64,000 nt of DNA. It comes from a virus. Its lineage: Duplodnaviria; Caudoviricetes. Both the position numbers and the translations under genes were made by a program. Positions 1-64,000 of the stretch are shown piece after piece. The notes under the pieces are model-generated. The model made no database searches. It was not told the origin of the DNA and worked only from the letters and a program-made list of their open reading frames with translations. Position 1 is the first letter of the stretch, and each line of letters opens with the position of its first letter. The stretch is taken from positions 32,001-96,000 of the IMG/VR virus record IMGVR_UViG_3300020577_006271. One strand, given 5' to 3'.

Positions 1-498
1 GATCACCGATTTGTGACTGGCGCACTTATTTTTAATTATCCAAGCAATGGTATCATCGGCCTCAACACCCGAAATCGAAAGAACATAAATCGGCAGAATA
101 TTTAGATATTCAATTATTCGTCGAAACTGTTTAATCATCGATTGTTGTTCATCTTCTAAATTTTTAAATTCGTCGAATCGGTTAAACGTTTTAATTTTTG
201 TAGAACGGCCTGCTTTATATCCCGGAAATAATTTCTTTCTACGAGCCGAACCGCCTTTTTCGTCAAATATAATAATTGCTCGTGTTGGCTGGAATTGACT
301 TATAAGAAACCGAAGTGATCTAAGAAACCCTATCAATCCACCCACATGTTCACCGTTATCATTTAACGCTGGAACGGCTGTGAACACCCGTATAAACATA
401 TTGGTACCATCGATCAGGAGAGTTTTTTCACCCCCCTGATCTGATACTCTGTCGTTGACTATGGTGTTATAAAGATCCTTAAGATTAGTCTTGGTCAT
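1..498 (-). CDS. 5'-3' exonuclease / RNase H (T4 Rnh, Pol I N-terminal-like), runs off window edge
   Basis: Manual translation from ATG 498: MTKTNLKDLY...LLIDGTNMFIRVF...IIFDEKGGSARRKKLFPGYKAGR...GVEADDTIA; FEN/PIN motifs; not in the ORF track. Confidence 0.9.
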   Translation of the reverse strand, partial: MTKTNLKDLYNTIVNDRVSDQGGEKTLLIDGTNMFIRVFTAVPALNDNGEHVGGLIGFLRSLRFLISQFQPTRAIIIFDEKGGSARRKKLFPGYKAGRSTKIKTFNRFDEFKNLEDEQQSMIKQFRRIIEYLNILPIYVLSISGVEADDTIAWIIKNKCASHKSVI

Positions 499-1678
499 CT
501 TCGTCTATTTCAATATCGTCAATGCCATAATCATCACCATTTTTGTATGTCATTATATACTGATCGCAGACTTGATTATATATATGATCTTTCAGTTCTG
601 GATTACGCATCATGATGCCTTTAAATTCCCTAGATTGAAATTTTAATTCATTAAGTTTAGCTATAGCTCCTTCAGAATCCACAATGTCCATTTCTGGAAA
701 ATTAAGTGTGTAATATGCGCCTGCCTGTCTAATTAATGAAAATTCTTTAAGGGTCGTTAACCAAGACCCATAATTATCTACACCAGATTCATAGAATATA
801 TCAAACTTAACTTGTTTCAACGGTGGACCTAAACGGTTCTTAAAGACCTTTGCTGATGTCTTTATTCCCACCACATTATCTACCCCATTAACTTTCTTTT
901 TGATCTTTCCTTCGCTGGTTAATCTAATTCTAATGGTGGCGTGAAATCCTATGGCTTTACCACCTGACGTTACCCATTTTTCGGCCCCAAATCCCATTGC
1001 TCCAACATTTGCTCGTAACTGATTAGTAAATATTAAGAGAATATTTCTAGAACCTAACATCCTAGTAATTTTTCTCATGCCTTTACTCAGTATCAGGGCT
1101 TTCTGTGTAGCATATCCATCTTTATCATATCCGGCAGCCGCTTCTATTTTTGTAGTGGTTGCCATTACGGAATCGACTACAATTGTAACCGGAATCGTTT
1201 TATCCGCGGTCCTCACTTGGACTATTATCTTTTCAATTGCCTCAAACACATCTTCGATATGATTTAATGGCACATACATTAATTTAGAATTGTCAATCCC
1301 AATTGCCTGCATATACTCAACCGATACTGCATTCTCAGTGTCTATAAAGACAGCAATTCCACCTTGTTTTTGTGTATCCTTTAGAGCGTACGCAGCCAAT
1401 AAACTCTTCCCCGTTCCTTCAAGACCGGTGATTTCTACGATTCTACCAACCGGATATCCACCGCCTTTTTTATTGGCCATCGCAATATCTAATATATCAA
1501 GTCCTGACGAAACATAATCGGTTACCTTAGCAAATAACGTTGGGTCATCCAAAAAGTAGGATGCGCTTTCGCCACCGAGTTCTTTAGCAAAAGACTTGTT
1601 CAAGTCAGTTATTAAGGAACCGATAATGTTATGCACGTCAGGGCTTTCGATTTTTGTAATCGTTTTTCCCTTAGCCAT
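485..1678 (-). CDS. recA: RecA/UvsX recombinase
   Basis: GRIVEITGLEGTGKS Walker A, FIDTE, VVDSV, NQLR, GGKAIGFHA, KNRLGPP. Confidence 0.95.
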   Translation of the reverse strand: MAKGKTITKIESPDVHNIIGSLITDLNKSFAKELGGESASYFLDDPTLFAKVTDYVSSGLDILDIAMANKKGGGYPVGRIVEITGLEGTGKSLLAAYALKDTQKQGGIAVFIDTENAVSVEYMQAIGIDNSKLMYVPLNHIEDVFEAIEKIIVQVRTADKTIPVTIVVDSVMATTTKIEAAAGYDKDGYATQKALILSKGMRKITRMLGSRNILLIFTNQLRANVGAMGFGAEKWVTSGGKAIGFHATIRIRLTSEGKIKKKVNGVDNVVGIKTSAKVFKNRLGPPLKQVKFDIFYESGVDNYGSWLTTLKEFSLIRQAGAYYTLNFPEMDIVDSEGAIAKLNELKFQSREFKGIMMRNPELKDHIYNQVCDQYIMTYKNGDDYGIDDIEIDEDDQD

Positions 1679-1689
1679 TTAATTTAATT

Positions 1690-2487
1690 TTATTTAAACA
1701 TGTTTGCAAATTCATCGTCTAAATCAGTTAAATTTGTTGATTTAGGAGCTGATGTTGCTGTTTTAGTAACCTGTGAAGCTGTAGATGTTGTTGTAGTTTG
1801 GTCGGTATCATCTTCTTCTAAGACTGTATCAGTTGAACTTTCTTTTGGACCTTCTAAGAATATCTGTAATTTCCTGTCGAGTTCTTCGTAAGTCATAGTC
1901 TTAAATAACGTTTTGACATCTGGCATTTCTTTGATCATTTCCAGCACTTCTTTAGAGTCAGTGACTTTAGATGTCGCCATTTTTGGCCGCAACGTAATTG
2001 TTGGATAAGCATCTGCACCAGCGGCTGGAGTATAATCTACACTGAAGTCTCTACCTGATTTTAAATCTGTGAAGTCTCCGAAATCTTCTTCGTTAGCAAA
2101 TTTTAACAATGCTTCATAAATAGTCTTTGAAAATCCCCAGAATTTAACGCCTTCGGTTTCTTCGCCTCTAATTAGGATTGGCGCGAACCATCTTGTAGTT
2201 GAATGAATCTTTCGGCTTGCTAAGAAGTCTTCTCTGTCGCCAGTCGATTTAAGTTTGTCTGCAAATTCGTTAATTGGGTCAGGCTTTCCAAAACTATTTG
2301 GAGATAATACAGAACCATTAGTAATGTCATAATGGAATTGTAATTCTGTGATTGGCCATTCTGGATCGTATGCGTACGGTAAAAAACGAATGACTTGTGT
2401 GTTCTTTTTTGGTCTCCAGATGCTGTTTGAGCCCTGACTACCACCTTTAAGAGAATCTAACTTCTCTTGAATTAGTTTTAAATTCAT
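1690..2487 (-). CDS. single-stranded DNA-binding protein (T4 gp32-like)
   Basis: VIRFLP, GVKFWGFSKTIY, FTDLKSGRDF, acidic tail DLDDEFANMFK; adjacent to recA. Confidence 0.85.
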   Translation of the reverse strand: MNLKLIQEKLDSLKGGSQGSNSIWRPKKNTQVIRFLPYAYDPEWPITELQFHYDITNGSVLSPNSFGKPDPINEFADKLKSTGDREDFLASRKIHSTTRWFAPILIRGEETEGVKFWGFSKTIYEALLKFANEEDFGDFTDLKSGRDFSVDYTPAAGADAYPTITLRPKMATSKVTDSKEVLEMIKEMPDVKTLFKTMTYEELDRKLQIFLEGPKESSTDTVLEEDDTDQTTTTSTASQVTKTATSAPKSTNLTDLDDEFANMFK

Positions 2488-2540
2488 AAGTGTTAAAATG
2501 TGTTTTAAGTAATAAAAATGTTTATGTGTGTAATTGTTAT

Positions 2541-2572
2541 GTAATATACAAAAAATTATTCAATTATCCAAA
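2541..2572 (-). promoter_or_regulatory. Bacteroidota-type -33/-7 promoter for ssb-recA
   Basis: TTTG-N20-TATATTAC on minus strand. Confidence 0.7.
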
Positions 2573-2605
2573 TATTTCTTCAATTATTTTGAATTAAATG
2601 TCATA

Positions 2606-3079
2606 TTAAGGTTTTTTATATTGTATTCGGGGTGGATATATTTTTAGTGATTGACGCAATACGGGTGTTCCTCTTACTACATCACTTGTCCAAGGGTGAA
2701 CTTGCGCAGTATTTAAATTATAATTTGCAGCCAATTTTTTTGCCAAAAGTGTAACTTCTACACCAGTGTTTCCATTTGTGACGTCAATCCATTTACCTAA
2801 TGCATTTTTATATTCCTTCGGATAATAAATATGTATGGTAACAGAATCCCAAGAATCGAACTGTTCTCCATATTCAACAAATATGCTTTTCGCATAACTT
2901 TCGCCGTGTGCCTGAGTTAATTCCGCTTTGATATCTCTTAAATATAATTCAATCTTTTGTAATTCAGCTTTAATTCCCGCAAGTGATGCTTCATAATATC
3001 TAGAAAATCTATCAAAGATCTCATTGTTCACTTCATTAAAAGTTGCATTTTCGTTTAAAATATTTTTAAATTTAATCAT
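2606..3079 (-). CDS. hypothetical protein with MIKFK-type leader (putative internal head protein)
   Basis: N-terminus MIKFKNILNE. Confidence 0.75.
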   Translation of the reverse strand: MIKFKNILNENATFNEVNNEIFDRFSRYYEASLAGIKAELQKIELYLRDIKAELTQAHGESYAKSIFVEYGEQFDSWDSVTIHIYYPKEYKNALGKWIDVTNGNTGVEVTLLAKKLAANYNLNTAQVHPWTSDVVRGTPVLRQSLKIYPPRIQYKKP

Positions 3080-3093
3080 GTTATCTTTATATT

Positions 3094-3198
3094 TTAATTT
3101 AATTTTAAAATCATTTTATCTATCAAATTTTGTCTAGAATCTATGTTAAACAAAAATTTGTTTATTTTACTTCGAAGCTTATTACAGGCTGAAAATAT
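3094..3198 (-). pseudogene. relic 3' end of a homolog of gene 3235..4011
   Basis: Translates IFSACNKLRSKINKFLFNIDSRQNLIDKMILKLN*, 11/34 identical and co-terminal with IFTTLQNFGNKIKSYLNRADKRQDQINNLIFNLK*. Confidence 0.65.
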
Positions 3199-3223
3199 AC
3201 AAAAAATTATTCAATTATCCAAA
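3192..3223 (-). promoter_or_regulatory. Bacteroidota-type promoter (duplicate copy)
   Basis: TTTG-N20-TATATTTT. Confidence 0.55.
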
Positions 3224-3234
3224 TTATTTGTCAA

Positions 3235-4011
3235 TTATTTTAAATTAAATATTAAATTATTTATTTGATCTTGCCTCTTGTCAGCTCTGTTTAAATATGA
3301 TTTGATTTTATTTCCAAAATTTTGCAAAGTAGTAAATATTCTATCAAAAATTCCTTCGTTTAACGTCAATGATTCTCCAACATTAACGGAGAGTCGCCTT
3401 TTAGCCCCAGCCTTTACTACGTCAGCTGATGCAATTACCGATGCTTCTTTAATTAATCCATCAATTGTAGTTTTTAAATCAGCATTTTGTGCCAATAATA
3501 ATTCCACGACCTTCTGATAATCAGTAGAAATTATATCTCCAGCTTTTGTAATTACTTTGTCTTGGTTTGTCTCAGTTAATTTACTTAATGTAAAGGAACT
3601 ATTAAGACATTCGACAGTTAAAGTCATTGCCTTTTCACCATCATCAAATATATCAACTACCTTTTCACGAATTTTATTATGTAATTCTTCTTCTTGGGCA
3701 GCGACTTGATTTTTCAGCTCGTTTAATTCGCGTTTCTTTTCTTCAAATAGTGATACTGATTTATCCAATGCTTGCCAAGACTTGGCCAATGATGTAAAGG
3801 CTGCTGCCTTTTGGGCAGAAACTGTTGCAATAACTTTATCCTTTTTAACTTCATATGAAGCATAGGTATTATCTCTGGCTTCAACTATATAATCATTTAC
3901 ATTTTCAGTTTTTAATGTATGATTAATTGTTGCAATTATTTTATTATAATCTGGAGATTGTCCTGGATATAATAAATGTATATTCTCTGCTATTTTATCT
4001 ATTAATTTCAT
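3235..4011 (-). CDS. hypothetical coiled-coil protein, possible head protein
   Basis: 258 aa ORF; IAEN, IVEA, VGES, LNEG putative protease sites. Confidence 0.6.
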   Translation of the reverse strand: MKLIDKIAENIHLLYPGQSPDYNKIIATINHTLKTENVNDYIVEARDNTYASYEVKKDKVIATVSAQKAAAFTSLAKSWQALDKSVSLFEEKKRELNELKNQVAAQEEELHNKIREKVVDIFDDGEKAMTLTVECLNSSFTLSKLTETNQDKVITKAGDIISTDYQKVVELLLAQNADLKTTIDGLIKEASVIASADVVKAGAKRRLSVNVGESLTLNEGIFDRIFTTLQNFGNKIKSYLNRADKRQDQINNLIFNLK

Positions 4012-4016
4012 AATTT

Positions 4017-5285
4017 TTAAGTTGTGTAATATGGAATCATCTGTCCATATGATTTGCCGTAATTGATAGTACCAACAAATTTGTCTCGATAAATAATATT
4101 TGAAATTCCTTTAATTGTTTCTGGACCATCATCTTTATTAATGTTCAGTAAAAAGGAATCATAAGTATATAAGATTATCTTACTTTTCTTATTTAATAAA
4201 TAGTTTAAAAGTTGTTTAATTGTTAATGAATTGAACTCAGTTTCGAAATTTTGTAATAAATAATTGAACAATTTGTGTTCAGGCAAGTTTTTACCCAATC
4301 CGATGGGTCTTTGGAAAATTACAGATCTAATAAATCCGTTGAATTTATATTCATTATACAGTTTTTCCCTGTATTTTGACACTTCTTTATAAAATGGAAT
4401 TTTTAAGTGCGCTTCGTCAATTGTTCCATAAACTGCCCTAAATGATATCGCTTTGGCTTCATCATATTGTGCTTGGTTTAAAAATGCAGTTCCAAAATAC
4501 TGTGATCCAAAATATTCATGTAAATTTCCTTCTGGCAACTCATAATTAATTAATTTAGAGATCAACCTAATATGGAAAGCTGAATAGTCCCATTCCATTA
4601 ATATTGAGTCGTCGTCTGGAATAATAATATTCCTGGTTCCATCACTTTTATTTAATGCAGCAAGATTAAATCCATGATCTGTATTAGATGGTCGCCCAGT
4701 TGTTGTATATAATTTATAATTTGACCATAATCGATTGGTTTTAATATGTGTTTTAACTTTAATGTGAGTTCGATCAATATTACAACCTGGCATTTCTATG
4801 GCCTTAAATACATTAAATACATTATTGTTATATTGAACAAACAAATCCTTATCAAAATTTAAATCTTTGAATTTACCGATAAATTTAAGTTTTATTTCTC
4901 TGGCATAATCCAATAATATTGTAAATGGAATAAACCGATAATCTAGTTTTCCTAGAATTTTTTTATAGAAATTAAATTTAATGGCATCAAAATTTGGAAG
5001 TTGTTCTTCGGTCAGCCACCAATAACATAATTCTAAATCGTAATTATTAGACAATTTCATTAAATCCTGACGATACACATAACAATCACTTATTTCTGGT
5101 GTTATTTCGGTTTTTGGAAAGTCATTATGCTTGAAATTAATTATATGTTCTTTTTCAGTTAATAAATTATACGAATAATATGCTACTAGGCTTGTTTTCG
5201 TACGATCTGTTGAACTTTCATTAATGAAGGGTATAATTACATTGCCTATAGGATTAAAGTCTGTTAGATCAAAGATATTTAGCAT
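4017..5285 (-). CDS. family A DNA polymerase, short (polymerase domain only)
   Basis: TTTGRPS, motif A WDYSAFHIRL, motif B AKAISFRAVYG, FNYLLQ, motif C LYTYDSFL. Confidence 0.85.
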   Translation of the reverse strand: MLNIFDLTDFNPIGNVIIPFINESSTDRTKTSLVAYYSYNLLTEKEHIINFKHNDFPKTEITPEISDCYVYRQDLMKLSNNYDLELCYWWLTEEQLPNFDAIKFNFYKKILGKLDYRFIPFTILLDYAREIKLKFIGKFKDLNFDKDLFVQYNNNVFNVFKAIEMPGCNIDRTHIKVKTHIKTNRLWSNYKLYTTTGRPSNTDHGFNLAALNKSDGTRNIIIPDDDSILMEWDYSAFHIRLISKLINYELPEGNLHEYFGSQYFGTAFLNQAQYDEAKAISFRAVYGTIDEAHLKIPFYKEVSKYREKLYNEYKFNGFIRSVIFQRPIGLGKNLPEHKLFNYLLQNFETEFNSLTIKQLLNYLLNKKSKIILYTYDSFLLNINKDDGPETIKGISNIIYRDKFVGTINYGKSYGQMIPYYTT

Positions 5286-5286
5286 T

Positions 5287-5496
5287 TTAATTTAAAAGTT
5301 CAACTTCTACAATGTTCTCGCCATTTAAGTTTTTTCTATTAATACCTTTAATGACATTCGGGAATTTTGCCGCCCAGACTTCTAAATCATTGAATTGACC
5401 AGGTCTAAAATTAATAAGGGCTTCTTGTGAACTACCCACCCACGGCAGAGCTGATGAGTGGGCTTTCGCTCCCGTTATGTAAATCGTGGTTGTCAT
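5287..5496 (-). CDS. hypothetical protein
   Basis: 69 aa ORF in operon arrangement. Confidence 0.6.
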   Translation of the reverse strand: MTTTIYITGAKAHSSALPWVGSSQEALINFRPGQFNDLEVWAAKFPNVIKGINRKNLNGENIVEVELLN

Positions 5497-5543
5497 TATT
5501 TTTAATTACATCGATTAAATTAAACCCGCCTGTAAAATATACT

Positions 5544-5774
5544 TCAGGATTTTTTCCTCCATAATTTAAGTTCATCATCTACATATGTATATTCATATTT
5601 AAACCTATCAATATCAACTTCTGCTAAGAATTTAAAATCTATTTCATATACATAGGGATTTTCTCTGTCAATTAAAACAGTGTAAAACTTATCACCAGTG
5701 TTTATTTTACGATATAATGTAGAAAGTTCTTTGTTGGCGACACCAACTGACATTTCAAAATCTGGACTATTCAT
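5544..5774 (-). CDS. hypothetical protein
   Basis: Start moved to ATG 5774 because the longer ORF start overlaps a promoter. Confidence 0.6.
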   Translation of the reverse strand: MNSPDFEMSVGVANKELSTLYRKINTGDKFYTVLIDRENPYVYEIDFKFLAEVDIDRFKYEYTYVDDELKLWRKKS

Positions 5775-5795
5775 GTAACATTTATTTTTATTAGT

Positions 5796-5828
5796 TACAA
5801 TATACAAAAAATATTTCAGATTACCAAA
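5796..5828 (-). promoter_or_regulatory. Bacteroidota-type promoter upstream of the polA operon
   Basis: TTTGGTAATCTGAAATATTTTTTGTATATTGT. Confidence 0.65.
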
Positions 5829-5835
5829 CTTTTAA

Positions 5836-6393
5836 TTAGATAAATTCAAAAATATTTGTTAAATATAAATTCAATCCTGGAATCTTTTTATTCAGTTTAT
5901 CAATTTCTTTTTGGTTTTTGATTGATGCAACTGTTTTATTTAAATACCACATAAGAAATCCTCCTGCATATCTAGTTGCGTCAATACCTTCTACGTTTGT
6001 ATAATTTAATGATAAATATTGACCTAAATCAACTTCGATGATCCTAAGATCATTAGGATTAGTTGACTTTAAAAAATAACGTTCAATAAAACCAGTTTCA
6101 ATATCATATTTGCTGATGATTGGATAGTATGGAATTGGTTCGATATAATTTGATATTTTTTTAACCAATGACTTCTTGAATAACTGCGTTAACTTATTAT
6201 CAGGAACTATTTTATTTTTTCTAAACAGTTGTCTAGATGTTATTCCAGGATTAAACTCAGACCAAAAGGTATCATTTGGATATCGGTGATATGGACCAAT
6301 ATAATCTTTGCCGGCATTATCGGTCAATTCGTTGCCTGCTGTATATAACCCAGTTAAAATTTGGTTGTCATTATAATAAATTGGGTTTGACAT
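5836..6393 (-). CDS. hypothetical baseplate-region virion protein
   Basis: LYTAGNE..YIGPYH motif; located in baseplate cluster. Confidence 0.55.
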   Translation of the reverse strand: MSNPIYYNDNQILTGLYTAGNELTDNAGKDYIGPYHRYPNDTFWSEFNPGITSRQLFRKNKIVPDNKLTQLFKKSLVKKISNYIEPIPYYPIISKYDIETGFIERYFLKSTNPNDLRIIEVDLGQYLSLNYTNVEGIDATRYAGGFLMWYLNKTVASIKNQKEIDKLNKKIPGLNLYLTNIFEFI

Positions 6394-8403
6394 CTATAAA
6401 CGTTTGTATTGAATGTTATCAAAAAATGTTAATATGCCAGATAATTGAGTTACCCAATCCGAATCAGCTGTAAAAGTGTGAGTCACTGACCTAACCATAA
6501 AATATGATTTTGTGTCAAAATAATTTTGTGTCAGGTGGTTTGTAGCAATGGCATTTCCAATTGTGAATCCATAACAACCATCTAATGTCACATCTAATTC
6601 TAAACCTGGATAGGTTGGTAGATCATGTTGCTTTGAATGCGATGATGGTTTTGAAATTGTTAATGTGTTAACAGCAGATTGCAACGACGATTCTTTTTCT
6701 GGGTTAAACCTAGTTTCAATTAATTCCCCCGGAACTTTAATAAGTTTTAAGACATCCGTTTGAGCCTTATTAAATGCAATTGTTCTTTTTACGTCTATCT
6801 TAGCTAGTTTATCAGGTGTGATATTGTGGACCGGGTCGCCTTGTGAAGTTTGACCTGCCATCATTGCCGATGCCATTTCAGCAGACCCAGCATTAGATCT
6901 AAGATTAATTGATCTAGATGATCCATCTCCATCTATTCCGTTAAATACAATGCAATCTAATTTCTTAGCATATCCATTTCGTTGATCAACAATGACCAAA
7001 TAATCTGTTTTTTCAGGATGTTGTGTTAATGTTAAATTTATAGATCCACCGGATGCTTCTTTAATCGTTGTGAAAATTTTTGAAAGAAAAACCATAACAT
7101 TTATTGATTCGCCAGTTTTTGTTTTATCATTGATTTTGTCTGAGTTGGATTCTTCTTTTTTGGCTGCTTCATCTAAAGCATCTAATATAACAGAGCGTTC
7201 TAATATAATTTTTTTAAAATCAATAATATTTGACGGACCATTTGATCCTTCGACAGCCTTTATTGGCTCCAGACCTGCTCCGCCTACTTTTTCAAAATTG
7301 ATTCCGAGTTCATCTCCTACTGAATATGTTCCAGCATAATTTCCTTTGTTATTTCCTGCGAATACGCATTGCGTAGGTAATCCAGAAATAATTGCTTTAC
7401 TGATATAAGATTTAGAAAGAACTGGATCAAATACAATGGCGGTTGGTGAAAATTGTGCTGCCAATATAACATCATCTTTATATTTCATATGCGTATGGCC
7501 CATAATTAATCGGTTGACAATGTATTCTAACGTGTAATAGACAATATTTACCGATGAAGTAGTTGACGACGCACCTAAATAACCTTCTTGTATAGATTGC
7601 CAAGCTTTACCGACTCTACCGCTGAGATATGTTTTATGTGATGCCTTGTAAACTATAACAGCACCCGGTTTAGAACTAAATCCCTTTTCTGACAATGTAT
7701 ATGTATGATTTCTATCGGGAATGAAAGACACTCCATCATTACCAGACAAATTTATATCGTCGATTGCTTTTTGCCCATTTTGTTGGGCGTCGAAGGTCAT
7801 TAATTCTAATAACCCTTGAACATTTAGGGTTTCTCTGCCTGACAAATATGACAATCCATTAAATTTACCACCAACCAATGTCTCTAATTTCTTTAAAGCT
7901 TCTGTTGCTCTAACTGCAGAACCCTTAACAATGTAACATCCTTGGTCATCTGTGTTAAATTCAAATGTAACCAACAAGAATTTTTCAACCTTAATGTATT
8001 GTTGATCTACTATCCAATGCTTAGGATAACCAAACTCAGCTGAAATCTCAGTTCCATATCGACAAAAGACTTTCTCTATTTCCTTGAATGTTTCCCGATC
8101 AAAACATTTAATTGACCACGACAATCCTTCTTTAAACCCATATTCAGTGGGAGAATATGTAATTGTTGCTTCTTCAAGTGATGGATAAGGTTTAAATTTA
8201 TTGTATTGAGATTCTGGGAATGAATCAGATAATCTTACTCCTGGAACCGTTGCACTTCCACCTTCACCCTTTCCAGTCAATTTAAAGTAGGCTGGGTTTC
8301 TTGTTGCGGCTTTATAATGCGGACCGTTTTTAAAAAGGTCCAGGCGTTTTTGTAAGACTCCTAACGCACCATGAGTTGGATTATTTCTATAAACGTTTTC
8401 CAT
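6394..8403 (-). CDS. putative baseplate hub protein (gp27/gpD-like)
   Basis: C-terminal LELDVTLDGCYGFTIGN...FMVRSVTHT..WVTQLSG pattern; position downstream of the gp53-like gene. Confidence 0.55.
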   Translation of the reverse strand: MENVYRNNPTHGALGVLQKRLDLFKNGPHYKAATRNPAYFKLTGKGEGGSATVPGVRLSDSFPESQYNKFKPYPSLEEATITYSPTEYGFKEGLSWSIKCFDRETFKEIEKVFCRYGTEISAEFGYPKHWIVDQQYIKVEKFLLVTFEFNTDDQGCYIVKGSAVRATEALKKLETLVGGKFNGLSYLSGRETLNVQGLLELMTFDAQQNGQKAIDDINLSGNDGVSFIPDRNHTYTLSEKGFSSKPGAVIVYKASHKTYLSGRVGKAWQSIQEGYLGASSTTSSVNIVYYTLEYIVNRLIMGHTHMKYKDDVILAAQFSPTAIVFDPVLSKSYISKAIISGLPTQCVFAGNNKGNYAGTYSVGDELGINFEKVGGAGLEPIKAVEGSNGPSNIIDFKKIILERSVILDALDEAAKKEESNSDKINDKTKTGESINVMVFLSKIFTTIKEASGGSINLTLTQHPEKTDYLVIVDQRNGYAKKLDCIVFNGIDGDGSSRSINLRSNAGSAEMASAMMAGQTSQGDPVHNITPDKLAKIDVKRTIAFNKAQTDVLKLIKVPGELIETRFNPEKESSLQSAVNTLTISKPSSHSKQHDLPTYPGLELDVTLDGCYGFTIGNAIATNHLTQNYFDTKSYFMVRSVTHTFTADSDWVTQLSGILTFFDNIQYKRL

Positions 8404-8873
8404 TATAGTGTGTTAAAATATTGTTCAAGTTCGTAATCAGTCTTAAAATATTTTATGTCTTTGGGCTTATAATGCACCATTTCTCTACCCTTAATAATAA
8501 CACCATCATAACCTTTTTTCATCATTTCATCTTCAATTGTAAATCCTTTCGCTTCAAAATTTCTAACATCCATTACTGATGAGTCCAATCCAAGAGCATC
8601 TTGTTTAAGTTTATGCCTATAAATTTCCCAACTATTCAAACCATCAAAAATTTTAGGGTTTTTAGGAATTGCATTTACAACAAAATACACATCACCATAT
8701 TGTTTGGCCATTGATTTATTTGATAGTGGAACAGTATATAATCCATTACCAATTGAACCATAAACTTGATTATCACTCCCCAAATTTTTTATACCTCGTA
8801 ACGTTACATTTTTTCGTTTCCAATTCTTAAAATCTGAAGTTGATTCTAAAATAATATCTTTAAATTTAATCAT
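8403..8873 (-). CDS. MIKFK-leader protein with ADP-ribosyltransferase-like (ART-PolyVal-type) domain
   Basis: MIKFKDIILE leader; LRG..GNGLYT..AKQYG..PKNP..GYDGVII..EMVHYKPKDIK. Confidence 0.65.
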   Translation of the reverse strand: MIKFKDIILESTSDFKNWKRKNVTLRGIKNLGSDNQVYGSIGNGLYTVPLSNKSMAKQYGDVYFVVNAIPKNPKIFDGLNSWEIYRHKLKQDALGLDSSVMDVRNFEAKGFTIEDEMMKKGYDGVIIKGREMVHYKPKDIKYFKTDYELEQYFNTL

Positions 8874-8875
8874 AT

Positions 8876-9190
8876 CTAAGTCCTATCATTTGTTTCTTCC
8901 ATCACCAATTCCATCCTTTGAAATATTTCATTAGTTGGATCCGGTATTCTTAAATATATTCCTGGTCCTGGAATAAGATGTCCATTGACCAATGCATTGG
9001 CTTGTGCTATAACCCACCACAATGTCTGATCACCGTAGTATTTAAATGCTAAATTATCAAATCTATCCGATGATTTAGTCACTATAAAAATATCACGATC
9101 CGACTCTTCGAAACTAGGTAAATATTGACTGGCAAAAAATCTATCACCTGTCTCAGTCTTTAATATGTCAGAATTGATGTATCTTCTCAT
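8876..9190 (-). CDS. baseplate wedge LysM-like protein (gp53-like)
   Basis: DRFDNLAFKYYGDQTLWWVIAQAN..PGIYLRIP. Confidence 0.85.
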   Translation of the reverse strand: MRRYINSDILKTETGDRFFASQYLPSFEESDRDIFIVTKSSDRFDNLAFKYYGDQTLWWVIAQANALVNGHLIPGPGIYLRIPDPTNEIFQRMELVMEETNDRT

Positions 9191-9195
9191 TTAAT

Positions 9196-9747
9196 TTATT
9201 TGCCCGGGGTCATTTTACCGTCAGACTGATACTTTCCGGTATAATAATCACCTTTATTTTTATAATCTGGTTTCTTTGATCCTACAACTTGCAATGTCGC
9301 CGAACAGTTAATGTATATGGGCAAATTATCTATCCACGGTGTATCATTATTAATATCAATGGTAAATGATGTTAATATACCGTATTCATCGAGCAGCTTT
9401 CCAATTTTCATTTTAGTAAAAATTCCGTTAAATCCTCGCCCAGGTTTATAAATTGGTCTAGTTTGACGGGCTACATTATTTAATGCTTCCAAATAAAATG
9501 TATGCTCTCCATTATATAATGCTGCAGTAATGAAATTAACTGAAATTGTACGTTGGTATGAGTCATATTTCATTTTCGGATCTGCTCTACCTATATCCAT
9601 ATTCGATGACCATGATGGACTATGATTATCAGAAATACTGTGTATAAACGCAGGAAATTTGATAATAGGTCCCGGTCCTTCAGATGGTATGAATGCCTGA
9701 AAGGAAAATTCCGTTGGTATAGCTTCTGTCCGTAAGGTTGCCGCCAT
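9196..9747 (-). CDS. baseplate/tail tube initiator-like protein
   Basis: FPAFIHSISDNHSPSW..IGRADP..YDSYQRTISVNF; position in tail cluster. Confidence 0.6.
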   Translation of the reverse strand: MAATLRTEAIPTEFSFQAFIPSEGPGPIIKFPAFIHSISDNHSPSWSSNMDIGRADPKMKYDSYQRTISVNFITAALYNGEHTFYLEALNNVARQTRPIYKPGRGFNGIFTKMKIGKLLDEYGILTSFTIDINNDTPWIDNLPIYINCSATLQVVGSKKPDYKNKGDYYTGKYQSDGKMTPGK

Positions 9748-9989
9748 TAAATATTTTTATAAATCAATTTAAATTTTGGTAATGCCTTCTCCATCTCAGT
9801 AATTAGAAATCCTAAATTAACTGAATCTAATTTACCTGAATCCATAGCTTTTTTTGTAGTGACCATCGTTTTAAATAATGGTAACATTGTTTGCTGAGCC
9901 ATTCTAGTGCCATTCGAATTTTCATTCAATTTTTTACTAATTGCAGATTCAGTTAATTTAACTATTTGTTTGATTTGTTCTTTTGTCAT
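9747..9989 (-). CDS. hypothetical protein with MTKEQ-type leader
   Basis: MTKEQIKQIVKLTESAISKKLNE. Confidence 0.7.
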   Translation of the reverse strand: MTKEQIKQIVKLTESAISKKLNENSNGTRMAQQTMLPLFKTMVTTKKAMDSGKLDSVNLGFLITEMEKALPKFKLIYKNI

Positions 9990-9990
9990 A

Positions 9991-10512
9991 TCAATTTTCC
10001 TTTAAAATTTTCGTTGAATTTGTTTTATTTATAAATGATGGTTCTGTCGTTAAATGTGCGTCTGCAACTATTGCATAATCATATCCATATAATGACCAAT
10101 CATCCTGTGTTATACCAATAGCAGCATTTGGATTTCTACCTGACCAGTAATTTGTTCCCGAAACTTTATCAACTTCAAAATATTTGTCGTCATACCAAAT
10201 AAAGTCGCCTTCTTCAACTGTTAAGTTTTTTTCTTTTAATTCTGATTTAATGAATGAAAAGGTAAATGTTTTTGAAAAAGACATGGTTGAGTCATCATCC
10301 TGTGGATCTTTTGTTCCCGGTCTAATAACTGCATATATTCTAACTGGTTCGTAGAAGTGTTTATCAGATGATTCTCCATATATATTAGTCTTCGTTTCCA
10401 ATATATTTAATTTAAAGATAGCAACTTCCATTGAAATAATTTTTTGAACTATTTCTTTTGTTACTCCTTTAAGGAATCCACTGTCTCGACCTAAAGTATA
10501 TAGTGGACACAT
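9991..10512 (-). CDS. neck/head completion protein (gp14-like)
   Basis: TKTNIYGES..EEGDFIWYDDKYFEV; position in morphogenesis cluster. Confidence 0.7.
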   Translation of the reverse strand: MCPLYTLGRDSGFLKGVTKEIVQKIISMEVAIFKLNILETKTNIYGESSDKHFYEPVRIYAVIRPGTKDPQDDDSTMSFSKTFTFSFIKSELKEKNLTVEEGDFIWYDDKYFEVDKVSGTNYWSGRNPNAAIGITQDDWSLYGYDYAIVADAHLTTEPSFINKTNSTKILKEN

Positions 10513-10694
10513 TATAATATTTCCTTAGTAATTTTAATTACACACCCTGCCCATCTACCTTTTAAAAAAGGTTTATTGGAATCTCTATATACACCAACTG
10601 TACATCGATGATAATCACATTCATACATAAAATCGTTCAACGATTCGAACGTATCGATAATAACATCATCTTTAATCAAATAGCAATATTGCAT
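10512..10694 (-). CDS. small hypothetical protein, NUMOD1/HTH-like
   Basis: IIDTFESLNDF..KPFLKG resembles homing-endonuclease DNA-binding repeats. Confidence 0.4.
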   Translation of the reverse strand: MQYCYLIKDDVIIDTFESLNDFMYECDYHRCTVGVYRDSNKPFLKGRWAGCVIKITKEIL

Positions 10695-10709
10695 TAATAT
10701 GAATTTATA

Positions 10710-10985
10710 TTATAAATGAGAAATCATTTTAATTTCATCTTCTAACGTATCGTGAAATCTATAATCCAATTTACTCATTTCTTGGTGTAATTCTCGGATT
10801 TTAGTATTGCCTGGGTTAGATTTTCGCATTTTACCTAATGTGATAGCCATATCTTCTATAGCAGTTTGTGCAAGTCTATGCGAATGCCTAAGTTGGTCTC
10901 CATCAGGTGAATTACCTTCATTCAATTTTTTATTAACGATTGTTTCCGTTAATTTAACTATTTGTTTGATCTGTTCTTTTGTCAT
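10710..10985 (-). CDS. hypothetical protein with MTKEQ-type leader
   Basis: MTKEQIKQIVKLTETIVNKKLNEG. Confidence 0.7.
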   Translation of the reverse strand: MTKEQIKQIVKLTETIVNKKLNEGNSPDGDQLRHSHRLAQTAIEDMAITLGKMRKSNPGNTKIRELHQEMSKLDYRFHDTLEDEIKMISHL

Positions 10986-11012
10986 TGTTTTACCTGTTCT
11001 TTTGACATTGTT

Positions 11013-14000
11013 TTACCTATTATTAAACGCTTTTACTTTTTTGGCCAAAGCTGGAATTTGATCATTTCCAACCACTGCTGGAATTGGATTGTTTGCTACT
11101 TCGGACATAATAGCAACTAATTGTGCCAACAATTGTTCAGTCTTGTTAGACGTAGACGATTGACCCATATTGGTTGTATTGTTATAATTAGTTTCAGTTT
11201 TTGAATATTCTTTATCGCTGACCAATTGGGAAGATAAATTAGATACATTCGGTATATCTGGTTCAGACGTTGATGAAATGGTACTCAATTTATTTAACTT
11301 AGTATCATCCATTTCAACAGATGTAGCATTAAATTCTTTGATTGCTGCCACCAGCGCCGTGAATGACGATGCCAACAACGCTATCCCTGGGGCTGCTGAC
11401 GCCAATTGAGTCAGTTTAGTAATTGGATCACCAGTTAATAAAGTCATCATTGAACCTACTGCACCCATACCAGTAAATGCTGTGAATGCCATTGATATTG
11501 CACCAAGTCCTGTGGCAATTCCAATTAATTGGGTTGGATTAATGTCTTTCAATCTTGTTATAGAATTTATAATTCCATCAGTAACTTCGGATAATTGACC
11601 TATACCAAAAGCTGCTACGGTTAATCCTGCACCAAATACTGTTAACGATGCTCCTAAGGCTGTTATAGCAATTGATCCAGATAATATTAAAGGTAATATT
11701 GCACCCATACCAGCTGCAACAACTCCAAACCCAACTAATGCTGCTGCACCTTTACCCAATGAATCCCATTTAACGTTATTGAACATATTCAACGCATACG
11801 CAAGTGGAATCATAGCTAAACCTAAAATTGCCATGGCAGCAGAACCAATTAACATTTGTGGTGCTGCAGTGCCTAATAACATAGCAATACCTGCTAAACC
11901 GGTAAGTGATATCAACCCTTTGGCAACAGATTCCCATTCAACTGAATTAAATTCTTGTAATGCTTTTGATGTAACCCATAATGCGCCAGATATTATTAGC
12001 AATGAAGCAGCGCCAATTGCTGCTTTGGGTGTAAATTTATTTAATCCATCTGCAATGCCACCAAGAATTGATTTAAACACATCTCCTATTCCTGCCCCAA
12101 TTTTTTTAATTGGCTCAATAATTGAATCAGCTAAACCGTTCGTGAATTCTTTTAATGAATCCATTCCAGATTTAATTTTTTCTTGCAAAGATTTAGATGG
12201 CCCAGAAGATTCAGTAGATGTTTCTGATGTAGATGTAAATCGTTCAATTAATTTATCTTTTTGTTCCTTAATTTTGTCCATCACAGTAGAAGAAGCACTT
12301 TCGGTAGTTGAATTGGTGACTGTTGACGTAATTGTTGATGCGATATCAGTACCTTTACCAAATAGACTTCCCATTCCAGTTAATTTTCTGGCCATGTTCA
12401 CCATACCTTTCATCATGGACATTGGAGCTGTGAAAATGCCTGAGACTAATGATCTAATTTTTGACCATTGTGAAATCATCAAACCGCCGAGCAATAAAAA
12501 CGATCCGCCTATCTTAACCCACTCTCCCATACCATCGCCAATACTTTCACCTTTAGTTATCCATCCGTCTAAGATTTGCATCCATTCGGATAACTTAGTT
12601 GATGCTAAACCTATTAACCAAGATATACTTTTCAAAGCTGGTATAAATGGTTTAATTGCCAATCCAATTAATTTAAAACCTAAACCTATAATATCAATTA
12701 CCGGTGCTAAGGCAACTAATATATCCGAAACAACTTCTACTATTGGAAGGAAAGATCGCGTCAGTGTGGCGGTTATACGAGCCCAGGCCATATCCATTGC
12801 TTCTGTGGCTGCGAATTGTTTTGCTTTGGCTTCAAGGTCAGATTTAGTCATACCTGTGATGTCTCCCATTGTATCGAGTTGACTGTTTAATGCCGATTGT
12901 TCCGCTTCTGTCAATGATAAATTCATTTCAGACATTTTAAGCATATTTTTCATTTCACCGACGGTCATACCAATTGTCTCTGCAATTTTCTTTTGGGCTT
13001 GCGGTGAATAGTTATTCAACTCGTCTAGTGATCCAAGTGCTGACAATAGTGATTCTTGAAAAGCTTCAGCGTCTCCATTTATACCAGCATCAAAGACCCC
13101 AGATAAATTAATTTCCGATCCAGTTAATTGAGCCACTTCATACATATCAGTCATGAAATTTTCAATATTCCATGTTGATTGCATTTGTTCTCCAACTTTT
13201 TTAATGTTGGATCCCATCCTTCGTATATTAATGGCAGCTAAAGCCGCTCGTTCTGGCATATTACCAAAGTACATCGAAATTTCTTCAGCGCCATCTATTA
13301 AATCTTTAGCTATTATTTTTGGAGATATTTTAGCTAATTCGGCTGCTTTTAATGTAGATGCAGCTAAATTATTAGCTAATCCGTCATCAGCTCCAATTTG
13401 TTTAAACAATTCAATCATCGATGCTGCTTCGTCTGCAGCAATACCATATGCAGAAGACATTAATGAACTGTATTCAACTAACTCTTTACCTTCTTTGGAT
13501 GTCAAATCAACCAATCTACCATATTTTTCTAGATGGGCAGTTTGGATTTGCATTATACGTTCCTGAGTTACTGCTATATTTCCAGCAGCACCTTCCATTT
13601 TTAACATGGCATCGTATAATTTAAATGCTTCTCCCTTTGATACACCTAATTCAGTTGATATATCCTTCACGCGACCCATTACGTTATACACGGCAACGGC
13701 CGCTAAAGCAAAACCTGCAGCCATCAATTTGATTGGACTAATTGTACCCAATAATCCGCCAGTAAAATCTTTAACATAACCTGAAATAGCGTCGAAGAAA
13801 CTTGATGGGTTTTCCTTATTAAACAACTTTTCAGTCATTGAATTAAAGGCTTTATCCGACGATATCGTTATCGTATCTAGTATTTTATCAGTGCCTATCA
13901 AACTTTGTGTCCACAATGGTAATGATGTCAACGCATCCTTTAATTGATCAGTCATATGCTCTTGAGCACCTTTGATCGATTGAATAGTCGATCTATATTT

Positions 14001-15335
14001 GGTCATAACATCTAATTCAGCTTTAGATAGTTTAATTTGTTTATTTTGCATGGCCAGAGTTGCCATAGCTGAACTATGAATATGGAAGAGCAATTGTTCT
14101 TTTTCACTAAGTGTTTTAATTTCAGCTTCTGCAGCATGTACGTGATCATTTAGATAATCTAACCTATCCTTGTCAGTTAATAATAAATTATCTGTAAGCA
14201 TGCCCATTTCAATATGGCTTGCAATTAAATCATTGGCAAATTTTAATTTGGATTGTTCTAATTTAATCTGATCCTTACCGTCCCGTATAATCATAGCGTT
14301 ATGTTCAGCCATTAAATTATACATGTCTTGCATTCTTTGAGAATTGGCTAATATTGCATCTTGAGTTTCTGGAGTTACTGGAAGACCATTAGATGTCATA
14401 GATGTATTACCGGAAGAATCTGGTTGCATTGAGAAACCACCAATTGCCATGATACCTGCTAAAATATTATCTTTAATGTCCATGACTCTGTCTTCAATAG
14501 TTGACAGCTCAGTATTAAACCTATTAGACATTAAGGTTGCTGCATCATTAAAATTTAACCCAACTTCTCCAGCTAAGTCTATGCTATCCGAATTTAAATT
14601 TGATTTAAGTTTATTAAATTCTGAGATTGCGTCATCGGCAGACATGGCAGGAATATCCATAACAGACAGCATATCTGTATATTTCGATGCCGTAATAATT
14701 AAATTATCTATAGAATCTTTAGATGCATTAATATTAACCCCAATGATATCTTGATATATACCCTGTTTCTTATATTCGGCTGACAACTTTTCCAGCTGTT
14801 TATGAAATAAGGCAAGATTGCCGAGTGTATCGTCAATAATATCTGCATTATCAGTTAAATGTTGAGTAACTGAATCTAAATCAGTGTTTAATAAATCTGC
14901 TTGTTTTTGAGTAGCTGTAATTAACTTGGTAATCTTAATATAATCATCGTCATTATCTAACTCAACTTGCATTTTGTTATTTTGAATGACATCTTTTAAT
15001 AACAGTTTCTCAAGTTCCTGTACATCCGATCCTGATTTTAATGCTTTATTTTTGTTTAAAATCCGAATAATATCTTTAGCATTGGTGTCATTAAGTAAAG
15101 ATATATCCTTAAATATTTTTTCCAAAGAATACCCAGACGATTTAAAATCCACGAAGCCATGTTGCATTGATTTAAGTACCGAAGCGAAGTTTTTCGTTTG
15201 AGTATCTAAACCACTCTTAACCGCATTTAAAAACTCCTTGGTATTAGAACCATCAGATTTCATTAAGCGCTTGATTACCGATCGTAATTGCTCAATGTCA
15301 GATTCAGTTAAATTGGTTTTTTGTTTTTCTGCCAT
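11013..15335 (-). CDS. tape measure protein
   Basis: 1440 aa, helical and Ala/Gly-rich with hydrophobic segments; downstream of tube and chaperone genes. Confidence 0.85.
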   Translation of the reverse strand: MAEKQKTNLTESDIEQLRSVIKRLMKSDGSNTKEFLNAVKSGLDTQTKNFASVLKSMQHGFVDFKSSGYSLEKIFKDISLLNDTNAKDIIRILNKNKALKSGSDVQELEKLLLKDVIQNNKMQVELDNDDDYIKITKLITATQKQADLLNTDLDSVTQHLTDNADIIDDTLGNLALFHKQLEKLSAEYKKQGIYQDIIGVNINASKDSIDNLIITASKYTDMLSVMDIPAMSADDAISEFNKLKSNLNSDSIDLAGEVGLNFNDAATLMSNRFNTELSTIEDRVMDIKDNILAGIMAIGGFSMQPDSSGNTSMTSNGLPVTPETQDAILANSQRMQDMYNLMAEHNAMIIRDGKDQIKLEQSKLKFANDLIASHIEMGMLTDNLLLTDKDRLDYLNDHVHAAEAEIKTLSEKEQLLFHIHSSAMATLAMQNKQIKLSKAELDVMTKYRSTIQSIKGAQEHMTDQLKDALTSLPLWTQSLIGTDKILDTITISSDKAFNSMTEKLFNKENPSSFFDAISGYVKDFTGGLLGTISPIKLMAAGFALAAVAVYNVMGRVKDISTELGVSKGEAFKLYDAMLKMEGAAGNIAVTQERIMQIQTAHLEKYGRLVDLTSKEGKELVEYSSLMSSAYGIAADEAASMIELFKQIGADDGLANNLAASTLKAAELAKISPKIIAKDLIDGAEEISMYFGNMPERAALAAINIRRMGSNIKKVGEQMQSTWNIENFMTDMYEVAQLTGSEINLSGVFDAGINGDAEAFQESLLSALGSLDELNNYSPQAQKKIAETIGMTVGEMKNMLKMSEMNLSLTEAEQSALNSQLDTMGDITGMTKSDLEAKAKQFAATEAMDMAWARITATLTRSFLPIVEVVSDILVALAPVIDIIGLGFKLIGLAIKPFIPALKSISWLIGLASTKLSEWMQILDGWITKGESIGDGMGEWVKIGGSFLLLGGLMISQWSKIRSLVSGIFTAPMSMMKGMVNMARKLTGMGSLFGKGTDIASTITSTVTNSTTESASSTVMDKIKEQKDKLIERFTSTSETSTESSGPSKSLQEKIKSGMDSLKEFTNGLADSIIEPIKKIGAGIGDVFKSILGGIADGLNKFTPKAAIGAASLLIISGALWVTSKALQEFNSVEWESVAKGLISLTGLAGIAMLLGTAAPQMLIGSAAMAILGLAMIPLAYALNMFNNVKWDSLGKGAAALVGFGVVAAGMGAILPLILSGSIAITALGASLTVFGAGLTVAAFGIGQLSEVTDGIINSITRLKDINPTQLIGIATGLGAISMAFTAFTGMGAVGSMMTLLTGDPITKLTQLASAAPGIALLASSFTALVAAIKEFNATSVEMDDTKLNKLSTISSTSEPDIPNVSNLSSQLVSDKEYSKTETNYNNTTNMGQSSTSNKTEQLLAQLVAIMSEVANNPIPAVVGNDQIPALAKKVKAFNNR

Positions 15336-15370
15336 ATTATAATTAGTTAGGAAACTAATATATAAAGAAT

Positions 15371-15407
15371 GACCCGCTAGCAGATTTTACGGTATGCTGA
15401 ACGGGTA
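15371..15407 (-). terminator. imperfect GC-rich hairpin between chaperone and TMP genes
   Basis: ACCCGCTAGCA...TGCTGAACGGGT inverted repeat. Confidence 0.4.
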
Positions 15408-15410
15408 CTG

Positions 15411-15722
15411 TCAATGTTTGCGTTTGGCTTTGTTTATGGCTTCGGCTTTTTCATTCAATTTATAAATTAATCTAGATATATAGAAATTGCGAATTGAAAC
15501 TGGCATCGAATACACATCATTAAATGTTATTGCGCCTTTACATTCGTAAATAAAATCAAAAATTTCAGTGTGTAATTTCTGCTTATAATCTTCTGTTATT
15601 CCAAAAAACTTATAATCGAATATAAAATTCAACTGATTATTTTTCGAAATCTGGGTAAAACATTGTAATTCCCAATTGTATTTTACCACGAAAGGTTTCC
15701 CCAGTATCGGGATCCTCCACAT
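15411..15722 (-). CDS. gp51-like hub assembly/tail chaperone C-terminal ORF, likely expressed by recoding
   Basis: FFGITEDYK..IFDFIY..FNDVYSMPVSIRNFY; no ATG before the conserved part; overlaps the upstream gene in the +1 frame. Confidence 0.65.
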   Translation of the reverse strand: MWRIPILGKPFVVKYNWELQCFTQISKNNQLNFIFDYKFFGITEDYKQKLHTEIFDFIYECKGAITFNDVYSMPVSIRNFYISRLIYKLNEKAEAINKAKRKH

Positions 15723-16434
15723 CTAATTCAAGATCGATATCTGGCTGAACACGTTGTACAAATTCTCTGATGAACCTGGTATCTGCTACAACCAAATTAT
15801 TAATTGCTTCAACCAATTTATCAGGAGTTACTCCATCAATGGATTTAATTAAATATCTATACATTGTGGTTGCCGTTGCATCTGCACCTTTATTAAAAGA
15901 TTTGATTTTTTCATTTGCGGCTACGGAAGCTTCGTAATCCTTCAATTTACCAACGGTAAACAGTTCAATTTGAATTGTTTTTCCAGAAACTGGTAATTTA
16001 CATGTGAAGATATTCGAACTATTAAATAGTTTTTCATCTAAGGATTTATGCCCAATTTCAGTTAAATCAATGGTTAATGGCATATCTTTACCATTAGGCT
16101 TTCTAACAGTTGTTTTATAATCTTTACCATACCCATAAATACGGGCTGCGATCATAATTGCATTCCTATCCCCAACTAATAAATCATCATAATTAAATTT
16201 AGTCACGATAAGCGATTGAAGCAATTTGTCAAGGACAACATTTTTATCAATGTACGATTTCGTTGACAAGATATCTTCTTCCTTAGCAGTCATGTATTTA
16301 ATTTCGATTTCTCCAGAACGAAGTGGATGACCTTCAGGATATAATAAACCCTTAGATGGTAAAGTTACGATTTCAGTTGGAAATCTTTCTTGTGATGCAG
16401 CCTTAATTGTTTCAGGCGTGATAATTTCAGTCAT
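15637..16434 (-). CDS. baseplate hub assembly/tail assembly chaperone (gp26-like)
   Basis: FPTEIVTLPSKG..YMTAKEEDIL..DLLVGDRNAIMIAARIYGYG. Confidence 0.8.
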   Translation of the reverse strand: MTEIITPETIKAASQERFPTEIVTLPSKGLLYPEGHPLRSGEIEIKYMTAKEEDILSTKSYIDKNVVLDKLLQSLIVTKFNYDDLLVGDRNAIMIAARIYGYGKDYKTTVRKPNGKDMPLTIDLTEIGHKSLDEKLFNSSNIFTCKLPVSGKTIQIELFTVGKLKDYEASVAANEKIKSFNKGADATATTMYRYLIKSIDGVTPDKLVEAINNLVVADTRFIREFVQRVQPDIDLELDVEDPDTGETFRGKIQLGITMFYPDFEK

Positions 16435-16447
16435 ATGTAATTATAAT

Positions 16448-16681
16448 TTATTTTCGTATTTCTTTTTTGTATGTTATATTAACTCTACCTTTGCACATAG
16501 GAGAATCTGGATATGCTTTACAATACCAAGACATATTGTCTTCTAATTGCTTAATATCCTGTTGTACTTTTTTAAATTCTCCTTCTAATCCAGGATCGGT
16601 TACTTTTATGGATGCTGCTATTTTTCCCATTTCAGCTGACATGCGTCTGGATATTAGCATTTTTATTAGTGATCCTATCAT
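16448..16681 (-). CDS. hypothetical protein
   Basis: 77 aa ORF, ATGA overlap with upstream gene. Confidence 0.55.
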   Translation of the reverse strand: MIGSLIKMLISRRMSAEMGKIAASIKVTDPGLEGEFKKVQQDIKQLEDNMSWYCKAYPDSPMCKGRVNITYKKEIRK

Positions 16682-16905
16682 GATTTATTATAGGTATTTC
16701 GAATTGAACGGAATTCACTGATGTCACTTAATGCTTCACTTAAATTATCCATCAGGATACTGTATTTTTCCTTAAGATCCGTTTCAATGTGCAACGCTTT
16801 CATTTTTTTCAAACTTGTCCAAATATCAGTTTCGACATCGTTTAATTGTTTATCGATTTCGTCTGTCATGTAAGACTCGAAAAGTATGTCTTTAAATTTT
16901 ACCAT
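16678..16905 (-). CDS. hypothetical protein with MIKFK-type leader
   Basis: MVKFKDILFE from ATG 16905. Confidence 0.7.
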   Translation of the reverse strand: MVKFKDILFESYMTDEIDKQLNDVETDIWTSLKKMKALHIETDLKEKYSILMDNLSEALSDISEFRSIRNTYNKS

Positions 16906-16964
16906 ATACAATATATAGTTAAATTAAATTAATTTTCTTAATTAAGTATGCCATTATTCATCTA

Positions 16965-16995
16965 CAAATATACATACAAATTTTAAATCGTCAAA
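16965..16995 (-). promoter_or_regulatory. Bacteroidota-type promoter
   Basis: TTTG-N19-TATATTTG, perfect TAnnTTTG. Confidence 0.65.
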
Positions 16996-17035
16996 ATTAA
17001 ATTCAATTATTAACATTAAATTAACAATTAAGGTG

Positions 17036-17068
17036 AAAAAAGAGCCAATCGTTGTGAAAGGCTCTTTT
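17036..17068 (-). terminator. intrinsic terminator after the tail tube gene
   Basis: AAAAGAGCC...GGCTCTTTT stem with T-tract. Confidence 0.8.
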
Positions 17069-17092
17069 AATCTAATATAGTGCGATTATTGG

Positions 17093-17554
17093 TTAACCAA
17101 GTACTGCGTAATCATAACACAATTCAAGTTCTATTGTCTTTGCTTCATCTGTACTCCAGTCCATCTGTCCCCAGTTTGAGACTTTAATAAATGTACCATA
17201 CAAGGTCCAAGTTTCCACGGCTGAGATTTTTGGATCCATAGCCTGTAGAGTAATGTCTTTTTTGTATTCACTGAATGCAAATCCGTCTATTCCAGATTGG
17301 CTATCGTGATGAACTTTAATCCAATCGTGTACCGCTTTGGCTCCGGATGGATCTACTGGATCATACAAGGTAATACTTATATTCTGCCATCTAGACTTAG
17401 CTTTCACTTTAAAGTCTGTATTATTAAAATCGATATTAATCTGACCATTGTCCAAGTTAGGCATGGCTGCAGTTTTTATAATATACGATGGTATGCCAGC
17501 TATGGTCATCAAAAACCGAAACGATACTTTTGGTTCAAATGGTGTAAACATCAT
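17093..17554 (-). CDS. tail tube protein (gp19-like)
   Basis: FEPKVSFRF..WQNISITLYDPV..YKKDITL..ETWTLYG..YDYAVL. Confidence 0.92.
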   Translation of the reverse strand: MMFTPFEPKVSFRFLMTIAGIPSYIIKTAAMPNLDNGQINIDFNNTDFKVKAKSRWQNISITLYDPVDPSGAKAVHDWIKVHHDSQSGIDGFAFSEYKKDITLQAMDPKISAVETWTLYGTFIKVSNWGQMDWSTDEAKTIELELCYDYAVLG

Positions 17555-17583
17555 ATCAATTAATTCCTTTTATTATAAATAGT

Positions 17584-19995
17584 TTAATTTTGAGTTTTTA
17601 CTGTGTCAACTGGAAATACTGCCCCGGTTGGTAAAACATTAAAATCAACTATAATAAATTCTGCTGTTTTAGCAGGCTTTAAATAAATTTGTGCACGCAT
17701 TTCGTTTCTATCGACTACTTCAGGACTATTGTTTTTTTCATCTATAATAATTCTAAAGTCGTATAAACCCTGTTTTCTTCTACAATCTTCAAACCATGGA
17801 TTAGTGATATTTAAGAAATTATTTCGAGTTTCTATTGTATTTTGTTCAAATACTAAATATTTACTCGTTGCTGCTACATGTCGTTTTGCTGCGATTAATA
17901 ATCTTCTTACATTAATTCTATCTAATGCTGAACGTTTTTTCTGTAATGTTTTTTGACCCCAAACAACTACACCATTTCTAGGGAACGTTGCAATTGGATT
18001 AACAGATTTTTGATATAGATTATCTCGGTCGCCTTGTGTCATAATCCGTTCAGTTTGAATTGCTTGTTCCAATCCACCTCTGTTTAGACCTGCTGGCGCG
18101 AACCATTTTTGACCAAAATAGTCATTAAATGAAAACACCCCAGTCATAACAGCACTTGGTGGCAACCATACATTATCTCCTAAATTAGGATCAGTGAACT
18201 GAATCCATGGATAATACATACCTGCATAATTACTATTTCTTCCATCAGCTGCTCTTTGAGCATCACCTACATTCTTACCGTAAGGAACTGGGTCAACTAT
18301 GTAGAAACAGTCTCCTCTATCTTCAACCATTGATATCGCTCTGGTTATAATTTGTGCGTGTGATGGCAATAAATCAAATAAACCTGGAGTAACTAATAAG
18401 TCAAAATCAAATTGATCTTTATTGCTCATCATATCAATGGCGTCTAGATAATTGGTTTGACCATATTCAGCTCTGGCAACATTTAATCCTTGTGTATTGT
18501 ATTCCCAAATATTTTCATTCATTGCTTTTGGATTGGCAACATTTCCGTCAGAACCAAATGCTAATATTCCCAATAATGGAGTTTGAACAGTGGATGATAT
18601 AGTAGTTACCTTAGAGAATTTACTAATATCAGTCGATTCAATAATACCTAATGTAACTTTCGATGGCATCACACCAGCAGCAGTTGCAACAGCAGGAGTT
18701 GCTAATACCAACGTTGTATCATTAGTTATAGTCGCAATTGAATGCCATTCAGTTCCAAATTTAATTACATCGCCAACTTTCAATTCTGTTGTAAATAATG
18801 TATTTACTCCAGTTACAGCAGTTGAAGCAGCCGTAACACTAATTGTACCAGTTAATCCTGTGGTTGGTGTGGTATTAGTTACACCAGTAATATTAATTTT
18901 TCCAACATAAGTAGGAGTGAATGCTGCTGGCAAATGTTCAACATTGTTGAAGTCTCTGACGAAGCCATCTTCAGTTAAATAGTTAAGAGTTTTTCTGAAA
19001 ACGACCACTCTAACGTATCTAGATTTGTTTGGATAGTTTCCTTTTAATTGTAAATAAGGCACACCACTTGAATCAGCTTGTAATGCGTAATATTGAGTAC
19101 CAATTACTTTTTCAATATAGTTTGGTTGAGTTGGGTCTAGTGTAACTCCACTGAAACTTTCTAGGATAAATCTTCTTTGGCTGGAGTCATCACCACGTCT
19201 AATGTTAAGATCGAATGTACCTCTTAATGGATCTACATTTGTAACTTCCCATCTAATATTGTACGGTGTTCCTTCACGTAAGATATCTAAATCTTCCATA
19301 TCCCCATTTGGATTATCCTGAGCATCATAAACGCTCGTTTTACCATTCAGTGCTGAAATTTTAGTTCCCGAATTTGTTGAATCTCCATCTGACAACGCGA
19401 CTAATTGGAATGACATTTGTGATTTCGCGGCATCAAATGATGTCTGCCAAGCACTATTATAAGCTGAATCAATTAAATCATTAATAGCCGCAAATTCTGC
19501 TTCAGTTAGTGCATTATTAGTAGATGTATTATCTACCATGCTATCATAATCAGCTCTTAAATATGAGGTTGAATTAGCTGCATTAAAATCTGCAATTGCA
19601 TCATCAATATAATCTTCACGATTCATTAATGTTGGTAATGTGATTGCAGCACCAGAAGCAGATTTAGCTAATACATTACTTTTTGCTGGGGCAAACCTAT
19701 TACCCAATATTCTAACAACTGTAGCAACTTCTCCATATCGTAAATATTCTTCTACTGCGTATGATGTCAGATATTTAAACTCTCTTTCTTCAATTCCTGA
19801 TCCAGATGTAAATACATCTCCGAACCATCTAAGATATTCTGAATATGATGATACTGGAGTCGGTACCATCGCTGGACCTCGCATTGTTGGTCCGATAACG
19901 GCCATGCCCACTGCTGGTGAAACAAGTGGATAGAATGATAAATCTATTTCACGTGTGTAGACACCTGCGGACAAAAAGCTATTTTTTAATGCCAT
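17584..19995 (-). CDS. tail sheath protein (gp18-like)
   Basis: SAGVYTREID, YYPW, WFAPAGLNRG, WGQKTLQ, RINVRRLL, KTAEFI. Confidence 0.95.
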   Translation of the reverse strand: MALKNSFLSAGVYTREIDLSFYPLVSPAVGMAVIGPTMRGPAMVPTPVSSYSEYLRWFGDVFTSGSGIEEREFKYLTSYAVEEYLRYGEVATVVRILGNRFAPAKSNVLAKSASGAAITLPTLMNREDYIDDAIADFNAANSTSYLRADYDSMVDNTSTNNALTEAEFAAINDLIDSAYNSAWQTSFDAAKSQMSFQLVALSDGDSTNSGTKISALNGKTSVYDAQDNPNGDMEDLDILREGTPYNIRWEVTNVDPLRGTFDLNIRRGDDSSQRRFILESFSGVTLDPTQPNYIEKVIGTQYYALQADSSGVPYLQLKGNYPNKSRYVRVVVFRKTLNYLTEDGFVRDFNNVEHLPAAFTPTYVGKINITGVTNTTPTTGLTGTISVTAASTAVTGVNTLFTTELKVGDVIKFGTEWHSIATITNDTTLVLATPAVATAAGVMPSKVTLGIIESTDISKFSKVTTISSTVQTPLLGILAFGSDGNVANPKAMNENIWEYNTQGLNVARAEYGQTNYLDAIDMMSNKDQFDFDLLVTPGLFDLLPSHAQIITRAISMVEDRGDCFYIVDPVPYGKNVGDAQRAADGRNSNYAGMYYPWIQFTDPNLGDNVWLPPSAVMTGVFSFNDYFGQKWFAPAGLNRGGLEQAIQTERIMTQGDRDNLYQKSVNPIATFPRNGVVVWGQKTLQKKRSALDRINVRRLLIAAKRHVAATSKYLVFEQNTIETRNNFLNITNPWFEDCRRKQGLYDFRIIIDEKNNSPEVVDRNEMRAQIYLKPAKTAEFIIVDFNVLPTGAVFPVDTVKTQN

Positions 19996-20070
19996 ATTTT
20001 TAATCCTTCAAATTTAATAAAATAAATAGTTAGAAGGCGTGGCAAACGTAGGTTTTATCAGTGGTAAATT

Positions 20071-20904
20071 TCAAGATAGGTCATCGGATAGCATGGTTGG
20101 AGTTATTTTTAATCCAGGCGGCCCAATGATTTTTGGTCTAGGCATGTAATCAACAGCAAAGTCTGGTTCGCCCCATTCATTTGTGAAATCAACTCGCTTG
20201 ATGGTATATGCTTTCTGAACATCTGCTTGGTTTGCTGTAAATTCATTTCTTAGCATACCATGAACCGTTAACGGTACCGTAGCTTTAATGACTCGGTCTT
20301 CACCTGAGTTATTTATTTGTTCGAATTGAAACTCTCCCACATCCGTCGAAAATTGAAAATTATCTCCCCAAAGGCTTTGATCATACGTTAATACCTGTTC
20401 AACAATTGTATTTAATTGACTCTGTTGGTGCGTCCATATCATTAATTCGTAGTTAACTATGACAGTGGTAGGTATGACCGAAATCAAATATTCATATGAT
20501 TCATTGGTATTATCAGTGCGAGATAAATTGTTGAACTTATCCGCTTTATTTTTTGGTGGTAAATATAATAATTTACCAGCAACATCCGAAAATTGAAACA
20601 TTTCATCTTCTAATAATGAAATGCGTTTAATAACAATTAATGGCGCCATTAATTTATTGTCAGAAGTTCTTAATAACGCTCCATATTTTTGTATTTGTGC
20701 CCACTTTTCTCCGGCGGCCATTATGACTGGGACTTCTATCATTTCATTATCGGATTCAATCCGAAGTTTCATACCATTTTGTAATTGCCAAAGAATAGCA
20801 TAATCAATATCGTAGATAGTGATGGCAGGAATTAACTTACTATCACTATTTTCATCTTTCCTGATTAAAGACTTGTTGATATCTTTGGATTCTCTGAATT
20901 GCAT
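20071..20904 (-). CDS. tail sheath stabiliser/terminator (gp15-like)
   Basis: IYDIDYAI..VPVIMAAGEKW..PLIVIKR..YELMIWT; upstream of sheath. Confidence 0.7.
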   Translation of the reverse strand: MQFRESKDINKSLIRKDENSDSKLIPAITIYDIDYAILWQLQNGMKLRIESDNEMIEVPVIMAAGEKWAQIQKYGALLRTSDNKLMAPLIVIKRISLLEDEMFQFSDVAGKLLYLPPKNKADKFNNLSRTDNTNESYEYLISVIPTTVIVNYELMIWTHQQSQLNTIVEQVLTYDQSLWGDNFQFSTDVGEFQFEQINNSGEDRVIKATVPLTVHGMLRNEFTANQADVQKAYTIKRVDFTNEWGEPDFAVDYMPRPKIIGPPGLKITPTMLSDDLS

Positions 20905-21188
20905 TATAATACGGTTCCGCCGCTAATGTCGTCAAGTATGCCGATTGCTTTTCTGAAATCCCAATAAGAATGCCTTGTCGATTTGTCCCAATCGGCTATG
21001 TCATATTGTCTCATTATTTCCAAAATTTTATCTATATATGGAGCCATCTTCTTAATCGAGCGTTGTATAATTCGAGTATCTTCAGGAGTCCAGCCTTCAA
21101 GAGTTTTTTTAGTTGAAGATTCGTTCAATTTTTTATTAACGATTGATTCAGTTAATTTTACTATTTTCTTAATTTGATCTCTTGTCAT
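20904..21188 (-). CDS. hypothetical protein with MTKEQ-type leader
   Basis: MTRDQIKKIVKLTESIVNKKLNES. Confidence 0.7.
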   Translation of the reverse strand: MTRDQIKKIVKLTESIVNKKLNESSTKKTLEGWTPEDTRIIQRSIKKMAPYIDKILEIMRQYDIADWDKSTRHSYWDFRKAIGILDDISGGTVL

Positions 21189-21189
21189 A

Positions 21190-21528
21190 TCATTTATCCT
21201 TATTTTTTATGCCCTTCTTCAAGGAGCGAATTACCCAACGTAAAGTTTCAATGATATCATAATCGTCAAACTTTAATTTTTCTGAATGAAATTTATTTCC
21301 GTCGAGTGGTTCGGTATATTTAATGGTAATATCTGTTTTACCAATTGTTATTGGCTTAAACTCATAAACAGATTCCCATGTACCATTCGGTTCAATTGCA
21401 TACCATTCATCTTTAATGGATTGATCAATCAACGTGTTTGCTTCGTCAACCAATTTTTTAACTTGGAACGGTATATTAGTTCCTCCAGTAGCTTCGTTTA
21501 ATTGAAATATGTCTTTAAATTTTATCAT
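21190..21528 (-). CDS. hypothetical protein with MIKFK-type leader
   Basis: MIKFKDIFQLNEA; AAGGA upstream. Confidence 0.75.
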   Translation of the reverse strand: MIKFKDIFQLNEATGGTNIPFQVKKLVDEANTLIDQSIKDEWYAIEPNGTWESVYEFKPITIGKTDITIKYTEPLDGNKFHSEKLKFDDYDIIETLRWVIRSLKKGIKNKDK

Positions 21529-21540
21529 TTTAATCCTTAT

Positions 21541-21747
21541 TTATCGTATCCTAGGTTCAATATAATCTAACGCTTCAAGGGCATCGCGTTTAGTATATAT
21601 TTGACGTCCAGTTTTTTCTTGAGCTAAATTAATTAATTTTTGCAGGGCCACTTTATATTCAGTTCCCGCTTTCCTTTTTTGCATAATTGATAGCAAATTA
21701 TCAATTTCTGAATTAGACTCATTTAATATATCTTTAAATTTTATCAT
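21541..21747 (-). CDS. hypothetical protein with MIKFK-type leader
   Basis: MIKFKDILNES. Confidence 0.75.
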   Translation of the reverse strand: MIKFKDILNESNSEIDNLLSIMQKRKAGTEYKVALQKLINLAQEKTGRQIYTKRDALEALDYIEPRIR

Positions 21748-21793
21748 TATATTGCTGCCTTTATTGATGAAAGAAATCTTGTTTTAAATAATT

Positions 21794-22192
21794 CTACAAT
21801 TTGGTTTGTCTAATTATTGAATCGGGTATTATTAATCTAGGAAATTCTTTCCTATCAAACCATTTAAAATTTAAATTGAATTTGGTATTTAATAGGTTTT
21901 CAATCGGTTCTATAAATGATTCTAAATCATTAGGTATATTTCTACGATTGATAAAATATATTTCTACCGCATTCCATGCATCTTTAGTTGCGTAAACTTT
22001 ATAATCACCAGCGGATGTAATTTTTCGTTGAGTTTTACCATCGGTTCCTCTGATTATAGTTGGGGCCGCCCTTTCTATATAACCCCCTTTTAAATCAGTC
22101 GTTGACATATATTTTTCAATCAACCTTTTAATTTGTTGTTGAACTCGAATCACATCATTTGATTCTAATAATATATCTTTAAATTTTATCAT
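21794..22192 (-). CDS. hypothetical protein with MIKFK-type leader
   Basis: MIKFKDILLES. Confidence 0.75.
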   Translation of the reverse strand: MIKFKDILLESNDVIRVQQQIKRLIEKYMSTTDLKGGYIERAAPTIIRGTDGKTQRKITSAGDYKVYATKDAWNAVEIYFINRRNIPNDLESFIEPIENLLNTKFNLNFKWFDRKEFPRLIIPDSIIRQTKL

Positions 22193-22204
22193 TTTTTTTC
22201 CTGT

Positions 22205-23299
22205 TTATACTGCTGCGCTCAATGCTGTTAAAAATCGGGTTTTGAATAATTCAGATATTTGGCCTGTCTTTTGTAATTCGTTTGCCAATTGACTTATTTG
22301 ATCTGCTGTGCCATTGGGGTTGGCTTTCTTTGCCTGGTATAAAAATTGCTTGGCCATTCCTGCAAACGAATTACCTAGAAATTCAATCATATCTAATTTC
22401 CAAGCTGGATCAACACCTTGTACAACTGGTGCTGCTGGTGCAGGTGCTGTTACTGGTGCAGGTGCTGCTAATGGAGCTTCATTTATTTTTTTTGATTCTG
22501 TTAGATTTCTTCCGTTGATAGATATAATATCCAGATCGCTTGATTTTTTATCATCCCATTTACCTTGGTTAGTTAATATGTATTCTTGTTTATGAAAAGA
22601 TGATTTTAATCCACGTTGATTCATATCACGCACACTATACTCTTCTTCAACATATATCGAACGTATTGGGTTAGTATGGTCAAGTTTAACAACCTTTAAT
22701 ACATCTCCATTTCTAATAGTAACGCTGTCACCAACCTTTAGTTTTTTTGATATGTCGATTTTTTTAGATTCATTTACCGTATAAGTTTGCCTAAAACCAT
22801 TTTTATCCATCGGATGACCTAAGGTAACTTCATCAGTTTCTCCATCATCAGATTTTAGAAATAACTCCTGATATGATCCGTAATTTTTAAAATCGGTTAC
22901 CTTGAATTTCTTTTTATCCAATTTACGATAAACGAATGTGTTTTTCCAGCCGCCATCAACAGATTCACCTAAATTAGGATTGAACACATCTGAACCTGGA
23001 TGATATTTATCAATTAACCTGTCAATTATTTGTTCAAGTTTAACGCCAGCAGATTTTGCATCCGTTCTAAGTTGACCTAATATTAATTTGAAATTATTTT
23101 GATCTATTGTTCCAGCTCTTTTTGCCGATGCTAATTGATTGATGAAATTTTTCTGGGTCATCGTTCCAGATATTACATCTCCGATTGCAAAGATTGCTTC
23201 TCTTTTATTTTGGAATGGTGCAACTGTTGATTCATTCAATTTTTTATTGATTGTCGTCTCAACTAATCTAACAATTTCTCTTAAACTATTTTTATTCAT
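22205..23299 (-). CDS. putative internal head polyprotein with MTKEQ-like leader
   Basis: Start at ATG 23299 (AAGGAAAATAAAATG): MNKNSLREIVRLVETTINKKLNES; internal LGES, VNES, LTESKKINEA sites. Confidence 0.65.
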   Translation of the reverse strand: MNKNSLREIVRLVETTINKKLNESTVAPFQNKREAIFAIGDVISGTMTQKNFINQLASAKRAGTIDQNNFKLILGQLRTDAKSAGVKLEQIIDRLIDKYHPGSDVFNPNLGESVDGGWKNTFVYRKLDKKKFKVTDFKNYGSYQELFLKSDDGETDEVTLGHPMDKNGFRQTYTVNESKKIDISKKLKVGDSVTIRNGDVLKVVKLDHTNPIRSIYVEEEYSVRDMNQRGLKSSFHKQEYILTNQGKWDDKKSSDLDIISINGRNLTESKKINEAPLAAPAPVTAPAPAAPVVQGVDPAWKLDMIEFLGNSFAGMAKQFLYQAKKANPNGTADQISQLANELQKTGQISELFKTRFLTALSAAV

Positions 23300-23400
23300 T
23301 TTATTTTCCTTTAATGTTTTAAATTGCAATTTACCTGCTACAAAATCGCCATTTTCTTTTTTAAAATAATGATGCCATTCACCAGGATCATTTTCCTGAG

Positions 23401-23574
23401 TCAAACATCTAACAAATCCATTACTGACATATACACATTCTTCGGGTTATCTCCAACTAATATGTCAAAGGCATTATTAGTATCAATACCTTTTTCAGCT
23501 AAATAATCTTCTATTTCAGAAAATTGAATTTTATTTATATTAGTTCCCCGGATGTTATATTGTTGACTTTTCAT
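23401..23574 (-). CDS. small hypothetical protein (57 aa)
   Basis: Manual translation MKSQQYNIRG...MDLLDV; ATGA overlap with the neck gene. Confidence 0.5.
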   Translation of the reverse strand: MKSQQYNIRGTNINKIQFSEIEDYLAEKGIDTNNAFDILVGDNPKNVYMSVMDLLDV

Positions 23575-24725
23575 TTAATATATATTTTCATTGGCACTGC
23601 TGACAGTTGTGTCATCAACGCATCCGTTTGCTCAGTACGTTTGGCCATCTGAGCTTGATATCCTAAAGCATCTAATAATTCTTTTAATTCAGTGGTCATA
23701 GTTTCTTGTTCTGTTTTTCCCTGCTCAACCAACATATCACCATTTAATGTAATTTCAGTATCTGGTATTGGTAAGGTCGAATATTTGTTTCTTATCAATC
23801 CCAACATTATCTTAGCTGATGCTAAAGCATATCGGCGAATCCAATGTTTAGAAATGGAATTTAACCTAGAATAACTTACAACTTCATATGGTATATTACT
23901 AATATCCGAAATTATATGATTTAAACCGCCTAGGGCTGATTCTGTTAGACTTTCTAAGTCTTCACTATCCAAAGTATAATTAAACCATAATTTGCCAACA
24001 GATTGAGGGATAGGGAATATTTGGAATCTGCTACCAGTCAATTTAAATGAATATCCAGATTTAAGTATTTCATCTTGTAACTCTATGGCTTGCATTAACT
24101 GAACAGAATAGTTTAATGGCATTAACACCATTTCACCTTGACCTACTCCAAATTCGGCATCGAAATCTTGTAGACCCATACCACGGCCGTATATTCGCTT
24201 GCTGGCAGGAACTCTGTTATGAAAGATTTTTTTAATTGTGAATTTATCAGTGGACGCATCTCCCATTTCTAAGTCGGTGTCGACATCACTTGTTAAATCA
24301 TAAACCTGCCTGCCAGGCTCTAAATTAATTGATCCAGAATACCAATTTTGTTTTCCACCCGATGGACCTGCAATACCATATTGTTCAGATAATTTAAAAA
24401 TACCTTTCAATGTTGGTTTAACATATTGTCCAGTCAAATTAATATCAACGGACGACCCTTGCAAATCTAATAAAGTATCCTTTGCTTGAGCTGAATTTAA
24501 AAGCTCACAATAATATAGTATAGATTCTTCATATGCTGCATAAAAGTTAATATCAATTAATTCCACATCTACAATTGGATAACCTAAAGATGTTGCCGCC
24601 CATTTAGCAAATTTATCAATATCCTTACGAAAATTCGAATCGCTATCAAAGTAGCCATATGGAGTTTTTCCAACAGCAAAAGTAGATTGGCCAGGCCATG
24701 TATTAACAATTGGTTCTTGTGCCAT
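23571..24725 (-). CDS. neck/head-tail adaptor protein (gp13-like)
   Basis: LGYPIVDVEL..WIRRYALA..KIMLGLIRNKY..ITLNG. Confidence 0.85.
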   Translation of the reverse strand: MAQEPIVNTWPGQSTFAVGKTPYGYFDSDSNFRKDIDKFAKWAATSLGYPIVDVELIDINFYAAYEESILYYCELLNSAQAKDTLLDLQGSSVDINLTGQYVKPTLKGIFKLSEQYGIAGPSGGKQNWYSGSINLEPGRQVYDLTSDVDTDLEMGDASTDKFTIKKIFHNRVPASKRIYGRGMGLQDFDAEFGVGQGEMVLMPLNYSVQLMQAIELQDEILKSGYSFKLTGSRFQIFPIPQSVGKLWFNYTLDSEDLESLTESALGGLNHIISDISNIPYEVVSYSRLNSISKHWIRRYALASAKIMLGLIRNKYSTLPIPDTEITLNGDMLVEQGKTEQETMTTELKELLDALGYQAQMAKRTEQTDALMTQLSAVPMKIYIK

Positions 24726-25060
24726 TAAATATCTGTGACCTCATTATTGTTTACGATTAAATCATTTTTCAATGCTTGATATGCAGCTTTATATGGATTT
24801 CCTCCAGACGTATAATCATATGGGAATATAAATCCAATTCTAGTTAATGGACGAACATTTTGTTGGCGTGCTTCCTGTGATGCATATATAAAAGCAAAGG
24901 CAGCACATTCAACAGTTGGAGTGAATTCAATAATTGTTCTATCCGATAATTCCTTTTCAGTTTCCATATCAGATATAGAAATCGTTATCTTTTGAATCCT
25001 AGCATATACGTCTTGGAATTCTTGATCCTGAAATGTGTATGATTTTAATTTTAGTGCCAT
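24725..25060 (-). CDS. hypothetical virion-associated protein
   Basis: MALK..YARIQKI..NPYKAAYQALK; preceded by the late motif. Confidence 0.55.
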   Translation of the reverse strand: MALKLKSYTFQDQEFQDVYARIQKITISISDMETEKELSDRTIIEFTPTVECAAFAFIYASQEARQQNVRPLTRIGFIFPYDYTSGGNPYKAAYQALKNDLIVNNNEVTDI

Positions 25061-25081
25061 AAGTTTTATTAATAAATAGTT

Positions 25082-25312
25082 TCAAAAAACTTTTATCAAC
25101 GAACTTTGGATTTCAGATAATTGTTTGAATTTAAGCTTATAAATTTGTCCAAATTTATTATCATCTTGACTGTCTAATATTGAATCGATTTTAATATCAA
25201 TTCCGTGCTCATCCTCATCAATAATAATAGCAGAAAAACAATGGTGAAACTTATCCAACATAAATTTATTTGGATCTACATTTGCCAATCGGTACTTTCC
25301 TAAATATTTCAT
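25082..25312 (-). CDS. hypothetical protein
   Basis: 76 aa ORF with its own promoter. Confidence 0.55.
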   Translation of the reverse strand: MKYLGKYRLANVDPNKFMLDKFHHCFSAIIIDEDEHGIDIKIDSILDSQDDNKFGQIYKLKFKQLSEIQSSLIKVF

Positions 25313-25328
25313 TTTAATATATTTTCAA

Positions 25329-25359
25329 CAAATATACAACATTATTTTTATATTACAAA
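25329..25359 (-). promoter_or_regulatory. Bacteroidota-type promoter
   Basis: TTTG-N19-TATATTTG. Confidence 0.65.
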
Positions 25360-25363
25360 AAAT

Positions 25364-25855
25364 TTATTGAAATGAAACTGATTTTAATTCAGTTGGCGAT
25401 TGGTTTACAGTTACGACTGAGTCTTGTGTTTTTTTCAAAGTCATAAAATAATTTGCTTCTCCGGCAGTTGTTGTGAATCTAAAATATTGTCCGGCTGGAA
25501 TAATATAGATAAGGTTGTGTTTTAACACATGCCCAGTAACGTTTTCAATTATGTGACCTGATTTCAATTGAATATAAATATCGAAATCGGCAATGGCCGT
25601 TATTCCTTTATTGCTGTCATCAGTTACATGCACATCATAATTAATTATCGATTCATTTGTAGGTAAAAACAAACGATGAACAGTTTGATTGCCGATTGTC
25701 ATGACTGTGTTAATTGGTTGCACATCCAGTATATCATATTGCAAATCTAAAGTGTGTTCATATTTCGAATGGCTTTGTAAAGCATACTGACCATTTGCCC
25801 ATTCAATGAACACTTTGAAGAAATTTTCTTTTAAGTTATCTAGCATTTTGTTCAT
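25364..25855 (-). CDS. hypothetical protein
   Basis: 163 aa ORF coupled to the upstream membrane protein gene. Confidence 0.55.
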   Translation of the reverse strand: MNKMLDNLKENFFKVFIEWANGQYALQSHSKYEHTLDLQYDILDVQPINTVMTIGNQTVHRLFLPTNESIINYDVHVTDDSNKGITAIADFDIYIQLKSGHIIENVTGHVLKHNLIYIIPAGQYFRFTTTAGEANYFMTLKKTQDSVVTVNQSPTELKSVSFQ

Positions 25856-26235
25856 TGTATATTCCCCGGAATAGATTCATTATTTAATTTGTCTATAATT
25901 ATATTCAACTTATGAATTTCATTTTTCTGAGTTGTTATAATTTCATCTTTTTGGCGAAGTTCGTTTTGAAGACTATCGACAATTGTTGCAAATTCAGTTC
26001 TCTGTGCAAGTGTTTTTTCCGTCATTTTCGTAACGAAAGCATTTAAGTTTTCAATCGTTTCAATTGACGACTGTGAAATTCTTTTAACCGTATCATGTTC
26101 CGTGCCAGTGACTTCAACTTCACCAAGACGTTTCTTGAATTTATTAAAAATAATAGCGGTAAAAGCTCCAAAAATAGCTGTTATCGCCGGTACAATAAAA
26201 TTAAAGTACTCGGACCATTTAGTTATGTCAATCAT
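25852..26235 (-). CDS. membrane-anchored coiled-coil protein (holin-like)
   Basis: Single N-terminal TM segment FIVPAITAIFGAFTAIIF, then basic residues and coiled coil. Confidence 0.45.
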   Translation of the reverse strand: MIDITKWSEYFNFIVPAITAIFGAFTAIIFNKFKKRLGEVEVTGTEHDTVKRISQSSIETIENLNAFVTKMTEKTLAQRTEFATIVDSLQNELRQKDEIITTQKNEIHKLNIIIDKLNNESIPGNIQ

Positions 26236-26415
26236 TCATTCATCCTCTTTCTTATAAGTACTTCAATCATTTTTCTATTTATAAATAGTTAATTTTTTAT
26301 TTTTCAATGTTTACTGGTTTATAAGTAACATTGTAAATCACTAATTCATTAATTTTCAAAGACTTATCATCAAATGATGTTGCATAAGTTTGTATTTATC
26401 TTACCAAAAATGATG

Positions 26416-27345
26416 TTATTTTGTTAATTGCCCATCCATCCAACATGTATATTGCATATTATCAATTAATTTTGCTGGATCTTTAATTGAAAGCCATACA
26501 TTTTTATTAAATAATCTAGCAATAGCCCCTGTATGGCACATTGAACCACCACGTGTGGTTAATATTGCTTTGAATTTTAATAATTTTTCAAGGTCGTCAA
26601 AGGTGGTATCGTCAGTTAGAAATAAGCACTCACTTGGACATGCATGATTAATATCTCTAGTTAAGATGCCAGTAACTCGATCTGTTGCGATTGTATATAC
26701 TGCAAATGTGACATGTTCTCCAGACACCGCTATGACTTCTTCTAGAGTTTCGCTGGCAGTATCTTTAAGGTTTCGTGTCTGCAAAAAATATACCGTACCA
26801 TCACTGACAGTAATTTCTATCTCTTGATCACAATTAAAATGTTTTAAAATTTTTTGTATATCAGAATATATAGGTAAATTCCGAGACAATGTAATCTCCA
26901 TTGGTGTAACAGCCCCAGCCATCAATTGATCGCCTGGAACATTTGCATATTGCATAGTACTGTCTCCATTCAACCTAGCGTGGATCACCGCAGAAAAATC
27001 ATTAGATGCAATTACTGGAATATAATTTTGTATGATACACTCAACTTGAAATAACCCAGCATAATTAATCTGTGTCAAAAATTCTCTAACTCGTTTGGAT
27101 TGTCCTGAATTGAAGACTTTTTTAACATATTCAGAAATCTCTTCCTTCTTTATGTCTAGATATGTGTTCATACGACCCGGAGTTGATATCGTACCGGATG
27201 AACGGACTGAAACCCGATCTGTTAAAAATATATCGGATATTGCTAAATCAACTTCATCTTCCGACTGTAAAGTTCTGAAATATGGGACATTTAATCCCAG
27301 TTCCATCAATTTATCTAGGTTACTGGCTTTACTCATTTGTAACAA
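26416..27345 (-). CDS. minimal PEP-utilising (PPDK/PEP synthase-like) enzyme: ATP-grasp plus phosphohistidine domain
   Basis: KASNL..GLNVP, SVRSSG..PGRMNT, EIE..YFLQTR, GGSMCHTGAIAR. Confidence 0.8.
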   Translation of the reverse strand: MLQMSKASNLDKLMELGLNVPYFRTLQSEDEVDLAISDIFLTDRVSVRSSGTISTPGRMNTYLDIKKEEISEYVKKVFNSGQSKRVREFLTQINYAGLFQVECIIQNYIPVIASNDFSAVIHARLNGDSTMQYANVPGDQLMAGAVTPMEITLSRNLPIYSDIQKILKHFNCDQEIEITVSDGTVYFLQTRNLKDTASETLEEVIAVSGEHVTFAVYTIATDRVTGILTRDINHACPSECLFLTDDTTFDDLEKLLKFKAILTTRGGSMCHTGAIARLFNKNVWLSIKDPAKLIDNMQYTCWMDGQLTK

Positions 27346-28034
27346 TATTTATAATTAAATGATCCATCATCATTAAATAACTGATCTAATTCATTTAGAT
27401 CATATTCATGATAATTGAAATTAATTTTAGTACTGCCTTGGGCAAGTTTATATGCTCTCATGGCAGCTATTTGTTCTGGAGTTATCCTGAAATGTTTCTT
27501 ATTTTTTTCAAATTTACCATCGCTGTAATTGTTATAACTAACTTCAAATTCAAAGGTGAATTCACAATCTGTTAGCATTGCACCAGTCAATTTAAGCCAT
27601 CCATTACGTTCAAACGCCGAATATCCATCCGAAGAATCTTTAAATTTTCCATGTTCGAGCAATTCATGGCTTAAATAATGATGCTGACTGTAACCACATT
27701 CGTAAAAATCACCGTTGGGTGCTATAGCACCATATAATGTATCTCCTGTAGATACTGATGTTATATCATCCGGCTGAAGTGGATTATTTGCGATTATACG
27801 GTATTGTATGGTTATTGTATCTTGAGTATCAATAACCTTTACATCTTTATCTCGTTGTAATTGAAACTTCTCTCCAGCATAAATATCATTTGCTATCTCG
27901 GAAAATTTATATTCATACATATACAATGGATATGTAATTACGCAGGAGCCTTCAACAACTTTAATATTGCACATTTCAACTTCAACATCTAATGATGTCA
28001 ACGTATCATAAACGTATTGAATTAATTCTTCCAT
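27333..28034 (-). CDS. hypothetical protein
   Basis: GAIAPNGDFYECGYSQH...GWLKL motif; function unknown. Confidence 0.6.
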   Translation of the reverse strand: MEELIQYVYDTLTSLDVEVEMCNIKVVEGSCVITYPLYMYEYKFSEIANDIYAGEKFQLQRDKDVKVIDTQDTITIQYRIIANNPLQPDDITSVSTGDTLYGAIAPNGDFYECGYSQHHYLSHELLEHGKFKDSSDGYSAFERNGWLKLTGAMLTDCEFTFEFEVSYNNYSDGKFEKNKKHFRITPEQIAAMRAYKLAQGSTKINFNYHEYDLNELDQLFNDDGSFNYKYCYK

Positions 28035-28513
28035 TATTTTTTTATTTTTAAAATTACTTCACCATCTTCAGATGTACCAGCAAGAGTTATTGGTTCATAA
28101 TCAAATCCACCTAAATCTTGTTCAATATTTTTAGGAAGTCCAATATATAATAATTCAGCGGACCCTGATACAAATATTGCCCCGTCAATTAAATCACTGT
28201 GGTGGCAAGGTCTGCATAAAAGGAACAGTGCTCTGTCTGGATTCAAACCTAACATCTTAGCTATATGGCACTGCAAAATTTCTTCCGGAAATAGATGTAT
28301 TGATCCTTCCCCATTTGTCAAATCTCGTAGGATTGAATAAGATTTGTGATAATCTAAAAACATGTCTATTCCGATTATCTTTTTAGCTCCTGCGATTACT
28401 AAGGCTTGAAGTAGTTCAGCTTCGGCACCACATCCAACATCTACTATAATTCTGTCACCTGCGTATTCAACAATACTTTGGCATAATTCTTTGTTTGGTT
28501 TGAAAAATCTCAT
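28034..28513 (-). CDS. class I SAM-dependent methyltransferase-like protein
   Basis: IVDVGCG, IIGID, LLCRPCH. Confidence 0.7.
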   Translation of the reverse strand: MRFFKPNKELCQSIVEYAGDRIIVDVGCGAEAELLQALVIAGAKKIIGIDMFLDYHKSYSILRDLTNGEGSIHLFPEEILQCHIAKMLGLNPDRALFLLCRPCHHSDLIDGAIFVSGSAELLYIGLPKNIEQDLGGFDYEPITLAGTSEDGEVILKIKK

Positions 28514-28544
28514 TTTACTTTTATTTTATTTTTAATTAATACCG

Positions 28545-28576
28545 TAAAGTTATAATGATAATTTGACATTACCAAA
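28545..28576 (-). promoter_or_regulatory. Bacteroidota-type promoter of the MTase-PPDK operon
   Basis: TTTG-N20-TAACTTTA. Confidence 0.5.
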
Positions 28577-28600
28577 TAATTAACAAAATTTTAACGGAAA

Positions 28601-30508
28601 TTAAAAATTAGTCAATAACCATTCGAATTTAGGCTGTCTAGATTTTGAAAAATGTGAAGGATTGGTTTGGATTCTATATTCAGTGTTAAAATCCAAAAAG
28701 ATACCCTGTAAATTAATGGGAACATTCAATGCTAAATTATTTATAAGTTTTATTTTGCCGCAAAACCTATCAGTCCATTCTTCCATATTGGAATATGTAA
28801 TGGCATTTGAATATGTTTCTAAATTATAATAAGGAATACTGGTAAATGCTAAATCGTAATCAAAGCTAACATGAAAATCTTCTAATTTACAATTATGAAT
28901 ATAAACATTTGCCATATCTTTTGATAATTCTAATAACTCATTATAAGTTTCGATATTGGGCTCTATTCCAATATATGTACCACTTGGATAAATCGATTTA
29001 AACCCTATTAACCGACCACCAAATCCAGCACATGGATCAAATACAATTGGAGATACTTTGTTTCCCAAAAAATATTTATAAATAGATGCTGCCAACACTG
29101 GTTTAAAAAATGAAATAGTATATCGATTTGCTGATATACCTCTTAATAGTTGATGTTGACTGAAATCAAATGTTTCTTTCGTTTTATTGTCTCCAATACG
29201 ATATTTAATAATTTCGTACATTTTATCATCGTCATTCCATACATCCATTGGAGACATCTTTCCTCTATAGGATGATTTCCAATACGAATTGCTTTTAGAT
29301 TTAATTAATTCTACACCCAGATTGCTGCAATTATTATTAAACACATTATCCGATGGCATATTAATCTTTTTCGGTATTATATTTAATACTGTTTCAAGTG
29401 TTTCCGTTGTAACTATTTTAGGGAATTTAGTTTCGAATGTTCTAATCAATTTCAAAATTAAAAACGGTATCTTCTTATATTGTGGGGTATCTGTTTCACG
29501 TAAATGAATTAAATAATCCTTTTGAAGCAACACTTCTTTATATGCTGGCAATGAAATTGGATATTTAAATACTTCATTATTTTTAAGTATGGTATTGATA
29601 TCGTAATGATCTGGTATATTGTCTTCTCTAATTCGTATTATTTCTGGAATGTTAATATTTTTCTTTCTATCATTAATTGCCGACTGCAATAATTGTGCAT
29701 TCATATTAATTAAACTTAACGGATGCCAATATGTTCCATCAATTTCTATAAAATGGATTCCATCTATGCAAAAATCAATTACCCCATACTTGGTATTAAC
29801 TTGTGTTTTATATTTAATACAAGCCGACTCTAATAAGGCCTTAAATTTTAACTCTGGTTTTGTGAATTTTCCTTTAATTTTAGACATCCTACTAATTGAT
29901 TTGGCAGACATAATTTCTTTACTCGTTTGTTTATGTCTCCTACCGGACATCCCATTTGGGGCATGGCCTAAAATATAGTTTGTTCTATATGGTGGTCTAG
30001 GTGTAATTTTCATGTCATTGCCACAACCACATTTGCATTTAGGATAAACCCCAGAAAATATATATTCCAAAGCATATTGTTGCATCGGCACGTTGTGACT
30101 AACTCTAATATGATGTGCCAGTTGAATATGGTTTGAAAATTTAGTTTCATTACATATATAACATTTAAATTTGTCAGTTGATCTTAAATTATAGGATATT
30201 TTTGACGGTCGATATTCTGCATAGTGTTTAGCATATTCATCTGGCGATAAATCATGTTCGTCACGAAGATGTACAAACATTCCAACGGTTGAATATTCAT
30301 TATTGCAAATTTCACAAACAGTTCTTGACAAATTTCGTGTTGATGCATGTTTAATCTTTCTAAATTCGCCATACAAACTAACATATTCATTTATTAATAT
30401 TTCCTTATGTGCATGTTTAATGTGTGAAGACATTGAATATGCAGAACATTGTTTTTTACATATTGCGCACTCAATTGACTTAGGTTTGTTTTTTATGTTT
30501 CGTTTCAT
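28601..30508 (-). CDS. C2H2 zinc fingers + NUMOD3 + Vsr/DUF559-like endonuclease + DNA amino-methyltransferase fusion
   Basis: Three CxxC..HxxxxH fingers, CKCGCG, GRRHKQTSKEIMS, TKPE..IDF..IEIDGTYWH, FDPCAGFGGRLIG, FTSIPYYNLETY; start moved to ATG 30508. Confidence 0.8.
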   Translation of the reverse strand: MKRNIKNKPKSIECAICKKQCSAYSMSSHIKHAHKEILINEYVSLYGEFRKIKHASTRNLSRTVCEICNNEYSTVGMFVHLRDEHDLSPDEYAKHYAEYRPSKISYNLRSTDKFKCYICNETKFSNHIQLAHHIRVSHNVPMQQYALEYIFSGVYPKCKCGCGNDMKITPRPPYRTNYILGHAPNGMSGRRHKQTSKEIMSAKSISRMSKIKGKFTKPELKFKALLESACIKYKTQVNTKYGVIDFCIDGIHFIEIDGTYWHPLSLINMNAQLLQSAINDRKKNINIPEIIRIREDNIPDHYDINTILKNNEVFKYPISLPAYKEVLLQKDYLIHLRETDTPQYKKIPFLILKLIRTFETKFPKIVTTETLETVLNIIPKKINMPSDNVFNNNCSNLGVELIKSKSNSYWKSSYRGKMSPMDVWNDDDKMYEIIKYRIGDNKTKETFDFSQHQLLRGISANRYTISFFKPVLAASIYKYFLGNKVSPIVFDPCAGFGGRLIGFKSIYPSGTYIGIEPNIETYNELLELSKDMANVYIHNCKLEDFHVSFDYDLAFTSIPYYNLETYSNAITYSNMEEWTDRFCGKIKLINNLALNVPINLQGIFLDFNTEYRIQTNPSHFSKSRQPKFEWLLTNF

Positions 30509-30512
30509 AATA

Positions 30513-30544
30513 TAAATATACAAAAAATATTTCATTTATCCAAA
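30513..30544 (-). promoter_or_regulatory. Bacteroidota-type promoter directly abutting ATG
   Basis: TTTG-N20-TATATTTA, 4 nt before ATG. Confidence 0.65.
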
Positions 30545-30554
30545 TTTCAGTCAA

Positions 30555-30587
30555 TAAAAAAGCCTAATAAAATTAATTATTAGGCTT
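30555..30587 (-). terminator. intrinsic terminator after the major capsid gene
   Basis: AAGCCTAATAA/TTATTAGGCTT 11-bp stem with T-tract. Confidence 0.8.
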
Positions 30588-30613
30588 AATGTGTTTATAA
30601 TCAGTTAGTTATC

Positions 30614-32251
30614 TTAAATTGTATTAACACCTTCAATAAAGATCTTTCCATAAAATTCAGGTCGTAACATTTTCTTAGCGTATCTAGTAGATATCGCCTT
30701 TCTTGGCACGAAGTTAATTGGATCCAAAATGGTTGGTGTTGTCATCAATGGAATATAAGGACTGTAAACAGCTCCACATTCTAAGTATGATCCACCTCTG
30801 TAACCCATTAAGATTGAATTTTCAGTCATATACGGAACTTTGTAAACATCCCATCTATTAGAAATTGTACCTACTGCGCTTGGTCCCATTCCAAATTTAC
30901 CCTTAGTTCCATCAGTTGATGCTGCGTAACCTGGAATAGATTCAAGAATAGTTGCAATAGTAGGAGAAACCACCATGAAATTGGCACCGTCAGACATTGT
31001 CAATCTTCCGATTTCATTACTCATTTTTTGAATAGTTGTACCTAATGTTTGGAACCAACTTCCCTGTGTATATGCTGCAACATTACTTGGTGTTTGCACA
31101 AAACTGTTACTAGCTTTATCATATGCAAATCCTAATCTAGCAGACCAGTGACCTGTAGATTGTGCGTTATTGTACAACATGTCTATCAATTCTAAATCGA
31201 TTTCTTTAGTAATATAATCACCAAGCAATGCAGTCATTTCTGCTTCAACATCAATTGAATGGTAAGCGTTAATGTCTTGTTCAAATTCTGTAGTCCATAC
31301 CGCTTTCAATTTTCTAGTCACCGCACTAATTGATTCAGATTTAAGTGACAAGTCTAAAGTTGGAATATCCAACGGAGCATTAGCTGGTAAGTTTGCCTCG
31401 AAGTCACCTCTTGTGATGTCAGTAGTTTCTTTATGATATGAAACGATTACTGCAGCAGCTGCGGCAAATGTTATTGCTGTTTGAGAATCTTCAAGTAACG
31501 CAATCCAATGTATATTCGTTCTGTCGGCATTAGTTCTAGTATATCCCGCCAAATGTGCTTTAATCTGAGTTCCAGCGGTATCAGTGACTGTAAATCCTCT
31601 GACTCCATGTAAATCCGGACTGGTTAATGCCGAAACCGGAGTTGTGAATTTTACTACTCTTCCTGCTGCTATTGCGTCAGTCAGTACTGCAATCCTTTCA
31701 CTGTCGAAATTCAAGTCTGCAGGTGCTGTTGCTGGAGTTACTGCTGTTATGGTTGCTGCGACTGTATTGGCAGACACGTCATTAAGTGTATATCCAAATC
31801 TACCTGGACCATATAAACCACCGGTTGCTACTTCCGCTCCGCGTCTGGCATCAGTGACACCATATAAAGAGTCTTCTTGTGAGCCTTGCTGTGACCCAGT
31901 TGTAAATCCAGGTTGTCCACTTGCGTATTTATGGTCATACCAGAATACCAATCCAGTTGGCATTGACATACTTTGTGTTGACAAGAAATCTTTTGCTGAT
32001 ATTGATGAAAATATTCTTCTTACCAATGGTAACGCAATGCCGTTCCATTCTTCAGAGCCAGCTTGAGTTGAGTTCATGTTTGCCTCACGCAACAATTGGT
32101 GTGCCTGATTTTCTAATAATTGAGCGACGTTATTTGCTTGAGTTTCATCCAACCCTTCTAGCAAACCAACTCTACCCCATTTTGCAACATTTGCAGCTAC
32201 TTCTTCTTTTCTTTTGTTGCTATTGTTGGTCATTAATGATTTTAAGTTCAT
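30614..32251 (-). CDS. major capsid protein (T4 gp23-like)
   Basis: KW..LLEG..LLENQ, LPLVRR, TRKLKAVWT, EIDLE, YSPYIPL, TRYA. Confidence 0.95.
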   Translation of the reverse strand: MNLKSLMTNNSNKRKEEVAANVAKWGRVGLLEGLDETQANNVAQLLENQAHQLLREANMNSTQAGSEEWNGIALPLVRRIFSSISAKDFLSTQSMSMPTGLVFWYDHKYASGQPGFTTGSQQGSQEDSLYGVTDARRGAEVATGGLYGPGRFGYTLNDVSANTVAATITAVTPATAPADLNFDSERIAVLTDAIAAGRVVKFTTPVSALTSPDLHGVRGFTVTDTAGTQIKAHLAGYTRTNADRTNIHWIALLEDSQTAITFAAAAAVIVSYHKETTDITRGDFEANLPANAPLDIPTLDLSLKSESISAVTRKLKAVWTTEFEQDINAYHSIDVEAEMTALLGDYITKEIDLELIDMLYNNAQSTGHWSARLGFAYDKASNSFVQTPSNVAAYTQGSWFQTLGTTIQKMSNEIGRLTMSDGANFMVVSPTIATILESIPGYAASTDGTKGKFGMGPSAVGTISNRWDVYKVPYMTENSILMGYRGGSYLECGAVYSPYIPLMTTPTILDPINFVPRKAISTRYAKKMLRPEFYGKIFIEGVNTI

Positions 32252-32270
32252 TTTATTTTTCCTTATTTTT

Positions 32271-33125
32271 TTAAATAATTCCCGCTAACTTTTGTAAACG
32301 GTTTCCCGCAACAATTGGTTGGGTTGTTTTCGTAATCGTTCTACTTGCAGAAGCATTTTCTTTTAATGCCTTCAAACCAGTTGTCTCCTTATATGATTCA
32401 GTAAGAGTTGTATAAATCAATTTTGCTTCTTTAATAGTACTTGCTCTATCAAATGCCGATAACATTTTTGTTTGTTGATTTTCACTAAGTTTGAATTTTC
32501 TGTTTAGATTGGTATAATATACCAATTTGGTGTTCAACAATGTTGTCTCAGTCAATCCAGTTCTTAAAATTTTTATTGCCTTGATAGCTTCTGCCAATTT
32601 TAAGTTAGTCTTGTGTAAATCTGATTTCAAATTACGGTTTTCTTTTCGTAATTTATAAGATTCGGCCATTTCTGGTTCATCTTCTGCCATTTCTTCATCT
32701 TCCATTTCTCGTAAAATTTCGTCCAACTCGTCGTCAGTTACTGCTACGTCATCAGTTCCATAATCAGCTGCTAATGGATCAACTGGAGCCGCTGCTACTG
32801 GTGCTGCAGGAGCTACTGGAGCTACTGGTGCAGGTGCTGCTAACGGATCTTCTTCTTCTCCATCTAATTCACGTAGAATTGATTCTAATTCAAGGTCATC
32901 AGTGTCTTCAAATTCAGTGTCTTCAAATTCGTTTTCTGTAACTGTTTCATCTGACATAATGTCATCATTTTCTAAAACTTCATCTTCAGCTTCTTCAGCC
33001 AATTTGCTAGAAATCATTCTTCGCAATGGAGCTTCAAAAGATTCTTCAAGAATTGTTTTTGCATTGGCGATAGCTGCTTTTTGAACTGCCCTAGCGTCTG
33101 CAATTGCTTCGTTTAATAAACTCAT
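32271..33125 (-). CDS. prohead core/scaffold protein (gp22-like)
   Basis: MSLLNEAIADA..ANAK, acidic middle, LNTKL, RLQKLAGI; directly upstream of MCP. Confidence 0.85.
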   Translation of the reverse strand: MSLLNEAIADARAVQKAAIANAKTILEESFEAPLRRMISSKLAEEAEDEVLENDDIMSDETVTENEFEDTEFEDTDDLELESILRELDGEEEDPLAAPAPVAPVAPAAPVAAAPVDPLAADYGTDDVAVTDDELDEILREMEDEEMAEDEPEMAESYKLRKENRNLKSDLHKTNLKLAEAIKAIKILRTGLTETTLLNTKLVYYTNLNRKFKLSENQQTKMLSAFDRASTIKEAKLIYTTLTESYKETTGLKALKENASASRTITKTTQPIVAGNRLQKLAGII

Positions 33126-33252
33126 TGTTATTCCTTTCGTAATACCTAAGTCTAATGGAGATGTGACTTAATAAGGATTGTATTTGTGATTGATCCGTTA
33201 TTCAAAACTGGATATTATTTATATATAGTTACAATTAATATAAAACAGTTGT

Positions 33253-34512
33253 TTAAAAATCAGTTTCGATATAAATTTTTGCAATTTCTAAATTATCGGC
33301 AGCAGCCACAGCTCCATTTCTTACTTCTGCTTTAAATGCCATTCCACCATTTGCGGCTGGAACATCGGTGTTATAACTTGTATCTAAAATAGTTGTATTA
33401 CTGTGCAGGTTTGTTATTTTAACATACAAAATTCCAGAATTTGGAGCCATAAACATAATAAGATCATAACCATGCGTTGTATTTCTAGCGGCGCCAATAC
33501 CTAAATCTACCTTGGTGGCGGTTCCCGAACCGTCATTACGCATAAAAAACCAATTGGTTAAAGATGCATCCGTTGAGTCATAACCCATGCCACACATATT
33601 ATACAATGCAGATGGTTCTCCAGCTAATGCAGTTGTAGAAGCACACAATCCTACAAATTTTTGGCCACCATTGAGGTTTATGTTCATTCCAAGTTGAGCC
33701 CTAAAAAAGAAACCACCAAACCCAGCAGCATTTCCTCTAAAATATTGAGCATAATTTGTTCGCATTCCTGATGTATTTCCAGCTGTCGTACTCGTCTGAA
33801 ATCTTTTTCTATATGTTGCTTGCCATCGGTTTGCTGATGCTATTGTTATTTGTGAAGACATTGTTGCTGCCGTTGTGAGTGTTCCGCCAATTATAATTGG
33901 GGCAGCCGTACCACTCGTTGGTGTGATTAGCATCACTGCGTTGCCATGTAATCCAACTTGTAATGCAGTGACTATTCCAGTTGGACCAATTATATTCGGA
34001 AGGATCCGGTTTGCAAACGATGCCCCATAAAGGATAATTCCATCGGAAGATGGAGGTGATGGGTCGGTAGTTGTAAGTAATTTTAGGTTATCTCCTTCGA
34101 TATTCACCTTACTTGCCCCAGCAAATGAACCTGCGTTGTTATATTGAACTTGATTAGATGATCCACCAGGACTTCCTCCACCAGGAGGCGCATGCCATAC
34201 CCCATCGCCACGTAAAAACCGATCAGAAGCACCATTAGGTGGCGGTACCAAACCCTTATTCGTGTCTGTGAATAAATTTAATAGTGATGTCACTTCCGTG
34301 AATGTAAGATCTTCCGGATTGCCGGTACCTGATGTCTTTCTACCTTTTAAAGTAGATGTAGGTACATCAGCCAATTTATTATTATCAACCGCATTATCTG
34401 CTATTGTTAATACGTCTGCCCCTGTGACATCGCCAGTATGGGTAGCGTTTGTGCCAGATTCAGCTGTAATACTACCTAAAACAACTACATCGGTATTGAA
34501 TGTTTGTGCCAT
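33253..34512 (-). CDS. fibre-like virion protein with C-terminal beta-rich domain
   Basis: NATHTGDVTG, GLVPPP..FLRGDGVW, GSSNQVQYNNAGSFAG fibre motifs. Confidence 0.65.
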   Translation of the reverse strand: MAQTFNTDVVVLGSITAESGTNATHTGDVTGADVLTIADNAVDNNKLADVPTSTLKGRKTSGTGNPEDLTFTEVTSLLNLFTDTNKGLVPPPNGASDRFLRGDGVWHAPPGGGSPGGSSNQVQYNNAGSFAGASKVNIEGDNLKLLTTTDPSPPSSDGIILYGASFANRILPNIIGPTGIVTALQVGLHGNAVMLITPTSGTAAPIIIGGTLTTAATMSSQITIASANRWQATYRKRFQTSTTAGNTSGMRTNYAQYFRGNAAGFGGFFFRAQLGMNINLNGGQKFVGLCASTTALAGEPSALYNMCGMGYDSTDASLTNWFFMRNDGSGTATKVDLGIGAARNTTHGYDLIMFMAPNSGILYVKITNLHSNTTILDTSYNTDVPAANGGMAFKAEVRNGAVAAADNLEIAKIYIETDF

Positions 34513-34525
34513 GAAATATTTAAGT

Positions 34526-36154
34526 TTATCCTATAATTACAACGGTATATTGATTTGTGGTTGGGGCTACATTGAATTTAAACCTAGTCTGGGTAGTACT
34601 TAGGCATTCAATATCACACTCAACTTGTGCATATGGTGACCCTGTTTGATATATTTGCGTATTGTTAAATTGTTTTCCAATATTATGAGTGACGGTAATT
34701 GTGGTATTGGTACCATCACCAATAGCAGTTGTATATTTCACCGTTGACGTCAAGCCACCAGTTATACCCAAATATGTATTTAATTTAGCCGGAGTGATAA
34801 ATAATTTTGCTCCAGATCCACCTGTGCTAGCACCACTCGTTAACTCTGCAGAAGTAGCTTCTTCAACTAAACCTGAATCTGTCTCCGATGCCATAACTAT
34901 ATCAGGAATGTTTTTGTTAACAATAGTCCAATGAGTTAATAAAGTTGGTGAATCTTGTTTAGCAGTAATCATGTCACCAACTTGCACAGACTCAGAAAAG
35001 AAATCTCCTGCCACCGTAACAATATAAGTCCATCCATTCTTTATTCCTCCAATTGGAGTAGAATCCAAATTTGGAGAGTTGGTGGATGCGTCATATCCAC
35101 CTTTATTGATAAATCCACCAACAACTAGATTATCAGCGTATGTTTTTATTTCATCGATAGCTGTCTGAACATTCGTGGCAGTTAATCCGGAACTTATATT
35201 ATTAAATGGAACGTCAGCAGCCAATTGATCTGCGGTAGCTCCAGTTTCGATTCCATCTAATTTTGTTTTGTCGGATGCCGTCATTACTCCGGCCAATGAT
35301 GCCGTAGCGGCAGTCAACGATGCTGCTGAACCTGTAGACGAATTTATTGGGACCGTTGTTGATGTACGGGTTCCTTCTGATAAGTTAGTAGCTACATGTG
35401 GAGCCGTATTGGTAATTGTCAATGTTCCTGAAGTTGTTACCGGAGATCCAGTAACGGAAATTCCAGTTCCTGCTGTGGCAGCTACCGAAGTAACGGTTCC
35501 TGTATTAGCTGTTGCTCCGTCTGCAACATTTAACATTGCTCGAACTTGCGCAGGGGTTAAATCGGATGTAGATCCAGATCCAGCTGCATTACGACCTTTA
35601 ATAGTATTGGTTGCTACGTCAGCTAATTTAGCGTTGGTGACAACGCCTGCTGCGATCGTCAAGTTACTGGATCCAGTTACTTCTCCAGTATGGGTTGCAT
35701 TTGGAGCTGTATTAGTGATTGTAACTGTTCCCGAATTTGTTATTGGAGATCCAGTAACGGAAATTCCAGTTCCGCTATCAACTGAAACTGATGTTACTGT
35801 ACCTAAATTAGCAGTTGCGCCAGCAGCTATACCATCTAATTTTGTTTTGTCTGCTGCTGACATTACTCCAGCGGCTGACGTTGTTGCTGATGTAAGTGTA
35901 GCATCAGTTCCTGTCGAAGATATAACCGTTACCGTAGTGGCGTCTGCCGAGAAAGATAAATTACATTCTCCAGCACCCTGGTTACCTAAATTTAACCAGC
36001 TGGTACCGTTAAACCCATAGAAGGTTTGATCCGTACTGGAATAATAAATTTGTCCTGCTGTAGGACTTGTTGGCGCAGTTGTTAAAACTTGAATTACCGC
36101 ATTTAATAACTGAAATTTATTTAAGTTGATATCAACTAAGAAATTCTTTGACAT
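34526..36154 (-). CDS. fibre-like virion protein with internal repeats
   Basis: Two copies of AGVMxAxDKTKLDGI, two copies of GTVTSV..GTGISVTGSP..TITNTAP, C-terminal IGDG..ITVTHN. Confidence 0.7.
   Translation of the reverse strand: MSKNFLVDINLNKFQLLNAVIQVLTTAPTSPTAGQIYYSSTDQTFYGFNGTSWLNLGNQGAGECNLSFSADATTVTVISSTGTDATLTSATTSAAGVMSAADKTKLDGIAAGATANLGTVTSVSVDSGTGISVTGSPITNSGTVTITNTAPNATHTGEVTGSSNLTIAAGVVTNAKLADVATNTIKGRNAAGSGSTSDLTPAQVRAMLNVADGATANTGTVTSVAATAGTGISVTGSPVTTSGTLTITNTAPHVATNLSEGTRTSTTVPINSSTGSAASLTAATASLAGVMTASDKTKLDGIETGATADQLAADVPFNNISSGLTATNVQTAIDEIKTYADNLVVGGFINKGGYDASTNSPNLDSTPIGGIKNGWTYIVTVAGDFFSESVQVGDMITAKQDSPTLLTHWTIVNKNIPDIVMASETDSGLVEEATSAELTSGASTGGSGAKLFITPAKLNTYLGITGGLTSTVKYTTAIGDGTNTTITVTHNIGKQFNNTQIYQTGSPYAQVECDIECLSTTQTRFKFNVAPTTNQYTVVIIG
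35442..35773. repeat. 29-bp identical intragenic repeat (35442-35470, 35745-35773)
   Basis: ggagatccagtaacggaaattccagttcc occurs twice. Confidence 0.85.
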
Positions 36155-36195
36155 ATTAATCCTTTAAAATATATTAAAATATATAGTTTTAAATC

Positions 36196-36537
36196 TTAGT
36201 TTAACGTTGCTGTGCCAGAGAATGCAGCACTAAAATTTAATTGAACTGTATTAGAATTTAAATATTGTATGTCTCCAATTATTTCAGATCCAGATGAATC
36301 TAATACATTGACACTTGGATACTTACCAAGATTGTGCTCTATTGTCCATACCTGTGCAGGAATATTCTGTTCGTGAAAATAATTTAAATCCGGGGACATA
36401 TTCATAGCTAATAACTCGGATGCATCATTACTGCTCATGAATAAATCAAACCCGGTGCCTGACTTAATAAAATACGCAGTATTTGAATCTAGATTGTTGG
36501 GCACCGCCAACTCTTTACTAATTTTTATTTTTGTCAT
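36196..36537 (-). CDS. fibre-associated virion protein
   Basis: WTIEHNLGKYPSVNVLD..FSAAFSGTATLN. Confidence 0.6.
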   Translation of the reverse strand: MTKIKISKELAVPNNLDSNTAYFIKSGTGFDLFMSSNDASELLAMNMSPDLNYFHEQNIPAQVWTIEHNLGKYPSVNVLDSSGSEIIGDIQYLNSNTVQLNFSAAFSGTATLN

Positions 36538-36753
36538 TTACCAAGCTGTGTTAATTGTTTCTATATAATTTGCCTCGATGCTATTTAACCGCGTTTCCAC
36601 CATTGGATTTTCTCCAATATATATCACATGATTCTCACCAACTAAAATATTCGCATTTTTTGTTTTAGATGTAAATTGAATGTGGCTTGATCCACTTGTC
36701 GTTATAACATTTAATTTCATCTTGGGAGTTGCTGTGGAAATGGTGTATTTCAT
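36538..36753 (-). CDS. hypothetical protein
   Basis: 71 aa ORF in operon. Confidence 0.55.
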   Translation of the reverse strand: MKYTISTATPKMKLNVITTSGSSHIQFTSKTKNANILVGENHVIYIGENPMVETRLNSIEANYIETINTAW

Positions 36754-37055
36754 GTAACATAAATATTTAAATTAATCTTCAAACGAGTGCCTGCTATATT
36801 AGATTCACTAGATAGAACGCCGGTGTGATGTCCAGATCCTAATAGGGTTGTGTCTATTGTCCACACCAAATCTTTCCCTGAAATATCTAATCCACTACCA
36901 ACCTGATATATAAATTCTCCGGAATTGACATTCAATGTATAATTGGTATCAATTAATAATCCATCAATGTTAATAGTTAACGCCGTGAATTCCTGGTCGA
37001 CATACCAATCAATAACTGCCAACTGTCTATCATCGATTTCAATTACATTACTCAT
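36750..37055 (-). CDS. hypothetical beta-rich virion protein
   Basis: 101 aa ORF in operon. Confidence 0.55.
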   Translation of the reverse strand: MSNVIEIDDRQLAVIDWYVDQEFTALTINIDGLLIDTNYTLNVNSGEFIYQVGSGLDISGKDLVWTIDTTLLGSGHHTGVLSSESNIAGTRLKINLNIYVT

Positions 37056-37459
37056 AAATCGTAATAGTTTTGTAATGTTTTCCCGATATCTTCATAAGCA
37101 GCGGTCAATCTTTGATTAATTTGAGCAGCTTCTATGATAGTCTTTTCAAAAACTTTAAAAGCCTCTTTCATTTGTTTCATATGTCGAGAAACAGTTATAT
37201 CGTCAAACCAACCATCAGTCTCTGTATGGGTTACTTCTTCAGCTGAATCTACAACATATCTAATAAATTCCAGGGCTGTTTTGTATTCGCCTATATTTTG
37301 TTTAAATAATGCTGAGTAAGCTTGGTATTTTCCAAGTGAATTTAGAAACTCCTGTTTGTCCACAGTGGCAACATTTTCACCAGCTGTTTGATTTGACGTG
37401 TCAAAGACGTCTTCTGTTAAGAGATCATTTAGCAAGTGTGTTAATTTATGTCTTTTCAT
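37052..37459 (-). CDS. putative prohead core protein
   Basis: LLNDLLTE leader-like site; GWFDDITVSRHMK..YEDIG..L..YY. Confidence 0.55.
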   Translation of the reverse strand: MKRHKLTHLLNDLLTEDVFDTSNQTAGENVATVDKQEFLNSLGKYQAYSALFKQNIGEYKTALEFIRYVVDSAEEVTHTETDGWFDDITVSRHMKQMKEAFKVFEKTIIEAAQINQRLTAAYEDIGKTLQNYYDL

Positions 37460-37480
37460 TTTTCTCTCTTTAGAATTGAT

Positions 37481-38557
37481 TTAATAACGTTCATAACCAT
37501 TACTAATTTCATTTTTAATTATATCATAAGCGTATGATGTGTATTCTTCCAAATCCACTGTTTTTAATAATCTAGAATCTAATCCTAATAATGTTGAAAA
37601 ATCATAATAATTTCTCATTTTAGGAATGTCTTTTACCTTCCATCCATAATCAGACATATTATCTTTAATTTTTTCAATATTTTCATAAATGTAATCTTCT
37701 AAATCATTTATATGAAAATATTCATTTCCATCTGGATCAGTAGCTTCTTTTAATCTTCGTTTAGGTTTGATTGATTCATCTAGATCAAGTTCACGCTTGG
37801 CAGATTCAATCGCTGCATTATAATATAACCTCGTACCTTCATCTGATGTTGAATTTAAAGCCTTAGACAATTGTGCAATATCGTCATTTCCATCAAAATT
37901 AAATCTTTGAAGTGAATTAACATTTACCCTAAAAAAATCGGCTAACTGATTTGATGCATAATCTTTAACAGTTTTGAAGTAATCGTATTTGGATTCGTTT
38001 AATCTTCGTTTAGTTTTAATTGATTCCTTTAAAAATTTCTTAGCATATTCAGGTAAACGAATTGTTTTTTCAAACCATTTGTTTCCATGTTCTGAAGCTA
38101 ATATGTCGTAAACCAAATCCATCTTCGGCGTACCTTTATCCATTGAATCTATACGGTGATATGATTTTGCAATACTCAATAATCTAGATTTATCTAATGA
38201 TTTTAAATACATGAAATAAGCCTTTGCAGTAGGAGATGTAATACTATTGTCTTTAGCTTCGTTTAATTTCTTAGCTATTACACGTTTTACTATTCTTTCT
38301 ATTAATGTTTTCACTTTTGACTTTTTCGATTCGTTTAAATCTTCTATTTCAAAGTGATATCTTTCAAAAGAATTCATAATCTCTTTATCAATTGCACGTT
38401 CGTTCATATCTGCATCTTCTTGATTATTGCAATCAAACGATAGTTGTCTATATCTATAGTTTTTTTCATCTGGATAAAAGTCAGAAAAATTTTCAAAATG
38501 ATCTACTGCTTTTTCAAATTCATCATTTGATCCGAATATCAAATTTAATCTTACCAT
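37481..38557 (-). CDS. putative internal head polyprotein with repeated protease-site linkers
   Basis: DLNES, KKLNEA, FLKESIKTKRRLNES, LDESIKPKRRLKEA; immediately downstream of the protease gene. Confidence 0.65.
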   Translation of the reverse strand: MVRLNLIFGSNDEFEKAVDHFENFSDFYPDEKNYRYRQLSFDCNNQEDADMNERAIDKEIMNSFERYHFEIEDLNESKKSKVKTLIERIVKRVIAKKLNEAKDNSITSPTAKAYFMYLKSLDKSRLLSIAKSYHRIDSMDKGTPKMDLVYDILASEHGNKWFEKTIRLPEYAKKFLKESIKTKRRLNESKYDYFKTVKDYASNQLADFFRVNVNSLQRFNFDGNDDIAQLSKALNSTSDEGTRLYYNAAIESAKRELDLDESIKPKRRLKEATDPDGNEYFHINDLEDYIYENIEKIKDNMSDYGWKVKDIPKMRNYYDFSTLLGLDSRLLKTVDLEEYTSYAYDIIKNEISNGYERY

Positions 38558-38560
38558 GGT

Positions 38561-39187
38561 TTATTTTCCTTTTAAATATAAGCAGCAATTTCCGCTGAGC
38601 TCACATATTATGTCGCGTATAATTAATTCTGCTTCTTCATAAATATTTTGTTTACTGTTATTCACTGATTCGTTAACTGTTAAGAATGCTCCGTGAGTTG
38701 ATGGATTGGAAACGAAATCCCAGCAAACCAATTGGAAATCATCTTCTACCTGATCAGTATCTTCATTAATCTTTTTAACCGAACCCATTCCCCTTGAAGA
38801 AATACCAACGGTTAAATCAGCTTGAATTAATTCTTTGAGAATATTCCCCGATGGGGTATTAAGAATTTCAACCTTCCCCATTAAATCATCGCCTTCCCAC
38901 CAACATTCTCGGACGACATGCGATACATTTTTCAAATTAACAACTGATGACTCCGGGTGATCCAACTCTCCATAGGCTCTTTTTTCCGCTACTTCTTTAT
39001 TAAGATAGTTGTTTACTTCCCGTTCAAGAATAGCCCGTGGATAGATTCTTTGATTTTGATTTTTAGCGTTGGCCCGTTGCAATACACCAGTTACAACCAA
39101 TCGTTTTTGTCCGTCAGTTGTAATAGATTCACTTAGGTTCTTTCTAAGTTGAAATGGCATAGTATCAATTAAGTATGTTTTCTTCAT
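38561..39187 (-). CDS. prohead core protease (T4 gp21-like)
   Basis: NQNQRIYP, GELDHP, VSH, TPSG, GISSRGMGS, DFVSNPST. Confidence 0.95.
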   Translation of the reverse strand: MKKTYLIDTMPFQLRKNLSESITTDGQKRLVVTGVLQRANAKNQNQRIYPRAILEREVNNYLNKEVAEKRAYGELDHPESSVVNLKNVSHVVRECWWEGDDLMGKVEILNTPSGNILKELIQADLTVGISSRGMGSVKKINEDTDQVEDDFQLVCWDFVSNPSTHGAFLTVNESVNNSKQNIYEEAELIIRDIICELSGNCCLYLKGK

Positions 39188-39213
39188 GTATAATCCAATA
39201 TCATTATTTATAG

Positions 39214-39417
39214 TTATTGCCTAAAAGTCTCCTTATATTTGGCAAGTTCTAAAATAGCTTTCCGCTTTCTTGATGGCTTAATAAATCCATCATTGATTTC
39301 TTTTAATCGTTGTATATTTCCCGAATTCGACAATTCCGTTTTCCATTGTCTTATTGCCCCGGATAATTTACCATCAATAACGTATGCCCCGATTCCAGGC
39401 ATTAAATTTGTTTTCAT
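39214..39417 (-). CDS. rpsU: phage-encoded ribosomal protein bS21 homolog
   Basis: VIDGKLSGAIRQWK..SGNIQRLKE..FIKPSRKRK..A pattern; position between portal region and protease. Confidence 0.7.
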   Translation of the reverse strand: MKTNLMPGIGAYVIDGKLSGAIRQWKTELSNSGNIQRLKEINDGFIKPSRKRKAILELAKYKETFRQ

Positions 39418-39490
39418 TTATTGTAATTTAGTTGAATTTACCTTTAAGTTCTTTAAGATTAGTTTTAACCTTATCATGATTGCATTAATA

Positions 39491-39601
39491 TTAGGTATTA
39501 CTTCTTGGTTGATCTTTACGCAAAGTTATTTTACCATCCGGAGCTACCCAAATTGTACCTATAGATAACCCATTTCCTGGGTATGTTAGTTTTGCGTTCA
39601 T
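39491..39601 (-). CDS. small hypothetical protein (36 aa)
   Basis: Manual translation MNAKLTYPGNG...; AAGGA upstream. Confidence 0.35.
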   Translation of the reverse strand: MNAKLTYPGNGLSIGTIWVAPDGKITLRKDQPRSNT

Positions 39602-39602
39602 T

Positions 39603-40421
39603 TTATCCTTGTATTTTGTGTATTAATTCGTGATATTTTAGAAGTGTTGAGACATGTTCGTCTTTCACAGTCTTACTGACAATAATATTATCTAACAGTG
39701 ATGCAGCTTCTTTAATTTTTATGTTAAGCCTCGAAGATGTTGTTGTATTTTCAAGTAATTTCTTTTTAATCTTAGTACATTCACTAAGAATAAATTTTCT
39801 AAATTCAATATTATCAGGACCAGTTAAAATATATTGGCTTAAAATTTGTTTTTGGGATTCGTGCAAATTCCCATATTTATCGTTAAATTTGTCGAACAAC
39901 AATTTAATTGCCAATGATCGAGTAGGTCTATCAATAGTTTCAAACAATGTTTTGGCTGAAGGTTTAACTTCAGTTTCCTTATTCAGATGTTCCAAAACAA
40001 TTTCTCTTGATTTTAGTTTTTCAAGTTGATTACCAAAATTCCGATTTTCAAATAAATAACACAAAGCACCGTTTAAACGGTAATTTTCTATTTTGTGTTG
40101 AAAAAATTCATCTAAGTTATAATTTGTCTTAATTTCTTTAATTAAATTATATCGCTGTTTCTGAATAGCAGCCTCGTCTAATTTAGAATATTCGGATAAC
40201 GCTAAATCAATTAAACGTGTTCCATTTAATTTTTGGGTGTTTTCACTGAATAATTTATAGAGCGAATATTCCTTACCTAATTCAGATGACGATTTAAAAT
40301 ATCGTTTAATTATCTGCAAGGATTTTGAATTCTGTTCTGTTAATATCTCACTGACTATTCGTCTCGACAATAGTTCAAAAATTAAACCGGTATTTTTAAA
40401 CTTTGAAATTTTTATCTTCAT
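39603..40421 (-). CDS. conserved hypothetical head-morphogenesis protein
   Basis: SKFKNTGLIFELL..YNLIKEIK..KFNDKY..Q; directly downstream of portal. Confidence 0.65.
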   Translation of the reverse strand: MKIKISKFKNTGLIFELLSRRIVSEILTEQNSKSLQIIKRYFKSSSELGKEYSLYKLFSENTQKLNGTRLIDLALSEYSKLDEAAIQKQRYNLIKEIKTNYNLDEFFQHKIENYRLNGALCYLFENRNFGNQLEKLKSREIVLEHLNKETEVKPSAKTLFETIDRPTRSLAIKLLFDKFNDKYGNLHESQKQILSQYILTGPDNIEFRKFILSECTKIKKKLLENTTTSSRLNIKIKEAASLLDNIIVSKTVKDEHVSTLLKYHELIHKIQG

Positions 40422-40433
40422 ATAATAATTAGT

Positions 40434-42227
40434 TTAGACGTTGATTAAATGTGAAAATTTATCAATTGCCGTCTCACTTAACATCATTATCTCATCGTTT
40501 TCAGTTAAAATTTCCGAGTTGGTTTGAGATATCGACATTGTTTTTCTTAAGCTTTCCATGGCAGAACTAAGTTCTTTGGACCCAAACGGGTCTCTACCAA
40601 GATCTTTATCTTTAACAGTACCAAACTTATTAGCTTCTGGTGGACGACCTTGGTTGTTTATTCTTTCATCCGGAACATATAATTGCTTGACGGCCGTTTC
40701 AGCTTTTGAATCGCCGCCATTATTATTATCAACATACATTGCAGCAAGTGTATGCGGTGTTCCAACAGCAACTCCGGAAATTTTAGGATCATTTCCTTCT
40801 TCGGTAATTTGTTTTTCTCTGAAAGACAATTGTAAATCTTGTATAATATCATCCGACATCGCCTTCCATTCTTCAGCAGATAAGTTGAAGATGGTTTCAT
40901 AAATATATTTTCTAGAAAATAAATTCGTTTCCTTCATCGTTGACACCAGATCTGTTTTTTCTTTTAACAGTTCTATTTTTTGCCGTTCGTATATCAATGA
41001 TGGATTGGTCAAGGTAAGTTCAAATTCTAATAATTCTGAATTGGTGAATCCTTGTGCCATTAAATGTATATATGCAATCTTGTATAATTCGCCGATAATT
41101 ACCTTTTGAATTCTACCAATTGTTCTCGCGAATCTAACATCTTCAGCAGCCAATAAACTTTTCCCTTCAGTTGATTCTTCTTCGCCCAAATAAGCTAATG
41201 GAATTTTAAGGTTCTGCATCATTTTTTTACGAATATATTGAATATCTTCAATTGAGCCTTCATTTGCAGATCCATCTAAAGTTTCAATAGTTGTACCGCT
41301 ACGATCACCACGAATTGGAAAATAATAATCCTCGTTGATATTCTGTATATTATATGATAAGTTGTATTGTCCTGTTGCTGGATCGATATACGGAACTTTT
41401 TTATTCAAGTTCATAATCTCTTCCATGTGGGTGTCCACGTCGTTGGGATTTAAATTACCGACATCTATTTTGAATATACGTTTGGCTGGAGCTCGCATAA
41501 TTCTATGAATTAACATCGCGTCTTCCATTAAGGTCAATTTTTTATATTCCTTCTTAGCACCTTCGATTATAGATTTTCCATAAGGTAAATACGCCGAATC
41601 GGATAAAAGTCTAAAATGCGCTACTTCGTGTAAATCAAAAATATTTTTAGAAACTGACAAATAGCCACCATCTATAGGTTGGAATTTAAACTGCACATTA
41701 TCACCATCTTCGACTCTTCGCATTAAGGATGGGTGCAATGGAATGACTTCAATTATTCCGGCCCCGTCTTGAATATTTAATACCAAAAATAAGTCACCGT
41801 TTTTTACTAAGGACCTAACCCAAAACCACAAATTATATTCTACATTTAAAACATCATAGAATAAATTAACCAATATTTTTTTTAATTTTATGTTAGTTGT
41901 TTGTATGGTGATTAAATCTCCGGTTGGAGAATTCGCAGTTGCTTCATCCGCATAGATATCGAGAGCCGACGACAATATAGCATCGGTATCCATTAACTCA
42001 TAATCATAATAAGTTTCTAGACGTGATAATTCAATCGATTCAATATTACTCTGATAGCTGCCCCATCCACTATAATTATTTAAGGTTTTTCTCATCAATG
42101 TATAACGAGAATTTTGATTACCTATACTTTGTTGCTGGGCGAAGTCTATTAATTTCAACCTGTCGCCAGGTTGTTTAACCAATAATAATTTATTTGAAAA
42201 TAATCCCTGTAAAACCGTTTTAAGCAT
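40434..42227 (-). CDS. portal protein (T4 gp20-like)
   Basis: SALDIYADE, LMEDAMLIHRIMRAP.KRIFKIDVGN, EDYYFP.RG, EDVRF. Confidence 0.95.
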   Translation of the reverse strand: MLKTVLQGLFSNKLLLVKQPGDRLKLIDFAQQQSIGNQNSRYTLMRKTLNNYSGWGSYQSNIESIELSRLETYYDYELMDTDAILSSALDIYADEATANSPTGDLITIQTTNIKLKKILVNLFYDVLNVEYNLWFWVRSLVKNGDLFLVLNIQDGAGIIEVIPLHPSLMRRVEDGDNVQFKFQPIDGGYLSVSKNIFDLHEVAHFRLLSDSAYLPYGKSIIEGAKKEYKKLTLMEDAMLIHRIMRAPAKRIFKIDVGNLNPNDVDTHMEEIMNLNKKVPYIDPATGQYNLSYNIQNINEDYYFPIRGDRSGTTIETLDGSANEGSIEDIQYIRKKMMQNLKIPLAYLGEEESTEGKSLLAAEDVRFARTIGRIQKVIIGELYKIAYIHLMAQGFTNSELLEFELTLTNPSLIYERQKIELLKEKTDLVSTMKETNLFSRKYIYETIFNLSAEEWKAMSDDIIQDLQLSFREKQITEEGNDPKISGVAVGTPHTLAAMYVDNNNGGDSKAETAVKQLYVPDERINNQGRPPEANKFGTVKDKDLGRDPFGSKELSSAMESLRKTMSISQTNSEILTENDEIMMLSETAIDKFSHLINV

Positions 42228-42262
42228 GTTCTTCCATTATTAGTAATAAATAGTAATTTAGG

Positions 42263-43876
42263 TTATAATAACCATAATAATGATTCAGATTTACCATTTA
42301 CACGCATTGTATAATAATTTCCAGTTGACATTGCAGGTTTATATACGGTTTTACGAATGTTAGTTAAGGCCATCCGGTTAAGTTCAATACCTTTAGATCT
42401 TAATTTCAGGGCGGTATCTATTACAAATAATGCAATAGCCATGGCCATAACTAAATCGTCATTATATCCTGAATCGGCCTGAGCTTTTCCGTCTATCCAT
42501 TTAAATGCTTTAAATTGATTATGTAAACGGTGTGACCTATAGGTCAAATATCTTGAGTTTGCTTGTGTAGCCTGTTGTAATTTACCAATCATGGTTGGTC
42601 TCGTCTTAGGAGATGTGGTATGACCCGGCACCATGTCTTCTTTATTCTTTAGGTCGTAGTTTTTCGCAATGTGAATATTGGTGTCCACATATGGATCATT
42701 TCGAACCGTATAATATAAATTTTCATAGTTAAGCTCTAATACCGATTGAACTGTCGACCATCCAACATTTGCATTTTCTATTGCCAATAGTGCATTATTC
42801 CACTCGGTTGCAACTGATACTAAAATTCTAGCAAATTCTGTAGTACCCAATAGTCCTTCCCACTCTGCAACTTGTTCGCAGGCATCTACATCGACGACAA
42901 TAAACGTAGATTTATCTGATCCATCGCCCCTAGCTACATCCGCAGCAACAATGTAATTTTTTCCAGATTCTGGATATTTCCATATCCAATATTTTGATTC
43001 GGCACCACGCATTTCTATGGGATCCTTGACCGTATTAGCTTCATACCATTGAATATCTTCTGGATTGATGACTGTATGCCCAGATGCTTCAAATGATACA
43101 TCATTTTCTTGTGCTGCAGCTCTTTCTGATGATGCCAACGCTGTTTGTTGTTTTCTCCAAGTTTCATCACGTTCAGGATGTAATTCCCACGATAGTCGGA
43201 TTGGATTAAATTTTTCAAGCCCTTCGATTACGTCACCACTAAGTGCTTTAGTCCATAGGTTGTAAAATAAACCAGACGCGCCATTGGGTGTCGATAGTAT
43301 GATTGCCGAACCACCGGTTGCAAGTGTAGATTGTGCAGAAGTCCAAATTTCTTCAAATGCAGGAACGAATGCAGCTTCATCTATTATTAATAAAGACAAT
43401 GACTTTGAACGTGCAGCATTTTTATTACTCGAAACTGCTTCAACCGATGATCCATTAGTAAGAATTAGTTGGGTTTGGTTGTTATTAACAATCTGGGCAT
43501 GTTTTTTCAAATATGACGGCAATCCATCATACATTACTTTAACTTTACCGAATAACTCTCGTGCAATTAGCTGAGTAGTTGCTATAATCAATACTTTGAA
43601 TGACTCATTGCTAATTATTTTTGATATTACATGTGCCGCACATAATGTAGATATACCCATTTGCCGACCCTTACCAACAATGTTGAAACGGTGTTGATCA
43701 AACTGTTTAATGGTGGACTCTTGATATGGATATAAATTGAACGGTATTTTGCCTCTTAAAGGATGTTCAATCTTACAATGCTTGCGAATTAAATATATTG
43801 GATCTTCAAAACATTTTCGCTTTTCGTTTTCAATAACATCCTGCAGTTGCTTATTAATATTTGCCGAATCGGCCAT
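42263..43876 (-). CDS. terminase large subunit (gp17-like)
   Basis: KGRQMGIST, LLIIDEAAF, STPNG, ADVARGDGSD, NDDLVMA. Confidence 0.95.
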   Translation of the reverse strand: MADSANINKQLQDVIENEKRKCFEDPIYLIRKHCKIEHPLRGKIPFNLYPYQESTIKQFDQHRFNIVGKGRQMGISTLCAAHVISKIISNESFKVLIIATTQLIARELFGKVKVMYDGLPSYLKKHAQIVNNNQTQLILTNGSSVEAVSSNKNAARSKSLSLLIIDEAAFVPAFEEIWTSAQSTLATGGSAIILSTPNGASGLFYNLWTKALSGDVIEGLEKFNPIRLSWELHPERDETWRKQQTALASSERAAAQENDVSFEASGHTVINPEDIQWYEANTVKDPIEMRGAESKYWIWKYPESGKNYIVAADVARGDGSDKSTFIVVDVDACEQVAEWEGLLGTTEFARILVSVATEWNNALLAIENANVGWSTVQSVLELNYENLYYTVRNDPYVDTNIHIAKNYDLKNKEDMVPGHTTSPKTRPTMIGKLQQATQANSRYLTYRSHRLHNQFKAFKWIDGKAQADSGYNDDLVMAMAIALFVIDTALKLRSKGIELNRMALTNIRKTVYKPAMSTGNYYTMRVNGKSESLLWLL

Positions 43877-44202
43877 TATAAACCTCCCAAGAAATATCCT
43901 ATGGCAAGTGCTATAATATAATTAATTATTTTAGGTTTTTGGGAAACTGGGTTTAAAATTTCACCATAGGTACGCAACTGTAATTGCTGTATAGAATCTA
44001 TCTTTGTTGAACTGTTTCTAAAATTCAATTCTAAACTGTCTTTGATTACATATTCTTTGATTATTTCCTGAGATATAGAATCCTTTTTTTCGAGATATAC
44101 GATATATCTGGCGGCAAATTTAATTTCATCCTGTGTTAATGTATCTTGACCTATTGAAAAACTGCTAATAAGGCATAGGCTTAAAATCAAAATTAGTTTC
44201 AT
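43876..44202 (-). CDS. secreted/membrane protein, spanin-like partner
   Basis: Signal peptide ending SIG followed by Q, C-terminal TM; overlaps the upstream TM coiled-coil gene. Confidence 0.45.
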   Translation of the reverse strand: MKLILILSLCLISSFSIGQDTLTQDEIKFAARYIVYLEKKDSISQEIIKEYVIKDSLELNFRNSSTKIDSIQQLQLRTYGEILNPVSQKPKIINYIIALAIGYFLGGL

Positions 44203-44503
44203 TTTTTCGGTCCTTTATTATTTGAATTGCATCCTGTAAGCCAATTGTATCAACTTGCATATCACGCATTTCGGTTTTTAAAATTTTGATTTGTTCTTCA
44301 GATTTTCTGATGGCATCTAGTGTGACAACCATTGAATCCTTGATATTGTCAACAACCGGAGTTAACTCCTTGATATATTCTATTTTTTGTTGGCTTTGTT
44401 TTTCAACGATGGAATTAATTCTAGAGTTGTAATAAATTATTGCTATTAGTATTAATATTGCCAAGCCGGCAATAATTAAATGTAATTTATGATTCGATTG
44501 CAT
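44165..44503 (-). CDS. i-spanin-like membrane coiled-coil protein
   Basis: N-terminal TM followed by coiled coil. Confidence 0.45.
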   Translation of the reverse strand: MQSNHKLHLIIAGLAILILIAIIYYNSRINSIVEKQSQQKIEYIKELTPVVDNIKDSMVVTLDAIRKSEEQIKILKTEMRDMQVDTIGLQDAIQIIKDRKNETNFDFKPMPY

Positions 44504-45089
44504 TTAATACATCCCTTTTATATTCATTATATTCATCAATTATTTGATCAGCTATGGCCGGATCCACTGGTGTTTTGATTATAGATCCATCCGATTTAAC
44601 TTCTTCAAAATATCCACGACGTAATGGAGCAACTATCTCTTCGAGTACTTGATCCGAATCTTTGAATATTGATATTGCTTTATTTTTCATTTTCGCTTGT
44701 TCGTATTCCTTGAACTTTCCAGATATTCTTAAATCGTCTTCCATTCTGCAAGTACATTCAGCACACATTTCAGTCTTAAACCTGTATTTTTTATCTAGTC
44801 GATCATTTTTGGCAGTGCATACTTCCTTTGGGCATTTTGGAAACTTTTCTAATTCTTCGCGAAGTTTCACCAAGGCGTCTATCGCATCTGGATGTCTATT
44901 AGATTTAAATAGGTAGCCTTCTTTTTTTTGTATCCAAGTGATGTTCCCGTTAGAATCAGTCTCCTGCCATATATCTCCAACTTTACGTTCCGGTAGTGAT
45001 TCGGGTGGAATAAATCCAAATATTTTCTTTTTTTGTAAAGCATGCTCCCCATCTAACATCTGCTTTACTTTATGTAAATTCTTATCCAT
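44487..45089 (-). CDS. conserved hypothetical protein
   Basis: RKVGDIW..W.QKKEG, CPKEVC, CAEC. Confidence 0.6.
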   Translation of the reverse strand: MDKNLHKVKQMLDGEHALQKKKIFGFIPPESLPERKVGDIWQETDSNGNITWIQKKEGYLFKSNRHPDAIDALVKLREELEKFPKCPKEVCTAKNDRLDKKYRFKTEMCAECTCRMEDDLRISGKFKEYEQAKMKNKAISIFKDSDQVLEEIVAPLRRGYFEEVKSDGSIIKTPVDPAIADQIIDEYNEYKRDVLNAIES

Positions 45090-45108
45090 TGTTATAATGT
45101 ATTATATC

Positions 45109-46239
45109 TTATAAATAGTTTTTGTATTTGTAAAATCCACAAATTTGATTGATGGGTTGAAATAGGCCAGTCATCTTGTATAATACATCATTGTGATTAA
45201 ACACGATACCTTCTATGTTTTTTAATTTGTTGACCCCACCTAATTTCTTGATAGTTACCAAATGCTTCTCCACATTAATATTGTTATTCCCAACATGTTG
45301 CAACCCAAGCAAATACATATCAAGTATGCTTTGTATGTTCGATAACCGTGCATCGTTATCCGAAATAGTGTTTATTAGGTTAATACCAAAATTTTGTATG
45401 ATATCAGCAAATGTAGATTCTAAATCAACAAGATCTGCAGGCAATGATGTTTTTTCATAATGAAGTATTTCATTGGCAGACAATCCAAAATTAACATGTG
45501 TCATACGCAAGGATTTATCCCCGTATATCCAACGTTTTTTTAACTGGATTTTCTGTTGGTTTGTTAGTTTGAATTTATCTATTAATTTATAAACATATTT
45601 GTCAGTGAAATCATAAACTGTATTAGAATCATTTAATCCATGTAATTCCAAAAATTTATCAATTTCGTATATTGTTGGTTCAATGTGTTCGTTAACATCA
45701 TAGACCAGACGATTATATAATTCAATTTTCCAACCATCAAACATGTCGTCGGTTTTAAATTGATCCACAGACGATATATCAGAATGTGATATTATATTTC
45801 CTTGCCCGTCAGTTCGTACGGCACCAGTAATTATTATCCGCTTCTGCTCTCCATAATCAATAATATTACGAGTATTTGGATTAATTATTTCTAAATTTAA
45901 AAAGACCAATCCATCTTCAAAGAAGTCAGCCTGATCTATATAAAATATTAAATCATTTATTGCTAACATCGCCTGGGAGAATGATTCTTGTACGTGGGCC
46001 AGGTGGTTTTCGAAAAATTGGTTAAGTTGAATTACCGAATACGGATTTTTAAGACTAGACTTGTTTCTAGCAGCTCTAACTTCACCATTGATATAAGTTA
46101 CCATTAAATTTTGCCCATCGAATTTCTCGTAAATTGGAGTTGTGCCGTCACGGAAATCACGTATAATAGTCTTAATTTCACCAAAAGTTAAATTTTTAGC
46201 TTGGTGTAAATGTTTAATAGATCCAAAGGCTCCTGACAT
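45109..46239 (-). CDS. ligase-like nucleotidyltransferase-fold protein (DUF6267-like)
   Basis: EKFDGQN (KxDG), RNK, NLEII, EGIVF, YKMTG. Confidence 0.65.
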   Translation of the reverse strand: MSGAFGSIKHLHQAKNLTFGEIKTIIRDFRDGTTPIYEKFDGQNLMVTYINGEVRAARNKSSLKNPYSVIQLNQFFENHLAHVQESFSQAMLAINDLIFYIDQADFFEDGLVFLNLEIINPNTRNIIDYGEQKRIIITGAVRTDGQGNIISHSDISSVDQFKTDDMFDGWKIELYNRLVYDVNEHIEPTIYEIDKFLELHGLNDSNTVYDFTDKYVYKLIDKFKLTNQQKIQLKKRWIYGDKSLRMTHVNFGLSANEILHYEKTSLPADLVDLESTFADIIQNFGINLINTISDNDARLSNIQSILDMYLLGLQHVGNNNINVEKHLVTIKKLGGVNKLKNIEGIVFNHNDVLYKMTGLFQPINQICGFYKYKNYL

Positions 46240-46240
46240 A

Positions 46241-47221
46241 TTAATTTGTTTTAAAATTTGTTTTATTATATTCTTTTAATTTGTTTATAGCTTCAAGTGT
46301 GGATAGATTTATCTTTAAAAAATTAGCTGTAATTATTCCACATTTTATTGCGCCTAATAATCTATGATGCCCATCTAATAGGTGAAATTCATTTGATATT
46401 AACAACGGAGTTTTAAGGATAACCGTTGTTTCTATCTTATCTGAATCTATCAAGGTTTGTGTTAATTTGATTTTCTTTAATGGCAAGTGTACAAAATCAA
46501 AATTTATATTATTTGCCGCCAGCCATTCCATAAGAGCATTGATGTCATCTATTTGTGGCATATCATTACGATCAATTCCCATTACTGAGCGGGTATGTAT
46601 TAATTTTTCAGCCAATATATTATTTATTAATTTTTTGGGTGGGGTTCCATTGATTATTTCATCTAACGATGATGTCATCAACCGATCTTTCACCATGTCA
46701 TAAATAGACTTTTTGAACCAACCGAATATCTCGTTAAAATCTGTCGGTGAACCATACTTCATCACATTCCTGACATAGGTTCCTGACAAAATATTGCCAT
46801 TGTGCATTATATTTATTTTTGGTATTTGGTAAATATAACCATGTTTGTCACTGGTTTCAAAATTGCCATCAGTTGGGAAATGTTGGTAGTATCCAGGAGT
46901 TCCATCCTTTTTGGTAGTTGCTAAACGTCCAGAATCTTTATCAGAGTATGCACAAATAAGAATAACATCGGACAGATCGTAATGATTTATAAATTCAGGT
47001 GAATATGGATTTTTTTCATATAAAAAATGTTTAGGATTGATCCCAAATTCAGCTGCTATCAATTGCTTATCGTCAAATGTGAATTGACAATCATTTGTAC
47101 GTTTATTACTACTAACTACAAATACAATCGCATCTGGGAATTGCTGTTTTAAATGCATATATGCAGCATAATGATGTCTGCTAAAGGGTTGAAATTTTCC
47201 TGGGTATATAACTATTTTCAT
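46241..47221 (-). CDS. cytidylyltransferase-like (HxGH family) domain fused to ParB/Srx-like domain
   Basis: IYPGKFQPFSRHH, KD..RL, SGTYVR; RNDMPQI..LLDGHHRL. Confidence 0.7.
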   Translation of the reverse strand: MKIVIYPGKFQPFSRHHYAAYMHLKQQFPDAIVFVVSSNKRTNDCQFTFDDKQLIAAEFGINPKHFLYEKNPYSPEFINHYDLSDVILICAYSDKDSGRLATTKKDGTPGYYQHFPTDGNFETSDKHGYIYQIPKINIMHNGNILSGTYVRNVMKYGSPTDFNEIFGWFKKSIYDMVKDRLMTSSLDEIINGTPPKKLINNILAEKLIHTRSVMGIDRNDMPQIDDINALMEWLAANNINFDFVHLPLKKIKLTQTLIDSDKIETTVILKTPLLISNEFHLLDGHHRLLGAIKCGIITANFLKINLSTLEAINKLKEYNKTNFKTN

Positions 47222-47225
47222 AATA

Positions 47226-49553
47226 TTATGGCTGTTTATTAACTATTGCGTAAATTTTTAATCCAGTCTTAAAAACTGTCATATGGATCATTTTTTTATC
47301 GGTTGTCGTTGGCAATGATCCATTTAATCCAATCCAATCTGATCCATATGTTATTGATTGTGATGTTGTTCCACCATCATAAATTATTAAATTTGTTGGT
47401 TTGTTTTGGGCGCCTAATGGAACATTATTAAGCGTAAGGCCTTCGGATAAATTCGTTATAACTGTGGTATTATTATTAAAATTCAAAGTCAACGATCCTA
47501 TCGTCCCATAATTAAGTATGGTAGATGATAATTTTGTATTTAATGTAGTTGTTAATGTATCCAATTCAGTTTGTAACCCGCTGACAGTTGATATGGCCTG
47601 CGATCCTGTGTGATTGCTACGGCTTCTATTAGCTGTATCTCTGGCATTTAATTGTGTCGGGGTTTCAAAGCCACTTGGATTTGAATTTGGATATTTAGTT
47701 GCTAATTCAGCAGCTGTAGCAGTTGAAACTGGTTTATTTATATCAGATGTATTATCTACGTTTTCTAATCCAATATATGTTTTATCAATAACTGCTGGTG
47801 GATTATCAAATCTAACACCATCTAAATATGTTATAAATTCCGATTTACGATTATATTCATTTAAGTATTCAATTTTGAACTCAAGTTCAATTTGTTCTTT
47901 AAAATTCGTAAATGGAACCTTAATATTATACTCAGATGGGTTAAATCCTTTATCTGAGTCAGGCGTTATATCAAATTCAATCAAAGTAACCGTAAATGGA
48001 TCCTGACTAAATTGTAGTTCTATCCCTGCAGTTTGTTCATCTAACGATTTAAAATAGAAAACTTTCTCTGCATTACCTTTAGATAAGTCGATGCTTCCAA
48101 TCAAATTAGAATTTGGTTCATCGACTGGCAATAATTCAGTTGCAAACGATTTAAATTTATCTCCAAGAACAAATATATTAATTTTACCAGATGTAGCTGC
48201 ACTATAATATTTTAATTTCAATTTATAAATTGAATCGGCCTTGAAATTAAACGTATTATCGGATATTAAATATCCAGGTGTAGACAAATTATCCGTCTGA
48301 AATTTAGGACAATTATCAATTTTATCGGATTTCATGAATAATAAATTAGTTAACGTCCAATAATCAGATGCTGGTGACTTTAGTTGATTAATAGCCCCAG
48401 ACATATCAAATAACCAATCAGTTCCGAAAATTGATTGTGGTTTAACTATCTGGTGTTTGCCTAAATTATTATATGATCCGATATCTTTGAATGGACGATA
48501 CCCAATTTCGACTGACTCCACAAATCCAGAAGACATTTCTAAATTATCAAACTGAAAATTTATATATGTGACTGTCTGGGAGTCAGTTAACTCTGGAAGA
48601 CTTGTTTTATAGTCAATCGAAAAATTAAAATTTATTAACGACTTTATTGTAAAATCTTTAAATTTAACCGGTAAATTTATATCGGCTATTACAATAACAT
48701 GGTATAAATCCAAAACTTCGGAAATAATTCCAGTTATAGGTGATGTATTTATTGGCTGACCGCCAGAAGCTAGATATTCAGTATATTGCAATAACTGTTC
48801 AGCAGATAATTGATTCTGAAAATTAGTTTCAACATCATTAATTACAATATTTGAATTTATCATATCTCTGACGAAAATTGGATTCGTCGATGTCATGATA
48901 AGTTTCTTCGTTTTAGTAAATGTCGATATTTTTGAATCAGTCAATGATGTTGTTATAACTTCAATTGAAGTATTAGATGTACCTTCAAGTAACGTTAATG
49001 ACGTTTGTCCAGCACTTGTTTGATCAATAGTAATTTGTCGTAAGTCGGTAGTGGTCTTTAAAGGAACTGTAACCAACGATGCACTCACTGTTGGATTATT
49101 AGTAAATATAATTTCGTCGTCGGTTGTTTTGTCTGGTGAAATTAATACTTCATGTACATATAATAAATTTGGAATATCTAATTCCGATGTAGTTGTTCTT
49201 ATTGGAACTCCATTATATTGAGTACACCTACCAGCAAGTATTATCTGGCCTACCCCAATTACAGAATCATCATATATTTCAATAGTTACCAACCTCGAAT
49301 TATCACTTAGCAGCTTATCTCCAATTTCATAATAAACGGGGTTACCCTGAGAATCTAATACATCTACATAAATTCTCGAATCTTTTACTAAATTTTTCGG
49401 ATTAACCGATATTCTAAATGATGATTTACCTAAATATAATCTATCCGGAACATCATAAATGGCAAAATATTTAGGTGAATATAATTCAGTGTCAACAAAT
49501 GGTATTTCATTGATATTTGTAATCAAATTACTTTTAAGACGTGTTTTCTTCAT
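47226..49553 (-). CDS. virion structural protein with fibre-like C-terminus
   Basis: SPKYF..GKSSF..VDVLDSQGNPVY; IGLENVDNTSDINKPVSTA. Confidence 0.6.
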   Translation of the reverse strand: MKKTRLKSNLITNINEIPFVDTELYSPKYFAIYDVPDRLYLGKSSFRISVNPKNLVKDSRIYVDVLDSQGNPVYYEIGDKLLSDNSRLVTIEIYDDSVIGVGQIILAGRCTQYNGVPIRTTTSELDIPNLLYVHEVLISPDKTTDDEIIFTNNPTVSASLVTVPLKTTTDLRQITIDQTSAGQTSLTLLEGTSNTSIEVITTSLTDSKISTFTKTKKLIMTSTNPIFVRDMINSNIVINDVETNFQNQLSAEQLLQYTEYLASGGQPINTSPITGIISEVLDLYHVIVIADINLPVKFKDFTIKSLINFNFSIDYKTSLPELTDSQTVTYINFQFDNLEMSSGFVESVEIGYRPFKDIGSYNNLGKHQIVKPQSIFGTDWLFDMSGAINQLKSPASDYWTLTNLLFMKSDKIDNCPKFQTDNLSTPGYLISDNTFNFKADSIYKLKLKYYSAATSGKINIFVLGDKFKSFATELLPVDEPNSNLIGSIDLSKGNAEKVFYFKSLDEQTAGIELQFSQDPFTVTLIEFDITPDSDKGFNPSEYNIKVPFTNFKEQIELEFKIEYLNEYNRKSEFITYLDGVRFDNPPAVIDKTYIGLENVDNTSDINKPVSTATAAELATKYPNSNPSGFETPTQLNARDTANRSRSNHTGSQAISTVSGLQTELDTLTTTLNTKLSSTILNYGTIGSLTLNFNNNTTVITNLSEGLTLNNVPLGAQNKPTNLIIYDGGTTSQSITYGSDWIGLNGSLPTTTDKKMIHMTVFKTGLKIYAIVNKQP

Positions 49554-49554
49554 A

Positions 49555-52500
49555 TTATATATATCGTATTAACGATTTATTATCATGTTTACTAATCGTC
49601 AATATATTATCAGCTACATCCTTAAGTGATTCTAAATGCGTTATGCACATTATGAAATCAAATTTATCTTTCAATTTGTCCAATAGCATATATACATTAG
49701 AAATTGAATTGGCATCTAATACCCCAAATCCTTCATCAATGGCAATGAAGTTTGGTCTCGCTAAGGATGTTACTTCAATTAATGCCACCCTAGAAGCTAC
49801 AGACACTAAGAATCTTTCCATTCCGGATGCTAATTCAACTGGCCATTTTTGGTCTCCATACACCAAGTGGCAATATATACTTTTTTCATCATTTGAAAAT
49901 TCAACTTGAAAATCACAAATTCCATGCAATAAATTATTAACTTCACTTTCAATTACCGGCATAATCTGCTTTAAAATATTGTATGGAATGCCATTTGATG
50001 ATACTGCATTAGCATAAGTTTGATACATCAATATTTCATTGGTTAATTTATTAAGTTCAATCTTATTATCGTTATTTTGTTTAAGTGATTCTTGTAATTT
50101 ACTAACATCAACTTTGAAATTAGTCATTAAAATTTCTAGTTTTTTTGACCGATCTTTCAAATCCTGGATTTGTTTTTCATTTTCTTCGATTATATTGCGT
50201 AAACGTATATTTTCGGTATATTGTTTTTCATTAGCGGTAAAGTCTCTTAATTCTTGTTCTACTCTAGCGATCGATGATTTCAATTCCTTAAATCTAAGTC
50301 TATACACTTCAACAGTCTGTTGGGCAGTTTGTAATTTAGATTCTATTAGCTGTTTATTATTAATTTTGTTGTGTAATTCTTTAAATTCACCAAGTATCAA
50401 TTTATACTCATTCATTTGATCTAACGAATTTACCAAATCAGCCGAAATTGAATTGAATTCGTTTACCAATTGTGGATATTTTTCTTTAGCGAGTTTTGCA
50501 GACTTAACAAAATCACTATTGCAACAAAATTCACAGTTTGGATCATATTCGTATGTTTCAAGAATTTGAATTTCTTTTTGATACGAAGTCATTTTATTTT
50601 TAATGGTGTTTAGCTTCGTTTCAGTTTCCTTTATCTTGGCAGTTAATGAAGTAGATTCAAATTTAATTTTTTTCTCTCTGTCATAATCAATTACAGTTGT
50701 TCCACATTTATCTATGTCTGAATTTAACTGTTTTATTGTGCTGTTTAAATCAGGAATTAACGTATTAACCAACACCGATAACTCATGTTCCATATCTTGT
50801 AATGAGTTTTCAATTTGGATCCTATTGCGAGTTGTTGGAATATCAACGATGGATAATAACGATGCTTTAATAATAGCATCTAACTCGGAAATCTGAGTGT
50901 GACATTCTGATACAGTAACTTCGTATTTGTTAATTAACTGCGTCTTTCTATTTATTTCACCTATAGTTTCAGATTCAGTTACTAAATTTACCTTGGTTGA
51001 TAAATTCGACACCACTGCTTGTTTATCTTTTATGATACCTTTAGCAAGCCAATTTAAATCGGTGAACAGCTTTAGATCCAAAAACGAATATAATAATTCT
51101 TTTCGTTCACGTTGTGTTTTAAATATAAAATTTCGGTTGTCGGTTTGTGTGCTTAAGGCGGTGAGCATGAAATCATCATACGATCCTAAATAAGAACGAA
51201 TAATTTTGTTCGTATCGTCTCGATCTTTTCCACGAAGTTGTTCGGATGATGAATAAAAATCAACGTTTACTCTAACCTTCCTGTCTTTATTGGCTGACCC
51301 CTGTCGTATAATGGTATATTCTTCATTATCAATTTCCAACCCGACTTTGACTACAAATGAATCGCTCTGATTGTTCAAAATCTCATCAGCTTTAAATGTC
51401 TTAGAACATTTATCGAACAAAGCAAATGATAATACTTCTAATAATGATGATTTTCCTGCTGCATTGGGTGCAAATATACCTTGAATTCCAGACATGTTTC
51501 TAAAGTCAACTGAATTATTAGATCCATATGAAAACATGTTGTCAAATTCCATATACAACAATTTCCAAGTCGTATTTCTGGCATTTTTATCTAGATTATT
51601 TAGTTGTGTGTTAACCGTTCGATTGATGTGCCTAATTCCATCAACAAAGTCGGTATCTTTATTATCAACAAATTCAGTAATCAATTGGTTTTGATATTCA
51701 ATATCTCTAACATTGCCAATCGACAAATCCGCTGTTTTTATATCGGAGTGATTGGTTAATTTTCGTAATGAATATTCTTTAAATACATGTTTAGATTTTA
51801 ACTTATCTAGAAATTGATGTATTATATCTAATTCAGTTTGACGATGTTTAACCTTAACTCTTAAATACTTAGGCAACAACGTGAAATATTCGGGATTAGT
51901 TACTAATTGGTTATCGTCGAATTCAAATGTCGCGTAAGCAATATCATTTTCAATTTCAACAAATTCATTTGTACCTGCGGCGATATTCCAAACTATTAAT
52001 CCATGGTGTTTAACAGTTTCTCCATAATTTTGTTGGATTAAACTCGACGAATACGCCATAGTTTTGGCCGGATTTAAATATTGCTGCTTATGAATGTCTC
52101 CAAACATTCCATAATCATAGCCCCGAAAGTTTTTGATCGTAACGGCATCATTTTCGATCACATGGTTTAAATCGGTGGTAGCACCCATAATTGCCCCGTG
52201 ATGTAATGCAATTTTAATATCAGATTTTGGCAAATCGGATGCTGGTGGCCATTGATCAATGGTATCAAATACTGAACAGACTCCAAAGGATATATTAGAA
52301 TCCGGTGTTAATTTATAAATTCCAGAATTTTTCCAATAATGTAAACGCCGATGTTTTAAATTTTCTACAATCGGAGACAAAGCATCAAGTCTAGAATTAT
52401 TATTTAAATTTGTGTCATGGTTACCACATATTAATATAGTTGGACATATATCAGCACATGATTTTAAGAATCTACCAACCATGTGTACCAATTCAGGGCT

Positions 52501-52671
52501 TAGATCGGTCTTTTGGTGGACAATATCTCCTGCTAAATAAATTACAGAGCCAGGAGTTTTATTATCCTTAATATATTTGTATAGACGTTTAAATACATTA
52601 TTGTATTCGGTATGTCTTTGGTAATTTCGGATATGTACATCCGATATATGAAATATTTTATCAATTATCAT
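49555..52671 (-). CDS. fused Mre11/SbcD nuclease - Rad50/SbcC ATPase (gp47-gp46)
   Basis: HISDVH, GDIVH, GNHD, GDIH; APNAAGKS, CEFC hook, ASGME, IDEGFG. Confidence 0.92.
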   Translation of the reverse strand: MIIDKIFHISDVHIRNYQRHTEYNNVFKRLYKYIKDNKTPGSVIYLAGDIVHQKTDLSPELVHMVGRFLKSCADICPTILICGNHDTNLNNNSRLDALSPIVENLKHRRLHYWKNSGIYKLTPDSNISFGVCSVFDTIDQWPPASDLPKSDIKIALHHGAIMGATTDLNHVIENDAVTIKNFRGYDYGMFGDIHKQQYLNPAKTMAYSSSLIQQNYGETVKHHGLIVWNIAAGTNEFVEIENDIAYATFEFDDNQLVTNPEYFTLLPKYLRVKVKHRQTELDIIHQFLDKLKSKHVFKEYSLRKLTNHSDIKTADLSIGNVRDIEYQNQLITEFVDNKDTDFVDGIRHINRTVNTQLNNLDKNARNTTWKLLYMEFDNMFSYGSNNSVDFRNMSGIQGIFAPNAAGKSSLLEVLSFALFDKCSKTFKADEILNNQSDSFVVKVGLEIDNEEYTIIRQGSANKDRKVRVNVDFYSSSEQLRGKDRDDTNKIIRSYLGSYDDFMLTALSTQTDNRNFIFKTQRERKELLYSFLDLKLFTDLNWLAKGIIKDKQAVVSNLSTKVNLVTESETIGEINRKTQLINKYEVTVSECHTQISELDAIIKASLLSIVDIPTTRNRIQIENSLQDMEHELSVLVNTLIPDLNSTIKQLNSDIDKCGTTVIDYDREKKIKFESTSLTAKIKETETKLNTIKNKMTSYQKEIQILETYEYDPNCEFCCNSDFVKSAKLAKEKYPQLVNEFNSISADLVNSLDQMNEYKLILGEFKELHNKINNKQLIESKLQTAQQTVEVYRLRFKELKSSIARVEQELRDFTANEKQYTENIRLRNIIEENEKQIQDLKDRSKKLEILMTNFKVDVSKLQESLKQNNDNKIELNKLTNEILMYQTYANAVSSNGIPYNILKQIMPVIESEVNNLLHGICDFQVEFSNDEKSIYCHLVYGDQKWPVELASGMERFLVSVASRVALIEVTSLARPNFIAIDEGFGVLDANSISNVYMLLDKLKDKFDFIMCITHLESLKDVADNILTISKHDNKSLIRYI

Positions 52672-53582
52672 ACAGTCATTTTCATTTTCACTTCTAAATC
52701 AAACAATTCGCCTTCCGAAATTGGCTTAGTTTCATTAATTAAATTCCAAGAATTTTCGTAACCTAATTTATTTATATCATATCCAGTAGGAATCTTAACG
52801 TGATATGATTTTATTCCAAATATATGCAGATATTTCAAATATTGTATTTGCATTTTTAATGCATCTGGATCTAAGCATAAATAAACATCTGATATTTCAT
52901 TATCTAGTATGTACATCTTCAATCTATTTGGCATTGATGATCCATACATAGGAGATCCGTTAAATCTAACTGTTATAGCATCAATAGCACCTTCGGTTAA
53001 TATCAATGGTATATTGTAGGATAATTGCATTTCGAAGCCCACTATATTCCTAGAAATTCGTTCATTAACAAACCGTTTATCTCCTAAATAACTCCTGGTT
53101 GTAAGAAAGTTTAAATGACCATCAGTGTCATAATTTGGGAAAATAAGCATTCCAGAATATTTTCCTGATTCCGAATATCCTATATTATATTTCAATAAAT
53201 CGAAATTTGTCAATTTACGTTCTTCTGTGGCATACTGATATGCTCGCTTCCAATAAACCGAATTCGATTTAATGTAAATTGGTTTAAAATCTTTTGGTAA
53301 TGAAATAGGTTTAGGTATATCTGATGTATCATGGTAGTATTTGTGTGATGGCACAATTGCATCATAGCGTTTATGTATAGCATCAGAAACATTTAACCGT
53401 CTTAATAATGTTTTAATCGATTTTCCACGGGTGTGACATATCCAACATGCCCAAGCACCTAATTCAGGATGTACCTCTAATTTTTGTTTGTAATGATTAC
53501 AGAATGGGCAATGGAATGCAAGGTTACCCTTTGACTTTTCCGTGTATTGCCCAAGAACATCTACTAAAATTTCAGTAATCAT
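52668..53582 (-). CDS. DNA primase (zinc finger + TOPRIM)
   Basis: CPFCNH..CWIC, TEGAIDA, LDPDA, DIN. Confidence 0.9.
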   Translation of the reverse strand: MITEILVDVLGQYTEKSKGNLAFHCPFCNHYKQKLEVHPELGAWACWICHTRGKSIKTLLRRLNVSDAIHKRYDAIVPSHKYYHDTSDIPKPISLPKDFKPIYIKSNSVYWKRAYQYATEERKLTNFDLLKYNIGYSESGKYSGMLIFPNYDTDGHLNFLTTRSYLGDKRFVNERISRNIVGFEMQLSYNIPLILTEGAIDAITVRFNGSPMYGSSMPNRLKMYILDNEISDVYLCLDPDALKMQIQYLKYLHIFGIKSYHVKIPTGYDINKLGYENSWNLINETKPISEGELFDLEVKMKMTV

Positions 53583-53585
53583 TCA

Positions 53586-53617
53586 ACAATATACAAAAAA
53601 TAAATCAAATATCCAAA
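53586..53617 (-). promoter_or_regulatory. Bacteroidota-type promoter abutting the primase ATG
   Basis: TTTG-N20-TATATTGT, 3 nt before ATG. Confidence 0.65.
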
Positions 53618-53646
53618 TTTTTACTTGAATATTTTATATTCCCGAG

Positions 53647-53877
53647 CTACAATTTCTTAAATCCAGGTTTAACAACAATGGTATCACGTGGTACTATAAC
53701 TTCTAAATGTATTTTGATAATTATAGGTTGCCCATATGGAGTTCTGGTGAAATGTGTCGCTATGTATTCCCCATTCTCAGAAAATTTACCTAAGGTTATA
53801 CCATATTTAAGTGTATCCATCTGTCCAATACATAAACTGGACATAAATAATAAAACAAATATTATAATCTTTTTCAT
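53647..53877 (-). CDS. small secreted protein
   Basis: Signal peptide MKKIIIFVLLFMSSLCIG followed by Q. Confidence 0.6.
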   Translation of the reverse strand: MKKIIIFVLLFMSSLCIGQMDTLKYGITLGKFSENGEYIATHFTRTPYGQPIIIKIHLEVIVPRDTIVVKPGFKKL

Positions 53878-53885
53878 GATATATG

Positions 53886-54182
53886 TTAAAATGGTTCTGA
53901 ATTTAAATGGTTATCCAAAATAATGTCTAAAGCTGTGGAATAATTAGCATCTTCTAGAGCTCTAAGAGTTTCATTCGAAATTGAGTCTAGTCCGGCAGCC
54001 TTTAATGCCGCAATAAATTTAGGTTCAATTTTAAGTAAATCTACTCCAGATACCGATTTTGGTAAATATCTGGCAGATAATTTCTTCACAATAGCCATAA
54101 TTTTTAAAGCTGCATCTGGATATTCAGATGTTTCAGATATCCTGTTATTAGCAATGTTTTCTAATATTCGTTGTAGTTTCAT
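53886..54182 (-). CDS. hypothetical protein with leader-like N-terminus
   Basis: MKLQRILEN..RISE; AAGGA upstream. Confidence 0.6.
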   Translation of the reverse strand: MKLQRILENIANNRISETSEYPDAALKIMAIVKKLSARYLPKSVSGVDLLKIEPKFIAALKAAGLDSISNETLRALEDANYSTALDIILDNHLNSEPF

Positions 54183-54190
54183 AATAATCC

Positions 54191-54295
54191 TTAGTTAATA
54201 TTTAATAATTCTTTTAATTCTTTATAAACACCGTTTGGTATTTGAGCATTTTGTGCAAATTGTATTAAATCGTTATATATTTTTTCGTAATTCAT
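54191..54295 (-). pseudogene. truncated Mob-type HNH homing endonuclease N-terminus
   Basis: MNYEKIYNDLIQFAQ...YKE then stop, before any HHIIP motif. Confidence 0.55.
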
Positions 54296-54728
54296 ATAAT
54301 AATTCAGATTTGTTTGATATGTTAGAAAATTTGTTACTTCCGATAGATTCGTTGTAATAATAATCAGTTAATATAACATGATAATGATATTGGAAAAATA
54401 TTTCTAGGTAATTTACATGACTCTTGGTTTTCCCAAACATTAATATTTCAAATTTAAATTTGTCTTTACCGATATTTTTAATGTCTTCGTTTAAAACCTT
54501 TGATGAGCCAGTGTATTTAGCCCAATCCGATTCTTTGGTTATCACTTCTTTCCGTTTCCTTCCGGCAGCTTTTTGAACCTTGGTTAATGCCTTTCTTCTT
54601 ACGGAAATAGCATATTTTCTCCCGATGTACATTTTACCATTTTCTAAATTGGTAATTTTATAAATAAATCCAGCTACTCCTTGTGGCAGTTCTTCTATTG
54701 GTTCGTTATTGTAGGTCCAGTGACTCAT
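54273..54728 (-). CDS. GIY-YIG endonuclease
   Basis: GFIYKITN..YIGRK..SDW..YTGSS..E..YYN. Confidence 0.85.
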   Translation of the reverse strand: MSHWTYNNEPIEELPQGVAGFIYKITNLENGKMYIGRKYAISVRRKALTKVQKAAGRKRKEVITKESDWAKYTGSSKVLNEDIKNIGKDKFKFEILMFGKTKSHVNYLEIFFQYHYHVILTDYYYNESIGSNKFSNISNKSELLYELRKNI

Positions 54729-55060
54729 GATACTTTCTTTATATTTTTAGGTTCGAAAACTAAATAATCAGTTCTATCGGATTCTGGCAATATTACACCA
54801 TCATATCCATCAGCAATTAACTCGTCTATTGAATATTTATCATATTCATCCCATCCAGCTGGATTTTTAAGTGTTATTTCACGCTTCATTATATATTTTC
54901 CACCAGCTGCGCCTACTTCTCTATTCTTTAATGCTGTTACATTGTCAGTGAACCAGAACCCGTCCCAAGCATGATCTAATGAAAAATTATCAAATTTAGT
55001 ATCAGTTCCATGGTAAACAATATATTTATTTTCCCGTAATATGTCTTTGAATTTAATCAT
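54725..55060 (-). CDS. MIKFK-leader protein with ADP-ribosyltransferase-like (ART-PolyVal-type) domain
   Basis: MIKFKDILRE; VYHGT..FDNF..GFWFT..LKNP..GYDGVI..YLVFEPKNIK. Confidence 0.75.
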   Translation of the reverse strand: MIKFKDILRENKYIVYHGTDTKFDNFSLDHAWDGFWFTDNVTALKNREVGAAGGKYIMKREITLKNPAGWDEYDKYSIDELIADGYDGVILPESDRTDYLVFEPKNIKKVS

Positions 55061-55541
55061 CCGCACTCATTACCTTTAAAGGTGGATCAAATTTTGCGAC
55101 TATTCCTCCTACTGCAGAAAATGAAACATTTGAACCTTTGGCTTTTGCAAATTTAGTTAAATAATATTTGTATAAGGTATCTCTTCTGTTACCAGATTCA
55201 TCATCTTCCTTTTTCGGATCATATTTAATGTAAATTAATGCTTTTTCGTCATACTTTTTGGCATATCTCGTTAACCATTCTTGAGTTGCACCTAATACAA
55301 AAGACATAATTTTTAGTGCATTATTTTGATTAGTCATCTCTGTACTACCGTTAGCATAAAAATCAATAGATATAGCTATTTTATCAGATATATTTATCAA
55401 TAATCGGATGTCTACGAAATAGGTATCATTTAAATATTTAAACGAAGCAGTTCCGCCGTTTTCATTGATTGTGAATGTGCTTCCTGGAGCAATTTGGATA
55501 TTATCTCCAATTTCAGTTAATATGTCTTTAAATTTAATCAT
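55053..55541 (-). CDS. hypothetical protein with MIKFK-type leader
   Basis: MIKFKDILTE. Confidence 0.75.
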   Translation of the reverse strand: MIKFKDILTEIGDNIQIAPGSTFTINENGGTASFKYLNDTYFVDIRLLINISDKIAISIDFYANGSTEMTNQNNALKIMSFVLGATQEWLTRYAKKYDEKALIYIKYDPKKEDDESGNRRDTLYKYYLTKFAKAKGSNVSFSAVGGIVAKFDPPLKVMSADD

Positions 55542-55881
55542 CAAACCTCGTTTTATTTATCTCATCCCATAAACTATTATTTGGTAAGTTAGGGCCAAGT
55601 CCTGATGATAAATTTGAATTGAGTATAAAATCAGTGGCAATTTGTATTCCAACATATTTAATATCAGGCGATGCTTCCTTAAATGATACCATATCCGATT
55701 CTGTAAACTCATTCATATTTTTATTCACCAAAAATGTTGGTGTCGGATCTATAACGATATTATCGTCTTTAACTATCCATCCATGGTTAATAGCCGACGG
55801 GAAGTCTTTAATATCTATTAATAATTCGTTTTCATGTTTAAATTTTCCATGCAACAATTCAATTATACTAAATTTAATCAT
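55534..55881 (-). CDS. degenerate MIKF-leader protein with partial papain/transglutaminase-like domain
   Basis: MIKFSIIE; HGWIV..IDPT but no Cys in the ORF. Confidence 0.5.
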   Translation of the reverse strand: MIKFSIIELLHGKFKHENELLIDIKDFPSAINHGWIVKDDNIVIDPTPTFLVNKNMNEFTESDMVSFKEASPDIKYVGIQIATDFILNSNLSSGLGPNLPNNSLWDEINKTRFDD

Positions 55882-56414
55882 ATATTATCAATTATAAAAT
55901 TCATTGTAGCATCTTTACCTTTCAAATCTTTCCAATGTCTAGAATTAATAAAAGTAGAATATAAACCATTCATATTAGCAATTGCTTCAGCTTCCCATGG
56001 TAGTTTCGTGTATGATATGTGATCTGATTTCATTAGCTTATTATAATCCCTAATGTTAATATATTCTTTACCTTTCCATATGATGGCGGTATAATCTTTA
56101 TTTGGCAGAAGTTCTTTTTTAGAAACCTGCTTAACATGAGTTAATTCATGTATCATAGCTTGTATAATGCGCCGATACGATTGATTTGGATTGAAATGTA
56201 AGTAAAATTTACCATTATTTACGGAGTTTGAATTTAATGATATATCACCAATCATTTCCGTTGCATCTTTTTTCTTTACTATAATCTTAGCATCAAATTC
56301 ATATCTATCCATCATAAACGAAACTACTGATTTAACCAGCATTGTTTCATATGGTTTCAATTTTAATGATGTACCAAAAAGGTCTTCAGTTAATATATCT
56401 TTAAATTTAATCAT
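55878..56414 (-). CDS. MIKFK-leader zincin metallopeptidase
   Basis: MIKFKDILTE; IHELTHVKQ..PWEAEA. Confidence 0.8.
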   Translation of the reverse strand: MIKFKDILTEDLFGTSLKLKPYETMLVKSVVSFMMDRYEFDAKIIVKKKDATEMIGDISLNSNSVNNGKFYLHFNPNQSYRRIIQAMIHELTHVKQVSKKELLPNKDYTAIIWKGKEYINIRDYNKLMKSDHISYTKLPWEAEAIANMNGLYSTFINSRHWKDLKGKDATMNFIIDNI

Positions 56415-56433
56415 TTTTTCCTTATTTATTCCT

Positions 56434-57114
56434 TTAATCGTATTCTTCTAAATATTGAAAACAGTATTTTAAAAATTTTTTCCATGTGTCGTTTTGTTCT
56501 TCAGGATCGTAGAAATAATCCCAATACTTCCAAAAAGCATTAGATTCAGCAGCGTCGATTTTTGAATTTTTCGGATTTCTTAATAATTGTAAGACATCAT
56601 CTTTAGTGTAACCGTTGGACATTAAATCAACAATGGCTTCGTTTGCGTGTGCCATAATTTCATGAACATTACTTAAATACTCGGTATTATTTGTTGCGTC
56701 AGAAGATGGTTTCATTTTACCTCCAGATTTATCAAGTTGATTTACATGTGTCAATTCGTGGGTTAATATACCTTTAACAGTTCTAACAAATGTAACGTAA
56801 TAATATTGATCTAAAATATCTATTAGCTCGTCGAATACATATATTGTTATGTTTCCACCTGAATCAACTGAGCCTCCATATATACCTACATCTTGATAAG
56901 CTGGCGGATTACCGTCAATATCTCCCATAACAAATTCAACATTATATTCGTGAACAGCGTCGTTAAATAATTCAACTGCATCAATAGTAGATTCACATTC
57001 TAAAAATTTATCCTTTAATGGTATTAATTTTCCAGAAACGTGAGATGCAATAGATTTAATATCGGATTGATCACGTTCTAATATTAATTTTGCTATATCT
57101 TTAAATTTAATCAT
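56434..57114 (-). CDS. MIKFK-leader zincin metallopeptidase
   Basis: MIKFKDIAKLILE; THELTHVNQ..YL...HEIMAHA. Confidence 0.8.
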   Translation of the reverse strand: MIKFKDIAKLILERDQSDIKSIASHVSGKLIPLKDKFLECESTIDAVELFNDAVHEYNVEFVMGDIDGNPPAYQDVGIYGGSVDSGGNITIYVFDELIDILDQYYYVTFVRTVKGILTHELTHVNQLDKSGGKMKPSSDATNNTEYLSNVHEIMAHANEAIVDLMSNGYTKDDVLQLLRNPKNSKIDAAESNAFWKYWDYFYDPEEQNDTWKKFLKYCFQYLEEYD

Positions 57115-57121
57115 TTTTTCC

Positions 57122-58684
57122 TTAGATTGACCATTGAATGTTAAATGTTATATTTACATCGTCTCTCATTTGCACCGGCTGGGCTAATTTTCCTATTACC
57201 AATAAGTTTCCATCTTTATCATATAATCCAATTGATGTAATATAAGGATTCAATAATCCACTCTGGAATTCTTCGATCATTATATCTGAATCATATGCTA
57301 CTCTGGCTGATGGATTCGTAGATAAATTAAATTCTCCTTTGCCAACTCTTACTGTGGCATCATATTCATAAATAGTATGTATCGATGTGAACTCCACAGC
57401 CGCGTTGTCAAAATAATTAAAATCAGAATGAAACCTAGATGACAATATAATCTGACCATTTTTATATATAACTTTTCCAACAATAGCATTATAATTATCT
57501 AAATACAATGCACGTGCTAAATTAATTAAATCGGAACTATTATTATATGGTAGTTTATTGAAAATTTCAATATTAGACAATGTAACATCGAATGGGGCTG
57601 ATCCGTAATCAACGTAATTACCAATAATTAAATCATAATCGTTAGCAGTATATTTAGTAAAATCAGTGGTAGACTGGTATAATTCTCCATTAATAAACAT
57701 TGCAATTTTAAAATTTTGTCCATCTGGAAATCTATATATTTGTACATCATATTCAGATGGCGCTCCTACTAACGGGTACGATATTTGTGTAACTGTCTTT
57801 CCATCCGACCGTTTAAATACCAAAGCCTGTTCATTATCTATTTCAACGTGAAACGGATAACAATTAGTATAAATTTCTTCAATCTCATCGTAAATCACTG
57901 TTTTGTCAATTGTATTCAAATCAACCGGCATTGTTTTAATGCCCTTTGAATTTTTGGTACGAATTTGATTGCAATTAATAAGTTTATATCCAGTATTCCA
58001 GCCATTAATTCCAAGCTTGAATTTAATTAAAAAACTGCCTTCTATTAAATTCATTTCTGGACGGTGTTTATAATGGATATAAGATTTTTGATGAATGGAC
58101 ATCCCATTCATAAAATTATTATATTTCTGAGAGTTAAAAATCTTAACATTATTAAATTTAACTGCTACATTCTTATAATTATATACTCCATTAATTAGGT
58201 TTTTGCCTTCAAAAGACCCCGTATAACCGCCTGCCGTAGCGTACAACGTAGCAAAATCCAGTTCTAATATACTTTTACACTTACGATTGAAATAATGTGT
58301 TAAATCACTTCTATTAGATTTGTACAAATTTCCCAATCCATCATCTATTAAGTCGAATCCATATTGAGTATTAATAATTTTTACCGATCCAGGTTTAATT
58401 GTCTCTCCAGCTTGCAAATATGGTATAGTTATTTCACTTGGTTGATAACTTAAATATTGGTCAATATAATGCTGGTGTTTCAGTGAGTGCCAAAATACTG
58501 ATTGGTAAACACCATTATCATTTATTGGGTCGTTCTCTGCCTGGATGGAGCCAACTGGAGTTGGATTAGGTGAATATAATCCGTGCATAACTGATATGTC
58601 AGTTAATTTATTATTCTTCAATACCGGAATACCATTTATTGAAAAATCTTCAGGTGGTATTCGTTTAAAGACCTTAGGTATCAT
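57122..58684 (-). CDS. virion structural protein (paralog 1, possible LamG-like insert)
   Basis: C-terminal EFNLSTNPS..NPYITSIGLYD..LLVIGKLAQP. Confidence 0.7.
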   Translation of the reverse strand: MIPKVFKRIPPEDFSINGIPVLKNNKLTDISVMHGLYSPNPTPVGSIQAENDPINDNGVYQSVFWHSLKHQHYIDQYLSYQPSEITIPYLQAGETIKPGSVKIINTQYGFDLIDDGLGNLYKSNRSDLTHYFNRKCKSILELDFATLYATAGGYTGSFEGKNLINGVYNYKNVAVKFNNVKIFNSQKYNNFMNGMSIHQKSYIHYKHRPEMNLIEGSFLIKFKLGINGWNTGYKLINCNQIRTKNSKGIKTMPVDLNTIDKTVIYDEIEEIYTNCYPFHVEIDNEQALVFKRSDGKTVTQISYPLVGAPSEYDVQIYRFPDGQNFKIAMFINGELYQSTTDFTKYTANDYDLIIGNYVDYGSAPFDVTLSNIEIFNKLPYNNSSDLINLARALYLDNYNAIVGKVIYKNGQIILSSRFHSDFNYFDNAAVEFTSIHTIYEYDATVRVGKGEFNLSTNPSARVAYDSDIMIEEFQSGLLNPYITSIGLYDKDGNLLVIGKLAQPVQMRDDVNITFNIQWSI

Positions 58685-60444
58685 TATTGGCTAATTTTAA
58701 TATTAACGATTGCTTCTTCAGAAAAAGTCTTTAACATTGGTGCAGGAAATTTCCCAATAGCTAATAATTCCTTCTTAGAATTATATAATCCAATTGCAGT
58801 TGGATAAACTTTTGGGTTGTGTTTCATAAATGTCAATATCGATCCATCTAAATCAGTAATAAATGTCGGATTGTTTGAAAAATTAAATGAATAATTACTT
58901 ATGCGTGCAAACGAGTTGATAATATATTTATATTCACGACGTCTTGCTAAAAATCCGTAATTTTCATATAAATCATCCGTGATTATCATTCTAAACAATT
59001 TATACGCATTAAATCCATATGCATCATTGATTGACAAAAATGGATCTAATATATCTTCGGCATTAAGAATTAGCGTACCATGCTGTGGATATAAAATTCC
59101 AACCGGTGATGTGCCAGATAACAATACATATGATGGTAATATTTCACTTTGTTGTACTTGACCAAAATTAGTGTCCACAATTGCATTCGAAACAGTTGTT
59201 GGTAAAATTCCCAAATCAGCTGGTTGGAAATCATTAGGATCTAGAGCGTCACTGTCAATTGTGCTTAAATTTAATTTAATATTTCCCGGATCTAGTTGCG
59301 TCTTGTATAAATCTAAATTAAAATTAATAACCAATATATTATCTACTTCAACGCCATTAATAACAAATTTAGATTTTGGATTTCCTAATAATTTCGATGC
59401 ATATTGTGAATATATTGCTTTGGTCATTGACCTTCCAGGAGAATCTGATACTGTTCCAAGTCCATTCCATTGACCAAAGCAGATTCTAAATAATTTCGGA
59501 TTACACTTAACCGTTGTATTTTTCGCAAATTGATATACATCGAATGAAGTAGATAATTGTGTTAAATCAACGGTGCTACCTCCAGTACCGTCACAGTGAC
59601 TCCATAAATTTGATATTTTAGCTGTACCATCTGGCCATACAGTAGATGTTATATATTCAAGGTCCTTAAATGTCTCAATATTAGATGAATAAACACTGCC
59701 AGCCCCAACTAATGGAGTTTCTGGAGTGATAATATCAGGCTGTGGTGGAAATATTATCGGTGGAATTGTCGGAACGGTCTCCACCAAATAACATATCTGA
59801 CCATTTTTAGTAACATAGTAGTATCCATCGGGAGATTTTACTGAACTGTCGATTATTATCTTACCATTTACAGAATTTGGTATTCCATTTGGAAAATAAT
59901 ACTTAGCAATGTAAACATCAAACCCATCTAATTTATCATACGAAACATGTTGTACGAAACAAGTTAAATTATCAATATAATAGTTAGTACAGACTTGCTT
60001 GTATTTTCTACCAGTTGAAAAATTCTTAGATTCTACCATAATGGCACTGGTATAAGGATCTAACGACGATACTCTATCGGTTTCTGGCTTGGCAAGAAAA
60101 TTTTCCGCTTCAGCTTTAAACGTAAACGTGGTATCTCTAAGCTCTATACCATAATCAGATATATTAAGACATGGATTAACCGGTGGAGTTGGTGGTGGTG
60201 GAGTTGGTGTTGGATATTCTGGACCTTCCACTGGTATATACCATGGCGTCCACCAAGTATGACCCGACGAAAATGAAGTGGTTAACCAAGGAGTAGTTCC
60301 ACCATATTGCTGTTTTACTACATCTTCACCAAAATAATATATAGGAGATGCTCCAGTGTATGGTTCTACCTCTGTAAATTGACCTATTACCGAATCATAA
60401 TAATAAGGATAAAGGTTTGTATTTGTTGATACAATAAAACTCAT
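58684..60444 (-). CDS. virion structural protein (paralog 2)
   Basis: TKAIYSQY, FNFSNNPTF..NPKVYPTAIGLYN. Confidence 0.7.
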   Translation of the reverse strand: MSFIVSTNTNLYPYYYDSVIGQFTEVEPYTGASPIYYFGEDVVKQQYGGTTPWLTTSFSSGHTWWTPWYIPVEGPEYPTPTPPPPTPPVNPCLNISDYGIELRDTTFTFKAEAENFLAKPETDRVSSLDPYTSAIMVESKNFSTGRKYKQVCTNYYIDNLTCFVQHVSYDKLDGFDVYIAKYYFPNGIPNSVNGKIIIDSSVKSPDGYYYVTKNGQICYLVETVPTIPPIIFPPQPDIITPETPLVGAGSVYSSNIETFKDLEYITSTVWPDGTAKISNLWSHCDGTGGSTVDLTQLSTSFDVYQFAKNTTVKCNPKLFRICFGQWNGLGTVSDSPGRSMTKAIYSQYASKLLGNPKSKFVINGVEVDNILVINFNLDLYKTQLDPGNIKLNLSTIDSDALDPNDFQPADLGILPTTVSNAIVDTNFGQVQQSEILPSYVLLSGTSPVGILYPQHGTLILNAEDILDPFLSINDAYGFNAYKLFRMIITDDLYENYGFLARRREYKYIINSFARISNYSFNFSNNPTFITDLDGSILTFMKHNPKVYPTAIGLYNSKKELLAIGKFPAPMLKTFSEEAIVNIKISQ

Positions 60445-62090
60445 TAATATTCCAATTTAACTCGAACAACGGTTTCTTTTCCAAATGTTTTTTTGAATGG
60501 TTTACTTAGTTTTGCAACAGCAACCAGATCCTTCTTCTCATTATACAATCCAACAGTCGTAATCCATACATTTGGATTATTTATCATGATTGGATGCAAT
60601 AAATCACCCTGTGACCCTGTAACAAACGATGGATTATTTGAAAAATTGTATTCTGCATTTTTAACTCTACAAAAATATTGTGTAGATTTTACCCTTTCGG
60701 CTGACCTTGCTTGAAATCCAAGTGGATCTCCAGATAAATCAGTATATATTGCTGATCCAGACATTGATTTAAACAATTTCGCTGGATTGTCTCCGGCTAT
60801 TTCTCCGCCACCAGTTGAATTTGCTATGACTGTACCTAGAAATAAATTATTATCTAATTTTTTTGCATCTAATATGTAAACCCCAAGACGTTTATAGAAC
60901 AATCCATAAACTACGGGTGCTGCTGGAGATCCTGTAACATATACCCCACCGTTTATATTATAATTTTCTAATGATCCTGAAACAATATTATACACTTCAC
61001 CAGCTTGAGTTATTGTTGGGTCATTTAACCGGCTATCATCTATTAATGAAACCACTTGTTTAGTTCCTTTAACTACGACATTTGATCCAGTATATAGCCA
61101 AGCATCTCCAGTGTATCCATTGTTTGCGGTTTTATCAAAATTATAACCGGTTAATGTTTGTAGATTTAACTGCCAATTACCTTCATCAACAAAATCTTTA
61201 AATCTAGCACGGTTTACATTTATGACATAAATATTATCGGCAACTTCTCCACCAATAGTAAATGACTGGGATTGTCCGTGTAAACATAACATTCTGTATT
61301 GTCCATATATAGCTCTTGTTGGAGTGTCATCAGTTTGTACACCTTGGTCTTCCGATCCCGATCCATATTTTTGACCAAATGCTACAGAAAATTGTGGTTC
61401 TGCTAAGCAATCCGTTAGTGATCCAGTATTATAAACTTCTATATAATATTTTAGCTGACTAACTGTCTGGTTTGGATTTATATGCATCTCTAAGAGATTA
61501 CTCAACCCACCTGACCACATTGCACGAGTGACAATATCTTCTTGATTAGGTACAATGTCTCCGACTGTTAATTGTGTATATAACTGTCCAGACCCAAGTA
61601 TTCCACCAGGTGGTATGACCGGTGGAGTTGAAGGTAATGGAGTTTGATTATTTGGCGATATTGGAGTAAACGTTAATGGCGGATCTACAACTGGTCTTGG
61701 TGGAACTGCTGGATTAACGGTTGAAGGTACGTCGGTACGGGTTGGCTGTGACACGGTTGGACCTGTTCCAGAAGTGGTCACAGTACCAATTCTAAATAAT
61801 TGTCCACGATCCGATGCGACATAAATTGTTCCATTGGAGTCTCTGAAGGATGGAATGTTACCAATTACCGATGGCCATATATATTGGCTCATTGAAGCTA
61901 TCATCCCAGATGTAGTTGTACTATCCGTAGAAACTGCTGTTAGAATATATGCAGATTCTTCTAGTTTAGATATAATCGAAGCATCAATAACTGACTTCGC
62001 ATCAATACTAAAATTCTGACTACTCGTTCTTGAAGCTACAGATGCGATAGACTCGGTGGTTTTACCAAATGTATTATTTAAATTTATCAT
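60444..62090 (-). CDS. virion structural protein (paralog 3)
   Basis: PTRAIYGQYR, YNFSNNPSF..ITTVGLYN..AVAKLSKP. Confidence 0.75.
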   Translation of the reverse strand: MINLNNTFGKTTESIASVASRTSSQNFSIDAKSVIDASIISKLEESAYILTAVSTDSTTTSGMIASMSQYIWPSVIGNIPSFRDSNGTIYVASDRGQLFRIGTVTTSGTGPTVSQPTRTDVPSTVNPAVPPRPVVDPPLTFTPISPNNQTPLPSTPPVIPPGGILGSGQLYTQLTVGDIVPNQEDIVTRAMWSGGLSNLLEMHINPNQTVSQLKYYIEVYNTGSLTDCLAEPQFSVAFGQKYGSGSEDQGVQTDDTPTRAIYGQYRMLCLHGQSQSFTIGGEVADNIYVINVNRARFKDFVDEGNWQLNLQTLTGYNFDKTANNGYTGDAWLYTGSNVVVKGTKQVVSLIDDSRLNDPTITQAGEVYNIVSGSLENYNINGGVYVTGSPAAPVVYGLFYKRLGVYILDAKKLDNNLFLGTVIANSTGGGEIAGDNPAKLFKSMSGSAIYTDLSGDPLGFQARSAERVKSTQYFCRVKNAEYNFSNNPSFVTGSQGDLLHPIMINNPNVWITTVGLYNEKKDLVAVAKLSKPFKKTFGKETVVRVKLEY

Positions 62091-62101
62091 TTATCCTCTA
62101 A

Positions 62102-62761
62102 TTATTGAGTTAATCCAGCATTGAAATTAGCCGGTTGTTGTCTAACTGTAACATTAACAATCGTCTGACCACCTGTTTCGTTACCATATATTGTGATAGT
62201 GGCCGTTTTAGATGTTGTCAATTGCGGTTTTGCTGTTATTTTAAATGATTTGCCAATCAATCTAACTGATGTATCAGTATCGAATATTCCTGTTGCTGGT
62301 GGTACTATCATATCAGTTCCAATGGTAACTTCTTCTACTGTCATTAATACGGCATCAGAATCCGATAATACTGCTGTGTATCCATATGACTTATTTCCAT
62401 CTTGATAGTTCGGCGTATCTGGAATAATCATTGCGGATTGACCACTATCTAAAGTAATCGAATTATTTTGAACCACAACTTGTGGAATCCTGACGGATTT
62501 CTTAGGCAATGTAACCAGTTTAAACTTCATATTTTGCGTCTCGTCTGGAACTGCTTCCGTTATGGGCATGTTTTCAATGATAGCTCCGTAATATTCGGTA
62601 CCAAGTGGGTGGTCGGGATTAAAAAGACTATAATCTATTTCATCATCTGCCAAGGCGAAGAATGCAATATTAAAATTATCTTGCCCTTTAGCTAATAATT
62701 CACGACCTTTTTTGGTAAGTATGGCGTCGACGGTAATTTCGTCATTCTTAAGATATCCCAT
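62102..62761 (-). CDS. conserved virion/baseplate structural protein
   Basis: MGYL..ITVDAILTKKGRELLA..FALADDEIDY. Confidence 0.7.
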   Translation of the reverse strand: MGYLKNDEITVDAILTKKGRELLAKGQDNFNIAFFALADDEIDYSLFNPDHPLGTEYYGAIIENMPITEAVPDETQNMKFKLVTLPKKSVRIPQVVVQNNSITLDSGQSAMIIPDTPNYQDGNKSYGYTAVLSDSDAVLMTVEEVTIGTDMIVPPATGIFDTDTSVRLIGKSFKITAKPQLTTSKTATITIYGNETGGQTIVNVTVRQQPANFNAGLTQ

Positions 62762-62791
62762 GTATTTTTCCTGTTAATTTAATATAATTAG

Positions 62792-64000
62792 TTAATTAAT
62801 TTTAATATTTGATTGGTTTTCTTGTGATACAGTTAAATAGGTTGGGTCAACGTCGAAATATTCTACAACGGGTCCTTTATCCAATGTATCATCCGATGGT
62901 ATATTCCATCCCGGGGATGATATTTTAGTACCAATAAATCGAATGTTATTTGTGACAGCGTATTCGTCATGTTGATAAGAAGTTTGTTCCAATGTATCAA
63001 ACTGTTTTTTATAATTAAGCATGTTATTTAATATTAGCATTTCTCGTTGGTACAATGTCTTATAATCGAATATATCAAATCCATATATTCTAAATACAGA
63101 GTCGGTTGTAATTCCATCGTTGATACGCAGTATTAAACTGATATCCAAAATATCATCAGATAAAGTAGTTAACTCTAGATAATAAGGAGCAACTATACGA
63201 TTTGGTCCCGGATTATTTAGCCTTAGACCAAAACCACCACTTCCTGATACTTCATTACCATTAAATTCAACTAAAGCTACGGCATTTCCTGGGATAGTGT
63301 TGGTTCCGTTCAGCCACTCAATATAAAATCTGCATATATATCTACCTGTAGGTAATGCAATACCATAAAATTTAACATCAGTTTCGATGTAAGTGAAAGC
63401 CGTTGGGTTCAATATTGAATCCACGACATTAATATATGTTTTAAATGGACGTTTATCCACATTGTTAATTTCCATTAAAGATGTTTCTGAATTTGTGATC
63501 ACATACTCCGCGCCAGAACCAACTTCAATTTCGTTTATATCATCAAAATATCGATATACAGAATATTCGACACGATTTTCATCCGTGTAATGTTTTATTT
63601 TTTTCTTATATCTGCAATCAATTCTAGGTTTATCAATCATTGTTTCCAGACCACCTATACCACCTATATTTATTTTTATTGGAGCCGGCTTTAACGATTC
63701 ATATAAAGTTGATAAAATTTCATAATTTAATTTCAGTAAAGTTTGCAATTCAGATGCAGTTATATTAATTTCAGTTGCATGCGTTATAGTGGTATATAAT
63801 GCAGATGCAGCTATTTCTAAGTCTGTGATATTAATAATATCAGCATCCAAATGTGATTCATCAGATTCTGGATTCTTTGATCTTAAATTATAATCTAAAT
63901 CAATATTATTAACTGTTATTTCTAAACGATTTAAAATCTTAGATTTATTTTTCTCAAGAACATGTGGCTCTATTAAGATACCAGCGATTAAATTTGCTGA
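62792..64000 (-). CDS. large baseplate-like structural protein, C-terminal part (5' end outside window)
   Basis: Frame is open to the window edge (SANLIAGILIEPHVLEKNK...). Confidence 0.7.
   Translation of the reverse strand, partial: SANLIAGILIEPHVLEKNKSKILNRLEITVNNIDLDYNLRSKNPESDESHLDADIINITDLEIAASALYTTITHATEINITASELQTLLKLNYEILSTLYESLKPAPIKINIGGIGGLETMIDKPRIDCRYKKKIKHYTDENRVEYSVYRYFDDINEIEVGSGAEYVITNSETSLMEINNVDKRPFKTYINVVDSILNPTAFTYIETDVKFYGIALPTGRYICRFYIEWLNGTNTIPGNAVALVEFNGNEVSGSGGFGLRLNNPGPNRIVAPYYLELTTLSDDILDISLILRINDGITTDSVFRIYGFDIFDYKTLYQREMLILNNMLNYKKQFDTLEQTSYQHDEYAVTNNIRFIGTKISSPGWNIPSDDTLDKGPVVEYFDVDPTYLTVSQENQSNIKIN

Follow-up and report, generated by a model that had tools for sequence, protein, structure and literature searches.

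In T-even phages, diverse internal proteins have only a capsid-targeting sequence (CTS) in common (PMC3012670, PMC9026906). T4 carries this sequence on IPI, IPII, and IPIII, from which it is removed by gp21 (Mullaney and Black 1996, as reviewed in PMC9026906 and PMC3012670). Its first 10 residues are enough: targeting is driven by residues 4 and 7, and processing by residues 8 and 10 (PMC9026906). The T4 leaders (NC_000866) read MKTYQEFIAE/A in IPII and IPIII, MKTFKEF..ITE/A in IPI, and MAKINELLRE/S in gp24 (the slash marks the junction after the Glu). The principle that unrelated internal proteins share one CTS is already published for T-even phages.

Here, we analyze a 64,000-nucleotide stretch of a tailed-phage genome (the window) that encodes a family of small proteins with a common leader. 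We consider it likely that this leader, M-I-K-[FL]-x-[DNS]-[IL]-L-x-E, is the phage clade's version of the T4 CTS and addresses cargos to the head for injection. With a genome of about 163 kb (88% completeness), the phage is not a jumbo phage, as the initial annotation of the window had it; nor was the proposed Bacteroidota host borne out, the nearest cultured relatives infecting Microcystis and Flavobacterium.

Leader-tagged genes and head genes

All 11 gene starts listed in the initial annotation are real minus-strand ORF starts, and their N-termini are as described there: M[IV]KFK[DN]I..xE, with one degenerate copy. We named the genes by their start positions. c3079 (2606–3079; 157 aa; MIKFKNILNE/NATF) adjoins gp32-like SSB and UvsX-like genes; its cargo has no Pfam or PHROG family match and is of unknown function. 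c8873 (8403–8873; 156 aa; MIKFKDIILE/STSD) lies inside a tail/baseplate gene run, and c16905 (16678–16905; 75 aa; MVKFKDILFE/SYMT) lies just downstream of the tail tube gene. Three genes stand close together: c21528 (21190–21528; 112 aa; MIKFKDIFQLNE/ATGG, with the Glu at position 12), c21747 (21541–21747; 68 aa; MIKFKDILNE/SNSE), the mature part of which is basic (pI 9.5), and c22192 (21794–22192; 132 aa; MIKFKDILLE/SNDV), which has a near-orphan cargo. The remaining five are c55060 (54725–55060; 111 aa; MIKFKDILRE/NKYI), c55541 (55053–55541; 162 aa; MIKFKDILTE/IGDN), c55881 (55534–55881; 115 aa; degenerate leader MIKFSIIELL), c56414 (55878–56414; 178 aa; MIKFKDILTE/DLFG), and c57114 (56434–57114; 226 aa; MIKFKDIAKLILE/RDQS). 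Three further copies, beyond the window and on the plus strand near tRNAs (genome positions 148250, 150675, and 151048), bring the tagged genes of the whole 162.7-kb genome to 14. The window also contains three minus-strand genes with a second class of leader, 23 residues long: 9747–9989 (MTKEQIKQIVKLTES..KKLNE/N), 10710–10985 (MTKEQIKQIVKLTET..KKLNE/G), and 20904–21188 (MTRDQIKKIVKLTES..KKLNE/S).

Family matches show a T4-type head, with a Gp23-type major capsid protein (MCP; 30614–32251, minus strand; PF07068, 6e-62, domain from residue 67), an S77/gp21-type prohead maturation protease (38561–39187, minus strand; PF03420, 3.2e-34; phrog_207, 2.3e-54), which presumably removes the leaders, and a gp20-type portal (40434–42227, minus strand; PF07230, 6.3e-66). 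A gp17-type terminase is also encoded. The [LIV]-x-E sites previously reported in the scaffold, MCP N-terminus, portal C-terminus, and both protease ends were all found. In the MCP, compared with T4 gp23, the N-terminal propeptide contains LLE32, LDE36, LLE47, and LRE56/A, i.e., four sites in the first 56 residues versus two in the remaining 489. The protease has NLSE20/S at one end and VNE173/S, IYE184, and ICE196 near its C-terminus. For the portal (LTE576/N and LSE585/T), these are no more than occurrences of the motif; the T4 portal itself does not undergo processing (PMC5694885). Immediately upstream of the MCP gene is an acidic protein of 284 aa (32271–33125, minus strand; pI 4.4) with 15 sites and no family match in Pfam/PHROG searches; from its gene position, composition, and motif density, we presume it to be the gp22-position scaffold and the docking core for leaders. 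A candidate prohead core protein, basic and 272 aa long, is encoded between portal and protease (39603–40421, minus strand). The genome-wide density is 1.64 ± 1.17 sites per 100 aa; among proteins of 100 aa or more, the three highest values are those of the scaffold-position protein (5.28), this candidate core protein (5.15), and the protease (4.33).

The initial annotation had placed the leader genes among structural genes. This holds for c8873, c16905, and the 21528–22192 genes, which lie in tail/baseplate gene runs, but not for c3079 or the three genes near tRNAs; none has a candidate late-promoter motif copy of its own, and we suppose only that the leader genes are expressed late. The tail/baseplate positions could mean that the leader, a propeptide or assembly tag which the protease removes, routes proteins to the tail lumen or baseplate, or that it keeps enzymes inactive until maturation; in neither case would it address the head core for injection. 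The second leader class, found within the window only in tail/baseplate runs, would agree with this, as would the resemblance of c8873 to part of a podophage pre-ejectosome protein. However, S77/gp21 proteases are known to act inside the prohead (PMC5694885), the leader corresponds position by position to the T4 head CTS, and in other contigs an exact-leader protein is encoded inside the head module, between portal-side genes and the protease. T4 ip genes, too, are scattered outside structural clusters (NC_000866). We therefore regard both alternatives as unlikely.

Cargo identities and leader exchange

Similarity among the tagged proteins stops after the Glu, as first proposed: the likeness is limited to about 10 codons, and the cargo bodies are essentially unrelated. 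When the first 12 residues were removed, weak likeness was left in two cargo pairs only (c55060/c8873, 1.8e-4; c56414/c57114, 0.005). c55060 matches the Pfam family ART-PolyVal (PF18760; E 2e-11; 45.3 bits, cut-off 31.2). The AF2 model of c8873 (pLDDT 87.5) had AcrIF11 (6kyf, E 9e-4) as its best Foldseek match, followed by the cyanophage A4 pre-ejectosome (9k3a_B), and in structure comparison the VIA rows were all ARTs (Z 4–6.3); as modelled, c8873 is an ART-fold protein with AcrIF11 as its best match. In c56414, H89, E90, H93, and PWE141 are invariant across 32 homologues, and the structure match lists of its model (pLDDT 88; residues 1–14 below 50) are zincin-only (Z 5–7.1); the modelled fold of this HExxH protein is that of a zincin. 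The low-confidence N-terminal segment of both models is the leader. c57114 is a second, acidic HELTH (HExxH) protein, which aligns to the c56414 family over 25 columns in the HELTHV motif region (hhalign, E 5e-6). c55881 lacks Cys and has an HGW..DPT pattern that resembles, by eye only, the C-terminal half of g150675 and g151048. c55541 has no Pfam or PHROG family match, and its function is unknown. The predicted cargo set comprises two ART-type and two HExxH zincin-type proteins and, in addition to papain-like candidates, several small proteins whose function is unknown. Among the enzymatic domains of polyvalent proteins, for which injection is predicted, ART and zincin are the commonest (PMC5512222); by analogy, the cargo enzyme types would fit injected effectors.

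Orthologues of c56414 and c8873 in other phages have different, lineage-specific leaders with an [LIVF]-x-E end at the same junction. Close c56414 orthologues retain MI[KR][LFI]..[IL][LI].E/DLFG, and those at about 50% identity have other leaders with an [LIF]xE end. An [LIVFMY]xE site is present in 104/107 c56414-family and 114/115 c8873-family leaders, compared with about 18% of 15-aa windows of cargo bodies. The leader MELRKFIATTIREYLNE is common to orthologues of both families, and c8873, with more than 317 homologue clusters, occurs with many different leaders. P0109, a c56414 orthologue and one of three such genes arranged in tandem, starts with MKTFKKFIYE, a near-canonical T4 leader. 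One instance of the anticipated variable cargo at syntenic sites is contig L074, in which the slot syntenic to c16905 holds a different leader-tagged cargo. As far as sequences go, these comparisons show a lineage-specific swapping of leaders at a fixed junction.

The leader itself recurs elsewhere. G004, a complete phage genome of 176 kb that encodes an S77 protease, has 10 genes of the type MI[KST]L..[IL]L.E, and copies are present in G032, in a Flavobacterium immuto phage, and in Mel-JY01, on which a literature search found no paper. S77 or Gp23 was detected in 13/35 other leader-bearing IMG/VR contigs, an uncontrolled raw count; 30 of these 35 contigs are <30% complete, mostly small fragments. 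A close relative, G006, has a c21747 orthologue and lacks c22192.

Might the tagged genes be fast-diverging paralogues of one small protein, their N-terminal helix kept for a non-packaging role such as oligomerisation or host-partner binding? The two weakly similar pairs and the partly tandem gene arrays are what such descent might leave, and the Mel-JY01 copies are true paralogues. Against this stand two cargos with different modelled folds (ART versus zincin), a similarity that ends sharply after about 10 residues, cargo families that bear unrelated leaders at the same junction in other phages, and a T4-type leader on one of these families. We consider common descent of the cargos very unlikely.

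Chance level and codon use of the leader

A strict DNA pattern of the leader had 12 genome matches versus 0 for a reversed-pattern control, and a relaxed pattern had 9 versus 0. Five other T4-like phages (cyanophages Syn9, S-PM2, and P-SSM2, pelagiphage HTVC008M, and RM378) gave 0–1 matches each. No conservation was found in the 70 nt upstream of leader genes. Among 43 distinct leaders, K3 is present in 84% and D/N/S at position 6 in 98%, both positions being free in the search pattern; at positions 2, 4, 7, 8, and 10, part of the conservation comes from the search pattern itself. Codons vary where residues hold: Ile2 is encoded by ATT, ATA, or ATC, Asp6 by GAT 16 times and GAC 14 times, and Leu8 by five different codons. 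The peptide is kept between lineages despite different codons, and this pattern shows selection acting at the peptide level.

The same data bear on the idea that the conserved 30 nt act as nucleic acid, enhancing translation initiation or serving as a recombination site for cassette shuffling, with a functionless peptide. The stretch is AT-rich and begins at ATG, and a four-gene block present in only one of G000 and G006 has one junction exactly at a leader 5' edge. Yet residues persist through synonymous codon changes, lineages with different codons share the peptide, a conserved Glu at a fixed distance is followed by a small residue, and crossing-over within the repeat does not simply account for the G006 junction. 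A purely nucleic-acid role is highly improbable, although recombination at leaders and a targeting role could coexist. Recognition of the tag by a modifying enzyme of the radical-SAM type is scarcely credible: in one contig with an MKTF-type array (L072), two radical-SAM genes lie within 4 kb, but PF04055 has no match in G000, G006, or G032, its match in G004 is sub-threshold and about 70 kb from the leader cluster, and the leader, which is not rich in serine, ends in a protease motif.

Proposed route and comparison with known systems

A shared 10-residue tag related to the T4 CTS is found on 14 mostly unrelated proteins; these proteins are therefore probably loaded into the head and delivered with the phage DNA. 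From here on we infer docking, cleavage, virion residence, injection, and host targets. During head assembly, the leader would dock the tagged protein on the scaffolding core, probably the 32271–33125 protein and other core proteins, and the capsid shell would then close around this core. The S77 protease would cut after the Glu of [LI]-x-E, freeing the mature cargo inside the head, and would also degrade the scaffold and trim the MCP propeptide. At infection, cargos would exit with the DNA and act on the host ahead of all phage gene expression. The original proposal of a T4-style leader, cut after [LI]-x-E and carried by many cargos, gains inferential support from the head genes, the T4 register, motif enrichment in core proteins, leader swapping, the joint presence of leaders and T4-type head genes in other contigs, and the enzyme types among the cargos.

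Like the T4 CTS, the leader is a 10-residue N-terminal element on otherwise unrelated proteins, in the same register: Met1, an aromatic or hydrophobic residue (Leu) at 4, K/Q at 5, an acidic residue at 6, hydrophobic residues at 7–8, and Glu10, followed by a small residue. Both phages have an S77 protease, a Gp23 MCP propeptide rich in L-x-E, an acidic scaffold-position protein, and leader genes dispersed beyond the head operon, one adjoining tRNA genes like T4 ipI. The sequences differ (MIKFKDILxE here, MKTYQEFIAE in T4), and in place of three internal proteins there are 14 tagged genes plus the three second-leader genes in the window. T4 internal proteins are small and basic, whereas the cargos here include enzymes (ART and zincin) and, because their mature pI spans 4.5 to 9.7, are not uniformly basic. 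Unlike the T4 CTS, the system is known from sequence, and its packaging, cleavage, and injection are predictions.

T4 Alt is a head-packaged, gp21-processed, and injected ADP-ribosyltransferase. It shares with the ART-type cargos a T4-type phage, a protease-type N-terminal propeptide, and (here predicted) delivery with DNA. In contrast to Alt, c55060 is a member of the ART-PolyVal (H-Y-D) rather than the Alt/VIP2 family, c55060 and c8873 are only 111 and 156 aa long, and no C-terminal processing is proposed for them. With polyvalent proteins (Iyer, Burroughs, Anand, de Souza, and Aravind 2017, PMC5512222), the cargos share ART-PolyVal and a zincin-like metallopeptidase, possibly also a papain-like peptidase and a Pol-beta nucleotidyltransferase, and both are predicted to be effectors delivered as infection begins. 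Instead of a giant fused polypeptide, however, there are separate small proteins with their own leaders, and delivery would use a CTS rather than fusion to virion structural domains. In giant phages of the phiKZ-like/SPN3US type, the prohead protease belongs to the same superfamily and cuts after x-x-E, and ejection-protein paralogues have identical N-termini that are thought to target the head (PMC5694885); their propeptides are mostly >100 residues, as against a T4-length decapeptide here, and the head gene content of these phages is not of the T4 type. The system described here is of the known T4 CTS/internal-protein type; its cargo set is larger and richer in enzymes.

A shared N-terminal leader on unrelated proteins

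The initial annotation had listed eleven small genes of the window as beginning with a common decapeptide, MIKFKDILxE, and all eleven start where it had placed them (3079, 8873, 16905, 21528, 21747, 22192, 55060, 55541, 55881, 56414, and 57114). To simplify the nomenclature, we named each gene by its start, with the prefix c for window positions and g for genome positions outside the window. A strict DNA pattern for this leader matched 12 times in the genome and a reversed-pattern control not once. The leader is real and far beyond chance expectation. Of the copies, three are on the plus strand beyond the window: a fourteenth copy, MIKLRSLLTE, at genome position 148250, which a relaxed pattern brought out, and two overlapping leader genes that span genome positions 150675-152253 (L070:3176-4754), directly after a tRNA.

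With the first 12 residues removed, the bodies of the tagged proteins are unrelated by blastp, two pairs excepted: c55060 and c8873 (1.8e-4, confined to a C-terminal GYDGVI strand), and c56414 and c57114 (0.005, over a HELTH helix). The 70 nt upstream of the leader genes show no likeness between copies. Hence, the same leader sits on otherwise unrelated proteins, as judged from the comparison of bodies and from modelled folds that differ (ADP-ribosyltransferase, ART, versus zincin).

A second leader class of 23 residues (MTKEQIKQIVKLTES..KKLNE) heads minus-strand genes at 9747-9989, 10710-10985, and 20904-21188 (starts 9989, 10985, and 21188), all in tail or baseplate runs, and further genes at genome positions 101324-101506 and 103965-104420, outside the window. 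This leader, MT[KR][ED]QIK[QK]IVKLTE[ST]..KKLNE, has two L-x-E sites, the presumed cleavage following its final Glu, and unrelated bodies stand behind it; a close relative of the phage, G006, has four members of the class. Two genes outside the window carry a third leader type, MSTKLRQI[VI]ETIVDRK.

Genes for the tail tube, the sheath, the portal, and other structural proteins are preceded, at a distance of 12-53 nt, by the motif AACTATTTAT. It is found upstream of the window genes ending at 17554, 19995, 25060, 26235, 42227, and 45089 and is ~10-fold enriched in upstream regions; a T4-style late promoter motif, TATAAATA, showed no enrichment. We regard AACTATTTAT as a candidate late promoter whose class is a guess. 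No leader gene has its own copy, and most of the leader genes stand in tight same-strand runs behind structural genes that bear one, so that their late co-transcription is plausible.

A T4-type head module and its candidate cleavage sites

The window takes in bases 32001-96000 of an IMG/VR virus record of 162,683 bp, which is 88% complete by CheckV; in the window all genes are on the minus strand, at a GC content of ~32%. A megablast search of a 20-kb piece against the phage collection returned no near-identical phage record. Judged by the capsid protein, Microcystis phage Mel-JY01 (49%) and the Flavobacterium 'immuto' phages (45%) are the closest cultured relatives, and Rhodothermus phage RM378 is more distant (34%). 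The head module is T4-type and comprises, all on the minus strand, a Gp23-type major capsid protein (MCP; 30614-32251; Pfam PF07068, 6e-62, domain from residue 67), a gp21-type Peptidase_S77 prohead protease (38561-39187; PF03420, 3.2e-34; phrog_207, 2.3e-54), the portal (40434-42227; Portal_T4, 6.3e-66), and the large terminase (42263-43876). The remaining genes are for tail sheath, tail tube, and tape-measure proteins and for UvsX-, gp32-, primase-, and SbcC-like proteins.

Amid the head genes, two genes at 33253-36154 (419 and 542 aa; GC 0.39 versus ~0.32) have PHROG matches to head-decoration and tail-fibre-like families and are possibly head fibres or decoration proteins of outside origin. 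Adjoining the MCP gene, a 644-aa protein (28601-30535) resembles a Vsr endonuclease over residues 214-271 (Pfam, 25 bits, just below the cut-off). A single 1038-aa ORF at 49555-52671, with an SbcD/Mre11 phosphoesterase-like N terminus (DVHIRN, by eye) and a match to SbcC/gp46 over residues 260-1035, is possibly a gp47-gp46 fusion.

Genome-wide, the motif [LIV]xE occurs at 1.64 ± 1.17 per 100 residues. Among proteins of at least 100 aa, its density is highest in the gp22-position protein (5.28), a 272-aa protein just after the portal (5.15), and the protease (4.33). The first of these, an acidic protein of 284 aa encoded directly upstream of the MCP, has no family match and is a candidate for the scaffolding core to which the leader would bind. 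The Glu is followed by S, A, G, N, or T in 52% of core-protein sites versus 32% genome-wide. These signs, which are independent of the leader, point to [LIV]-x-E as the probable site of the phage's S77 protease. The motif also lies near both ends of the protease and twice near the C terminus of the portal, as the initial annotation had said; since the T4 portal undergoes no processing (PMC5694885), we draw no inference from the portal sites.

We compared the MCP propeptide with that of T4 gp23 (T4 genes from NC_000866) motif by motif; an automatic MAFFT alignment misplaced the propeptides. The [LI]-x-E sites of the window MCP (LLE32, LDE36, LLE47, and LRE56/A, the slash marking presumed cleavage) precede the Gp23 domain at residue 67, and KWGRVGLLE/G, LLE/NQ, and LRE56/A parallel the gp23 sites KWKPLLE/G, IFE/NQ, and FLTE65/A. 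Likewise, the leader MIKFKDILxE/S equals in length and register the N-termini of T4 IPII and IPIII (MKTYQEFIAE/A), IPI (MKTFKEFTSTTTPVSTITE/A), and gp24 (MAKINELLRE/S). In T4, the first ten residues of IPIII are enough for packaging, and the capsid-targeting sequence (CTS) works mainly through residues 4 and 7 for targeting and through residues 8 and 10 for processing (PMC9026906, a review of Black's work). Among the copies in the studied phage, F4 and I7 are kept in 12 of 13, L8 in 10, and E10 in 11. In its sequence, the leader has the features expected of a T4-type CTS, namely a length of 10-20 residues, a hydrophobic or aromatic residue at each of positions 4 and 7, an aliphatic one at position 8, and Glu at position 10. 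In T4, an E10D change blocks the cleavage of the CTS and leaves packaging intact.

Cargo proteins and the exchange of their leaders

Within the window, c55060 is an ART-PolyVal ADP-ribosyltransferase (PF18760, E 2e-11; 45.3 bits against a curated cut-off of 31.2). c8873 has no Pfam match, and its model (pLDDT 87.5) has an ART fold. The best Foldseek match (E 9e-4) is 6kyf, known from the literature as the CRISPR-specific ART AcrIF11; the second structure match comes from the pre-ejectosome of cyanophage A4 (one chain), and the others are catalytic domains of diphtheria toxin, PARP, and cholix, with VIA scores that are middling but uniform (Z 4-6.3). A profile comparison of c8873 with c55060 aligned only the C-terminal GYDG strand (probability 52%; common motif GYDGVI), so the ART status of c8873 rests on its fold. 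The model of c56414 (pLDDT 88; below 50 at residues 1-14) matches almost wholly zincins, with middling scores (Foldseek E 0.04-0.3; VIA Z 5-7.1), and H89, E90, and H93 of its HExxH helix and E141 of a PWE-x-EA motif are invariant in 32 homologues. An HExxH helix and a downstream Glu on a modelled zincin fold mark c56414 as a zincin-like metallopeptidase of putative activity; c57114 has a HELTH helix in common with it.

Nothing scored above threshold in Pfam or PHROGs for c3079, c16905, c21528, c21747, c22192 (a near-orphan), c55541, c55881, c57114, or g150675. The tagged proteins are 68-226 aa long, and both modelled ones (c8873 and c56414) have a single domain; outside the window, g151048 (401 aa), with an N-terminal Cys...His pattern and a weak NTP_transf_2 match (0.036), may be a two-domain cargo. 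A papain-like reading of g150675, g151048, and c55881, based on motifs seen by eye, was set aside.

Cargos shared with G006 are 96-98% identical. c22192 is absent from G006, as are c57114, c56414, c55881, and c55541 (window 55053-57114 versus G006:C1:11224-13119), which argues for a quick turnover of cargos. At that locus of G006, a 520-aa gene directly precedes an ART gene with a GTG start (VIKFKDILRE), and the junction falls at the 5' edge of a leader. A homing-endonuclease-like gene (54273-54728; best PHROG match labelled NAD synthetase, the next four homing-endonuclease) lies directly downstream of the five-gene cargo array of the window.

The exact leader DNA pattern also occurs in 35 other IMG/VR contigs, where it heads many different proteins; 13 of the 35 carry an S77 protease or Gp23 capsid gene, and 30 are less than 30% complete. 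The complete 176-kb phage G004, which has an S77 protease, encodes ten unrelated proteins (106-429 aa) starting MI[KST]L..[IL]L.E. Further copies are present in another phage, G032, in the Flavobacterium phage vB_FspM_immuto (one gene, at 24569 of NC_055915), and in Mel-JY01 (three paralogues, starting at 60276, 60923, and 62056 of PP395634), for which a literature search found no publication. In the cyanophages Syn9, S-PM2, and P-SSM2, the pelagiphage HTVC008M, and RM378, the pattern is at background level.

Homologues of single cargos show how leader and body combine. First, c56414 has 120 homologue clusters, and its close homologues carry MI[KR][LFI]..[IL][LI].E directly before the conserved body DLFGTSLKLKP. 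Homologues at ~50% identity have different leaders (MELRKFIATTIREYLNEQQSLNE/DIF is one), which end in [LIF]-x-E at that junction. One orthologue of c56414, P0109, starts with MKTFKKFIYE and is the middle gene of a tandem array (L072:9601-11166, a 40-kb contig of JGI 3300042261) whose leaders, (L)KTFNEFIFE, MKTFKKFIYE, and MKTFKKFIYE, are almost canonical T4 CTSs. Two radical-SAM genes and an Acb3-family gene lie 2-4 kb from this array. Another orthologue, P0102, on a 101-kb T4-like contig with Gp23, gp13, sheath, gp19, and baseplate genes, occupies the slot after the tail tube that is taken in the window by a different tagged gene, c16905. Second, the homologues of c8873 form more than 317 clusters and bear dozens of leaders, including MIKFKDIILE, MELRKFIATTIREYLNE, MKLKSILLE, and MDIKKILKE; [LIVFMY]xE is present in 114 of 115 leaders of this family versus ~18% per 15-residue body window. 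Third, MELRKFIATTIREYLNE is found on orthologues of both cargo families. Because orthologous cargos carry different leaders at one junction, address and cargo evolve as separate modules; judged from these comparisons, the leader module goes with the phage and not with the cargo.

Proposed mechanism and comparison with known systems

We suggest that the leader would act in T4-type capsid targeting and that the S77 protease would then cleave it, which we regard as the most likely mechanism and a probable one. Our confidence is somewhat lower for the injection of the cargos and their action as effectors. Less probably, the leader may direct its cargos to a destination other than the head. An action as an RNA-level element is contradicted by the codons, which vary while the residues are kept (Ile2 is ATT, ATA, or ATC; Asp6 is GAT about as often as GAC; Leu8 uses five codons), so that selection acts on the peptide. 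Simple paralogy of the tagged genes is contradicted both by their different folds and by the swapping of leaders. A role as a radical-SAM recognition tag was rejected because the studied phage lacks the enzyme: PF04055 had no match in its genome, in G006, or in G032, and its match in G004 is sub-threshold and far from the leader genes.

Beyond capsid targeting, we raise with low confidence the possibility that the leaders constitute an address code, specific to each lineage and co-evolving with the scaffold and protease of the phage. This phage would run at least two such codes (10 and 23 residues) in parallel, perhaps with different copy numbers, positions, or release times as the outcome. 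If this were true, a cargo family crossing between T4-like lineages would need to exchange its leader at a fixed junction, and the injected proteome of uncultured T4-like phages would be readable from sequence alone. Such a proteome would be equivalent to a polyvalent effector broken up into proteins that each bear a tag; it would include an AcrIF11-like ADP-ribosyltransferase, which might inactivate a host defence system ahead of all phage gene expression.

The proteins that a phage delivers besides its DNA decide the first minutes of infection and are known for a handful of model phages. A leader that is recognisable by sequence could yield lists of candidate injected proteins across an uncultured aquatic T4-like clade. 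Counter-defence candidates can be drawn from the cargos; for c8873, the closest solved structure is that of the anti-CRISPR ART AcrIF11. In the engineering of phages of this clade, the decapeptide might serve as a packaging tag, as the CTS does in T4. The value of the system lies in the size and enzymatic nature of its cargo set, in the modularity of address and cargo, and in cultured relatives that allow the prediction to be tested directly.

The internal proteins of T-even phages are a diverse set whose sole common part is a conserved CTS (PMC3012670), so the concept is already established. The novelty lies in the clade, in the leader sequence, and in the cargo set, which is several times larger than the three internal proteins of T4 and is enzymatic (ARTs and zincin-type hydrolases). 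ARTs have been argued to be often head-packaged in myoviruses (PMC9503650). Polyvalent proteins, which are predicted to be injected with the DNA, have ART and zincin domains as their most frequent enzymatic domains (Iyer et al., 2017; PMC5512222). They join two to fifteen disparate domains in one polypeptide, an arrangement that the tagged proteins do not show; in the studied phage, the ART and zincin domains stand alone as small proteins, and each of these has a leader of its own.

Follow-up and report, generated by a model that had tools for sequence, protein, structure and literature searches.

A probable internal-protein locus with enzymatic cargo and T4-type N-terminal tags in a distant T4-like phage

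Proteins that phages inject act before any phage gene expression, which makes them prime candidates for counter-defence. To our knowledge, they have rarely been described except in T4, P1, N4 and the giant phages. The closest described system is that of the T-even internal proteins, which are diverse and have only their capsid targeting sequence (CTS) conserved (PMC3012670). Work on T4 assigned targeting to residues 4 and 7 of this tag and processing to residues 8 and 10, with gp21 cutting after L/I-x-E, and showed that the CTS can package foreign proteins (PMC9026906); basic character is thus no requirement of targeting. T4 Alt, an ADP-ribosyltransferase (ART) of the R-S-E clade of about 75 kDa, likewise starts with a short propeptide that gp21 cuts off, and is packaged in the head and injected along with the DNA. 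In the giant phages phiKZ, 201phi2-1 and SPN3US, the N-terminal propeptides of many head-internal proteins are removed after Glu by a gp21-related protease. A different arrangement is found in the polyvalent proteins, multidomain polypeptides for which Iyer et al. predicted delivery with the invading DNA and argued an origin by accretion from solo domains (PMC5512222). Gene exchange in T4-type genomes has been traced to PeSL cassettes, short conserved repeats on either side of variable genes, located where genes are replaced between close relatives (PMC2839356). How does an array of small, similarly tagged genes from a distant relative of T4 compare with these systems?

The phage is a T4-like myovirus, distant from T4, with a T4-type head module. 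Its genome (162.7 kb; the record is 88% complete) has Pfam matches to the gp20 portal (PF07230, E 6.3e-66), the S77/gp21 prohead protease and the gp23 capsid protein. The capsid proteins of the nearest cultured phages are 45-49% identical, a 12 kb megablast against cultured phages gave no match, and a literature search found no virion proteome for pT24 or any other cultured relative. The following head genes lie in the window, by which we mean the whole stretch of 64,000 nucleotides that was analysed:

30614-32251, minus strand: major capsid protein, gp23 family (PF07068, E 6e-62)
32271-33125, minus strand: acidic scaffold-like protein with 13 [LI]xE sites, including ILRE twice
38561..39187, minus strand: prohead protease of T4 gp21 type (PF03420 Peptidase_S77, E 3.2e-34)

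The array itself consists of five closely packed minus-strand genes at 54725-57114. The initial annotation had described five tandem leader genes here, two of them with HELTH, one with HGW..DPT and one with YHGT..GYDG, and every open reading frame and motif was found in its place:

54273..54728, minus strand: SegE-like GIY-YIG homing endonuclease (PF19835, E 2.4e-30)
54725..55060, minus strand: P1, 111 aa; leader MIKFKDILRE, then a minimal ART-PolyVal domain; YHGT...GYDG
55053..55541, minus strand: P2, 162 aa; leader MIKFKDILTE; no function assigned
55534..55881, minus strand: P3, 115 aa; mosaic remnant; NHGW...DPT
55878..56414, minus strand: P4, 178 aa; leader MIKFKDILTE, then a small zincin-like domain; HELTH at 89-93
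56434..57114, minus strand: P5, 226 aa; extended leader MIKFKDIAKLILE, then a zincin-like domain; HELTH at 119-123

Neighbouring genes of the array overlap by 4 or 8 nt, with one exception, a 19-nt spacer with an AAGGA ribosome site. The start of the SegE-like gene overlaps the end of P1 by 4 nt. No operon could be defined by promoter or terminator, as the sigma-70 and terminator scan gave no signal above chance and the T4 late-promoter motif TATAAATA was not enriched. Each of the five products is one single domain. Outside the HExxH and GYDG stretches, their bodies have no meaningful mutual similarity; recent gene duplication as the origin of the array is ruled out because the bodies are unrelated.

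What the genes share is their beginning. Twelve genes of the genome carry the leader MIKFKDIL-x-E or a variant of it. MIKFKDI opens four of the array genes, and P3 opens with MIKFSIIE, a truncated leader. The P5 leader is three residues longer than the others. I-L-x-E falls at residues 7-10 in P1, P2 and P4, ILE at 11-13 in P5 and only IIE at 6-8 in P3. The leader-coding repeats of the array and the further leader genes of the window are:

57085..57114, minus strand: leader-coding repeat of P5
56385-56414, minus strand: leader-coding repeat
55870-55881, minus strand: truncated leader-coding repeat
55512-55541, minus strand: leader-coding repeat
55031-55060, minus strand: leader-coding repeat
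2606-3079, minus strand: leader-tagged gene, no Pfam family
8403-8873, minus strand: leader-tagged gene, no Pfam family
16678-16905, minus strand: leader-tagged gene, no Pfam family
21541-21747, minus strand: leader-tagged gene, no Pfam family
21794-22192, minus strand: leader-tagged gene, no Pfam family

Several leader genes are interspersed with head and tail genes. Scanned against Pfam and PHROG, the seven leader genes outside the array and the cargo of the sister phages gave mostly no match.

Is the shared 5' end conserved as DNA or as a peptide? Among the ten canonical leader copies, nucleotide identity is 81% over codons 1-10 and 33% over codons 11-30. Departures from the consensus comprise 13 synonymous changes against 4 conservative replacements, and codon 9 is free. 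Such a pattern, with mainly synonymous variation and no constraint on codon 9, fits a peptide motif and not a nucleic-acid motif, and shows selection at the peptide level. Position 4 of this peptide is Phe, 7 is Ile, 8 is Leu, 9 is free and 10 is Glu. In T4, ipII and ipIII start with MKTYQEFIAE and ipI with MKTFKEF (read from NC_000866). The two tags, MIKFKDILxE here and MKTYQEFIAE in T4, thus differ in wording and agree in having an aromatic position 4, a hydrophobic position 7 and L/I-x-E at positions 8-10. At the positions mapped by function in T4, the putative targeting leader agrees with the CTS, and its end is the gp21 cleavage motif. The leaders of P4 and P5 form low-confidence N-terminal tails of AlphaFold models that are otherwise confident. 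A role as secretion signal was ruled out, the tag being charged rather than hydrophobic.

The pattern extends to other phages. P4 relatives elsewhere open with MIKLKxILxE or MKTFKKFIYE, and neighbours on the same contig use the same dialect. An [LI]xE motif ends at residues 7-16 in 68 of 115 stand-alone P5 relatives and in 79 of 87 P4 relatives, compared with about 9% in control windows. Judged by these openings, the tag follows the phage and not the cargo family.

P1 had been taken for an ART, and this identification holds: it matches ART-PolyVal (PF18760) with E 2.2e-11 and 45.1 bits against a cut-off of 31.2, and scores 45.9 bits in a genome-wide search. The active site of ART-PolyVal is an H-Y-D triad (Iyer et al. 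2017, PMC5512222). P1 keeps His in YHGT and Asp in GYDG, and in P1 and its two orthologues a Trp (GFWFTD) is aligned with the strand-2 Tyr of GIYFTS/GLYFSP. P1 is, at the level of motif and family, a minimal ADP-ribosyltransferase domain, and its predicted activity would be the modification of host proteins using NAD+. Like T4 Alt, it is an ART with a short N-terminal sequence that a gp21-type protease would remove; it differs in being a 101-residue ART of the H-Y-D (Tox-ART-HYD2/ART-PolyVal) clade.

P4 and P5 had been called zincin peptidases. In P5, H119, E120, H123, Q126 and E152 are invariant in 60 relatives, and the family has 239 representatives at E<=1e-3. In P4, H89, E90, H93, Q96, W140 and E141 are invariant in 25 sequences, and the family comprises 120 clusters of 43-98% identity with the leader conserved. 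The AF2 models have a pLDDT of 92.5 for P5, with a low-confidence N-terminus, and 88.7 for P4, with residues 1-14 below 50. Both show an N-terminal helix, three strands and two helices, which is the topology of a zincin core, and both place HExxH and the downstream Glu on helices (103-129 and 150-166 in P5, 80-98 and 139-156 in P4); P4 adds a beta-hairpin insert after the HExxH helix. This is the HExxH helix, Glu-ligand helix and three-stranded sheet of the minigluzincins (selecase, abylysin, jannalysin) and of M48, M56, M78, SprT and DUF2268, small zincins that are also the top, though weak, structural matches of both models. Foldseek against the PDB, the check proposed in the initial annotation, did return zincins first, with minigluzincins, BlaR1 and others for P4, at E values below usual significance (best 0.017, abylysin, for P4; 0.26 for P5). 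In an Atlas fold search with P5, all named matches were zincin families at weak TM scores of 0.31-0.46; TM reached 0.53 by match length for a short SprT-like cluster and was 0.3-0.46 by model length. CLC channels, the top hit of VIA-align for P5 (Z 5.4 among 48,161 chains), were rejected as noise for a helical protein.

Sequence searches place these proteins outside the named families. Neither P4 nor P5 matched MPTase-PolyVal (PF18818) at E<=1, nor did a six-frame search of the genome give a match. Membership in this polyvalent peptidase family is not supported. P5 had no match in Pfam or PHROG and one marginal tblastn match only among cultured phages, though gene BPT24_172 of Tenacibaculum phage pT24 is a member of the P4/P5 superfamily; P4 matches phrog_16532 and phrog_10499, neither with a known function. 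Searches of PDB sequences with P4, P5, the P5 profile, P0272 (an intact relative of P3) and a 152-aa gene of the related phage L028 gave nothing meaningful. Aligned with hhalign, the P4 and P5 families reach 83.5% probability. From motifs and models, with weak fold matches, P4 and P5 look like two distantly related, undescribed zincin-like families, set apart from the known small zincins by sequence and, in P4, by the hairpin insert. They are expected to work as Zn metallopeptidases on host or defence proteins. The P5 domain also occurs embedded in proteins of 700-1800 aa with ART-PolyVal, GNAT, NUDIX, InPase, LigT and TopoI domains (P0018, P0054, P0034, P0038, P0057 and P0127).

P3 had been read as a papain-like remnant. 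By blastn against L028, it consists of 4 leader codons, 65 nt of another cargo gene and the 3' two thirds of a 160-aa gene of Cys...His...Asp type, joined at 3-5-nt microhomologies. P3 is, by this alignment, a three-piece recombination scar, and it contains no Cys; P0272, its intact 160-aa relative, has a full leader and a Cys in RFCYENA. The remnant part of the reading therefore stands, and the papain-like part comes down to the Cys...His...Asp order in one relative, with no family or fold match. Neither P3 nor P0272 matched Pfam, PHROG or PDB sequences; their nearest named Atlas clusters are YunG-like at 0.85, a lead only, and BLASTP of P3 against a Cys-His-Asp protein of the related phage L010 was not significant (E 0.17). 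No relatives of P0272 or P2 were found in IMG/VR. P2 had no match in Pfam or PHROG, and its nearest Atlas clusters are unnamed and viral. DUF6934 appears on only 12% of the members of one of them, a lead that is unconfirmed since BLASTP found no similarity between P2 and the DUF6934-bearing fusion P0054.

At the corresponding site, L010 and L028 have other cargo; the breakpoints fall at the leaders, and the SegE-like gene has an identical position. Homology between the window and L028 stops about 20 nt into the P5 leader and restarts at the P4 leader. A GNAT is among the sister-phage cargo. The cargo set is hypervariable between near-identical phages and, by these alignments, the locus is evidently a mosaic. 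It would evolve by cassette exchange at the leader-coding repeats together with illegitimate recombination, possibly promoted by the embedded SegE homing endonuclease. In this the leader repeats resemble PeSL cassettes; the repeat here is the coding 5' end of genes, and not an intergenic promoter-stem-loop.

What, then, is the leader for? We consider it probable (about 0.7) that this is a T4-type internal-protein locus of a distant T4-like phage, with enzymatic cargo tagged by a short N-terminal CTS. As in T4, a tag of some ten residues sits on otherwise unrelated proteins, a gp21-type protease is encoded in the same genome, and the cargo varies between related phages while the tag is conserved. 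By analogy, the tag would anchor each protein on the scaffolding core while the prohead assembles, the S77 gp21-type protease would cut after the Glu of L-x-E, and the mature proteins would be kept in the head until they pass into the next host cell together with the DNA. All of these steps, from docking and cleavage to packaging and injection, are inferred, as are enzyme activity and targets. Since an ART and two zinc-protease-like proteins are among the tagged proteins, a small set of enzymes is probably injected by the phage along with its DNA. The differences from T4 are that 12 genes are tagged, 5 of them in one coupled array, and that the cargo has recognisable enzyme domains and is mostly acidic, in contrast to the small, basic internal proteins of T4. 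Mature pI values are 4.5 for P5, 9.3 for P4, 4.6 for P3, 6.5 for P2 and 4.9 for P1; that only P4 is basic and that P1, P3 and P5 are acidic (pI 4.5-4.9), compared with 9.0-9.7 for the T4 internal proteins, counts against the T4 model, as do the weak zincin fold matches, the Trp in place of the strand-2 Tyr in the ART and the absence of an operon-defining promoter or terminator signal. The giant-phage ejection proteins are less close, with propeptides mostly longer than 100 residues, an A/S-x-E motif and no common short tag.

The acidic cargo, unlike the DNA-associated basic proteins of T4, also speaks for an assembly-stage role: the tagged proteins could be prohead core components like T4 gp67/gp68, not injected effectors, and would then be degraded or act only within the producing cell or the capsid. 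In T4, several gp21-cleaved core proteins are removed from the head (PMC9026906), several leader genes adjoin tail and head genes, and packaged zincins might, in the view of Iyer et al., serve to process other proteins instead of attacking the host (PMC5512222). We nevertheless find this unlikely, as the array bodies are conflict-type enzyme domains (ART, zincin and, in a sister phage, GNAT) and not scaffold-like coiled coils, hypervariable cargo between near-identical phages is unexpected for assembly parts, and the P5 zincin is elsewhere fused to the effector-type domains ART, NUDIX and LigT. Could the shared 5' end instead be a DNA or mRNA module, that is, a recombination site, a device for translational coupling or a self-punctuating junction, encoding a peptide with no sorting role? 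The sequence ATGATTAA has stop codons in both other frames, which three array junctions use, the mosaic breakpoints coincide with leaders, and T4-type phages do shuffle genes at short conserved regulatory cassettes (PMC2839356). The mostly synonymous variation with its free codon 9 argues against it, as do other phages, which keep the peptide pattern with other codons and residues (MIKLK..., MKTFKKF..., MLTFSQF...), and the residue-by-residue agreement with the T4 tag. Taken as the whole explanation it is quite improbable, although a nucleic-acid role and a peptide role could hold together. Least probable of all is that the leader is what a modifying enzyme such as a radical-SAM/SPASM maturase recognises: two distant contigs, L042 and L043, do have MoaA/SPASM-like radical-SAM genes less than 10 kb from tagged genes, but no relative of the L042 enzyme was found in this genome (record 88% complete), whose sole radical-SAM-like gene is QueE-like and part of a 7-deazaguanine pathway, and the phage itself encodes a protease whose motif closes the tag.

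The T4-type internal-protein reading also bears on the origin of the cargo. The initial annotation had proposed a polyvalent protein deconstructed into single-domain effectors, and had counted papain-like domains among the typical polyvalent components; Iyer et al. do not list the latter among their four peptidase superfamilies (PMC5512222). A common domain pool is indeed apparent, with ART-PolyVal, a zincin-like metallopeptidase and, in a sister phage, GNAT, and since P1 is an ART-PolyVal and the P5 domain is found in polyvalent-type architectures, the cargo appears to draw on the polyvalent pool. Nothing shows a taking apart, for which Iyer et al. argue the opposite direction. Here the domains are separate genes, each with its own tag, rather than one multidomain polypeptide, and P4 and P5 fall outside the MPTase-PolyVal model. 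The T4 internal-protein and CTS frame, which had gone unnamed, fits the array better. A broader idea, which we hold tentatively and at somewhat less than even odds, is that one pool of invasion-stage effector domains is served by two interchangeable address systems, a cleavable capsid-targeting tag on each domain in T4-like phages and polyvalent proteins in other phages and conjugative elements.

The finding of the P5 zincin both as a tagged stand-alone protein and in polyvalent-type fusions lends indirect support to the packaging and injection predicted by Iyer et al. As there is nothing to cut apart in the array, it also argues for a role of P5-type zincins beyond the cutting of their own polyprotein. 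Their abundance, conservation and lack of annotation make P4 and P5 candidate new protease families. With a tag readable from sequence, the injected proteins of uncultured T4-like phages could be listed. If the idea of two address systems is true, the tag dialect of a T4-like phage would reveal its whole injected proteome from sequence, and the widespread P4 and P5 families would be new injected metalloproteases directed against host or defence proteins.

Five ORFs, all on the minus strand, follow one another from 57114 down to 54725 in the window (32001-96000 of a 162,683-bp IMG/VR virus record, completeness about 88%), and their products share an N-terminal peptide, referred to here as the leader or tag.

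The cargo array, in gene order
P5: minus strand, first of five ORFs within 57114-54725, 226 aa
P4: minus strand, second of the five, 178 aa
P3: minus strand, third of the five, 115 aa
P2: minus strand, fourth of the five, 162 aa
P1: minus strand, last of the five, 111 aa
SegE-like GIY-YIG homing endonuclease gene: comes after P1

P5-P1 are packed head to tail with overlaps of 4 or 8 nt, the P5/P4 junction being the sole exception with a 19-nt spacer carrying an AAGGA ribosome site. P1, P2 and P4 start with MIKFKDIL-x-E, P5 with MIKFKDIAKLILE and P3 with MIKFSIIE; the five leader genes of the initial annotation were all recovered, together with their motifs (HELTH twice, NHGW...DPT and YHGT...GYDG). 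Across the genome the leader is present on 12 genes. Is it conserved as a peptide? Ten canonical copies share 81% DNA identity over codons 1-10 vs 33% over codons 11-30. Where copies depart from the consensus at codons 1-8 and 10, the change is synonymous (13) or conservative (4; I/V, D/N, L/I); seven forms are seen at codon 9, and the bodies of the tagged genes are mutually unrelated except for short HExxH and GYDG stretches. This pattern identifies the leader as a peptide under selection, neither chance nor a duplication remnant. In its two other frames the leader DNA, ATGATTAA, has TGA and TAA, and P4, P3 and P2 stop inside the leader of the next gene (55878-55881, 55534-55541 and 55053-55060) by using these out-of-frame stops. 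A cassette put before a leader would thus terminate in two of three frames. A 98-aa ORF at 53886-54182 (minus strand), replaced in the close sister phage L028, starts MKLQRILEN, with ILE at residues 6-8, possibly a degenerate tag.

The leader is similar to the capsid targeting sequence (CTS) of phage T4, in which the ipII and ipIII products start MKTYQEFIAE and that of ipI MKTFKEF (NC_000866). The first 10 residues of IPIII are enough for packaging, residues 4 and 7 count for targeting and 8 and 10 for processing, and gp21 cleaves after the Glu of L/I-x-E (PMC9026906). The leader described here has Phe4, Ile7, Leu8 and Glu10, with position 9 free. T-even internal proteins are described as a diverse set in which the CTS alone is conserved (PMC3012670). 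In the AlphaFold models of P4 and P5 low confidence is confined to the leader, matching the expectation for a detachable propeptide. In the P4 family (120 clusters, 43-98% identity) the majority begin MIKLKxILxEDL and distant members MKTFKKFIYE or MIKTYKQFVNE; next to the MKTFKKFIYE member lies a gene opening with the same ten residues. The contig of a P5 relative starting MKTFLQFQEA has four further genes beginning MKLYRQFVAE, MLTFSQFIVE, MLSFRQFLAE and MKDFSQFINE. An [LI]xE motif ends at residues 7-16 in 79 of 87 P4 relatives and in 68 of 115 stand-alone P5 relatives, vs about 9% in equal windows elsewhere in the latter proteins. By these comparisons the tag tracks the phage and not the cargo family, as predicted for an address tag that the phage's assembly machinery itself reads.

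The genome encodes a portal and a large terminase of T4 type, a gp21-type prohead protease (Peptidase_S77), a capsid protein of the gp23 family and a tail sheath. The capsid gene adjoins a gene for an acidic scaffold-like protein, in which [LI]xE occurs at 13 sites. Among cultured phages, Microcystis phage Mel-JY01 has the closest capsid protein (49% identity), followed by the Flavobacterium "immuto" phages (45%). Two genes downstream of the protease, a 135-aa gene (37052-37459, minus strand) has LNDLLTEDVFD near its N-terminus, which resembles DILTEDLFG at the P4 leader junction; its product may be a core protein sharing P4's cleavage site. Two other ORFs of the window deserve mention. A single 1038-aa ORF (49555-52671, minus strand), kept in L028 and in the more distant relative L010, joins a Metallophos (Mre11/gp47-like) N-terminus to an SMC/AAA_23 (Rad50/gp46-like) body, for which the T4 counterpart is two genes. 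Between the array and the primase, a 76-aa ORF (53647-53877, minus strand; kept in L028) has a signal peptide ending in Cys (MKKIIIFVLLFMSSLCIGQ...); the product looks like a small lipoprotein and may be of the superinfection-exclusion type.

The reading favoured here, with a probability of roughly 0.7, is that the array serves this distant T4-like phage, by analogy, as a T4-type internal-protein locus; the cargo is proposed to be packaged, freed of its leader by cleavage and injected, and to have enzyme activities. Could the tagged proteins instead be prohead parts and not injected effectors? T4 internal proteins are basic whereas P1, P3 and P5 have acidic pI, a real difference that speaks for this option, which is nevertheless judged unlikely. 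A purely nucleic-acid role of the leader repeat is less probable again, as its variation is mostly synonymous and other phages use different tag dialects, although the repeat may be a recombination substrate alongside its peptide role. The leader might also be a recognition tag for a radical-SAM enzyme, since MoaA/SPASM-like genes lie near tagged genes in two comparison contigs, L042 and L043. However, this record, about 88% complete, has no relative of the L042 enzyme and only a QueE-like radical-SAM gene (G000:C1:160139-160969, outside the window; 276 aa, best NCBIfam matches all QueE models, far below cut-offs). This weakens the proposal, which is held to be very improbable.

What is the cargo? 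No Pfam or PHROG family covers P5, which has 239 relatives in the representative library; H119, E120, H123, Q126 and E152 are invariant in 60 relatives. Its AlphaFold model (pLDDT 92.5) has a helix, three strands, the HExxH helix and then a helix with E152, the layout of the zincin core described by Iyer et al. (2017, PMC5512222). Foldseek against the PDB gave minigluzincins as best, weak matches (E 0.26), and VIA-align noise only. The Atlas search returned first three unnamed viral clusters of P5's own family (TM 0.70-0.79), and its named matches were all zincin families (DUF2268, M78, M48, DA1, DUF5700, SprT), at a weak TM of 0.31-0.46. P4 matches two PHROGs, neither with assigned function, and HELTH, Q96, W140 and E141 are invariant in 25 sequences. 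In the Foldseek list for its model (pLDDT 88.7) abylysin comes first (E 0.017, rmsd 2.8 Å over 72 columns), and most entries are zincins (BlaR1, selecase, jannalysin, M48, SprT/Spartan, IrrE, CapP). Profile-profile alignment of P4 and P5 gives 83.5% probability over a span from the leader to the HExxH helix, and in our reading they are two branches of a single, undescribed superfamily of zincin-like proteins. The two zincin peptidases of the initial annotation stand as far as the invariant HExxH, the P5 core and the zincin-dominated matches go; fold matches are weak, and peptidase activity is inferred. BPT24_172 of the cultured jumbo phage Tenacibaculum phage pT24 (L033:2770-3345), a 191-aa hypothetical protein starting MKTILEYF, matches the P4 profile (E 2.5e-19) and the P5 profile over the HExxH-Glu region (E 4.5e-5), offering a possible experimental handle on the superfamily. 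For P2, the closest Atlas clusters are viral and unnamed.

P1 scores 45.1 bits against Pfam ART-PolyVal (cut-off 31.2), in agreement with its earlier assignment as an ART. The family is defined by an H-Y-D active site (Iyer et al. 2017, PMC5512222); P1 retains the His and Asp and has Trp at the position of the Tyr in fused relatives, so that activity is plausible but not assured. In the baseplate region, a leader-tagged 156-aa protein (8403-8873, minus strand) has a GYDGVII...PKDIK end in common with P1 (E 6e-5), no YHG His and no Pfam match, and may be a degenerate or divergent ART.

P3 is best understood from L028, a 31-kb contig with about 97.5% backbone identity to the window, in which the related 160-aa gene P0272 is intact: its leader is complete, and a Cys (RFCYENA) precedes the NHGW...DPT segment. 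P3 is a composite of three pieces. Four leader codons are followed by 65 nt that match the 3' part of a different L028 cargo gene at 98.5% identity and then by P0272-type sequence starting at DFPSAINHGW, with microhomologies of 3-5 nt at the joins. It contains no Cys, and the term "remnant" is borne out. "Papain-like" is a conjecture from the Cys...His...Asp order in P0272, for which family and PDB searches with P3 and P0272 gave no match and no fold evidence emerged.

The P5 domain is also embedded in proteins of 700-1800 aa, together with ART-PolyVal (P0018, P0054), GNAT and NUDIX (P0034), InPase (P0038), a LigT/Acb1-like phosphoesterase and GNAT (P0057), LigT alone (P0074, P0029) or a type IB topoisomerase (P0127); the contigs of two fusions are short and phage-like in appearance. 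In L010 an ART gene adjoins the P5 orthologue, and L043 has a sub-threshold ART at a distance of two genes from a P5 relative. The cargo and polyvalent proteins draw on a common domain pool, here with one domain per product. The MPTase-PolyVal model, however, matches neither P4 nor P5. Of the proposed deconstruction of a polyvalent protein, this shared pool holds, with no sign of evolutionary direction; Iyer et al. (2017, PMC5512222) favour accretion from solo domains. Papain-like peptidases, previously listed as typical components, are absent from their four peptidase superfamilies of polyvalent proteins.

The window, L028 and L010 share the flanks of the array, a tail-associated 520-aa gene and the primase, and differ in between.

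Cargo between the shared flanks
Window: P5, P4, P3, P2, P1, SegE
L028: two other tagged genes, P4, SegE/ART chimeric ORF, P0272, P2, P1, SegE
L010: P5, ART, 122-aa HELTH protein, SegE, four more tagged genes including GNAT

Homology between the window and L028 is lost some 20 nt inside the first leader and restarts at the P4 leader, so that leader repeats bound the swap, and the locus is a hot spot of cassette exchange. In the chimera (L028:7666-8004), a 112-aa ORF, about 56 N-terminal residues of a SegE-like endonuclease run into the C-terminal half of an ART-PolyVal domain, the two meeting at a shared ...AAG... stretch; Pfam matches both halves, and the ORF is a direct trace of illegitimate recombination. 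The two tagged L028 genes missing from the window (L028:6174-6638 and 6635-7093) have no Pfam, PHROG or PDB match; one product has a DGHHR motif, ParB/sulfiredoxin-like by eye, and the other YRG...SVS...ENE, ordered as in R-S-E ADP-ribosyltransferases.

Judged from its domains, the cargo comprises enzyme domains of the kind found in polyvalent proteins, among them two zincin-like families that are new and abundant. T4 already exemplifies the principle; new are the specific cargo, the link of tagged solo domains to polyvalent fusions and, at nucleotide level, the picture of how cassettes turn over.
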